A stretch of 64,000 bases of DNA from the human T2T-CHM13v2.0 reference genome, Homo sapiens. The stretch lies in contig CP068257.2 in assembly GCA_009914755.4 (NCBI GenBank), forward strand, positions 928,001 through 992,000. The letters run 5' to 3'. How positions within the stretch are numbered: position 1 is the stretch's first letter; every line of letters starts with the position of its first letter. Made by a program: the position numbers and the translations under genes. Positions 1-64,000 of this stretch are shown here, piece after piece. Under the pieces are notes generated by a model, which did no database searches, had not been told where the DNA came from, and saw only the letters and a list, made by a program, of their open reading frames with translations.

Positions 1-3000
1 GTCTAGGCTCTGCTTAAAGGGGCCTTGTCACATATCTCTGCACTGATCACCCAGGTGATGTAACTCTTGTCTAGCCTCTGCTTTCACGGCATATTGTGAC
101 ATATCTATGCACTGATCACCTTAGTGATGTAACAATTGTGTAGGCTCGGCCTACAGGGGAATATTGACATATCTCTGCACTGTTAACCGAGGTGATTTAA
201 CTCTTGTCTAGGCTGTGCCCACAGGGGGATTGAGACATATCTCTGCACTGATCCCGAGGTGATCCAACTGTTGCCTGGTCTCTGCCTACTGGGGACATCG
301 TGACATATCTCTGCACTGATCTCCCAGGTGCTGTAACTTTAGTCTAGGCTCTGGCTACACGGCATTGTGACATATCACTGCACTGATGACCCAGGTGATA
401 TAAATCTTGTCTAGGCTCTGCCTACAATGGCCTTGTGACATATCTCTGCACTGATCACCCAGGTGATATAACTCTTCTCTAGGATCTGACCACAGGGTGC
501 TTTGTGGCATTTCCCTGCAATGATCACCCAGGTGATATACCACTTGCCAAGGCTCTGCCTACAGGGGCATTGCAATGTATCTCTGCACTAATCACCTAGG
601 TCTTGTAACTCTTTTCTTCGATCTGCCCTCAGGGTGCTTTTTGACGTATCCCAGCAAGGATTACCCAGGTGATGTACCTCTCATCAAGGCTCTGCCTACA
701 GACACATTGCGATGTATCTCTGCACTGATCACCTAGGTCATGTAACTTTTGTCTAGGCTCTGCCTACGATGGCATTGTGACATATCTCTGCACTAATCAT
801 CCAAGTGATGTAACCCTTGTCTAGGATCTGCCTAAATTAACTTTGTGACATAACCCTGTACTGATCATCCGGGTGATAGGGCTTTTTTCTAGGCTCTGCC
901 TAAGGGGGCATTGTGACATATTTCTGCATTGATCACCCAGGTGGCGAACTCTTCTCTTGGATCTGCCTATGGGGGCATTGTGACAAATCTCTGCACTGAT
1001 CACCCAGGTGATGTAACTGTTGTGTAACCTCTGCCTACAGGGGAATTGTGAAAGATCTCGCCACTGATCACCCAAGTGATGTAACCATTGTCTAGGCTTT
1101 GCGTACAGGGGGCTTTGTGACATACCTTTGCACTGATCACCCAGGTGATGTAACACATCTAAGTTCGGCCTAAAGGAGCTTTGTGACATATCTCTGCACT
1201 GATCACTTAGGTGATGTAACACTTTTTTAACCACTGCCTACAGGGAATTTTGACAAATCTCTGCACTGATCACCTAGGTGATGTAACGCTTGTCTACTCT
1301 CTGTCCAACGGGGCATTTTGAAATATCTCTGCACTGATCACCCAGGTGATTCAACTCTTGACTAGGATCTGCCTACAGAGGTTATTGTGAAATATCTCTG
1401 CACTGATAAACTAGGTGGTGTAACCCTTATCCAAGCTCTGCCTACAGACTCGTTTTCACATATCCCTAAAGTGATGACAAAGGAGATGTAACTCTTGCCT
1501 AGGCTTTCCCTACGGGGGACATTGGACATATATCTGCACTGATCACCCAGGTGATACAACTCTTGCCTAGGCTTTCCCTACAGGGGACATTGTGACATAT
1601 CGCTTCAATGATCACTCATGTGATGCAACTCTTGCCTAGGCTTTGCCTACAGGGGACATTGTGACATATCTCTGCACTGATCTCCCAGGTGCTGTAACTT
1701 TAGACTAGACTCTGGCTACACGGCATTGTGACATATCACTGCACTGATCAACCAGGTGATATAACTCTTGTCTAGGCTCTGCCTACAGGGGGCTAGTGAC
1801 ATATCTCTGCACTGATCACCCAGGTGATATAACTCTTCTCTAGGATCTGCCTACAGGGTGCTTTGTGACATATCCCTGCAATGATCACCCAGGTGATCTA
1901 ACTCTGGTTTAAGCTCTGCCTAAAGGGGCATTGTGACAGATCTCTGCACTGATCACTCAGGTGATGAAACTATTGTCTAGGCTCTGCTTAAAGGGGCCTT
2001 GTCACATATCTCTGCAATGATCACCCAGGAGAGGTAACTCTTGTCTAGCCTCTGCTTCCGCGGCATATTGTGACATATCTATGCACTGATCACCTTAGTG
2101 ATGTAACACTTGTGTAGGCTCGGCCTACAGGGGAATATTGACATATCTCTGCACTGTTAACCGAGGTGACTTAACTCTTGTCTAGGCTGTGCCCACAGGG
2201 GGATTGAGACATATCTCTGCACTGATCCCGAGGTGATCCAACTGTTGCCTGGTCTCTGCCTACTGGGGACATTGTGACATATCTCTGCACTGATCTCCCA
2301 GGTGCTGTAAATATAGTCCAGGCTCTGGCTACACGGCATTGTGACATATCACTGCACTGATCACCCAGGTGATATAAATCTTGTCTAGGCTCTGCCTACA
2401 ATGGCCTTGTGACATATCTCTGCACTGATCACCCAGGTGATATAACTCTTCTCTAGGATCTGACCACAGGGTGCTTTGTGGCATTTCCCTGCAATGATCA
2501 CCCAGGTGATATACCACTCGCCAACGCTCTGCCTACAGGGGCATTGCAATTTATCTCTGCACTGTTCACCTAGGTCTTGTAACTCTTTTCTTCGATCTGC
2601 CCACAGGGTGATTTTTGACGTATCCCAGCAAGGATTACCCAGGTGATGTACCTCTCATCAAGGCTCTGCCTACAAGCACATTGCGATGTATCTCTGCACT
2701 GATCACCTAGGTCATGTAACTTTTGTCTAGGCTCTGCCTACGATGGCATTGTGACATATCTCTGCACTAATCATCCAAGTGATGTAACACTTCTCTAGGA
2801 TCTGCCTAAATTAACTTTGTGACATAACCCTGTACTGATCATCCAGGTGATGGGGCTTTTGTCTAGGCTCTGCCTAAGGGGGCATTGTGACATATTTCTG
2901 CATTGATCACCCAGGTGGCGAACTCTTCTCTTGGATCTGCCTATGGGGGCATTGTGACAAATCTCTGCACTGATCACCCAGGTGATGTAACTGTTGTGTA

Positions 3001-6000
3001 ACCTCTGCCTACAGGGGAATTGTGAGAGATCTCGCCACTGATCACCCAAGTGATGTAACCATTGTCTAGGCTTTGCGTACTGGGGGCTTTGTGACATACC
3101 TTTGCACTGATCACCCAGGTTATGTAACACATCTAAGTTCGGCCTAAAGGAGCTTTGTGACATATCTCTGCACTGATCACTTAGGTGATGTAACACTTTT
3201 ATAAGCACTGCCTACAGGAAATTTTGACAAATCTCTGCACTGATCACCTAGGTGATGTAACGCTTGTCTACCCTCTGTCCAACGGGGCATTGTGAAATAT
3301 CTCTGCACTGATCACCCAGGTGATTCAACTCTTGACTAGGATCTGCCTACAGAGGTTATTGTGAAATATCTCTGCACTGATAAACTAGGTGGTGTAACCC
3401 TTATCCAAGCTCTGCCTACAGGGGCGTTTTCACATATCCCTGAAGTGATGACAAAGGTGATGTAACTCTTGCCTAGGCTTTGCCTACAGGGGACATTGTG
3501 ACATATCGCTTCAATGATCACCCATTTGATGCAACTCTTGCCTAGGCTTTGCCTACAGGGGACATTGTGACATATCTCTGCACTGATCTCCCAGGTGCTG
3601 TAACTTTAGTCTAGACTCTGGCTACACGGCATTGTGACATATCACTGCACTGATCAACCAGGTGATATAACCCTTGTCTAGGCTCTGCCTACAGGGGGCT
3701 TGTGACATAGCTCTGCACTGATCACCCAGGTGATATAACTCTTCTCTAGGATCTGCCTACAGGGTGCTTTGTGACATATCCCTGCAATGATCACCCAGGT
3801 GATCTAACTCTGGTTTAAGCTCTGCCTAAAGGGGCATTGTGACAGATCTCTGCACTGATCACTCAGGTGATGTAACTATTGTCTAGGCTCTGCTTAAAGG
3901 GGCCTTGTCACATATCTCTGCAATGATCACCCAGGTGATGTAACTCTTGTCTAGCCTCTGCTTTCACGGCATATTGTGACATATCTATGCACTGATCACC
4001 TTAGTGATGTAACACTTGTGCAGGCTCGGCCTACAGGGTAATATTGACATATCCCTGCACTGTTAACCGAGGTGATTTAACTCTTGTCTAGGCTGTGCCC
4101 ACAGGGGGATTGAGACATATCTCTGCACTGATCCCGAGGTGATGCAACTGTTGCCTGGTCTCTGCCTACTGGGGACATTGTGAAATATCTCTGCACTGAT
4201 CTCCCAGGTGCTGTAACTTTAGTCTAGGCTCTGGCTACACGGCATTGTGACATATCACTGCACTGATCACCCAGGTGATATAAATCTTGTCTAGGCTCTG
4301 CCTACAATGGCCTTGTGACATATCTCTGCACTGATCACCCAGGTGATATAACTCTTCTCTAGGATCTGACCACAGGGTGCTTTGTGACATTTCCCTGCAA
4401 TGATCACTCAGGTGATATACCACTTGCCAAGGCTCTGCCTACAGGGGCATTGCAATGTATCTCTGCACTGATCACCTAGGTCTTGTAACTCTTTTCTTTG
4501 ATCTGCCCTCAGGGTGCTTTTTGACGTATCCCAGCAAGGATTACCCAGGTGATGTACCTCTCATCAAGGCTCTGCCTACAGGCACATTGCGATGTATCTC
4601 TTCACTGATCACCTAGGTCATGTAACTTTTGTCTAGGCTCTGCCTACGATTGCATTGTGACATATCTCTGCACTAATCATCCAAGTGATGTAACCCTTGT
4701 CTAGGATCTGCCTAAATTAACTTTGTGACGTAACCCTGTACTGATCATCCAGGTGATGGGGCTTTTGTCCAGGCTCTGCCTAAGGGGGCATTGTGACATA
4801 TTTCTGCATTGATAACCCAGGTGGCGAACTCTTCTCTTGGATCTGCCTATGGGGGCATTGTGACAAATCTCTGCACTGATCACCCAGGTGATGTAACTGT
4901 TGTGTAACCTCTGCCTACAGGGGAATTGTGAGAGATCTCGCCACTGATCACCCAAGTGATGTAACCATTGTCTAGGCTTTGCGTACAGGGGGCTTTGTGA
5001 CATACCTTTGCACTGATCACCCAGGTGATGTAACACATCTATGTTCGACCTAAAGGAGCTTTGTGACATATCTCTGCACTGATCACTTAGGTGATGTAAC
5101 ACTTTTATAAACACTGCCTACAGGGAATTTTGACAAATCTCTGCACTGATAACCTAGGTGATGTAACGCTTGTCTACCCTCTGTCCAACGGGGCATTGTG
5201 AAATATCTCTGCACTGATCACCCAGGTGATTCAACTCTTGACTAGGATCTGCCTACAGAGGTTATTGTGAAATATCTCTGCACTGATAAACTAGGTGGTG
5301 TAACACTTATCCAAGCTCTGCCTACAGGGGCGTTTTCACATATCCCTGAAGTGATGACAAAGGTGATGTTACTCTTGCCTAGGCTTTGCCTACAGGGGAC
5401 ATTGGATATATATCTGCACTGATCACCCAGGTGATGCAACTCTTGCCTAGGCTTTTCCTACAGGGGACATTGTGACATATCGCTTCAATGATCACCCATG
5501 TGATGCAACTCTTGCCTAGGCTTTGCCTACAGGGGACATTGTGACATATCTCTGCACTGATCTCCTAGGTGCTGTAACTTTAGTCTAGACTCTGGATACA
5601 CGGCATTGTGACATATCACTGCACTGATCAACCAGGTGATATAACTCTTGTCTAGGCTCTGCCTACAGGGGGCTTGTGACATAGCTCAGCACTGATCACG
5701 CAGGTGATATAACTCTTCTCTAGGATCTGCCTACAGGGTGCTTTGTGACATATCCCTGCAATGATCACCCAGGTGATCTAACTCTGGTTTAAGCTCTGCC
5801 TAAAGGGGCATTGTGACAGATCTCTGCACTGATCACTCAGGTGATGAAACTATTGTCTAGGCTCTGCTTAAAGGGGCCTTGTCACATATCTCTGCAATGA
5901 TCACCCAGGAGAGGTAACTCTTGTCTAGCCTCTGCTTCCGCGGCATATTGTGACATATCTATGCACTGATCACCTTAGTGATGTAACACTTGTGTAGGCT

Positions 6001-9000
6001 CGGCCTACAGGGGAATATTGACATATCTCTGCACTGTTAACCGAGGTGACTTAACTCTTGTCTAGGCTGTGCCCACAGGGGGATTGAGACATATCTCTGC
6101 ACTGATCCCGAGGTGATCCAACTGTTGCCTGGTCTCTGCCTACTGGGGACATTGTGACATATCTCTGCACTGATCTCCCAGGTGCTGTAAATATAGTCCA
6201 GGCTCTGGCTACACGGCATTGTGACATATCACTGCACTGATCACCCAGGTGATATAAATCTTGTCTAGGCTCTGCCTACAATGGCCTTGTGACATATCTC
6301 TGCACTGATCACCCAGGTGATATAACTCTTCTCTAGGATCTGACCACAGGGTGCTTTGTGGCATTTCCCTGCAATGATCACCCAGGTGATATACCACTCG
6401 CCAAGGCTCTGCCTACAGGGGCATTGCAATTTATCTCTGCACTGTTCACCTAGGTCTTGTAACTCTTTTCTTCGATCTGCCCACAGGGTGATTTTTGACG
6501 TATCCCAGCAAGGATTACCCAGGTGATGTACCTCTCATCAAGGCTCTGCCTACAAGCACATTGCGATGTATCTCTGCACTGATCACCTAGGTCATGTAAC
6601 TTTTGTCTAGGCTCTGCCTACGATGGCATTGTGACATATCTCTGCACTAATCATCCAAGTGATGTAACACTTGTCTAGGATCTTCCTAAATTAACTTTGT
6701 GACATAACCCTGTACTGATCATCCGGGTGATGGGGCTTTTGTCTAGGCTCTGCCTAAGGGGGCATTGTGACATATTTCTGCATTGATCACCCAGGTGGCG
6801 AACTCTTCTCTTGGATCTGCCTATGGGGGCATTGTGACAAATCTCTGCACTGATCACCCAGGTGATGTAACTGTTGTGTAACCTCTGCCTACAGGGGAAT
6901 TGTGAAAGATCTCGCCACTGATCACCCAAGTGATGTAACCATTGTCTAGGCTTTGCGTACAGGGGGCTTTGTGACATACCTTTGCACTGATCACCCAGGT
7001 GATGTAACACATCTAAGTTCGGCCTAAAGGAGCTTTGTGACATATCTCTGCACTGATCACTTAGGTGATGTAACACTTTTTTAACCACTGCCTACAGGGA
7101 ATTTTGACAAATCTCTGCACTGATCACCTAGGTGATGTAACGCTTGTCTACTCTCTGTCCAACGGGGCATTTTGAAATATCTCTGCACTGATCACCCAGG
7201 TGATTCAACTCTTGACTAGGATCTGCCTACAGAGGTTATTGTGAAATATCTCTGCACTGATAAACTAGGTGGTGTAACCCTTATCCAAGCTCTGCCTACA
7301 GACTCGTTTTCACATATCCCTAAAGTGATGACAAAGGAGATGTAACTCTTGCCTAGGCTTTCCCTACGGGGGACATTGGACATATATCTGCACTGATCAC
7401 CCAGGTGATACAACTCTTGCCTAGGCTTTCCCTACAGGGGACATTGTGACATATCGCTTCAATGATCACTCATGTGATGCAACTCTTGCCTAGGCTTTGC
7501 CTACAGGGGACATTGTGACATATCTCTGCACTGATCTCCCAGGTGCTGTAACTTTAGACTAGACTCTGGCTACACGGCATTGTGACATATCACTGCACTG
7601 ATCAACCAGGTGATATAACTCTTGTCTAGGCTCTGCCTACAGGGGGCTAGTGACATATCTCTGCACTGATCACCCAGGTGATATAACTCTTCTCTAGGAT
7701 CTGCCTACAGGGTGCTTTGTGACATATCCCTGCAATGATCACCCAGGTGATCTAACTCTGGTTTAAGCTCTGCCTAAAGGGGCATTGTGACAGATCTCTG
7801 CACTGATCACTCAGGTGATGAAACTATTGTCTAGGCTCTGCTTAAAGGGGCCTTGTCACATATCTCTGCAATGATCACCCAGGAGAGGTAACTCTTGTCT
7901 AGCCTCTGCTTCCGCGGCATATTGTGACATATCTATGCACTGATCACCTTAGTGATGTAACACTTGTGTAGGCTCGGCCTACAGGGGAATATTGACATAT
8001 CTCTGCACTGTTAACCGAGGTGACTTAACTCTTGTCTAGGCTGTGCCCACAGGGGGATTGAGACATATCTCTGCACTGATCCCGAGGTGATCCAACTGTT
8101 GCCTGGTCTCTGCCTACTGGGGACATTGTGACATATCTCTGCACTGATCTCCCAGGTGCTGTAAATATAGTCCAGGCTCTGGCTACACGGCATTGTGACA
8201 TATCACTGCACTGATCACCCAGGTGATATAAATCTTGTCTAGGCTCTGCCTACAATGGCCTTGTGACATATCTCTGCACTGATCACCCAGGTGATATAAC
8301 TCTTCTCTAGGATCTGACCACAGGGTGCTTTGTGGCATTTCCCTGCAATGATCACCCAGGTGATATACCACTCGCCAAGGCTCTGCCTACAGGGGCATTG
8401 CAATTTATCTCTGCACTGTTCACCTAGGTCTTGTAACTCTTTTCTTCGATCTGCCCACAGGGTGATTTTTGACGTATCCCAGCAAGGATTACCCAGGTGA
8501 TGTACCTCTCATCAAGGCTCTGCCTACAAGCACATTGCGATGTATCTCTGCACTGATCACCTAGGTCATGTAACTTTTGTCTAGGCTCTGCCTACGATGG
8601 CATTGTGACATATCTCTGCACTAATCATCCAAGTGATGTAACACTTGTCTAGGATCTGCCTAAATTAACTTTGTGACATAACCCTGTACTGATCATCCAG
8701 GTGATGGGGCTTTTGTCTAGGCTCTGCCTAAGGGGGCATTGTGACATATTTCTGCATTGATCACCCAGGTGGCGAACTCTTCTCTTGGATCTGCCTATGG
8801 GGGCATTGTGACAAATCTCTGCACTGATCACCCAGGTGATGTAACTGTTGTGTAACCTCTGCCTACAGGGGAATTGTGAGAGATCTCGCCACTGATCACC
8901 CAAGTGATGTAACCATTGTCTAGGCTTTGCGTACTGGGGGCTTTGTGACATACCTTTGCACTGATCACCCAGGTGATGTAACACATCTAAGTTCGGCCTA

Positions 9001-11708
9001 AAGGAGCTTTGTGACATATCTCTGCACTGATCACTTAGGTGATGTAACACTTTTATAAGCACTGCCTACAGGAAATTTTGACAAATCTCTGCACTGATCA
9101 CCTAGGTGATGTAACGCTTGTCTACCCTCTGTCCAACGGGGCATTGTGAAATATCTCTGCACTGATCACCCAGGTGATTCAACTCTTGACTAGGATCTGC
9201 CTACAGAGGTTATTGTGAAATATCTCTGCACTGATAAACTAGGTGGTGTAACCCTTATCCAAGCTCTGCCTACAGGGGCGTTTTCACATATCCCTGAAGT
9301 GATGACAAAGGTGATGTAACTCTTGCCTAGGCTTTGCCTACAGGGGACATTGTGACATATCGCTTCAATGATCACCCATTTGATGCAACTCTTGCCTAGG
9401 CTTTGCCTACAGGGGACATTGTGACATATCTCTGCACTGATCTCCCAGGTGCTGTAACTTTAGTCTAGACTCTGGCTACACGGCATTGTGACATATCACT
9501 GCACTGATCAACCAGGTGATATAACCCTTGTCTAGGCTCTGCCTACAGGGGGCTTGTGACATAGCTCTGCACTGATCACCCAGGTGATATAACTCTTCTC
9601 TAGGTTCTGCCTACAGGGTGCTTTGTGACATATCCCTGCAATGATCACCCAGGTGATCTAACTCCGGTTTAAGCTCTGCCTAAAGGGGCATTGTGACAGA
9701 TCTCTGCACTGATCACTCAGGTGATGTAACTATTGTCTAGGCTCTGCTTAAAGGGGCCTTGTCACATATCTCTGCAATGATCACCCAGGTGATGTAACTC
9801 TTGTCTAGCCTCTGCTTTCACGGCATATTGTGACATATCTATGCACTGATCACCTTAGTGATGTAACACTTGTGCAGGCTCGGCCTACAGGGTAATATCG
9901 ACATATCCCTGCACTGTTAACCGAGGTGATTTAACTCTTGTCTAGGCTGTGCCCACAGGGGGATTGAGACATATCTCTGCACTGATCCCGAGGTGATGCA
10001 ACTGTTGCCTGGTCTCTGCCTACTGGGGACATTGTGAAATATCTCTGCACTGATCTCCCAGGTGCTGTAACTTTAGTCTAGGCTCTGGCTACACGGCATT
10101 GTGACATATCACTGCACTGATCACCCAGGTGATATAAATCTTGTCTAGGCTCTGCCTACAATGGCCTTGTGACATATCTCTGCACTGATCACCCAGGTGA
10201 TATAACTCTTCTCTAGGATCTGACCACAGGGTGCTTTGTGACATTTCCCTGCAATGATCACTCAGGTGATATACCACTTGCCAAGGCTCTGCCTACAGGG
10301 GCATTGCAATGTATCTCTGCACTGATCACCTAGGTCTTGTAACTCTTTTCTTTGATCTGCCCTCAGGGTGCTTTTTGACGTATCCCAGCAAGGATTACCC
10401 AGGTGATGTACCTCTCATCAAGGCTCTGCCTACAGGCACATTGCGATGTATCTCTGCACTGATCACCTAGGTCATGTAACTTTTGTCTAGGCTCTGCCTA
10501 CGATTGCATTGTGACATATCTCTGCACTAATCATCCAAGTGATGTAACCCTTGTCTAGGATCTGCCTAAATTAACTTTGTGACGTAACCCTGTACTGATC
10601 ATCCAGGTGATGGGGCTTTTGTCCAGGCTCTGCCTAAGGGGGCATTGTGACATATTTCTGCATTGATAACCCAGGTGGCGAACTCTTCTCTTGGATCTGC
10701 CTATGGGGGCATTGTGACAAATCTCTGCACTGATCACCCAGGTGATGTAACTGTTGTGTAACCTCTGCCTACAGGGGAATTGTGAGAGATCTCGCCACTG
10801 ATCACCCAAGTGATGTAACCATTGTCTAGGCTTTGCGTACAGGGGGCTTTGTGACATACCTTTGCACTGATCACCCAGGTGATGTAACACATCTATGTTC
10901 GACCTAAAGGAGCTTTGTGACATATCTCTGCACTGATCACTTAGGTGATGTAACACTTTTATAAACACTGCCTACAGGGAATTTTGACAAATCTCTGCAC
11001 TGATAACCTAGGTGATGTAACGCTTGTCTACCCTCTGTCCAACGGGGCATTGTGAAATATCTCTGCACTGATCACCCAGGTGATTCAACTCTTGACTAGG
11101 ATCTGCCTACAGAGGTTATTGTGAAATATCTCTGCACTGATAAACTAGGTGGTGTAACACTTATCCAAGCTCTGCCTACAGGGGCGTTTTCACATATCCC
11201 TGAAGTGATGACAAAGGTGATGTAACTCTTGCCTAGGCTTTGCCTACAGGGGACATTGGATATATATCTGCACTGATCACCCAGGTGATGCAACTCTTGC
11301 CTAGGCTTTGCCTACAGGGGACATTGTGACATATCTGTGCACTGATCTCCCAGGTGCTGTAACTTTAGTCTAGACTCTGGCTACACGGCATTGTGACATA
11401 TCACTGCACTGATCAACCAGGTGATATAACCCTTGTCTAGGCTCTGCCTACAGGGGGCTTGTGACATAGCTCTGCACTGATCACCCAGGTGATATAACTC
11501 TTCTCTAGGATCTGCCTACAGGGTGCTTTGTGACATATCCCTGCAATGATCACCCAGGTGATCTAACTCTGGTTTAAGCTCTGCCTAAAGGGGCATTGTG
11601 ACAGATCTCTGCACTGATCACTCAGGTGATGTAACTATTGTCTAGGCTCTGCTTAAAGGGGCCTTGTCACATATCTCTGCAATGATCACCCAGGTGATGT
11701 AACTCTTG
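1..11708. repeat. Second-level super-repeat: two tandem copies of a 5,854-bp unit (HOR variants A-B-C = 1974+1906+1974 bp) at ~99.5% identity.
   Basis: The 137-aa spurious ORFs at 821/6675, 2795/8649 and 4701/10555 are each exactly 5,854 bp apart and differ by 0-1 residue within a pair. A, B and C variants differ from each other at several residues. C-type units continue at 12460 and 17020. Confidence 0.8.
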
Positions 11709-14700
11709 TCTAGCCTCTGCTTTCACGGCATATTGTGACATATCTATGCACTGATCACCTTAGTGATGTAACACTTGTGCAGGCTCGGCCTACAGGGTAA
11801 TATTGACATATCCCTGCACTGTTAACCGAGGTGATTTAACTCTTGTCTAGGCTGTGCCCACAGGGGGATTGAGACATATCTCTGCACTGATCCCGAGGTG
11901 ATGCAACTGTTGCCTGGTCTCTGCCTACTGGGGACATTGTGAAATATCTCTGCACTGATCTCCCAGGTGCTGTAACTTTAGTCTAGGCTCTGGCTACACG
12001 GCATTGTGACATATCACTGCACTGATCACCCAGGTGATATAAATCTTGTCTAGGCTCTGCCTACAATGGCCTTGTGACATATCTCTGCACTGATCACCCA
12101 GGTGATATAACTCTTCTCTAGGATCTGACCACAGGGTGCTTTGTGACATTTCCCTGCAATGATCACTCAGGTGATATACCACTTGCCAAGGCTCTGCCTA
12201 CAGGGGCATTGCAATGTATCTCTGCACTGATCACCTAGGTCTTGTAACTCTTTTCTTTGATCTGCTCTCAGGGTGCTTTTTGACGTATCCCAGCAAGGAT
12301 TACCCAGGTGATGTACCTCTCATCAAGGCTCTGCCTACAGGCACATTGCGATGTATCTCTGCACTGATCACCTAGGTCATGTAACTTTTGTCTAGGCTCT
12401 GCCTACGATTGCATTGTGACATATCTCTGCACTAATCATCCAAGTGATGTAACCCTTGTCTAGGATCTGCCTAAATTAACTTTGTGACGTAACCCTGTAC
12501 TGATCATCCAGGTGATGGGGCTTTTGTCCAGGCTCTGCCTAAGGGGGCATTGTGACATATTTCTGCATTGATAACCCAGGTGGCGAACTCTTCTCTTGGA
12601 TCTGCCTATGGGGGCATTGTGACAAATCTCTGCACTGATCACCCAGGTGATGTAACTGTTGTGTAACCTCTGCCTACAGGGGAATTGTGAGAGATCTCGC
12701 CACTGATCACCCAAGTGATGTAACCATTGTCTACGCTTTGTGTACAGGGGGCTTTGTGACATACCTTTGCACTGATCACCCAGGTGATGTAACACATCTA
12801 TGTTCGACCTAAAGGAGCTTTGTGACATATCTCTGCACTGATCACTTAGGTGATGTAACACTTTTATAAACACTGCCTACAGGGAATTTTGACAAATCTC
12901 TGCACTGATAACCTAGGTGATGTAACGCTTGTCTACCCTCTGTCCAACGGGGCATTGTGAAATATCTCTGCACTGATCACCCAGGTGATTCAACTCTTGA
13001 CTAGGATCTGCCTACAGAGGTTATTGTGAAATATCTCTGCACTGATAAACTAGGTGGTGTAACACTTATCCAAGCTCTGCCTACAGGGGCGTTTTCACAT
13101 ATCCCTGAAGTGATGACAAAGGTGATGTAACTCTTGCCTAGGCTTTGCCTACAGAGGACATTGGATATATATCTGCACTGATCACCCAGGTGATGCAACT
13201 CTTGCCTTGGCTTTTCCTACAGGGGACATTGTGACATATCGCTTCAATGATCACCCATGTGATGCAACTCTTGCCTAGGCTTTGCCTACAGGGGACATTG
13301 TGACATATCTCTGCACTGATCTCCTAGGTGCTGTAACTTTAGTCTAGACTCTGGCTACACGGCATTGTGACATATCACTGCACTGATCAACCAAGTGATA
13401 TAACTCTTGTCTAGGCTCTGCCTACAGGGGGCTTGTGACATAGCTCAGCACTGATCACCCAGGTGATATAACTCTTCTCTAGGATCTGCCTACAGGGTGC
13501 TTTGTGACATATCCCTGCAATGATCACCCAGGTGATCTAACTCTGGTTTAAGCTCTGCCTAAAGGGGCATTGTGACAGATCTCTGCACTGATCACTCAGG
13601 TGATGTAACTATTGTCTAGGCTCTGCTTAAAGGGGCCTTGTCACATATCTCTGCAATGATCACCCAGGTGATGTAACTGTTGTCTAGCCTCTGCTTTCAC
13701 GGCATATTGTGACATATCTATGCACTGATCACCTTAGTGATGTAACACTTGTGCAGGCTCGGCCTACAGGGTAATATTGACATATCTCTGCACTGTTAAC
13801 CGAGGTGATTTAACTCTTGTCTAGGCTGTGCCCACAGGGGGATTGAGACATATCTCTGCACTGATCCCGAGGTGATCCAACTGTTGCCTGGTCTCTGCCT
13901 ACTGGGGACATTGTGACATATCTCTGCACTGATCTCCCAGGTGCTGTAACTTTAGTCTAGGCTCTGGCTACACGGCATTGTGACATATCACTGCACTGAT
14001 CACCCAGGTGATATAAATCTTGTCTAGGCTCTGCCTACAATGGCCTTGTGACATATCTCTGCACTGATCACCCAGGTGATATAACTCTTCTCTAGGATCT
14101 GACCACAGGGTGCTTTGTGACATTTCCCTGCAATGATCACCCAGGTGATATACCACTCGCCAAGGCTCTGCCTACAGGGGCATTGCAATGTATCTCTGCA
14201 CTGATCACCTAGGTCTTGTAACTCTTTTCTTTGATCTGCCCTCAGGGTGCTTTTTGACGTATCCCAGCAAGGATTACCCAGGTGATGTACCTCTCATCAA
14301 GGCTCTGCCTACAGGCACATTGCGATGTATCTCTGCACTGATCACCTAGGTCATGTAACTTTTGTCTAGGCTCTGCCTAGGATTGCATTGTGACATATCT
14401 CTGCACTAATCATCCAAGTGATGTAACACTTGTCTAGGATCTGCCTAAATCAACTTTGTGACATAACCCTGTACTGATCATCCAGGTGATGGGGCTTTTG
14501 TCTAGGCTCTGCCTAAGGGGGCATTGTGACATATTTCTGTATTGATCACCCAGGTGGCGAACTCTTCTCTTGGATCTGCCTATGGGGGCATTGTGACAAA
14601 TCTCTGCACTGATCACCCAGGTGATGTAACTCTTGTGTAACCTCTGCCTACAGGGGAATTGTGAGAGATCTCGCCACTGATCACCCAAGTGATGTAACCA

Positions 14701-15299
14701 TTGTCTAGGTTTTGCGTACAGGGGGCTTTTTGACATACCTTTGCACTGATCACCCAGGTGATGTAACACATCTAAGTTCGGACTAAAGGAGCTTTGTGAC
14801 ATATCTCTGCACTGATCACTTAGGTGATGTAACACTTTTATAAGCACTGCCTACAGGGAATTTTGAAAAATCTCTGCACTGATCACCTAGGTGATGTAAC
14901 GCTTGTCTACCCTCTGTCCAACGGGGCATTGTGAAATATCTCTGCACTGATCACCCAGGTGATTCAACTCTTGACTAGGATCTGCCTACAGAGGTTATTG
15001 TGAAATATCTCTGCACTGATAACTAGGTGGTGTAACACTTATCCAAGCTCTGCCTACAGGGGCGTTTTCACATATCCCTGAAGTGATGACAAAGGTGATG
15101 TAACTCTTGCCTAGGCTTTGCCTACAGGGGACATTGGATATATATCTGCACTGATCACCCAGGTGATGCAACTCTTGCCTAGGATTTTCCTACAGGGGAC
15201 ATGGTGACATATCGCTTCAATGATCACCCATGTGATGCAACTCTTGCCTAGGCTTTGCCTACAGGGGACATTGTGACATATCTCTGCACTGATCTCCCA

Positions 15300-16560
15300 G
15301 GTGCTGTAACTTTAGTCTAGACTCTGGCTACACGGCATTGTGACATATCACTGCACTGATCAACCAGGTGATATAACTCTTGTCTAGGCTCTGCCTACAG
15401 GGGGCTTGTGACATAGCTCAGCACTGATCACCCAGATGATATAACTCTTCTCTAGGATCTGCCTACAGGGTGCTTTGTGACATATCCCTGCAATGATCAC
15501 CCAGGTGATCTAACTCTGGTTTAAGCTCTGCCTAAAGGGGCATTGTGACAGATCTCTGCACTGATCACTCAGGTGATGTAACTATTGTCTAGGCTCTGCT
15601 TAAAGGGGCCTTGTCACATATCTCTGCACTGATCACCCAGGTGATGTAACTCTTGTCTAGCCTCTGCTTTCACGGCATATTGTGACATATCTATGCACTG
15701 ATCACCTTAGTGATGTAACAATTGTGTAGGCTCGGCCTACAGGGGAATATTGACATATCTCTGCACTGTTAACCAAGGTGATTTAACTCTTGTCTAGGCT
15801 GTGCCCACAGGGGGATTGAGACATATCTCTGCACTGATCCCGAGGTGATCCAAATGTTGCCTGGTCTCTGCCTACTGGGGACATTGTGACATATCTCTGC
15901 ACTTATCTCCCAGGTGCTGTAACTTTAGTCTAGGCTCTGGCTCCACGGCATTGTGACATATCACTGCACTGATCACCCAGGTGATATAACCCTTGTCTAG
16001 GCTCTGCCTACAGGGGGCTTGTGACATAGCTCTGCACTGATCACCCAGGTGATATAACTCTTCTCTAGGATCTGCCTACAGGGTGCTTTGTGACATATCC
16101 CTGCAATGATCACCCAGGTGATCTAACTCTGGTTTAAGCTCTGCCTAAAGGGGCATTGTGACAGATCTCTGCACTGATCACTCAGGTGATGTAACTATTG
16201 TCTAGGCTCTGCTTAAAGGGGCCTTGTCACATATCTCTGCAACGATCACCCAGGTGATGTAACTCTTGTCTAGCCTCTGCTTTCACGGCATATTGTGACA
16301 TATCTATGCACTGATCACCTTAGTGATGTAACACTTGTGCAGGCTCGGCCTACAGGGTAATATTGACATATCTCTGCACTGTTAACCGAGGTGATTTAAC
16401 TCTTGTCTAGGCTGTGCCCACAGGGGGATTGAGACATATCTCTGCACTGATCCCGAGGTGATGCAACTGTTGCCTGGTCTCTGCCTACTGGGGACATTGT
16501 GAAATATCTCTGCACTGATCTCCCAGGTGCTGTAACTTTAGTCTAGGCTCTGGCTACACG
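15300..16560. repeat. Internal 612-bp (9-monomer) tandem duplication within one HOR copy; this HOR copy is 2,586 bp.
   Basis: Spacing from 13968 to 16554 is 2586 = 1974+612. The segment starting at ~15301 ('gtgctgtaactttagtctagactctggctacacggcattgtgacatatcactgcactgatcaaccaggtgatataac...') is repeated from ~15901. Confidence 0.7.
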
Positions 16561-19500
16561 GCATTGTGACATATCACTGCACTGATCACCCAGGTGATAT
16601 AAATCTTGTCTAGGCTCTGCCTACAATGGCCTTGTGACATATCTCTGCACTGATCACCCAGGTGATATAACTCTTCTCTAGGATCTGACCACAGGGTGCT
16701 TTGTGACATTTCCCTGCAATGATCACTCAGGTGATATACCACTTGCCAAGGCTCTGCCTACAGGGGCATTGCAATGTATCTCTGCACTGATCACCTAGGT
16801 CTTGTAACTCTTTTCTTTGATCTGCCCTCAGGGTGCTTTTTGACGTATCCCAGCAAGGATTACCCAGGTGATGTACCTCTCATCAAAGCTCTGCCTACAG
16901 GCACATTGCGATGTATCTCTGCACTGATCACCTAGGTCATGTAACTTTTGTCTAGGCTCTGCCTACGATTGCATTGTGACATATCTCTGCACTAATCATC
17001 CAAGTGATGTAACCCTTGTCTAGGATCTGCCTAAATTAACTTTGTGACGTAACCCTGTACTGATCATCCAAGTGATGGGGCTTTTGTCCAGGCTCTTCCT
17101 AAGGGGGCATTGTGACATATTTCTGCATTGATAACCCAGGTGGCGAACTCTTCTCTTGGATCTGCCTATGGGGGCATTGTGACAAATCTCTGCACTGATC
17201 ACCCAGGTGATGTAACTGTTGTGTAACCTCTGCCTACAGGGGAATTGTGAGAGATCTCGCCACTGATCACCCAAGTGATGTAACCATTGTCTAGGCTTTG
17301 CGTACAGGGGGCTTTGTGACATACCTTTGCACTGATCACCCAGGTGATGTAACACATCTATGTTCGACCTAAAGGAGCTTTGTGACATATCTCTGCACTG
17401 ATCACTTAGGTGATGTAACACTTTTATAAACACTGCCTACAGGGAATTTTGACAAATCTCTGCACTGATCACCTAGGTGATGTAACGCTTGTCTACCCTC
17501 TGTCCAACGGGGCATTGTGAAATATCTCTGCACTGATCACCCAGGTGATTCAACTCTTGACTAGGATCTGCCTACAGAGGTTATTGTGAAATATCTCTGC
17601 ACTGATAAACTAGGTGGTGTAACACTTATCCAAGCTCTGCCTACATGGGCGTTTTCACATATCCCTGAAGTGATGACAAAGGTGATGTAACTCCTGCCTA
17701 GGCTTTGCCTATAGGGGACATTGGATATATATCTGCACTGATCACCCAGGTGATGCAACTCTTGCCTAGGCTTTTCCTACAGGGGACATTGTGACATATC
17801 GCTTCAATGATCACCCATGTGATGCAACTCTTGCCTAGGCTTTGCCTACAGGGGACATTGTGACATATCTCTGCACTGATCTCCTAGGTGCTGTAACTTT
17901 AGTCTAGACTCTGGCTACACGGCATTGTGACATATCACTGCACTGATCAACCAGGTGATATAACTCTTGTCTAGGCTCTGCCTACAGGGGGCTTGTGACA
18001 TAGCTCAGCACTGATCACCCAGGTGATATAACTCTTCTCTAGGATCTGCCTACAGGGTGCTTTGTGACATATCCCTGCAATGATCACCGAGGTGATCTAA
18101 CTCTGGTTTAAGCTCTGCCTAAAGGGGCATTGTGACAGATCTCTGCACTGATCACTCAGGTGATGTAACTATTGTCTAGGCTCTGCTTAAAGGGGCCTTG
18201 TCACATATCTCTGCAATGATCACCCAGGTGATGTAACTCTTGTCTAGCCTCTGCTTTCACGGCATATTGTGACATATCTATGCACTGATCACCTTAGTGA
18301 TGTAACACTTGTGCAGGCTCGGCCTACAGGGTAATATTGACATATCTCTGCACTGTTAACCGAGGTGATTTAACTCTTGTCTAGGCTGTGCCCACAGGGG
18401 GATTGAGACATATCTCTGCACTGATCCCGAGGTGATCCAACTGTTGCCTGGTCTCTGCCTACTGGGGACATTGTGACATATCTCTGCACTGATCTCCCAG
18501 GTGCTGTAACTTTAGTCTAGGCTCTGGCTACACGGCATTGTGACATATCACTGCACTGATCACCCAGGTGATATAAATCTTGTCTAGGCTCTGCCTACAA
18601 TGGCCTTGTGACATATCTCTGCACTGATCACCCAGGTGATATAACTCTTCTCTAGGATCTGACCACAGGGTGCTTTGTGACATTTCCCTGCAATGATCAC
18701 CCAGGTGATATACCACTTGCCAAGACTCTGCCTACAGGGGCATTGCAATGTATCTCTGCACTGATCACCTAGGTCTTGTAACTCTTTTCTTTGATCTGCC
18801 CTCAGGGTGCTTTTTGACGTATCCCAGCAAGGATTACCCAGGTGATGTACCTCTCATCAAGGCTCTGCCTACAGGCACATTGCGATGTATCTCTGCACTG
18901 ATCACCTAGGTCATGTAACTTTTGTCTAGGCTCTGCCTACGATTGCATTGTGACATATCTCTGCACTAATCATCCAAGTGATGTAACACTTGTCTAGGAT
19001 CTGCCTAAATTAACTTTGTGACATAACCCTGTACTGATCATCCAGGTGATGGGGCTTTTGTCTAGGCTCCTAAGGGGGCATTGTGACATATTTCTGCATT
19101 GATCACCCAGGTGGCGAACTCTTCTCTTGGATCTGCCTATGGGGGCATTGTGACAAATCTCTGCACTGATCACCCAGGTGATATAACTCTTGTGTAAACT
19201 CTGCCTACAGGGGAATTGTGAAAGATCTCGCCACTGATCACCCAAGTGATGTAACCATTGTCTAGGCTTTGCGTACAGGGGGCTTTGTGACATACCTTTG
19301 CACTGATCACCCAGGTGATGTAACACATCTAAGTTCGGACTAAAGGAGCTTTGTGACATATCTCTGCACTGATCACTTAGGTGATGTAACACTTTTATAA
19401 GCACTGCCTACAGGGAATTTTGAAAAATCTCTGCACTGATCACCTAGGTGATGTAACGCTTGTCTACCCTCTGTCCAACGGCGAATTGTGAAATATCTCT

Positions 19501-22500
19501 GCACTGATCACCCAGGTGATTCAACTCTTGACTAGGATCTGCCTACAGAGGTTATTGTGAAATATCTCTGCACTGATAAACTAGGTGGTGTAACACTTAT
19601 CCAAGCTATGCCTATAGGGGCGTTTTCACATATCCCTGAAGTGATAACAAAGGTGATGTAACTCTTGCCTAGGCTTTGCCTACAGGGGACATTGGATATA
19701 TATCTGCACTGATCACCCAGGTGATGCAACTCTTGCCTAGGATTTTCCTACAGGGGACATTGTGACATATCTCTGCACTGATCTCCCAGGTGCTGTAACT
19801 TTAGTCTAGACTCTGGCTACACGGCATTGTGACATATCACTGCACTGATCAACCAGGTGATATAACTCTTGTCTAGGCTCTGCCTACAGGGGGCTTGTGA
19901 CATAGCTCAGCACTGATCACCCAGATGATATAACTCTTCTCTAGGATCTGCCTACAGGGTGCTTTGTGACATATCCCTGCAATGATCACCCAGGTGATCT
20001 AACTCTGGTTTAAGCTCTGCCTAAAGGGGCATTGTGACAGATCTCTGCACTGATCACTCAGGTGATGTAACTATTGTCTAGGCTCTGCTTAAAGGGGCCT
20101 TGTCACATATCTCTGCACTGATCACCCAGGTGATGTAACTCTTGTCTAGCCTCTGCTTTCACGGCATATTGTGACATATCTATGCACTGATCACCTTAGT
20201 GATGTAACAATTGTGTAGGCTCGGCCTACAGGGGAATATTGACATATCTCTGCACTGTTAACCGAGGTGATTTAACTCTTGTCTAGGCTGTGCCCACAGG
20301 GGGATTGAGACATATCTCTGCACTGATCCCGAGGTGATCCAAATGTTGCCTGGTCTCTGCCTACTGGGGACATTGTGACATATCTCTGCACTGATCTCCC
20401 AGGTGCTGTAACTTTAGTCTAGGCTCTGGCTACATGGCATTGTGACATATCACTGCACTGATCACCCAGGTGATATAAATCTTGTCTAGGCTCTGCCTAC
20501 AATGGCCTTGTGACATATCTCTGCACTGATCACCCAGGTGATATAACTCTTCTCTAGGATCTGACCACAGGGTGCTTTGTGGCATTTCCCTGCAATGATC
20601 ACCCAGGTGATATACCACTTGCCAAGACTCTGCCTACAGGGGCATTGCAATGTATCTCTGCACTGATCACCTAGGTCTTGTAACTCTTTTCTTTGATCTG
20701 CCCTCAGGGTGCTTTTTGACGTATCCCAGCAAGGATTACCCAGGTGATGTACCTCTCATCAAGGCTCTGCCTACAGGCACATTGCGATGTATCTCTGCAC
20801 TGATCACCTAGGTCATGTAACTTTTGTCTAGGCTCTGCCTACGATTGCATTGTGACATATCTCTGCACTAATCATCCAAGTGATGTAACACTTGTCTAGG
20901 ATCTGCCTAAATTAACTTTGTGACATAACCCTGTACTGATCATCCAGGTGATGGGGCTTTTGTCTAGGCTCTGCCTAAGGGGGCATTGTGACATATTTCT
21001 GCATTGATCACCCAGGTGGCGAACTCTTCTCTTGGATCTGCCTATGGGGGCATTGTGACAAATCTCTGCACTGATCACCCAGGTGATGTAACTCTTGTGT
21101 AAACTCTGCCTACAGGGGAATTGTGAGAGATCTCGCCACTGATCACCCAAGTGATGTAACCATTGTCTAGGCTTTGCGTACAGGGGGCTTTGTGACATAC
21201 CTTTGCACTGATCACCCAGGTGATGTAACACATCTAAGTTCGGACTAAAGGAGCTTTGTGACATATCTCTGCACTGATCACTTAGGTGATGTAACACTTT
21301 TATAAGCACTGCCTACAGGGAATTTTGACAAATCTCTGCACTGATCACCTAGGTGATGTAACGCTTGTCTACCCTCTGTCCAACGGCGCATTGTGAAATA
21401 TCTCTGCACTGATCACCCAGGTGATTCAACTCTTGACTAGGATCTGCCTACAGAGGTTATTGTGAAATATCTCTGCACTGATAAACTAGGTGGTGTAACA
21501 CTTATCCAAGCTCTGCCTATAGGGGCGTTTTCACATATCCCTGAAGTGATAACAAAGGTGATGTAACTCTTGCCTAGGCTTTGCCTACAGGGGACATTGG
21601 ATATATATCTGCACTGATCACCCAGGTGATGCAACTCTTGCCTAGGATTTTCCTACAGGGGACATTGTGACATATCGCTTCAATGATCACCCATGTGATG
21701 CAACCCTTGCCTAGGCTTTGCCTACAGGGGACATTGTGACATATCTCTGCACTGATCTCCCAGGTGCTGTAACTTTAGTCTAGACTCTGGCTACACGGCA
21801 TTGTGACATATCACTGCACTGATCAACCAGGTGATATAACCCTTGTATAGGCTCTGCCTACAGGGGGCTTGTGACATAGCTCTGCACTGATCACCCAGGT
21901 GATATAACTCTTCTCTAGGATCTGCCTACAGGGTGCTTTGTGACATATCCCTGCAATGATCACCCAGGTGATCTAACTCTGGTTTAAGCTCTGCCTAAAG
22001 GGGCACTGTGACAGATCTCTGCACAGATCACTCAGGTGATGTAACTATTGTCTAGGCTCTGCTTAAAGGGGCCTTGTCACATATCTCTGCAATGATCACC
22101 CAGGAGATGTAACTCTTGTCTAGCCTCTGCTTCCGCGGCATATTGTGACATATCTATGCACTGATCACCTTAGTGATGTAACACTTGTGTAGGCTCGGCC
22201 TACAGGGGAATATTGACATATCTCTGCACTGTTAACCGAGGTGATTTAACTCTTGTCTAGGCTGTGCCCACAGGGGGATTGAGACATATCTCTCCACTGA
22301 TCCCGAGGTGATGCAACTGTTGCCTGGTCTCTGCCTACTGGGGACATTGTGACATATCTCTGCACTGATCTCCCAGGTGCTGTAAATTTAGTCCAGGCTC
22401 TGGCTACACGGCATTGTGACATATCACTGCACTGATCACCCAGGTGATATAAATCTTGTCTAGGCTCTGCCTACAATGGCCTTGTGACATATCTCTGCAC

Positions 22501-25500
22501 TGATCACCCAGGTGATATAACTCTTCTCTAGGATCTGACCACAGGGTGCTTTGTGGCATTTCCCTGCAATGATCACCCAGGTGATATACCACTCGCCAAG
22601 GCTCTGCCTACAGGGGCATTGCAATTTATCTCTGCACTGTTCACCTAGGTCTTGTAACTCTTTTCTTCGATGTGCCCTCAGGGTGATTTTTGACGTATCC
22701 CAGCAAGGATTACCCAGGTGATGTACCTCTCATCAAGGCTCTGCCTACAAGCACATTGCGATGTATCTCTGCACTGATCACCTAGGTCATGTAACTTTTG
22801 TCTAGGCTCTGCCTACGATGGCATTGTGACATATCTCTGCACTAATCATCCAAGTGATGTAACACTTGTCTAGGATCTGCCTAAATTAACTTTGTGACAT
22901 AACCCTGTACTGATCATCCAGGTGATGGGGCTTTTGTCTAGGCTCTGCCTAAGGGGGCATTGTGACATATTTCTGCATTGATCACCCAGGTGGCGAACTC
23001 TTCTCTTGGATCTGCCTATGGGGGCATTGTGACAAATCTCTGCACTGATCACCCAGGTGATGTAACTCTTGTGTAACCTCTGCCTACAGGGGAATTGTGA
23101 GAGATCTCGCCACTGATCACCCAAGTGATGTAACCATTGTCTAGGCTTTGCGTACTGGGGGCTTTGTGACATACCTTTGCACTGATCACCCAGGTGATGA
23201 AACACATCTAAGATCGGCCTAAAGGAGCTTTGTGACATATCTCTGCACTGATCACTTAGGTGATGTAACACTTTTATAAGCACTGCCTACAGGGAATTTT
23301 GACAAATCTCTGCACTGATCACCTAGGTGATGTAACGCTTGTCTACCCTCTGTCCAACGGGGCATTGTGAAATATCTCTGCACTGATCACCCAGGTGATT
23401 CAACTCTTGACTAGGATCTGCCTACAGAGTTTATTGTGAAATATCTCTGCACTGATAAACTAGGTGGTGTAACCCTTATCCAAGCTCTGCCTACAGGGGT
23501 GTTTTCACATATCCCTGAAGTGATGACAAAGGTGATGTAACTCTTGCCTAGGCTTTGCCTACAGGGGACATTGGACATATATCTGCACTGATCACCCGGG
23601 TGATGCAACTCTTGCCTAGGCTTTGCCTACAGGGGACATTGTGACATATCTCTGCACTGATCTCCCAGGTGCTGTAACTTTAGTCTAGACTCTGGCTACA
23701 CGGCATTGTGACATATCACTGCACTGATCAACCAGGTGATATAACTCTTGTCTAGGCTCTGCCTACAGGGGGCTTGGGACATAGCTCTGCACTGATCACC
23801 CTGGTGATATAACTCTTCTCTAGGATCTGCCTACAGGGTGCTTTGTGACATATCCCTGCAATGATCACCCAGGTGATCTAACTCTGATTTAAGCTCTGCC
23901 TAAAGGGGCATTGTGACAGATCTCTGCACTGATCACTCAGGTGATGTAACTATTGTCTAGGCTCTGCTTAAAGGGGCCTTGTCACATATCTCTGCAATGA
24001 TCACCCAGGTGATGTAACTCTTGTCTAGCCTCTGCTTTCACGGCATATTGTGACATATCTATGCACTGATCACCTTAGTGATGTAACACTTGTGTAGGCT
24101 CGGCCTACATGGTAATATTGACATATCTCTGCACTGTTAACCGAGGTGATTTAACTCTTGTCTAGGCTGTGCCCACAGGGGGATTGAGACATATCTCTGC
24201 ACTGATCCCGAGGTGATACAACTGTTGCCTGGTTTCTGCCTACTGGGGACATTGTGACATATCTCTGCACTGATCGCCCAGGTGCTGTAACTTTAGTCTA
24301 GGCTCTGGCTACACGGCATTGTGACATATCACTGCACTGATCACCCAGGTGATATAAATCTTGTCTAGGCTCTGCCTACAATGGCCTTGTGACATATCTC
24401 TGCACTGATCACCCAGATGATATAACTCTTCTCTAGGATCTGACCACAGGGTGCTTTGTGACATTTCCCTGCAATGATCACACAGGTGATATACCACTTG
24501 CCAAGGCTCTGCCCACAGGGGCATTGCAATGTATCTCTGCACTGATCACCTAGGTCTTGTAACTCTTTTCTTCGATCTGCCCTCAGGGTGCTTTTTGACG
24601 TATCCCAGCAAGGATTACCTAGGTGATGTACCTCTCATCAAGGCTCAGCCTACAGGCACATTGCGATGTATCTCTGCACTGATCACCTAGGTCATGTAAC
24701 TTTTGTCTAGGCTCTGCCTACGATGGCATTGTGACATATCTCTGCACAAATCATCCAAGTGATGTAACACTTGTCTAGGATCTGCCTAAATTAACTTTGT
24801 GACATAACCCTGTACTGATCATCCAGGTGATGGGGCTTTTGTCTAGGCTCTGCCTAAGGGGGCATTTTGACATATTTCTGCATTGATCACCCAGGTGGCG
24901 AACTCTTCTCTTGGATCTGCGTATGGGGGCATTGTGACAAATCTCTGCACTGATCACCCAGGTGATGTAACTGTTGTGTAACCTCTGCCTACAGGGGAAT
25001 TGTGAGAGATCTCGCCACTGATCACCCAAGTGATGTAACCATTGTCTAGGCTTTGCGTACAGGGGTCTTTGTGACATACCTTTGCACTGATCACCCAGGT
25101 GATGTAACACATCTATGTTCGGCCTAAAGGAGCTTTGTGACATACCTCTGCACTGATCACTTAGGTGATGTAACAGTTTTATAAGCACTGCCTACAGGGA
25201 ATTTTGACAAATCTCTGCACTGATCACCTAGGTGATGTAACGCTTGTGTACCCTCTGTCCAACGGGGCATTGTGAAATATCTCTGCACTGATCACCCAGG
25301 TGATTCAACTCTTGACTAGGATCTGCCTACAGAGGTTATTGTGAAATATCTCTGCACTGATAAACTAGGTGGTGTAACCCTTATCCAAGCTCTGCCTATA
25401 GGGGCGTTTTCACATATCCCTGAAGTGATGACAAAGATGATGTAACTCTTGCCTAGACTTTGCCTACAGGGGACATTGGACATATATCTGCACTGATCAC

Positions 25501-28500
25501 CCAGGTGATGCAACTCTTGCCTAGGCTTTGCCTACAGGGGACATTGTGACATATCTCTGCACTGATCTCCCAGGTGCTGTAACATTAGTCTAGACTCTGG
25601 CTACACGGCATTGTGACATATCACTGCACTGATCAACCAGGTGATATAACTCTTGTCTAGGCTCTGCCTACAGGGGTCTTGTGACATAGCTCTGCACTGA
25701 TCACCCAGGTGATATAACTCTTCTCTAGGATCTGCCTACAGGGTGCTTTGTGACATATCCCTGCAATGATCACCCAGGTGATCTAACTCTGGTTTAAGCT
25801 CTGCCTAAAGGGGCATTGTGACAGATCTCTGCACTGATCACTCAGGTGATGTAACTATTGTCTAGGCTCTGCTTAAAGGGGCCTTGTCACATATCTCTGC
25901 AATGATCACCCAGGTGATGTAACTCTTGTCTAGCCTCTGCTTTCACGGCATATAGTGACATATCTATGCACTGATCACCTTAGTGATGTAACACTTGTGT
26001 AGGCTCGGCCTACAGGGGAATATTGACATATCTCTGCACTGTTAACCGAGGTGATTTAACTCTTGTCTAGGCTGTGCCCACAGGGGGATTGAGACATATC
26101 TCTGCACTGATCCCGAGGTGATCCAACTGTTGCCTGGTCTCTGCCTACTGGGGACATTGTGACATATCTCTGCACTGATCTCCCAGGTGCTGTAACTTTA
26201 GTCTAGGCTCTGGCTACACGGCATTGTGACATATCACTGCACTGATCACCCAGGTGATATAAATCTTGTCTAGGCTCTGCCTACAATGGCCTTGTGACAT
26301 ATCTCTGCACTGATCACCCAGGTGATATAACTCTTCTCTAGGATCTGACCACAGGGTGCTTTGTGACATTTCCCTGCAATGATCACCCAGGTGATATACC
26401 ACTTGCCAAGGCTCTGCCTACAGGGGCATTGCAATGTATCTCTGCACTGATCACCTAGGTCTTGTAACTCTTTTCTAGGATCTGCCCACAGGGTGATTTT
26501 TGACGTATCCCAGCAAGGATTACCCAGGTGATGTACCTCTCATCAAGGCTCTGCCTACAGGCACATTGCGATGTATCTCTGCACTGATCACCTGGGTCAT
26601 GTAACTTTTGTCTAGGCTCTGCCTACGATGGCATTGTGACATATCTCTGCACTAATCATCCAAGTGATGTAAACAATGTCTAGGATCTGCCTAAATTAAC
26701 TTTGTGACATAATCCTGTACTGATCATCCAGGTGATGGGGCTTTTGTCTAGGCTCTGCCTAAGGGTGCATTGTGACATATTTCTGCATTGATCACCCAGG
26801 TGGCGAACTCTTCTCTTGGATCTGCCTATGGGGGCATTGTGAGAAATCTCTGCACTGATCACCCAGGTGATGTAACTGTTGTGTAACCTCTGCCTACAGG
26901 GGAATTGTGAGAGATCTCTCCACTGATCACCCAAGTGATGTTACCATTGTCTAGGCTTTGCGTACAGGGGGCTTTGTGACATACCTTTGCACTGATCACC
27001 CAGGTGATGTAACATATCTAAGTTCGGCCTAAAGGAGCTTTGTGACATATCTCTGCACTGATCACTTAGGTGATGTAACACTTTTATAAGCACTGCCTAC
27101 AGGGAATTTTGACAAATCTCTGCACTCATCACCTAGGTGATGTAACGCTTGTCTACCCTCTGTCCAACGGGGCATTGTGAAATATCTCTGCACTGATCAC
27201 CCTGGTGATTCAACTCTTGACTAGTATCTGCCTACAGAGGTTATTGTGAAATATCTCTGCATTGATAAACTAGGTGTTGTAACCCTTGTCCAAGCTCTGC
27301 CTATAGGGACGTTTTCACATATCCCTGAAGTGATGACAAAGGTGATGTAACTCTTGCCTAGGCTTTTCCTACAGGGGACATTGTGACATATCGCTTCAAT
27401 GATCACCCATGTGATGCAACTCTTGCCTAGGCTTTGCCTACAGGGGACATTGTGACATATCTCTCCACTGATCTCCCATGTGCTGTAACTTTAGTCTAGG
27501 CTCTGGCTACATGGCACTGTGACATATCACTGCACTGATCAACCAGGTGATATAACACTTCTATAGGCTCTGCCTACAGGGGGCTTGTGACATACCTCTG
27601 CACTGATCACACAGGTGATATAACTCCTCTCTAGGATCTACCTACTGGGTGCTTGGTGACATATCCCTGCACTGATCACCCAGGTGATCTAACTCTCGTC
27701 TGAGCTCTGCCTAAAGGGCATTGTGACAGATCTCTGCACTGATCACCCAGGTGATGTAACTCTTGTCTAGGCTCTCCTTGCAGGGCATATTGTGACATAT
27801 CTATGCACTGATCACCTTAGTGATGTAACACTTGTGTATGCTCGGCCTACAGGGAAATCTTGACATATCTCTGCACTGTTAACCGAGGTGATTTAACTCT
27901 TGCCTAGGCTGTGCCCACAGGGGGATTGAGACATATCTCCGCACTGATCCCGAGGTGATCCAACTCTTGCCTGGTCTCTGCCTACTGGGGACATTGTGAC
28001 ATATCTCTGCACTGATCAACCAGGTGATATAACTCTTGTCTAGGCTCTGCCTACAATGGTCTTGTGACATACCTCTGCACTGACCACCCAGGTGATATAA
28101 CTCTTCTCTAGGATCTGACCACAGGGTGCTTTGTGACATATCCCTGCAATGATCACCCAGGTGATATACCACTTGCCAAGGTTCTGCCTACTGGGGCATT
28201 GCAATGTATCTCTGCACTAATCACCTTGGTCTTGTAAATCTTTTCTAGAATCTGCCCACAGGGTGCTTTGTGACGTATCCCAGCAAGGATTACCCAGGTG
28301 ATGTACCTCTCATCAAGGCTCTGCCTACAGGCACATTGCGATGTATCTCTGCACTGATCATATAGGTCATGTAACTTTTGTCTAGGCTCTGCCTACGATA
28401 GCATTGTGACATATGTCTGCACTAATCATCCAAGTGATGTAACACTTGTCTAGGATCTGCCTAAATTAACTTTGTGACATAACCCTGTACTGATCATCCA

Positions 28501-31500
28501 GGTGATGGGGCTTTTCTCTAGGCTCTGTCTAAGGGGGCATTGTGACATATTTCTGCATTGATCACCCACGTGGCGAACTCTTCTCTTGGATCTGCCTATG
28601 GGGGCATTGTGACAAATCTCTGCACTGATCACCCAGGTGATGTAACTGTTGTGTAACCTCTGCCTACAGGGAAATTGTGAGAGATCTCTCCACTGATCAC
28701 CCAAGTGATGTAACCATTGTCTAGGCTTGGCTTACAGGGGGATTTGTGACATACCTTTGCACTGATCACCCAGGTGATGTAACACATCTAAGTTCGGCCT
28801 AAAGGAGCTTTGTGACATATCTCTGCACTGATCACTTAGGTGATGTAACACTTTTATAAGCACTGCCTACAGGGAATTTTGACAAATCTCTGCACTGATC
28901 ACCTAAGTGATGTAACGCTCGTCTACCCTCTGTCCAACGGGGCATTGTGAAATATCTCTGCACTGATCACCCAGGTGATTCAACTCTTGACTAGGATCTG
29001 CCTACAGAGGTTATTGTGAAATATCTCTGCACTGATAAACTAGGTGGTGTATCCCTTATCCAAGCTCTGCCTACAGGGGCGTTTTCACATATCCCTGAAG
29101 TGATGACAAAGGTGATGTAACTCTTGCCTAGGCTTTGCCTACAGGGGACATTGGACATATATCTGCACTGATCACCCATGTGATGTAACTCTTGCCTAGG
29201 CTTTGCCTACAGGGGACATTGTGACATATCTCTGCACTGATCTCCCAGGTGCTGTAACTTTAGTCTAGACTCTGGCTACACGGCATTGTGACATATCACT
29301 GCACTGATCAACCAGGTGATATAACTCTTGTCTAGGCTCTGCCTACAGGGGGCTTGTGACATATCTCTGCACTGATCACCCAGGTGATATAACTCTTCTC
29401 TAGGATCTGCCTACAGGGTGCTTTGTGACATATCCCTGCAATGATCACCCAGGTGATCTAACTCTGGTTTAAGCTCTGCCTAAAGGGGCATTGTGACAGA
29501 TCTCTGCACTGATCACTCAGGTGATGTAACTATTGTCTAGGCTCTGCTTAAAGGGGCCTTGTCACATATCTCTGCACTGATCACCCAGGTGATGTAACTC
29601 TTGTCTAGCCTCTGCTTTCACGGCATATTGTGACATATCTATGCACTGATCACCTTAGTGATGTAACACTTGTGTAGGCTCGGCCTACGGGGGAACATTG
29701 ACATATCTCTGCACTGTTAACCGAGGTGATTTAACTCTTGTCTAGGCTGTGCCCACAGGGGGATTGAGACATATCTCTGCACTGATCCCGAGGTGATCCA
29801 ACTTTTGCCTGGTCTCTGCCTACTGGGGACATTGTGACATATCTCTGCATTGATCTCCCAGGTGCTGTAACTTTAGTCTAGGCTCTGACTACACGTCATT
29901 GTGACATATCACTGCACTGATCACCCAGGTGATATAAATCTTGTCTAGGCTCTGCCTACAATGGCCTTGTGACATATCTCTGCACTGATCACCCAGGTGA
30001 TATAACTCTTCTCTAGGATCTGACCACAGGGTGCTTTGTGACATTTCCCTGCAATGATCACCCAGGTGATATACCACTTGCCAAGGCTCTGCCTACAGGG
30101 GCATTGCAATGTATCTCTGCACTGATCACCTAGGTATTGTAACTCTTTTCTAGGATCTGCCCACTGGGTGCTTTTTGACGTATCCCAGCAAGGATTACGC
30201 AGGTGATGTACCTCTCATCAAGGCTCTGCCTACAGGCACATTGCGATGTATCTCTGCACTGATCACCTGGGTCATGTAACTTTTGTCTAGGCTCTGCCTA
30301 CGATGGCATTGTGACATATCTCTGCACTAATCATCCAAGTGATGTAACCAATGTCTAGTATCTGCCTAAATTAACTTTGTGACATAACCCTGTACTGATC
30401 ATCCAGGTGATGGGGCTTTTGTCTAGGCTCTGCCTAAGAGTGCATTGTGACATATTTCTGCATTGATCACCCAGGTGGCGAACTCTTCTCTTGGATCTGC
30501 CTATGGGGGCATTGTGAGAAATCTCTGCACTGCTCACCCAGGTGATGTAACTGTTGTGTAACCTCTGCCTACAGGGGAATTGTGAGAGATCTCTCCACTG
30601 ATCACCCAAGTGATGTTACCATTGTCTAGGCTTTGCGTACAGGGGGCTTTGTGACATACCTTTGCACTGATCACCCAGTTGATGTAACACATCTAAGTTC
30701 GGCCTAAAGGAGCTTTGTGACATATCTCTGCACTGATCACTTAGGTGATGTAACACTTTTATAAGCACTGCCTACAGGGAATTTTGACAAATCTCTGCAC
30801 TGATCACCTAGGTGATGTAACGCTTGTCTACCCTCTGTCCAACGGGGCATTGTGAAATATCTCTGCACTGATCACCCTGGTGATTCAACTCTTGACTAGT
30901 ATCTGCCTACAGAGGTTATTGTGAAATATCTCTGCATTGATAAACTAGGTGTTGTAACCCTTGTCCAAGCTCTGCCTATAGGGACGTTTTCACATATCCC
31001 TGAACTGATGACAAAGGTGATGTAACTATTGCCTAGGCTTTGCCTACAGGGGATATTGGACATATATCTGCACTGATCACTCAGGTGATGCAACTCTTGC
31101 CTAGGCTTTGCCTACAGGGGACATTGTGACATATCTCTCCACTGATCTCCCATGTGCTGTAACTTTAGTCTAGGCTCTGGCTACATGGCATTGTGACATA
31201 TCACTGCACTGATCAACCAGGTGATATAACACTTCTATAGGCTCTGCCTACAGGGGGCTTGTGACATACCTCTGCACTGATCACACAGGTGATATAACTC
31301 CTCTCTAGGATCTACCTACTGGGTGCTTGGTGACATATCCCTGCACTGATCACCCAGGTGATCTAACTCTCGTCTGAGCTCTGCCTAAAGGGCATTGTGA
31401 CAGATCTCTGCACTGATCACCCAGGTGATGTAACTCTTGTCTAGGCTCTCCTTGCAGGGCATATTGTGACATATCTGTGCACTGATCACCTTAGTGATGT

Positions 31501-34500
31501 AACACTTGTGTAGGCTCGGCCTACAGGGAAATCTTGACATATCTCTGCACTGTTAACCGAGGTGATTTAACTCTTGCCTAGGCTGTGCCCACAGGGGGAT
31601 TGAGACATATCTCCGCACTGATCCCGAGGTGATCTAACTCTTGCCTGGTCTCTGCCTACTGGGGACATTGTGACATATCTCTGCACTGATCAACCAGGTG
31701 ATATAGCTCTTGTCTAGGCTCTGCCTACAATGGTCGTGTGACATATCTCTGCACTGATCACCCAGGTGATATAACTCTTCTCTAGCATCTGACCACAGGG
31801 TGCTTTGTGACATATCCCTGCAATGATCACCCAGGTGATATACCACTTGCCAAGGTTCTGCCTACTGGGGCATTGCAATGTATCTCTGCACTAATCACCT
31901 TGGTCTTGTAAATCTTTTCTAGAATCTGCCCACAGGGTGCTTTGTGACGTATCCCAGCAAGGATTACCCAGGTGATGTACCTCTCATCAAGGCTCTGCCT
32001 ACAGGCACATTGCAATGTTTCTCTGCACTGATCACCTAGGTCATGTAACTTTTGTCTAGGCTCTCTACGATGGCATTGCGACATATCTCTGCACTGATCA
32101 TCCAAGTGATGTAACCCTTGTCTAGGATCTAGCTAAATTAACTTTGTGACATAATCCTGTACTGATCATCCAGGTGATGGGCCTTTTGTCTAGGCTCTGC
32201 CTAAGGGGGCATTGTGACATATTTCTGCATTGATCACCCAGGTGGCAAACTCTTCTCTTGGATCTGCCTATGGGGGCATTGTGACAAATCTCTGCACTGA
32301 TCACCCAGGTGATGTAACTGTTGTGTAACCTCTGCCTACAGGGGAATTGTGAGAGATCTCGCCACTGATCACCCAAGTGATGTAACCATTGTCTAGGCTT
32401 TGCGTACAGGGGCTTTGTGACATACCTTTGCACTGATCACCCTGGTGATGTAACACATCTAAGTTCGGCCTAAAGGAGCTTTGTGACATATCTCTGCACT
32501 GATCACTTAGGTGATGTAACACTTTTATAAGCACGGCCTACAGGGAATTTTGACAAATCTCTTCACTGATCACCTAGGTGATGTAACTCTTGTCTACCCT
32601 CTGTCCAACGGGGCATTGTGAAATATCTCTGCAATGATCAACCAGGTGATTCAACCCTTGACTAGGATCTGCCTATGGAGGTTATTGTGAAATATCTCTG
32701 CACTGATAAACTAGGTGGTGTAACCCTTGTCCAAGCCCTGCCTACAGGGGCGTTTTCACATATCCCTGAACTGATGACAAAGGTGATGTAACTCTTGCCT
32801 AGGCTTTGTCTACAGGGGATATTGGACATATATTTGCAGTGATCACCCAGGTGATGCAACTGTTGCCTGGGCTTTGCCTACAGGGCACATTGTGACATAT
32901 CTCTTCAATGATTACCCATGTGATGCAACTCTTGCCTAGGCTTTGCCTACAGGGGACATTGTGACATATCTCTGCACTGATCTCCCAAGTGCTGTAACTT
33001 TAGTCTAGGCTCTGGCTACACGGCATTGTGATATATCACTGCACTGATCACCCAGGCGATATAACTCTTGTCTAGGCTCTGCCTACAATGGTCTTGTGAC
33101 ACATCTCTGCACTGATCACCCAGGTGATATAACTCTTCTCTAGGATGTGACCACAGGGTGCTTTGTGACATATCCCTGCACTGATCACCCAGGTGATCTA
33201 ACTCTGGTCTAAGCTCTGCCTAAAGGGGCATTGTGACAGATCTCTGCACTGATCACTCAGGTGATGTAACTGTTGTCTAGACTCTGCTTAAAGGGGCCTT
33301 GTCACATATCTCTTCACTGATCACCCAGGTGATGTAACTCTTGTCTAGGCTCTGCTCCCAGGGAATATTGTGACATATCTATGCACTGACCACCTTAGTG
33401 ATGTAACACTTGTGTAGGCGCGGCCTATAGGGGAATCTTGAAATATCTCTGCACTGTTAACCGAGGTGATTTAACTCTTGTCTAGGCTGTGCCCACAGGG
33501 GGATTGAGACATATCTCTGCACTGATCCCGAGGTGATCCAACTCTTGCCTGGTCTCTGCCTACTGGGGACATTGTGACATATCTCTGCACTGAACTCCCA
33601 GTTGCTGTAACTTTATTCTAGGCTCTGGCTACGCGGCATTGTGACATATCACTGCACTGATCACCCAGGTGATATAACTCTTGTCTAGGCTCTGCCTACA
33701 ATGGTCTTGTGACATAACTCTGCACTGATCACCCAGGTTATATAACTCTTCTCTAGGATCTGACCACAGGGGGCTTTGTGACATATCCCTGCAATGATCA
33801 CCCTGGTGATATATCACTTGCCAAGGCTCTGCCTACAGGGGCATTGCAATGTATCTCTGCACTGATCACCTAGGTCTTGTAACTCTTTTCTAGGATCTGC
33901 CTACAGGGTGCTTTGTGACGTATCCCAGCAAGGATTACCCAGGTAATGTACCTCTCATCAAGGCTCTGCCTACAGGCACATTGCGATGTTTCTCTGCACT
34001 GATCACCTATGTCATGTAACATTTGTCTGGGCTCTGCCTACGATGGCATTGTGACATATCTCTGCACTAATCATCCAAGTGATGTAACTCCTGTCTAGGA
34101 TCTGCCTAAACTAACTCTGTGACATAACCCTGTACTGATCATCCAGGTGATGGGGCTTTTGTCTAGGCTCTGCCTAAGGGGGCATTGTGACATATTTCTG
34201 CATTGATCACCCAGGTTGCGAACTCTTCTCTTGGATCTGCCTATGGGGGCATTGTGACAAATCTCTGCACTGATCACCCAGGTGATGTAACTGTTGTGTA
34301 ACCTCTGCCTACAGGGGAATTGTGAGAGATCTCGCCACTGATCACCCAAGTGATGTAACCATTGTCTAGGCTTTGCGTACAGGGGGCTTTGTGACATACC
34401 TTTGCACTGATCACCCAGTTGATGTAACACATCTAAGTTCGGCCTAAAGGAGCTTTGTGACAAACCTCTGCACAGATCACTTAGGTGATGTAATACTTTT

Positions 34501-34559
34501 ATAAGCACTGCCTACAGGGAATTTTGGCAAATCTCTGCACTGATCATCTAGGTGATGTA

Positions 34560-37300
34560 ACTCTTTTCTAGGATATGCCTACAGAGGGCGTTGTGACATC
34601 ACTCTGCACGGTTCACCCGGGTTATGTAACCCTGGTCTAGGCTCTGCCTATGGGGCATTGTGACTTATCTCTGCACTGATCACCCCGGAGATGTGACTCT
34701 TTTCTAAGCTCTTCCTAGAGGGACATTTGGACATATCTCTGCACTGATTGCTGAGATGCTGTAAAACTTGTCTACGCTTTGCCTACAGTGGGATTTATGA
34801 CATATCTCTGCACTGATCACCCAGGTGATGTAACTAGTGTCTAGGCTCTGCTTACAGGGAGTATTGTGAGATACCTCTGCACTGACCACACAGGTGATGT
34901 AGCTCTTGTCTCGTCTCTGCCTACAGGGGCATTTTCACATATCACTGCACTAATCACCGAGATGATGTAACTCTTTCATAGGCTTCGCCAACAGGGGGCA
35001 TTGAGACATACCTCTGCACTGATCACCGAGGTGATGCAACTCTTGTCTGGGATCTGCTTACAGGGGGCATTGTGACATATCTCTGCCCGGATCACCCAGG
35101 TGATGTAACTCTTGTCTAGGCAATGCCTACTGGAGTCAATGTGACATATCTCCGCACTGATCACCCAGGTGATGTCACTTTTGTCAAGGATATGGCTACA
35201 GGGACATTGTGACATGTCACTGCACTGATCACACAGCTGATGTAACTCTTGTCTAGGCTCTGGCTACAGGTGGCTTGTGACACATATCTGCATTGATCAC
35301 CCAGGTGATGTAACCCTTTTCTAGGCTCTGCCAAAAGCGGACATTGTGACATAAATCTGCAATGATCACCCAGGTGTTGGGACTCTTGTCTATGCTCTAC
35401 CTATAGGGGCATTGTGACATATCTCTGCCGTGATCACGCAGGTGATGTAACTCTTCTCTATATGTGCCTACTGGCGGCATGGTGGCATAATTCTGCACTG
35501 ATCAACCAGCTGATGGATCCTTGTCTTGGATCTGCGTCTGGGGGCATAGTGACATATCTCTGCACTGATCACTCATGTGATGTAACACTTGTCTAAGCTG
35601 CGACAAAAGGGGAATTGTGACAGATGTCTCCAGTGATCACCGAGGTGATGTAACAATTTTCTAGGATTTGTCTACAGGGGGCTTTGTGCTATATCTTTGC
35701 ACTGATCACCCAGGAGACGTAACTCTTGTCTAGGCCTGGCCTACAGGGGCTTTGTGACATATTTCTGCACTGATCACCAAGGTGATGTAACACTTGTTTA
35801 GGCTCTGCCTGCATGGGCTTTGTGTCCTATATCTGTACTGATCACCCATGTGTTGTAACTCTTGTCTAGGCTCCACCTACAGGGGCTGTTGTGACGTATC
35901 TCTGCACTGATCACCCAGGTGATGTAACTCTTGTCTAGGCTCCACCTACAGTGGGTATTGTGACGTAACTCTACAGAGATCACCCAGGTTATGTAACTCT
36001 TGTCCACTCTCTGCCTACAGGGTCATTGTGAACTGTCTCTGCACTGTTCACCCAGGTGATGGGACTCTTCTCTATACTCTGCCTGGAGGGGGATTTGTGA
36101 CATATCTCTGCACTGATCACTCAGGTGATGGAAGTCTTGTCTAGGCTCTGTCTATGCGCGCATTGTGTCAAATATCTGCACTGATCACCCAGGTGATGTA
36201 ACTCTTGTCTAGGCTCTGTCTACAGGGATTTTTGTCACATATGACTGCACTGATCACCGAGCTGATGTAAGCCTTGTATGGGCTTTGCATATAGAAGGCT
36301 TTATGACATACCTATGCACTGATCTCTGAGGTGATGCAACTCTTGTCTAGGCACTGCGTACAGGGGACATTGGTACATATCTCTGCACTGATCACCCAGG
36401 TGATGGACTCTTGTCTTAGACCTGCCTACGTGGACATTGTGACACATCTCTGAACTGATCAACCAAGTGATGAAACTCTTGTCTAGGCTCTGCCTACATG
36501 GGCTTTGCGACACATCTCTGCACTGTTCACCCTGGGGAGGGAACTCTTGTCTACGCTCTGCCTACAGGAGGCTTTATGACTTATACCTGCACTGATAACC
36601 TAGTTGATGTAACACTTGTCTAGGCTCTGCCTACATGGGAATTCTCACAAATCTCTGCACTGATCACCCAGGTGATGTAACTCCTCTCTAGGTTCAGCCT
36701 ACAGGAGTGTTTTGACATACCTCTGCACTGATCACCCAGGTGATGTAACCCTTGTCTAAGCTCTGCCTACAGGGGCATTGTGACAGATCTCTCCACTGCT
36801 CACCCAGGTGATGTAACAATTGTCTGGGCTTTGCCTACAGTGGGCTTTGTGATATACATTTCCACTGATCAAACAGGTGATGTAACCCTTGTCAAGGTTC
36901 TGCTTACAGGGGCTTTGTGACATATCTCTGCACTGATCACCCCAGGGAGGAAACACTTGTCTACACTCTGCCTCCTGGAGGCTTTATGACTTATCCCTGC
37001 ACTTATCACTAGGTGATGTAACACTTGTCTAGGCTCTGTCTACACAGCAATTTTCACATATCTCTACAATGATCACCTAAGTGATGTAACCCTTGTCTAG
37101 GTTCAGCCTACTGGGGATTTCTGACATACCTAAGCACTGATCACCTAGGTGACATAAATCATTTCCAGGCTTTTTTTACAGGGAACATTTTGAAATATCT
37201 CTGCACTGATCACCCAAATGATGCAAATCTTCTCTAGGCTCCTCAGGGAGTGGCATTGTGACATATTTATGAACCAATCATCCAGGAGGTGTAACTGTTC
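34560..37300. repeat. Diverged beta-satellite block (older, roughly monomeric) 3' of DUX4L copy 1. Homologous to the blocks at 55,660-58,205, and in part to 42,700-44,450 and 47,2xx-50,340.
   Basis: The monomer periodicity continues, but identity to the HOR array breaks at ~34,555-34,580. The segment 'ggcgttgtgacatcactctgcacggttcacccgggttatgtaac' matches 55,690 and 62,975. The spurious ORF 'MFPPWGDQCRDMSQSPCKQNLDKGYITCLISGNVYHKA' recurs at 36756, 43840, 49797 and 57664. Confidence 0.8.
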
Positions 37301-38021
37301 TGCAGGCTGTGTCTAAAGAGCGTCGGAAGGTGTTGGGAGAGCCTCAGCCGGAATTTCACGGATGGAGAAGGGCACAGAGAGGCCATCGATCTCCCTTGCA
37401 CGTCAGCTGCGGTGTGCAATGTGTGCAGGTGTAGCCAGGAGGCCGGCAAAGAGAGCTAGAGGTCTGCCTTCCCCCACCAGGCGCTCCATGGTGGCAGCTG
37501 GGAGGCTGCAGGTGGACAGGCGGGCCGGTGACTCTGGCGCAGAGGCGCAGAGGAGGTGAACCGCTGGAAGTTTGTCTGGCCTGGACACCACGCGGGGTCG
37601 GTGTTTCATGGGAAGGGAGTCTCCACCCAGACCCGGAGAGGACGCATTTTCTGGGGGTGGGGTGTGGGTGTGGGGTGGGGGTGTTCAGGCTGGGGTGAGG
37701 TAGTGGAAAGTCATGATAGCTCTGCCCGGGCTCCTCCCACAGCCCAGGCAGCTGCCCGCAAACCCGCGCGTACGCAGTAGGCGGCCCACCTGCTGGTACC
37801 TGGGTCGGCTATGGGATCCCCAGGATGCCCAGGAAAGAATGGCAATTCTCCGCTGTGTGGAGTCTCTCACCGGGCCTAGATCTGGAAGGCAGGAATCCCA
37901 TGCCGGTCAGCCCGGTGGAGGAGGTGTGGGGAAGACATGCCCCTCCACAGCCAGCCAGGTTTTCCCCGCGAAATAGAGGCCACCGCCCTGCCCCGACCCG
38001 ACACCGTCCAAACCTCACGTC

Positions 38022-39439
<1,418 letters not shown>

Positions 39440-40059
39440 TCATGAATGGCGGTGAGCCCTGGACAGCCCGCCCCACCCCGGAAGGGTCCCAGGGCGTCGA
39501 GGCCTGCGGCTGGGTGTTGGTGGGTTGGGGGGGGACTGCTTGGTGATGCTCGTGGTGGGGCCGGAGAGACGAAGAGTAAGGGGGCGAGTGGGAATTGGTT
39601 AGGGGGGCGCGTTTTGGTGGCTGGCTCTCCGGACCTCTCCAGGAATCCCGCGGGAACTGGAAGCCGCTCTCTGTGCTCCCATCCATCTTCAGCAGGGAGA
39701 AACCGGCCTGGGAGGATGCAGGGGAGTGTGGAACTGAACCTCCGTGGGAGTCTTGAGAGTTCCAGGACCTCTCTCCGTGAAGGAGGCAGTGCCTGTGCGT
39801 GTCGCCGCTGCCGGGACAGTCTCACACGCGTAGGAGTGTGGCTCTCGTTCATTTCCACGTAGGAGACCAGAGCGAGACCCCAGAGAGAAGATGCCTCCCC
39901 AGCGTGATGGTCTGATGATGGATTCCCGTGTGTGGCAACATGGGGAGTCTGCAGTGTGGCTGGTTTGGAAACTGGCAAGGAGAGCGAAGGCACCATGCGT
40001 GTCTTCAACCCCTCCCTGCATGTTTCCGGGTGCTGCAGAGCTCTGGGAGCAAACAGTCA

Positions 40060-42634
<2,575 letters not shown>

Positions 42635-42648
42635 ATCTCTGCACTGTT
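42635..42648. repeat. Target-site duplication (right copy) of the AluY insertion.
   Basis: See the left copy. Confidence 0.9.
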
Positions 42649-44449
42649 AACCGAGGTGATGTAACTCTTGTTTAGGCTCTGCCTACAGGGGCCTTGTGAC
42701 GTATCTCTGCACTGGTCACCCAGGTGATGTAACTCTTGTCTAGGGTCCACCTACAGGGGGTATTGTGACGTATCTCTGCAGTGAGCACTCAGGTGATGTA
42801 ACATTTATCTAGGCTCTGCCTGCAGGGGAGTTTTGAAATAGCTCTGCACTGATCACCTAGATTATGAAACTTTTGTCCACTCTCTGCCTACAGTGGACAT
42901 TGTGAAATATCTCTTCACTGATCACACGGGTGATGGTACTATTCTCTATACTCTTCCTAGAGGGGGATTTGTGACATATCTCTGCACTGATCACCCAGGT
43001 GATGGAAGTCTTGTCTAGGCTCTCTCTATGGGGACATTGTATCAAATATCTGCACTGATCACCCAGGTGATGTTACTCTTTTCTTGGCTCCACCTACAGG
43101 GGATATTGTGATGTAACTCTACACAGATCACCTAGGTTATGTAACTCTTTTCCACTGTCTGCCTACAGGGTCATTGTGAACTATCTCTGCACTGAGCATC
43201 CAGGTGATAGGACTCTTCTCTATACTCTGCCTGGAGGGGGATTTGTGACATATCTCTGCACTGATCACCCAGGTGATGGAAGTCTTAGCTAAGCTATGTC
43301 TATGGGGGCATTGTGTCAAATATCTGCACTGATCACCCAGGTGATGTATCTCTTTTCTCGGTTCTGTCTACAGGGATTTTTGTCACATATGACTGCACTG
43401 ATCACCTAGGTGATGTAAGCCTTGTATGCACTTTGCCTATAGAAGGCTTTATAACACATCTATGCACTGATCTCTGAGGTGATGCAACTCTTCTCTAGGC
43501 ACTGCCTACACGGGACATTGGTACAAATCTCTGCACTGATCACCCAGGTGATGGACACTTGTCTTAGATCTGCCTAAATGGACATTGTGACATCTCTGAA
43601 CTGATCAACCAAGTGATGAAACTCTTGTCTAGGCTCTGCCTACAGGGGCTTTGTGACACATCTCTGCACTGATCACCCTGGGGAGGGAACTCTTGTCTAT
43701 GCTCTGCCTACAGGAGGCTTTATGACTTATAGCTGCACTGATAACCTAGTTGATTTAACACCTGTCTGGGCTCTGCCTTCACGGGAATTCTCACATATCT
43801 CTGCGCTGATCACCCGGGTGATGTAACCCCTGTCTAGGTTCAGCCTACAGGAACGTTTTGACATATCTCTGCACTGATCACCCAGGTGATGTAACCCTTG
43901 TCTAAGCTCTGCCTACAGGGGCATTGTGACAGATCTCTCCACTGCTCACCCAGGTGATGTAACAATTGTCTGGGCTTTGCCTGCGGGGCTTTGTGATATA
44001 CATTTCCACTGATCAAACAGGTGATGTAACCCTTGTCAAGGTTCTGTTTACAGGGGCTTTGTGACATATCTCTGCACTGATCACCCCAGGGAGGAAACAC
44101 TTGTCTACACTCTGCCTACAGGAGGCTTTACGACTTATCCCTGCACTGATCACTAGGTGAGGTAATACTTGTCTAAGCTCTGTCTACACGGGAATTTTCA
44201 CATATATCTACAATGATCACCTAAGTGATGTAACCCTTGTCTAGATTCAGCCTACCGGGCATTTCTGACATACCTATGCACCGGTCACTGAGGTGATGCA
44301 AATCATTTCCAGGCTTTTTGTACAGGGGACATTGTGATATATCTCTGCACTGATCACCCAAATGATGCAAATCTTCTCTAGGCTCTGCAGGGAGGGGGCA
44401 TTGTGACATATTTCTGAACTGATCATCCAGGAGATGTAACTATTCCCCA

Positions 44450-44450
<1 letters not shown>
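42635..44450. repeat. Diverged beta-satellite block (distal part) 3' of DUX4L copy 2.
   Basis: Homologous to 35,870-37,300 and 56,790-58,205. For example, 'ggatttgtgacatatctctgcactgatcacccaggtgatggaagtcttgtctaggctct' appears at 42,96x, 36,08x and 57,00x. Confidence 0.8.
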
Positions 44451-47224
<2,774 letters not shown>

Positions 47225-47225
<1 letters not shown>

Positions 47226-50200
47226 ATGACACATCTCTGAACTGATCAACAAAGTGATGTAACACTTGTCTAGGCTCTGCCTACAGGGGTTTTGTGACAT
47301 ATCTCTACACTGATCACCCAGCTGATGGGACATTTGTCTAGGCTATGCCTGTGGGGGCATTGTGACATATCTCTACACTGATCACCCAGGTGATGTAACA
47401 CTTCTGTTGGATCTGCCTATGGGGGCTTAGTGACATATAGCTGCACTGATCACCCAGGTGATGGGACACTTGTCTAGACTCTGCTTATGGGGGATTTGTG
47501 ACATATCTCTGAACTGATCACCCAGGTGATGTAACGCTCGACTAGGCTCTGCCTACGGGGCATAGTGACATATCACTGCATTGATCACCGAGGTGATGTA
47601 ACTCTTGTCCAGGCTCTTCCTATAGGGGGACTTGTGACATATCTCTGCACTGATCATCTAGGTGATGTAACTCTTGCTAAAGCTCTCCCTGCAGGGGCAT
47701 TGTGAAATGTCTCTGCACTGATCACCCAGGTGAAGGGACTCTTCACTAGGCTCTGCCTACTGGGGGCATTGTCACATATTTCTGCACTGATCAAACAGGT
47801 GACGGACTCTTGTCTTGGATTTGCCTTTGGGGGCATTTTGACATATCTCTTCACTGATCACCCACGTGATGTAACTGTGGTCTAAGCTCTGCCTAAAGGG
47901 GCATTGTGACAGATCTCTGCAATGATCACTCAGGTGATGTAACTATTGTCTAGGCTCTGCTTAAGGGGGTCTTGTCACATATCTCTGCACTGATCACCCA
48001 GGTGATGTAACTCTTGTCTAGGCTCTGCTTAAAGGGGGTATTGTGACATATCTCAGCACTGATCACCTAAGTGATGTAACACTTGTGTAGGCTCTGCCTA
48101 CAGGGGCATTTTGACATATATCTGCACTGTTAACCGAGGTGACGTTACTCTTGTCTAGGCTATGCCCACAGGGGGATTGAGACATATCTCTGCACTGATC
48201 CCGAGGTGATCCAACTATTGGCTGGTCTCCACCTACTGGGGACATTGTGACATATTTCTGCACTGATTTCCCAGGTGTTGTAACTTTATTCTAGGCTCTG
48301 GCTACACGGCATTGTGACATATCACTGCACTGATCACCCAGGTGATATAACACTTGTCTAGGCTCTGCCTACAGGGGCATTGCGATGTATCTCTGCACTG
48401 ATCACCTAGGTCATGTAACTCTTGTCTAGGCTCTGCCTACAGTGGCATTGTAACATATCTTTGCACTGATCACCCAGGTGATTCAACTCTTTTCTAGGAT
48501 GTGCCTACAGGGAGTATTGTGAAATATCTCTGCACTGTTCACCTATGTGATGTAACTCTTGTCTAGGCTCTGCCTACAGGAGCGTTTTCACATATCACTG
48601 AACTGATGACAAAGGTGATGTAACTCTTGCCTAGGCTTTGCCTACAGAGGACATTGTGACATATATCTGCACTGATCACCCAGATGATGCAACTCTTCCA
48701 TACGCTTTGCCTACAGGGGACATTGGGACATATCCCTGTACTGATCACCCATGTGATGCAACTCTTCTCTATGCTCTGCCTACAGGGTTCATTGTGACAT
48801 ATTTCTGCACTGATCACCCAGGTGATGTAGCTCTTGTCTAGGCTCCACCTACAGGGAGTATTGTGACATATCTCTGCACTGATCACCCAGGAGATGTAAC
48901 TGTTGTCTAGGCTCCACCTACAGGGGGTATTGTGACGTGTCTCTGCACTGATCACCCAGGTGATGTAACATTTATCTAGGCTCTGCCTACAGGGGCGTTT
49001 TGACAAAGCTCTCCACAGATCACCTAGGTTATGTAACTCTTGTCCACACTCTGCCTACAGGGGGCATTGTGAAATATCTCCGCAATGATCACCCAGGTGA
49101 TGGTACTCTTCTCTATACTCTGCCTATAGAGGGATTTGTGACATATCTCTTCACTGATCACCCAGGTGATTGAAGTCTTGTATATGCTCTGTCTATGGGG
49201 GCATTGTGTCAAATTTCTGCACCAATCACCCGGGTGATGTAACTCTTGTGTAGGCTCTGTCTACAGGGATTTTTGTGACGTATCACTGCACTGATCACCT
49301 AGGTGATGTAAGCCTTGTATGGGCTTTGCATACAGAAGGCTTTGTGACATTTCTATGCACTGATCTCTGAGGTGATGCAACTCTTGTCTAGGCACTGCCT
49401 ACAGGGGACATTGGTACATATCTCTGCACTGATCACCCAGGTGATGGACTCTTGTCTTACATCTGCCTACATGGACATAGTGACATATCTCTGAACTGAT
49501 CAACCAAGTGTTGAAACTCTTGTCTAGGCTCTGCCTACAGGGGCTTTGTGACACATCTCTGCACTGATCACCCTGGGGAGGGAACTCTTGTCAACGCTCT
49601 GCCTACAGGAGGCTTTATGACTTATACCTGCACTGATAACCTAGGTGATGTAACACTTGTCTAGGCTCTGCCTACACAGGAATTCTCACATATCTCTGCA
49701 CTGATCACCCAGGTGATGTAACTCCTGTCTAGGTTCAGACTACAGGTGTGTTTTGAAATATCTCTGCACTGATCACCCAGTTGATGTAATCCTTGTCTAA
49801 GCTCTGCCTACAGGGGCATTGTGACAGATCTCTCCACTGCTCACCCAAGTGATGTAACAATTGCCTGGGCTTTGCCTACAGGGGGCTTTGTGATATACAT
49901 TTCCACTGATCAAACAGGTGATGTAACCCTTTTCAAGGTTCTGCTTACAGCGGCTTTGGTACATATCTCTACACTGATCACCCCAGGGAGGAAACACTTG
50001 TCTACACTCTGCCTACAGGAGGCTTTACTACTTATCCCTGCACTGATCACTAGGTGATATAACACTTGTCTAGGCTCTGTCTACACCAGAATTTTCACAT
50101 ATCTCTACACTGATCACCTAAGTGATGGAACCCTTGTCTAGTTTCAGCCTACTGGGGATTTCTGACATACCTATGCACTGATCACCGAGGTGATTTAAAT

Positions 50201-50349
50201 CATTTCCAGGTTTTTGTACAAGGGACATTGTGATATATCTCTACTCTGATCACCCAAATGATGCAAATCTTCTCTAGGCTCTGCAGGGAGGGGGCATTGT
50301 GACATATTTCTGAACCGATCATCGAGGAGATGTAACTATTCTCCAGGCT

Positions 50350-50350
<1 letters not shown>
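47225..50350. repeat. Diverged beta-satellite block between DUX4L copies 2 and 3.
   Basis: 68-bp periodicity. The flank-specific spurious ORFs recur here (48063 'MQKYVTMSPVGGDQ...' about 830 bp after copy 2; 49797 'MFPPWGDQCRDMYQS...' about 340 bp before copy 3). Confidence 0.8.
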
Positions 50351-53124
<2,774 letters not shown>

Positions 53125-53125
<1 letters not shown>

Positions 53126-56100
53126 ACACATCTCTGAACTGATCAACAAAGTGATGTAACAATTGTCTAGGCTCTGCCTACAGGGGCTTTGTGAAATATC
53201 TCTTCACTGATCACCCAGGTGATGGGACTTTTGTCTAGGCTCTGCCTATGTGGGCATTGTGACATATCTCTACACTGATCACCCAGGTGATGTAACTCTT
53301 GTGTTGGATCTGCCTATGGGGGCATTGTGACATATTTCTACACTGATCATCCAGGTGATGGGACTCTTGTCTAGGCTCTGTGTATGGGGGTTTTTGACAT
53401 GTCTCTGCACTGATCACACAGGTGATGTAACGCTTGACTAGGCTCTGCCTACGAGGCATAGTGACATATCACTGCATTGATCACCGAGGTGATGTAACTC
53501 TTCTCCAGGCTCTGACTATAGGGGGCCTTGTGACATATATCTGCACTGATCATCTAGGTGATGTAACTCTTGCTTATTCTCTGCCTGCAGAGGTATTGTG
53601 AAATATCTCTGCACTGATCACCCAGGTGACAGGACTCTTCTCTAGGCTGTGCCTCCTGTGGGCATTCTCACATATATCTGCACTGATCACCCAGGTGACA
53701 CACTCTTTTCCTGGATTTGCCTATGGGGTCATTGTGACATATCTCTGCAGTGATCACCCAGGTGATTTAACTCTGGTCTCAGCTCTGCCTAAAGGGGTAT
53801 TGTGACAGATTTCTGCACTGATCATTCAGGTGATGTAAGTATTGTCTAGGCTCTGCTTAAAGGGGCATTGTCACATATCTCTGCACTGATCACCCAGGTG
53901 ATGTAACTCTTGTCTAGGCTCTGTTTACATTGGGTATTGTGAAATATCTCTGCACTGATCACCTAAGTGATGTAACACTTGTGTAGGCTCTGCCTACAGG
54001 GGCACTTTGACATACCTCTGCACTGTTAACCGAGGTGATGTGACTGTTGTCTAGGCTGTGCCCACAGTGGGATTGAGACATATCTCTGCGCTGATTCCGA
54101 GGTGATCCAACTATTGCCTGTTCTCTGCCTACTGGGGACATTGTGACATATCTCTGCACTGATCTCCCAGGTGCTGTAAATTTAGTCCAGGCTCTGGCTA
54201 CACGGCATTGTGACATATCTGCACTGATCACCCAGGTGATATAACTCTTGTCTAGGCTCTGCCTACAGGGGGCTTGTGACATATCCCTACACTGATCACC
54301 CAGGTGATATAACATTTGTGTAGCCTCTGCCTACAGGGGCTTGTGACATATCTCTACACCGATCACCCACGTGATATAACTCTTCTCTAGGATCTGCCTA
54401 CATTGTGCTTTGTGACATATCCATGCAGTGATGACCCAGGTGATATACCATTGTCAAGGCTCTGCCTACAGTGGCTTTGCGATTTATCTCTGCACTGATC
54501 ACCTAGGTCATGTAACTCTTGCCTAGGCTCTGCTTACAGTGGCATTGTGTCATATCTCTGCAATGATCACCCAGGTGATGTAACTATTTTCTGGGATCTG
54601 CCTACTGGGTGCTTTGTGACATATCCCTGCAATGATCACCCAGGTGATGTACCACTTGTCAAGGCTCTGCCTACAGGGACATTGCGATGTGTCTCTGCAC
54701 TGACCACCTAGGACATGTAACCCTTGTCTAGGCTCTGCCTACAGTGGCATTGTGACATATCTCTGCACTCATCATCCAAGTGATGTAACACTTGTCTTGG
54801 ATCTGCTTAAAGGGACTTTGCGACATAACTCTGCGCTGATCATCCAGGTGATGGGACTTTTGTCTAGGCTCTGCCTAAGGGGGCATTGTGACATATTTCT
54901 GCACTGTTCACACAGGTGACCGACTCTTGTCTTGGATCTGCCTATGGGGGCATTGTGACATATCTCTGCACTGGTCACCCAGGTGATGTAACTGTTGTAT
55001 AAGCTCTGCCTACAGGGGAATTGTGAGAGATCTCGCCACTGATTAACCAAGTGATTTAACTATTTTCTAGGCTTTGCCTACAGGGGGCTTTGTGACATAC
55101 CTTTGCACTGATAAGCCAGGTGATGTAACTCATCTAAGTTCTGCCTAAGGGAGCTTTGTGACATATCTCTGCACTGACCATGTAGGTGATGTAACACTTT
55201 TATAAGCACTGCCTGCAAGGAATTTTGACAAATCTCTGCCCTGATCACCTAGGTGATGTAAATCTTGTCTACCGTCTCCCCAAAGGGGCCATTGGGAAAT
55301 ATCTCTGCACTCATAACCCAGGTGATTCTACTCTTGTCTAGGATCTGCCTAAAGGGGGTATTGTGAAATTTCTCTGCACTGATCAACTAGGTGATGTAAC
55401 TCTTGTCTAGGCTCTGTCTACCGGGGCGTTTTCACATATCCCTGAACTGATGACAAAGGTGATGTAACTCTTGCCTAGGCTTTGCCTACAGGGGACATTG
55501 TGACATATCTCTGTACTGATGACCCAGGTGATGCAACTCTTCTCTATGCTCTGCCTACAGGGGACATTGTGACACATCTCTGAACTGATCACCCAGGTGA
55601 TGCAACTCTTCTCTATGCTCTGCCTACAGGGGGCATTGTGACATATCTCTACACCGATCACCCAGGTGATGTAACTCCTTTCTAGTCTCTGCCTACCTAG
55701 GGCGTTGTGACATCACTCTGCACGGATCACCCGGGTTATGTAACTCTTGTCTAAGCTAACCTATCAGGGCATTGTGAATTATCTCTGCACTGACCACCCA
55801 GGAGATGTGACTCTTGTCAATGCTCTGCCTAGAGAGACATTGGGACATATCTCTGCACTGATCACTGAGGTGATGTAAAATTTGTCTAGGCTTCGCCTAC
55901 AGTGGGATTTATGACATATCTCTGCACTGATCACCCAGGTGATGTAACTCTTGTCTGGGCTCTGCCTACAGGGGCATTTTCACATATCACTGCACTGATC
56001 ACCGAGATGATGTAACTGTTGTATAGGCTTCGCCGACAGGGGACTTTGAGACATATCTCTGCACTGATCACCCAGGTGCTGCAACTCTTTTCTGGGATCT

Positions 56101-58214
56101 GCTTACAGGGGACATTGTGACATATCTCTGTCCTGATCACCCAGGTGATGTAACTCTTGTCTAGGCTCTGCCTACTGGAGGCATTGTGACATATCTCCGC
56201 ACTGATCACCCAGGTGGTGTCATTTTTGTCAAGGATATGGCCAGAGGGACATTGTGACATGTCACTGCACTGATCACACAGCTGATGTAACCCTTGTCTA
56301 GGCTCTGGATACAGGGGGCTTGTGACACATTTCTGCACTGATCACCCAGGTGATGGAACCGTTGTCTAGGCTCTGCCAAAAGGGGTTATTGTGACATAAC
56401 TCTGCAGTGATCACCGAGGTGATTGGACGCTGGTCTAGGCTCTGCCTACAGGGGCATTGTGACATATCTCTGCAGTGATCACGCAGGTGATGTAACTCTT
56501 GTCTATATCTACCTACTGGTGGAGTTGTGGCATATTTCAGCACTGGTCACCCAGGTGATGGACTCTTGTCTTGGATCTGCCTATGGGGGTATAGTGACAT
56601 ATCTCTGCACTGATCACTCATGTGATGTAACGCTTGTCTAAGCTGCGTCTAAAGGGGAATTGTGACAGATATCTCCAGTGATCCCCCAGGTGATGTATCA
56701 ATTTTCTGGGATTTGTCTACAGGGGGCTTTGTGACATATCTTTGCACTGATCACCCAGGTGATGTAACTGTTGTCTAGGCTCCACCTACAGGGGATATTG
56801 TGACGTATCTCTGCACTGATCACCCAGGTGATGTAACATTTATCCAGCCTCTGCCTACAGGGGCGTTTTGGCGTATCTCTGCACAGATCACCTAGGCTAT
56901 GTAACTCTTATCCACTCTCTGCCTACACGGGTCATTGTGAAATATCTCTGCCCTGATCAACCAGGTGATGGTACTCTTCTCTATACACTGCCTAGAGGGG
57001 GATTTGTGACATATCTCTGCACTGATCACCCAGGTGATGGAATTCTTGTCTAGGCTCTGTCTATGAGGGCATTTTGTCAAATATCTGCACTGATCACCCA
57101 GGTGATGTAACTATTCTCTAGGCTCTGTCTACAGGGATTTTAATGACATATCACTGCACTGATCACCTAGGTGGTGTAAGCCTTGTATGGGCTTTGCATA
57201 CAGAAGGCTTTGTGACATAGTCTATGCACTGATCTCTGAGGTGATGCTACTCTTGTCTAGGCACTGCCTACAGGGGTCATTGATATATATCTCTGCACTG
57301 ATCACCCAGGTGATGGACTCTTGTCTTAGATCTGCCTACATGTATATTCTGACACATATCTGAACTGATCAACCAAGTGATGAAACACTTGTCTAGTCTC
57401 TGCCTTCAGGGGCTTTGTGACACATCTCTTCACTGATAACCCTGGGGAGGGAACTCTTGTCTACACTCTGCCTACAGGAGGCTTTATGACTTTTACCTGC
57501 ACTGATAACCCAGGTGATGTAACACTTGTCTAGGCTCTGCTACAAGGGAATTCTCACATATCTCTGCACTGATCACCCAGGTGATGTAACTCCTGTCTAG
57601 GTTCAGCTACAGGAGCGTTTTGACATATCTCTGCACTGATCACCGAGGTGATGTAACCCTTGTCTAACCTCTGCCTAAAGGAGCATTGAGACAGATCTCT
57701 CCACTGCTCACCCAGGTGTTGTAACTATTGTCTGGGCTTTGCCTACAGGGGGCTTTGTGATATACATTTCCACTGATCAAACAGGTGATGTAACCCTTGT
57801 CAAGGTTCTGCTTACAGGGGCTTTGTGACATATCTCTTCCCTGATCACCCCAGGGAGGAAACACTTGTCTACACTCCGCCTACAGGAGGCTTTACAAACT
57901 ATCCCTGCACTGATCACTAGGAGATGTAACATTTCTAGGCTCTGTCTACACGGGAATTTTCACATATCTCTGCACTGATCACCTAAGTGATGTAACCCTT
58001 GTGTTGGTTGAGCCTACTGGGGATTTCTGACATACCTCTGCACTGATCACCGAAGTGATGTAAATCATTTCCAGGCTTTTTGTACAGGGGACATTGTGAT
58101 ATATCTCTGCACTTATCACCCAAATAATGCAAATCTTCTCTAGGCTCCACAGGGAGGGGGCATTGTGACATATTTCTGAACTTATCATCCAGGAGATGTA
58201 GCTCTTCTCCAGGC

Positions 58215-58215
<1 letters not shown>
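53125..58215. repeat. Diverged beta-satellite block between DUX4L copies 3 and 4 (5.1 kb, the longest spacer).
   Basis: 68-bp periodicity. 53,700-55,660 parallels the monomer order of the HOR array. 55,660-58,205 is homologous to 34,560-37,300. Confidence 0.8.
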
Positions 58216-60949
<2,734 letters not shown>

Positions 60950-60950
<1 letters not shown>

Positions 60951-63900
60951 CATGACACATCTTTGAACTGATCAACAAAGTGAGGTAACACTTGTCTAGG
61001 CTCTGCCTACAGGGGCTTTGTGACATATCTCTGCACTGATCACCCACGTGGTGGGACTTTTGTCTAGGCTCTGCCTATGGGGGCATTGTGACATATCTCT
61101 ACACTGATCACCCAGGTGATGTAACTCTTGTGTTGGATATGTCTGTGGGGGCATTGCGACATATTTCTGCACTGATCACCCAGGTGATGGGACTCTTGTC
61201 TAGGCTCTGTGTATGGGGGCTTTGTGACATATCTCTGCACTGATCACCCAGGTGATGTAACGCTTGATTAGGCTCTGCCTACGGGGCATAGTGACATATC
61301 ACTGAATTGATAATCGAGGTGATGTAACTCTTGTCCAGGCTCTGCCTATAGGGGGTCTTGTGACATATCTCTGCACTGATCACGTAGGTGATGTAACTCT
61401 TGCTTACGCTCTCCCTGCAGGGGCATTGTGAAATATCTCTGCACTGATCACCCAGGTGATGGGACTCTTCTCTAGGCTCTGCTTACTGGGGGAATTGTCA
61501 CATATGTCTGCACTGATAACCCAGGTGACGGACTCCTGTCTTTGATTTGCCTATGGGGGCATTGTGACATATCTCTGCACTGATCACCCAGGTGATGTCA
61601 CTCTGGTCTAAGCTCTGCCTAAAGGAGCATTGTGACAGTTCTCTGCACTGATCACTCAGGTGATGTCACTATTGTCTAGGCTCTGCTTAAAAGAGCCTTG
61701 TCACATATGTCTGCACAGATCATCCAGGTGATGTAACTCTTGTCTAGGCTCTTCTTACAGGGGGTATAGTGACAAATCTCTGCACTGATCACCTAAGTGT
61801 TGTAACACTTGTGTAGGCTCTGCCAACAGGGGGATTTTGACATATCTCTGCACTGTTAACCGAGGTGACGTAACTCTTGTCGAGGCTGTGCCCACAGGGG
61901 GATTGAGACATATCTCTGCACTGATGCCGGGGTGTTCTAACTCTTGCCTGGTCTCTGCCTACTGGGGTTACTGTGACATATCTCTGCACCAATCTCCCGG
62001 GTGCTGTAACTTTAATCTAGGCTCTGGTTACACGGAATTGTGACATATCACTGCACCCAAGTGATATAACTCTTGTCTAGGCTCTGTCTACATTGTTCTC
62101 GTGAGATATCTCTGCCCTGATCACCCAGGTGACATAACTCTTCTCTAGGATCTGCCTACAGGGTTCTATGTGACATATCCCTGCAATGATCACCCAGGTG
62201 ATATACCACTTGTCAAGGCTCTGCCAACAGGGGCATTGCGACACATCTCTGCACTGATCACCCAGGTAGTGTAACTGTTGTATAAGCTCTGCCTACAGCG
62301 GAATTGTGAGAGATCTCGCCACTGATCACCCAAGTGATGTAACAATTTTCTAGGCTTTGCCTATAATGGACTTTGTGACATACATTTGCACTGATCACCC
62401 AGGTGATGTAACTCATCTAAGTTCTGCCTACAGGAGCTTTGTGACATATCTCTGCACTGATCACTTAGGGTATGTAACAGTTTAATAAGCACTGCCTACA
62501 GGGAAATTGGACAAATCTCTGCACTGATCACCTAGGTGATGTAACTCTTGTCTACCCTCTGCCCAAAGGGGGCATTGTGAAATATCTCTGCAATGATCAC
62601 CCAGGTGATTCTACTCTTGTCTAGGATCTGCCCACAGGGGGTATTGTGAAATATGTCTACACTGATCAACTAGGTGATATAACTCCTGTCTAGGCTCTGC
62701 CTACAGGGGCGTTTTCACATATCCCTGAACTGATGACAAAGGTGATGTAACTCTGGCCTAGGCTTTGCCTACAGGGGACATTGTGACATATCCCTGCACT
62801 GATCACCCAGGTGATGCAACGCTTCTCTATGCTCTGCCTACAGCGGACATTGTGACATATCTCTGCACTGATCACCCAGTTGATGCAACTCTTCTCTATG
62901 CTCTGCCTACAGGGGGCATTGTGACATATTTCTGCACTGATCAACCAGGTGATGTAACTCTTTTCTAGTCTCTGCCGACAGAGGGCGTTGTGACATCACT
63001 CTGCACGGATCACACGGTTTATGTAAATCTTGACTAGGCTCTGCCTACGGGGGCATTTTCACATATCACTGCACTGATCACCGAGATGATGTAACTCTTG
63101 TATAGGCTTCGCCGACAGGGGGCATTGAGACATATCTCTGCACTAATCACCGAGGTGATGCAACTGTTGTCTGGGATCTGCTTACAGGCGGCATTGTGAC
63201 ATATCTCTGCCCTGATCACCCAGGTGATGTAACTCTTGTCTAGGCTCTGCCTACTGGAGACATTGTGACATATCTCCGCACTGATCACCCAGTTGATGTC
63301 ACTATTGTCAAGGATATGGCTATAGAGACATTGTGACATGTCACTGCACTGATCACAGAGCTGATGTAACTCTTGTCTAGGCTCTGGCAACAGGGGGCTA
63401 GTGACACATCTCTGCACTGATCACACAGGTGATGTAACTCTGTTCTAAGCTCTGCCTAAAGGGGCATTGTGACAGATCTCTGCACTGAGCACTCAGGTGG
63501 TGTAACTATTGTCTAGGCTCTGCTTAAAGGGGCCTTGTCACATATCTCTGCACTGATCACCCAGGTGATGTAACTCTTGTCTAGGCTCTGCTTACAGGGG
63601 GTATTGTGACATAACCCTGCACTGATCACCTAAGTGATGTAACACTTATGTAGTCTCTGCCTACAGTGGCATTTTGACATATCTCTGCACTGTTAACCGA
63701 GGTGATGAAACTCGTGTCTAGTCTGTGCCCACAGGGGGATTGGGACATATCTCTGCACTGATCCCGAGGTGATCCAACTCTTGCCTGGTCTCTGCCTACT
63801 GGGGACATTGTGACATACCTCTGCTCTGATCACCCAGGTGCTGTAACTTTAGTGTAGGCTCTGGCTACACGGCATTGTGACATATCACTGCACTGATTAC

Positions 63901-64000
63901 CCAGGTGATATAACTCTTGTCTAGGCTCTGCCTACAGGGGGCTTGTGACATATCTCTGCACTGATCACCCAGGTGATATAACTCTTCTCTAGGATCTGCC
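60950..64000. repeat. Diverged beta-satellite block 5' of DUX4L copy 4. It runs to the window edge; the macro-repeat probably continues beyond it.
   Basis: The spurious ORF '[63 protein letters not shown]' at 61789 is ~830 bp from the copy-4 boundary, as after copies 1-3. The 'gggcgttgtgacatcactctgcacgg' landmark is at 62,975. Confidence 0.8.

What the first reader, a model, noticed from the sequence alone, without database searches (positions are those of the whole stretch)
1..34560. Three-level beta-satellite architecture: 68-bp monomer, ~1,974-bp 29-mer HOR, 5,854-bp three-HOR super-repeat
The array is far more regular than random satellite. Identical spurious ORFs recur at exact spacings of 1974, 1906 and 1905 bp. 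In addition, three distinguishable HOR variants (A, B, C) occur in the order A-B-C-A-B-C. The two A-B-C blocks (1-5854 and 5855-11708) are about 99.5% identical, while A, B and C differ from each other by a few percent. This pattern points to very recent amplification of a multi-HOR unit by unequal crossing-over. Arrays like this are hot-spots of structural polymorphism.
Basis: seen in the sequence. Interest (0 to 1): 0.55.

Follow-up and report, generated by a model that had tools for sequence, protein, structure and literature searches.

The report
Beta-satellite 29-monomer HOR array, primate
This is an ordinary primate beta-satellite array of 68-bp monomers in a ~2-kb 29-monomer higher-order repeat, and the claimed third level is one recent ~4.6-kb internal duplication, not a regular super-repeat.

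Summary
The two lower levels are real. A 68-bp satellite runs from 1 to 37,296 (548 copies, 75% matches). From 1 to 34,634 it forms a 29-monomer, 1,974-bp higher-order repeat (HOR). Monomers within a unit are about 76% alike; unit copies are 95-99.7% alike.

The third level is overstated. Unit lengths in monomers run 29, 28, 29, 29, 28, 28, 29, 29, 9, 29, 28, 29, 28, 28, 28, 26, 28, 27, then a partial unit. The 5,854-bp lag is the best match only for 888-5455 against 6742-11309 (4,568 bp, 8 mismatches, 99.82%). The stated blocks are 95.6% identical without gaps. Unit 4 is a B-head/A-tail recombinant. Unit 6 is one monomer shorter than unit 3. From unit 7 on, the A-B-C order does not continue. 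Other long duplications have different lags (3,675, 4,560, 7,759 and 12,319 bp).

The pattern fits unequal crossing-over and gene conversion in a homogenising array, with identity falling toward the right edge.

To the right lies a known type of composite: four 2.8-kb D4Z4-like elements with DUX4 pseudogenes, alternating with diverged beta satellite, plus one Alu. Each composite unit holds one roughly 83-90% copy of the same monomer order. This suggests the array grew in place from one such stretch.

This is a known kind of sequence and of low interest.

The parts
1..34634 (+). Beta-satellite HOR array, cut by the left end of the window. Canonical unit is 29 monomers (1,974 bp). Unit starts: 1, 1975, 3881, 5855, 7829, 9735, 11640, 13614, 15587, 16200, 18174, 20076, 22050, 23955, 25860, 27765, 29535, 31439, 33275. 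Monomer counts: 29, 28, 29, 29, 28, 28, 29, 29, 9, 29, 28, 29, 28, 28, 28, 26, 28, 27, 20.
   Evidence: Monomers within a unit average 76.5% identity (range 60-94). Units are 94.9-99.3% identical to the consensus. All copies are on the + strand.
888..5455 (+). First copy of the recent multi-HOR duplication: tail of unit 1, unit 2, and most of unit 3.
   Evidence: 4,568 bp at lag 5854 with 8 mismatches (99.82%), including a 1,637-bp perfect tract at 888-2524. One search gives 592-5502 at 99.53% with looser edges.
6742..11309 (+). Second copy of that duplication: tail of unit 4, unit 5, and most of unit 6.
   Evidence: Unit 4 has a B-type head (identical to units 2 and 5 up to about column 900) and an A-type tail. 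The tract ends at the m23/m24 deletion junction of unit 6.
15587..16199 (+). 9-monomer HOR fragment (m1-6 then m27-29), which produces the 2,586-bp spacing.
   Evidence: m5-8 resemble m25-28 at 88-94%, so an exchange between m6/7 and m26/27 explains the junction (inference).
25860..33274 (+). Older two-unit duplication. Pairing at lag 3,675/3,674 bp: 25,860-27,764 with 29,535-31,438, and 27,765-29,534 with 31,439-33,274. The second unit of each pair lacks m1 and m6.
   Evidence: lag 3675/3674 is the best partner at about 98.6%; monomer maps; units 14/16 are 98.4% and 15/17 are 96.3% identical.
34635..37299 (+). Diverged monomeric beta satellite with no HOR order, forming the tail before the first GC-rich element.
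   Evidence: 76-90% identity to the nearest HOR monomer and no consecutive labels; the last 1.5 kb is 91-92% identical to the segments preceding the other three GC-rich elements.
37300..40103 (-). LSau / D4Z4-like element 1 with a degenerate DUX4-like frame.
   Evidence: GC 64%, CpG o/e 0.54; tblastn with DUX4 (query written from memory) covers residues 1-424 across two frames.
44445..47261 (-). LSau / D4Z4-like element 2.
   Evidence: the ORF at 45601-46053 (-) matches homeodomain 2 of DUX4 (PDB 6e8c, E = 9.6e-12). Also.
50341..53164 (-). LSau / D4Z4-like element 3. The DUX4-like frame is continuous but carries a premature stop in homeodomain 1.
58207..60993 (-). LSau / D4Z4-like element 4.
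   Evidence: The four elements are about 86% identical pairwise.
42325..42634 (-). Alu element with a poly-A tail (read as poly-T on +), flanked by the 14-bp target-site duplication ATCTCTGCACTGTT. One copy starts at 42313 and runs into the poly-T; the other is at 42635-42648.
   Evidence: sequence; two Metazoa_SRP arms on the minus strand, E = 6e-16 and 1.6e-11.
40716..42211 (+). Single degenerate HOR-like stretch inside a composite unit (labels 1, 1, 3-6, 27, 8, 11-20, 22, 25, 28, 27).
   Evidence: It is about 90% identical to the HOR consensus.
47880..48835 (+). Partial HOR-like stretch (labels 29, 1, 1, 3-6, 9, 7, 21, 1, 23, 24, 27).
53776..55680 (+). HOR-like stretch (labels 29, 1-6, 27, 27, 28, 11, 1, 28, 11, 12, 1, 14-21, 1, 25, 27, 27).
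   Evidence: It is about 90% identical to the HOR consensus.
61606..62962 (+). HOR-like stretch (labels 29, 1, 27, 3-7, 28, 15-22, 25, 7, 27). A second copy starts at 63,444 (29, 1-6, 27) and is cut by the window end.
   Evidence: Region 63511-63998 is 93.4% identical to the first 488 bp of unit 1.

Best explanation
The region is a simple beta-satellite (Sau3A family) HOR array in a primate genome, next to a beta-satellite/LSau (D4Z4-like) composite zone.

Shown:
- 68-bp monomers are ordered into a 29-monomer, 1,974-bp HOR.
- At least 18 copies lie head to tail on one strand.
- The copies are a mosaic of shared variant blocks.

Inferred mechanism:
- The array is kept homogeneous and reshuffled by unequal sister-chromatid or homologue exchange and by gene conversion between misaligned HOR copies.
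- Misalignment by whole units produces multi-unit duplications.
- Misalignment by monomers at similar neighbouring or paralogous monomers produces the length variants. Exchange at m23/m24 made two independent 28-mers. Exchange at m6-7/m26-27 made the 9-monomer fragment. Loss of m1 and m6 made the 26- and 27-mers.
- Exchange is less effective at the array edge, so edge copies are older and more diverged.

Further inference: the array arose in place by amplification of a ~2-kb stretch of one composite unit. Every neighbouring composite unit keeps one diverged copy of the same monomer order in the same position relative to its LSau element.

No coding or RNA function is implied. The recurring ORF is a by-product of periodicity.
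For: - Periods and unit map.
- Mosaic site patterns: unit 4 is a B head plus an A tail; unit 6 is C-type up to the deletion junction; the head of unit 1 shares variants with unit 11.
- Perfect tracts at three different lags: 1,637 bp at 5854, 983 bp at 1974 and 928 bp at 7759.
- Four long tracts of at least 98% identity at lags 5854, 4560, 12319 and 7759.
- Two distinct 28-mer junctions.
- Paralogy of m5-8 with m25-28 at 88-94% fits the 9-monomer fragment.
- Edge gradient: 98-99.3%, then 97.5, 97.5, 96.9, 95.7 and 94.9%.
- Family features: 68 bp, GC 46.8%, GATC in 429 of 509 monomers.
- In-place origin: 55 in-order monomer pairs in the composite blocks against 7.2 +/- 2.5 by permutation. The pre-LSau tails are 90-92% identical, including the one after the HOR array. 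The HOR-like stretches are about 90% identical to the HOR consensus in two units and 83-86% in the other two, against 79% for a control.
Against: - Crossing-over and gene conversion cannot be told apart from one haplotype.
- The direction of descent is not resolved. The array could derive from a composite unit, or the composite units could each have captured one HOR copy. Identities among the composite stretches (82-91%) overlap their identity to the HOR consensus (83-90%).
- Assembly error in a satellite cannot be excluded without reads.
- Membership in beta satellite was not tested against a reference sequence, because no tool holds one.
- The left end of the array lies outside the window.
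Confidence: 0.85

Rival explanations
1. A true periodic third tier: a 3-HOR, 5,854-bp super-repeat (A-B-C)n. The window would show only its decaying right end, with the regular part lying to the left.
For: Units 1/4, 2/5 and 3/6 are reciprocal nearest relatives. Lag 5854 is the second most frequent 24-mer distance. Lag-3 excess among units 1-13 has a permutation P of 0.02. The array is cut at window position 1, and its most homogeneous part is on the left.
Against: Fewer than two copies are present. Positions 1-887 match at only 97.3% at this lag. Pairs 4-7 and 5-8 are 96.9% and 97.8% identical, and there is no lag-6 signal (P = 0.14 for lags 3 and 6). After unit 6 the order is C, D, C, D, D, B'. 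Other duplications have different lags.
Confidence: 0.08
2. The A-B-C/A-B-C similarity comes from a long gene-conversion tract (about 4.6 kb copied to a site three units away), not from a duplication that added three units to the array.
For: The near-identical tract covers only 4.6-4.9 kb of the 5.85-kb period. Both ends fall inside units. Nearby perfect patches at other lags look like conversion patches: 983 bp at lag 1974 and 928 bp at lag 7759.
Against: A single unequal crossover followed by later patches overwriting part of the duplicate explains the same data. The tract carries the 28-mer deletion of unit 2 into unit 5, which fits either process. One haplotype cannot separate them.
Confidence: 0.3
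3. Assembly artefact: near-identical multi-kb repeats created or collapsed by an assembler in a satellite region.
For: Satellite arrays are prone to such errors. No read data are available here.
Against: The two copies differ at 8 scattered sites and by a structured recombinant junction. Unit variants form a coherent mosaic and a smooth edge gradient. An intact Alu with a target-site duplication and four orderly composite units lie alongside.
Confidence: 0.05

Closest known systems
Human beta satellite (Sau3A family) HOR arrays, such as pB3 (chr 9) and pB4 (acrocentric short arms); 'simple' beta-satellite arrays of T2T-CHM13
   Same: 68-bp monomer, about 47% GC, a Sau3A site in most monomers, multimeric HOR organisation, and tandem head-to-tail arrays tens of kb long (literature).
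   Different: I could not check whether this 29-monomer, 1,974-bp HOR is the same as pB3, pB4 or any catalogued HOR. No reference sequence or human genome is held by the tools, and Waye & Willard 1989 could not be read.
LSAU-BSAT (beta-composite) arrays with divergent D4Z4/DUX4 copies on acrocentric short arms and pericentric chr 1
   Same: The right half of the window has four 2.8-kb GC-rich elements with full-length degenerate DUX4-like frames, alternating with 2-5 kb of beta satellite. The size fits the common ~3.1-kb 5'-truncated divergent D4Z4 (PMC10620044).
   Different: The finding itself (1-34,634) is a simple array with no LSau. I did not find in the papers I could read that each composite unit holds one diverged copy of the HOR's monomer order.
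Alpha-satellite HOR arrays: unequal-crossover homogenisation, HOR structural variants, and more diverged array edges
   Same: Same logic: diverged monomers, near-identical HOR copies, variants differing by whole monomers, multi-HOR duplications, and falling identity at the edge.
   Different: A different, unrelated monomer (68 bp rather than 171 bp). No link to centromere function is known or tested here.

Membership tests
Beta satellite (Sau3A family) | Tandem repeat with a basic unit of about 68 bp | tested here: met
   TRF gives period 68 and 548 copies over 1-37,296. Monomer lengths are 66-70 bp with a mode of 68.
Beta satellite (Sau3A family) | A Sau3A (GATC) site in nearly every unit | tested here: met
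   429 of 509 HOR monomers (84%) and 664 of 925 labelled segments window-wide contain GATC. That second denominator includes non-satellite segments. The definition comes from Meneveri 1985 as cited in 10.1101/589531.
Beta satellite (Sau3A family) | Moderately GC-rich composition (about 47-52%) | tested here: met
   GC is 46.3-47.3% across 1-34 kb. The literature gives 47-50% and 52%.
Beta satellite (Sau3A family) | Sequence similarity to a reference beta-satellite consensus (e.g. Repbase/Dfam BSR) | not testable with these tools
   No reference sequence is held. A literature search for the conserved core found no printed sequence. My recognition of the motif is from memory only.
Beta satellite (Sau3A family) | Primate genome; association with LSau/D4Z4-like elements in composite arrays | tested here: met
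   An Alu (a dimeric 7SL-derived element) with a target-site duplication. DUX4 homeodomain match at E = 9.6e-12. Four LSau-like elements interleaved with the same satellite.
Higher-order repeat (HOR) array | Monomers within a unit are much more diverged than corresponding monomers between units | tested here: met
   Identity is 76.5% (range 60-94) within a unit and 95-99.7% between units.
Higher-order repeat (HOR) array | The same monomer order is repeated in successive units | tested here: met
   The order 1..29 is kept in 18 successive units, apart from whole-monomer deletions and one 9-monomer fragment.
Super-HOR (a regular third tier of periodicity) | Three or more successive periods of the multi-HOR block, with identity raised at every multiple of the block length | tested here: not met
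   Fewer than two copies are present: 4.6-4.9 kb of a 5.85-kb period. There is no lag-6 signal (P = 0.14) and the order is not continued after unit 6. The upstream flank is outside the window.
D4Z4 / LSau elements (neighbouring sequence only) | A GC-rich ~3-kb unit containing a DUX4 double-homeobox frame | tested here: met
   The elements are 2.79-2.82 kb with 64% GC. Homeodomain 2 matches PDB DUX4. Alignment to DUX4 recalled from memory is full-length at 72-84% aa identity, with stops and frameshifts.

The most novel reading that the evidence does not exclude
The window may catch a beta-satellite HOR array beside its own source. On this reading, a ~2-kb stretch of about 29 monomers inside one LSau/beta-satellite composite unit was amplified in place into an array of at least 34.6 kb. 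Roughly 83-90% identical single copies of the same monomer order remain at the same position in four neighbouring composite units. If so, the birth and layered growth of a satellite HOR from a composite repeat could be traced step by step across haplotypes and apes. A less likely variant is that a regular 5,854-bp super-HOR continues upstream of the window.
Probability: 0.45. Interest if true: 0.4.

Novelty: already known. Interest (0 to 1): 0.2.

Why it matters
The practical value is for annotation. The region should be recorded as a beta-satellite 29-monomer HOR array with 28-, 27-, 26- and 9-monomer variants, not as a three-tier repeat. The recurring 137-aa ORF should not be called a gene.

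Arrays of this kind lie in regions prone to copy-number change and misassembly: in human, the acrocentric short arms or pericentric chr 1. A precise unit map with diagnostic variant blocks can help validate assemblies and compare haplotypes.

The one observation with some wider value is that the neighbouring LSau/beta-satellite composite units each keep one diverged copy of the HOR's monomer order. This gives a testable picture of how the HOR array arose.

Tried and rejected
- Global base autocorrelation was smeared by indels. I replaced it with k-mer lag histograms and a tile-wise best-partner map.
- Self-megablast at 98% or higher gave only the self-hit, because HSPs extended through the whole array at lower identity.
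- A brute-force tract search timed out once and was vectorised.
- My first satellite/non-satellite split used too lax a threshold and labelled the whole window as satellite. It was redone at 70% or higher.
- Rfam at gathering thresholds found nothing in 34-64 kb. The Alu showed up only in a permissive scan.
- The C-terminal DUX4-like peptide had no meaningful PDB match.
- An exact look-up of three 137-aa ORF variants and one DUX4-like ORF in the 15-billion-protein collection found nothing.
- A literature search for the monomer core sequence found nothing. Waye & Willard 1989 is not held.
- I considered the large protein homology searches and the metagenome and genome scans and did not run them. 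Those collections cover prokaryotes, viruses and metagenomes, so they could not place a primate satellite.
- Coding potential for the recurring ORF was rejected. It exists only because a stop-free frame repeats with the HOR, and its sequence is built from satellite monomers.


Full report
**1. What is in the sequence**

The window is satellite DNA from position 1. TRF reports a single array at 1-37,296 with a 68-bp period, 548 copies and 75% matches. Its consensus is GTCTAGGCTCTGCCTACAGGGGCATTGTGACATATCTCTGCACTGATCACCCAGGTGATGTAACTCTT, which is identical to the consensus I derived from 509 monomers. GC content is 46-47% throughout 1-34 kb. CpG is strongly depleted, at an observed/expected ratio of 0.16-0.20. 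All copies are on the + strand.

**2. The second level is real**

Aligning the first 1,974 bp across the window gives in-register copies at 88-99% identity, against about 76% out of register. Cutting unit 1 into monomers gives 29 monomers of 66-69 bp. They are on average 76.5% identical to one another (range 60-94). Whole units are 95-99.7% identical. That contrast is the definition of a higher-order repeat (HOR).

Monomers 5-8 resemble monomers 25-28 at 88-94%. This explains the secondary lags of 1,361 and 613 bp.

**3. Unit map**

I labelled every monomer with its nearest type. The order 1 to 29 is kept from 1 to 34,634:

| Unit range | Monomers | Note |
|---|---|---|
| 1-1974 | 29 | |
| 1975-3880 | 28 | |
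| 3881-5854 | 29 | |
| 5855-7828 | 29 | |
| 7829-9734 | 28 | |
| 9735-11639 | 28 | |
| 11640-13613 | 29 | |
| 13614-15586 | 29 | |
| 15587-16199 | 9 | m1-6, then m27-29 |
| 16200-18173 | 29 | |
| 18174-20075 | 28 | |
| 20076-22049 | 29 | |
| 22050-23954 | 28 | |
| 23955-25859 | 28 | |
| 25860-27764 | 28 | |
| 27765-29534 | 26 | lacks m1, m6, m24 |
| 29535-31438 | 28 | |
| 31439-33274 | 27 | lacks m1, m6 |
| 33275-34634 | 20 | m1-19, then m28 |

After 34,634 the order is lost. Region 34,635-37,299 is diverged monomeric satellite, 76-90% identical to any HOR monomer.

The 28-mers are of two kinds. Three of them (1975-3880, 7829-9734, 25860-27764) keep the core of m24. The others keep the core of m23. 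These are two independent one-monomer deletions between neighbouring monomers that are 87% alike.

**4. The ORF observation**

A 137-aa minus-strand ORF recurs at 821, 2795, 4701, 6675, 8649, 10555, 12460 and 14434. The copies differ by a few residues. The ORF is a by-product of periodicity. The exact sequences are absent from the large protein collection.

**5. The third level**

The 5,854-bp lag exists. It is the second most common 24-mer distance. Units 1/4, 2/5 and 3/6 are reciprocal nearest relatives at 98.8, 99.7 and 99.5%. However, the stated blocks 1-5854 and 5855-11708 are only 95.6% identical without gaps.

The near-identical tract is 888-5455 against 6742-11309. It is 4,568 bp long with 8 mismatches, or 99.82%. 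With looser edges it is 592-5502 at 99.53%. Positions 1-887 carry 24 mismatches.

Site patterns at 75 informative columns show why:
- Unit 4 has a head identical to the B units (2 and 5) up to about column 900, and a tail identical to unit 1.
- Unit 6 is C-type only up to the m23/m24 junction. There it loses a monomer and switches type, so block 2 ends at 11,639.

After unit 6 the order is C, D (followed by the 9-monomer fragment), C, D, D, B', and so on. Mean identity by unit lag is raised at lag 3 only, through pairs 1-4, 2-5, 3-6 and 6-9. Pairs 4-7 and 5-8 are 96.9% and 97.8%. The permutation P is 0.02 for lag 3 alone in units 1-13, and 0.14 for lags 3 and 6 together.

Other long tracts have other lags:
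- 11306-14513 against 15866-19073 (4,560 bp lag, 99.0%).
- 3500-5939 against 11259-13698 (7,759 bp lag).
- 3545-5994 against 15864-18313 (12,319 bp lag).
- An older two-unit duplication, 25,860-29,534 against 29,535-33,274 (3,675 bp lag, about 98.6%).
- Perfect patches at three different lags: 1,637 bp at 5854, 983 bp at 1974 and 928 bp at 7759.

The third level is therefore one recent event among several. It is not a regular tier.

**6. Mechanism**

Shown:
- In-register junctions.
- Whole-monomer length variants sited at similar monomers.
- Mosaic variant blocks.
- A smooth fall in identity to the consensus toward the right edge: 98-99.3% for the units up to 25,859, then 97.5, 97.5, 96.9, 95.7 and 94.9%.

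Inferred: repeated unequal exchange and gene conversion between misaligned HOR copies, as long accepted for satellite arrays. Crossing-over and conversion cannot be separated from one haplotype.

**7. Surroundings**

To the right, four GC-rich elements alternate with 1.8-5.0 kb blocks of diverged satellite. They lie at 37,300-40,103, 44,445-47,261, 50,341-53,164 and 58,207-60,993. Each is about 2.8 kb with 64% GC and a CpG observed/expected ratio of about 0.55.

An ORF in element 2 matches homeodomain 2 of DUX4 (PDB 6e8c, E = 9.6e-12). A DUX4 sequence written from memory aligns full-length to all four elements on the minus strand at 72-84% identity. That query is a lead, not a reference. The frames carry stops or frameshifts.

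An Alu sits at 42,325-42,634 on the minus strand, with a 14-bp target-site duplication. It shows two 7SL-related arms at E = 6e-16 and 1.6e-11.

The window is therefore primate. Its right half is the known LSAU-BSAT composite type, found mainly on acrocentric short arms and pericentric chr 1. The species and chromosome could not be determined with the tools available.

**8. An observation beyond the finding**

Each composite unit contains one diverged copy of the same monomer order as the HOR:
- There are 55 consecutive in-order monomer pairs, against 7.2 +/- 2.5 in 5,000 label permutations (maximum 16).
- Two of the stretches are about 90% identical to the HOR consensus and the other two 83-86%, against 79% for a non-HOR control.
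- The 1.5 kb before each LSau element is 90-92% identical in all four cases, including the segment that follows the HOR array.

The array thus occupies the slot where other composite units have a single HOR-like stretch. The simplest reading (inference) is amplification in place of about 2 kb of one composite unit. The opposite direction, in which composite units captured a HOR copy, is not excluded.

**9. Comparison with what is known, and verdict**

Beta satellite has been known to form HORs since 1989: pB3 on chr 9 and pB4 on the acrocentrics. T2T work separates simple arrays from LSau-composite arrays.

The defining features I could test are all met: 68-bp unit, a Sau3A site in 84% of monomers, about 47% GC, primate context and LSau association. 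Similarity to a reference consensus could not be tested. The test for a regular super-HOR was not met.

The finding is a correct recognition of an ordinary, already-known kind of repeat, with an over-read third tier. Interest is low.

Noticed in passing
window 40716-42211, 47880-48835, 53776-55680, 61606-62962, 63444-64000: Each LSau/beta-satellite composite unit contains one diverged copy of the same monomer order as the 29-mer HOR. It sits at a fixed position after about 9 'leader' monomers. There are 55 in-order monomer pairs against 7.2 expected by permutation. Identity to the HOR consensus is about 90% in two units and 83-86% in two others.
   Followed up: partly
window 42325-42634 (minus strand); flanks starting at 42313 and at 42635-42648: An Alu element is inserted into beta satellite, with a poly-A tail and a 14-bp target-site duplication (ATCTCTGCACTGTT). 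CpG o/e is 0.80, higher than in its surroundings. This marks the window as primate.
   Followed up: yes
window 37300-40103, 44445-47261, 50341-53164, 58207-60993 (minus strand): Four 2.8-kb D4Z4/LSau-like elements, about 86% identical pairwise, each hold a full-length but disrupted DUX4-like frame. Element 3 is in a single frame with a stop in homeodomain 1 and two stops near the C-terminus.
   Followed up: partly
window 15587-16199: A 9-monomer HOR fragment (m1-6 joined to m27-29) lies between two full units. The same 6-to-27 junction label recurs in several composite-unit stretches and at 63,444-64,000. Because m7 and m27 are 94% alike, some of these labels may simply be ambiguous.
   Followed up: partly
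window 1-800: The head of unit 1 is not part of the 5,854-bp duplication. Its best partners are about 20 and 26 kb away (lags 20,075 and 25,859 bp, about 99%), and it shares variants with the head of the unit at 20,076. This points to long-range exchange within the array.
   Followed up: no
window 63511-63998: At the right end of the window, a second HOR-like copy begins directly after the first one in that block. It is 93.4% identical to the start of unit 1, with individual monomers at 99-100%. It may be the start of another small HOR array beyond the window.
   Followed up: no

What the first reader, a model, noticed from the sequence alone, without database searches (positions are those of the whole stretch)
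34560..64000. DUX4L units sit in a variable-length macro-repeat (truncated D4Z4 + 3-5 kb beta-satellite). The young HOR array seems to derive from the satellite on the promoter side of each DUX4L unit (higher coordinates, since the genes are on the minus strand).
The four DUX4L units are not the classical 3.3-kb D4Z4 tandem. Each ~2.75-kb unit is separated from the next by beta-satellite of 4.1, 3.1 or 5.1 kb, with an AluY in the first spacer. The first ~0.8 kb and the last ~1.7-2.5 kb of each spacer are homologous between spacers; the same spurious ORF landmarks recur at fixed offsets of about 830 bp and 340 bp from the unit boundaries. The middle of each spacer varies. The monomer order found 0.7-2.5 kb to the right of each DUX4L unit ('ttaaccgaggtgat', 'gatcccgaggtgatccaact', 'ctggctacacggcattgtgacatatcactgcac') matches the order inside the young HOR. 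This suggests the HOR was seeded from that flank.
Basis: partly seen in the sequence, partly recalled or inferred. Interest (0 to 1): 0.6.

Follow-up and report, generated by a model that had tools for sequence, protein, structure and literature searches.

The report
DUX4-pseudogene / beta-satellite composite repeat with HOR
This is an ordinary, already described kind of primate heterochromatin: four decayed DUX4 (D4Z4-like) pseudogene units alternate with blocks of 68-bp beta-satellite, and one block has been amplified where it sits into a 34.5-kb higher-order array.

Summary
Four GC-rich 2.73-2.79-kb units (37297-40062, 44442-47226, 50357-53123, 58223-60952) carry disrupted DUX4-like reading frames on the minus strand. 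They are separated by 4.38 kb (including a 310-bp AluY with a target-site duplication), 3.13 kb and 5.10 kb of 68-bp beta-satellite. Both satellite/unit junctions are the same in all four units, so unit plus satellite was duplicated as one block of about 7.9 kb.

One correction: the spacers are collinear along their whole length (monomer identity 0.89-0.92). Their lengths differ only by whole-monomer indels, not by an unrelated middle.

The HOR claim also holds. Positions 1-34565 are a 28/29-monomer HOR (1.9-2.0 kb; copies 93-99.7% identical). Its monomer order (23-28, 01-19) recurs 0.65-2.5 kb on the promoter side of every unit at about 0.90 identity, against a 0.76 background and beating 200 of 200 order shuffles. 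The left flanks show nothing.

A refinement: the last HOR copy runs on collinearly into spacer S0, and no single flank is sister to the HOR. The array is therefore most likely an in-place amplification of its own spacer.

The kind is known: LSAU-BSAT composites, and the DUXY locus, where a chimpanzee spacer grew from 4 to 145 kb by HORs. Interest is low.

The parts
1..34565 (+). Beta-satellite higher-order repeat array, a 28/29-monomer unit of 1906/1974 bp with about 17.5 copies. It runs off the left end of the window.
   Evidence: Lag peaks at 1974, 1906 and 5854 bp. Copy map. Copies are 93-99.7% identical, mean 96.9%, and the copies nearest the right edge are the most diverged.
34566..37296 (+). 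Spacer S0: 40 monomeric beta-satellite monomers, the 3'-side flank of unit 0. It is collinear with the last 37 monomers of S3.
   Evidence: No collinearity with the HOR beyond chance.
37297..40062 (-). D4Z4-like unit 0, a DUX4L pseudogene. DUX4 homology spans 38025-39268, and the pLAM-like tail spans 37232-37376.
40063..44441 (+). Spacer S1. It contains the proto-HOR run at 40716-42073 (positions 24-28, 01-03, 06-15, 17, 19).
42325..42634 (-). AluY insertion with a 12-bp target-site duplication (ATCTCTGCACTG), present only in this spacer.
   Evidence: The consensus used was recalled from memory.
44442..47226 (-). D4Z4-like unit 1, a DUX4L pseudogene. DUX4 homology spans 45191-46428, and the pLAM-like tail spans 44376-44515.
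47227..50356 (+). Spacer S2. It contains the proto-HOR run at 47880-48766 (positions 23-28, 01, 04, 16-18), which has internal monomer deletions.
50357..53123 (-). D4Z4-like unit 2. The DUX4-like frame at 51060-52328 is open for 423 codons except for 3 in-frame stops. The pLAM-like tail spans 50272-50417.
   Evidence: (PDB DUX4 chains, E = 1e-42).
53124..58222 (+). Spacer S3, 75 monomers, the most complete spacer. Its proto-HOR run at 53776-55541 covers positions 23-28, 01-04, 06-17 and 19.
58223..60952 (-). D4Z4-like unit 3, a DUX4L pseudogene. DUX4 homology spans 58931-60159, and the pLAM-like tail spans 58138-58283.
60953..64000 (+). Spacer S4, cut by the window end. It has a proto-HOR run at 61606-62824 and a second run of positions 23-28, 01, 02 from 63443 to the window end.

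Best explanation
The window is a stretch of primate heterochromatin of the LSau/beta-satellite composite type.

1. An ancestral block of about 7.9 kb was duplicated head to tail several times. In gene orientation it read: about 5 kb of 68-bp beta-satellite, then a 5'-truncated D4Z4-like unit carrying a DUX4 retrogene, then a pLAM-like tail that runs back into beta-satellite.
2. The copies then diverged without homogenisation, by 14% in the GC-rich units and 7-10% in the satellite. The DUX4 frames decayed into pseudogenes. The spacers lost or gained whole 68-bp monomers by unequal exchange, which gives the 3.1-5.1 kb lengths. An AluY landed in one spacer.
3. Later, a segment of about 25 monomers in the spacer left of unit 0 was amplified in place. 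That segment lies 0.65-2.5 kb from the promoter side of a unit. It was closed into a 28/29-monomer unit by a 4-monomer internal duplication (positions 19-22 copy 28, 01, 02, 03). Unequal crossing-over, or a similar tandem-amplification process, expanded it to at least 34.5 kb, with a secondary period of about 5.85 kb (three units).

The architecture, the homologies and the junction identities are shown by the data. The order of events, the in-place origin and the unequal-exchange mechanism are inferred. I propose no cellular function: the DUX4L copies are pseudogenes without the 4qA poly(A) signal.
For: - 775 same-strand 68-bp monomers, interrupted only by the four units and the Alu.
- The units are DUX4 homologues: Pfam homeodomain, PDB DUX4 chains at E = 1e-42, tblastn over aa 1-424 at 73-84% identity.
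- Both junctions are shared by all four units, with 91-94% column identity.
- The spacers are collinear throughout and differ only by whole-monomer indels.
- The HOR order 23-28, 01-19 recurs in every promoter-side flank at about 0.90 identity. It beats 200 of 200 order shuffles and is absent from the left flanks.
- The HOR clade has 99% bootstrap, and HOR plus right flanks 100%. No single flank is sister.
- HOR-to-flank identity equals flank-to-flank identity.
- The last HOR copy plus S0 is collinear with S3 53776-58206, with one 6-monomer gap.
- HOR positions 20-22 have no counterpart in the flanks and duplicate 01-03.
- HOR copies are 93-99.7% identical and more diverged towards the array edge.
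- Literature: beta-composite arrays of beta-satellite interspersed with LSau (10.1101/2021.07.12.452052). LSAU-BETA composites with 80-95% identity in centromere transition regions (10.1101/2021.07.12.451456). 319 5'-truncated D4Z4-pLAM copies in LSAU-BSAT regions (PMC10620044). A DUXY spacer block that expanded from 4 to 145 kb through HORs in chimpanzee (PMC2671837).
Against: - The left end of the HOR array lies outside the window, so the predicted proximal flank and DUX4L unit to its left are unseen.
- The joint between the HOR and S0 is not seamless. The array ends at position 14 and skips the equivalent of six S3 monomers.
- The units diverge faster (14%; 11% outside CpG sites) than their flanks (7-9%). 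A single duplication age explains this only if substitution rates differ or the satellite is partly homogenised.
- No primate reference genome could be searched, so locus, species and annotation are unverified.
Confidence: 0.75

Rival explanations
1. The HOR was seeded from the promoter-side flank of a different macro-repeat copy, possibly on another chromosome. It arrived at its present position by transposition or non-allelic exchange and was not amplified in place.
For: The HOR/S0 joint has a 6-monomer discontinuity. The left boundary of the array is not visible. Acrocentric short arms are known to exchange sequence (general knowledge).
Against: Monomer order is preserved across the joint: HOR position 14 is followed by the S3-693 equivalent, and S0 then continues collinearly to the unit. 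The HOR is equidistant from all visible flanks, as expected for one more paralog. No flank is a supported sister.
Confidence: 0.15
2. The direction is reversed. The HOR array is the older element, and the ordered runs in each spacer are decayed single HOR copies that became part of the macro-repeat.
For: The identity values alone (about 0.90 each way) are symmetric and give no direction.
Against: The HOR-specific closure monomers 20-22 are absent from all five flank runs. The flank runs sit at the same offset from a shared junction in four units that differ by 14%. They therefore predate the homogenisation of the HOR, whose copies differ by about 3%. The HOR copies are monophyletic and nested among the flank segments when the tree is rooted with other beta-satellite.
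Confidence: 0.05
3. All or part of the pattern is an assembly artefact, such as a collapsed or mis-joined satellite.
For: Long satellite arrays are error-prone in assemblies. Nothing in the window can exclude this.
Against: Variation among HOR copies is structured: there are subfamilies, a 5854-bp super-period and an edge gradient. The junctions are clean and shared. There are no Ns.
Confidence: 0.05

Closest known systems
LSAU-BSAT (LSau/beta-satellite) composite repeat arrays of acrocentric short arms and pericentromeres, called 'beta-composite arrays' in T2T-CHM13 (Meneveri/Agresti; 10.1101/2021.07.12.452052; 10.1101/2021.07.12.451456)
   Same: 68-bp beta-satellite blocks alternate with D4Z4/LSau-derived GC-rich units that carry divergent DUX4 copies. 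Unit identity within the array is 84-87%, inside the 80-95% range reported for centromere transition regions.
   Different: No structural difference was found. The chromosome and the annotation could not be checked here.
5'-truncated D4Z4-pLAM paralogs, 319 copies in T2T-CHM13 (PMC10620044)
   Same: The unit is shorter than the 3.3-kb D4Z4. It keeps the DUX4 ORF region and ends in a pLAM-like segment followed by beta-satellite, as at the distal end of 4qA.
   Different: Our units measure 2.73-2.79 kb between the points where the satellite model stops, against about 3.1 kb reported; the boundary definitions differ. The ORFs are all disrupted. The ATTAAA site reads GTCACA, by comparison with a pLAM sequence recalled from memory.
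DUXY locus at Yq11.1/q11.21 (Schmidt et al. 2009, PMC2671837)
   Same: Four head-to-tail DUX copies are unequally spaced by beta-satellite blocks, and length variation is confined to the satellite. One spacer block expanded into HOR arrays (chimpanzee block III, 4 kb to 145 kb). An Alu lies in one spacer.
   Different: The block sizes do not match (human 1999/5243/3884/7709/125 bp; ours 4379/3130/5099 bp). DUXY copies lack the second homeodomain, whereas ours align over the whole DUX4 protein. The HOR is a 28/29-mer, not a 102- or 45-mer.
Canonical D4Z4 macrosatellite at 4q35 and 10q26
   Same: The DUX4 retrogene, a GC-rich unit, and a pLAM-then-beta-satellite arrangement at the distal end.
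   Different: There is no uninterrupted 3.3-kb tandem. Units are 14% diverged rather than nearly identical. There is no intact ORF and no poly(A) signal.

Membership tests
LSAU-BSAT composite repeat | Blocks of 68-bp beta-satellite monomers | tested here: met
   TRF period 68; 775 monomers found with nhmmer.
LSAU-BSAT composite repeat | D4Z4/LSau-derived GC-rich element with DUX4 homology between the satellite blocks | tested here: met
   GC 64-65%; homeodomain and DUX4 matches.
LSAU-BSAT composite repeat | The two elements are repeated together as one composite unit with the same junctions | tested here: met
   Junction alignments A1 and A2, 91-94% column identity; collinear spacers.
LSAU-BSAT composite repeat | RepeatMasker/cenSat annotation and location on an acrocentric short arm or in a pericentromere | not testable with these tools
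   No primate genome or Repbase/Dfam library was available.
Canonical D4Z4 array (4q35/10q26) | Uninterrupted head-to-tail 3.3-kb units of near identity | tested here: not met
   Units of 2.73-2.79 kb, separated by 3.1-5.1 kb of satellite, 84-87% identical.
Canonical D4Z4 array (4q35/10q26) | Intact DUX4 ORF of 424 aa | tested here: not met
   Stops or frameshifts in all four units.
DUXY locus (Yq11) | Beta-satellite block sizes and DUX copies that lack the second homeodomain (PMC2671837) | tested here: not met
   Spacers of 4379/3130/5099 bp; tblastn covers aa 1-424 including the second homeodomain.
Beta-satellite higher-order repeat array | A multi-monomer period whose copies are far more alike than neighbouring monomers are | tested here: met
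   28/29-mer; copies average 96.9% identity, against about 76% between adjacent monomers.

The most novel reading that the evidence does not exclude
The roughly 1.9-kb satellite segment on the promoter side of the composite unit may be a recurrent seed for beta-satellite HOR arrays. A second ordered run of the same positions starts at 63443 with a different junction. If such restarts are independent amplifications, many 'simple' beta-satellite arrays on acrocentric arms could descend from this one spacer segment of LSAU-BSAT composites, which would give beta-satellite arrays a defined birthplace.
Probability: 0.12. Interest if true: 0.4.

Novelty: new member of a known kind. Interest (0 to 1): 0.18.

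Why it matters
It matters little on its own. The window is a clean worked example of how a monomeric satellite spacer inside a composite macro-repeat becomes a homogenised HOR array. The ancestral monomer order is still readable in four or five diverged paralogs next to it. That could help to date and polarise beta-satellite evolution, and to annotate DUX4L pseudogene clusters that attract off-target reads in FSHD assays (PMC10620044). It opens no new question, because the architecture and the spacer-to-HOR expansion are both in the literature.

Tried and rejected
- Long BLAST alignments of HOR copies against the spacers were uninformative, because every register scores 76-80%. Monomer-level analysis was needed.
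- I looked for a gradient in which edge HOR copies are closer to the flanks, and so more ancestral. None exists: all copies are about 0.90 identical to S3.
- I tested whether one visible flank, especially the second run in S4, is the HOR's sister. It is not supported (25% bootstrap or less).
- An Rfam scan of 34000-64000 at gathering thresholds found nothing.
- The DUXY locus was considered as the identity of the window and rejected on block sizes and on the presence of the second homeodomain.
- The large protein and metagenome searches were not run. They hold no primate genomic context and could not change the verdict.

Full report
**What is in the window**

Tandem Repeats Finder and an nhmmer scan with the 68-bp consensus show one continuous, same-strand field of 775 beta-satellite monomers. 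It is interrupted only by four GC-rich blocks and one 310-bp insert. The blocks lie at 37297-40062, 44442-47226, 50357-53123 and 58223-60952, and have 64-65% GC against 47% in the satellite. The insert lies at 42325-42634. The blocks measure 2766, 2785, 2767 and 2730 bp and are 84-87% identical to each other along their full length.

**The units are DUX4L pseudogenes**

- ORF fragments on the minus strand contain homeodomains (Pfam PF00046, E = 9.5e-14).
- The best solved-structure matches are DUX4 and DUX4L chains at E = 1e-42.
In unit 2 a single frame is interrupted by three stop codons. None of the copies is intact.
- A 145-bp pLAM/exon-3 segment recalled from memory matches exactly once per unit, at the 3' junction, at 79-83% identity (E of 5e-23 or lower). 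At the position of the 4qA ATTAAA signal, all four copies read GTCACA.
- Each unit is therefore a 5'-truncated D4Z4 with a pLAM-like tail that runs into beta-satellite. This is the arrangement reported as the most common D4Z4-related form in T2T-CHM13: 319 copies, mostly in LSAU-BSAT regions of the acrocentric chromosomes and chromosome 1 (PMC10620044).

**The macro-repeat**

Both satellite/unit junctions are the same in all four units (alignments A1 and A2, 91-94% column identity). The composite was therefore copied as a whole.

In-register spacer alignments reach 81-89% identity, against 76-78% out of register. A monomer-level Needleman-Wunsch alignment shows that every spacer is collinear with the longest one (S3, 75 monomers) over its full length, at 0.89-0.92 identity. 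All length differences are whole-monomer indels; S2, for example, lacks 29 monomers. The ancestral block was about 7.9 kb.

The Alu is 96.8% identical to an AluY consensus recalled from memory. It has a poly-A tail and a 12-bp target-site duplication, and it occurs in one spacer only. It therefore inserted after the duplications.

**The HOR array**

Positions 1-34565 form a 28/29-monomer HOR of 1906/1974 bp, with a super-period of about 5854 bp. Copies are 93-99.7% identical (mean 96.9%). The copies nearest the right edge are the most diverged.

I assigned every spacer monomer to its best HOR position. This shows an ordered run of positions 23-28, 01-19 starting 0.65 kb to the right of each unit:

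| Spacer | Run |
|---|---|
| S1 | 40716-42073 |
| S2 | 47880-48766 |
| S3 | 53776-55541 |
| S4 | 61606-62824 |

The runs match the HOR at about 0.90 identity, against a background of 0.766 (SD 0.023). Shuffling the monomer order 200 times never reached the observed diagonal score in these four spacers. S0 and the left flank of unit 1 are at chance level.

In a neighbour-joining tree of 7-monomer segments:
- the HOR copies are monophyletic (99% bootstrap);
- the HOR plus right-flank segments form a clade (100%) against other satellite segments of the window;
- no individual flank is sister to the HOR (25% or less).

**Where the HOR came from**

- HOR-to-flank identity (0.89-0.93) equals flank-to-flank identity (0.89-0.92). 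The founder was one more paralog of the same age as the visible flanks.
- The last HOR copy, followed by S0, is collinear with S3 53776-58206, with a single 6-monomer gap at 34565/34566.
- HOR positions 19-22 have no counterpart in any flank. They are near-copies of positions 28, 01, 02 and 03 at 0.89-0.94 identity. This explains the 613-bp lag and marks the junction that closed the repeat unit.
- The most economical reading is in-place tandem amplification of the promoter-side segment of the array's own spacer, by unequal exchange, after the macro-repeat copies had diverged.
- The reverse direction is unlikely. The flanks lack positions 20-22, and they sit at fixed offsets in units that are 14% diverged.

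**Comparison with what is known**

- Beta-satellite interspersed with LSau/D4Z4-like elements has been described since Agresti and Meneveri. T2T-CHM13 annotates it as beta-composite or LSAU-BETA arrays, with 80-95% intra-array identity in centromere transition regions.
- Schmidt et al. describe the DUXY locus: four DUX copies unequally spaced by beta-satellite blocks. One block grew from 4 kb to 145 kb in chimpanzee through two HORs. This is a direct precedent for spacer-to-HOR expansion.
- Our window is not DUXY. The block sizes differ and the second homeodomain is present.
- Locus and species could not be determined, because no primate genome was searchable.

**Verdict**

The kind of structure is already known. 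This is at most a new, well-resolved example.

Noticed in passing
window 63443-64000: A second ordered run of HOR positions 23-28, 01, 02 (0.85-0.98 to the HOR classes, mean 0.93) starts directly after the monomer equivalent to S3 56296-56363. It is only 0.886 identical to the first run in the same spacer (61606 onwards). It is therefore either an old duplication or the scar of a deletion that removed a whole DUX4L unit. The window ends before this can be resolved.
   Followed up: partly
units 37297-40062, 44442-47226, 50357-53123, 58223-60952 versus their flanks: The GC-rich units differ by about 14% (11% outside CpG sites). The beta-satellite on either side differs by only 7-9%, and transversions outnumber transitions in most flank comparisons. 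Possible causes are unequal substitution rates, conversion among monomers, or alignment effects. This remains unexplained.
   Followed up: no
window 37232-37376, 44376-44515, 50272-50417, 58138-58283 (minus strand): A pLAM/DUX4 exon-3-like segment lies at the 3' junction of every unit and is partly beta-satellite-like itself. The site of the 4qA ATTAAA poly(A) signal reads GTCACA in all four copies. The comparison used a sequence recalled from memory.
   Followed up: partly
window 1-34565; partial copy at 15519-16131: The HOR contains an internal 4-monomer duplication: positions 19-22 resemble 28, 01, 02 and 03. This gives a 613-bp sub-period. It has also mediated at least one 9-monomer partial copy, plus copies of 26 and 27 monomers near the right edge.
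   Followed up: partly
window 51060-52328 (minus strand): The DUX4-like frame of unit 2 is open over 423 codons apart from three in-frame stops: one after the first homeodomain and two near the C-terminus. It is the least decayed copy.
   Followed up: yes
window 42325-42634: The AluY has 8 substitutions against the recalled consensus, 5 of them at CpG sites. Its target-site duplication lies inside a beta-satellite monomer. It gives a minimum-age marker for spacer S1.
   Followed up: yes
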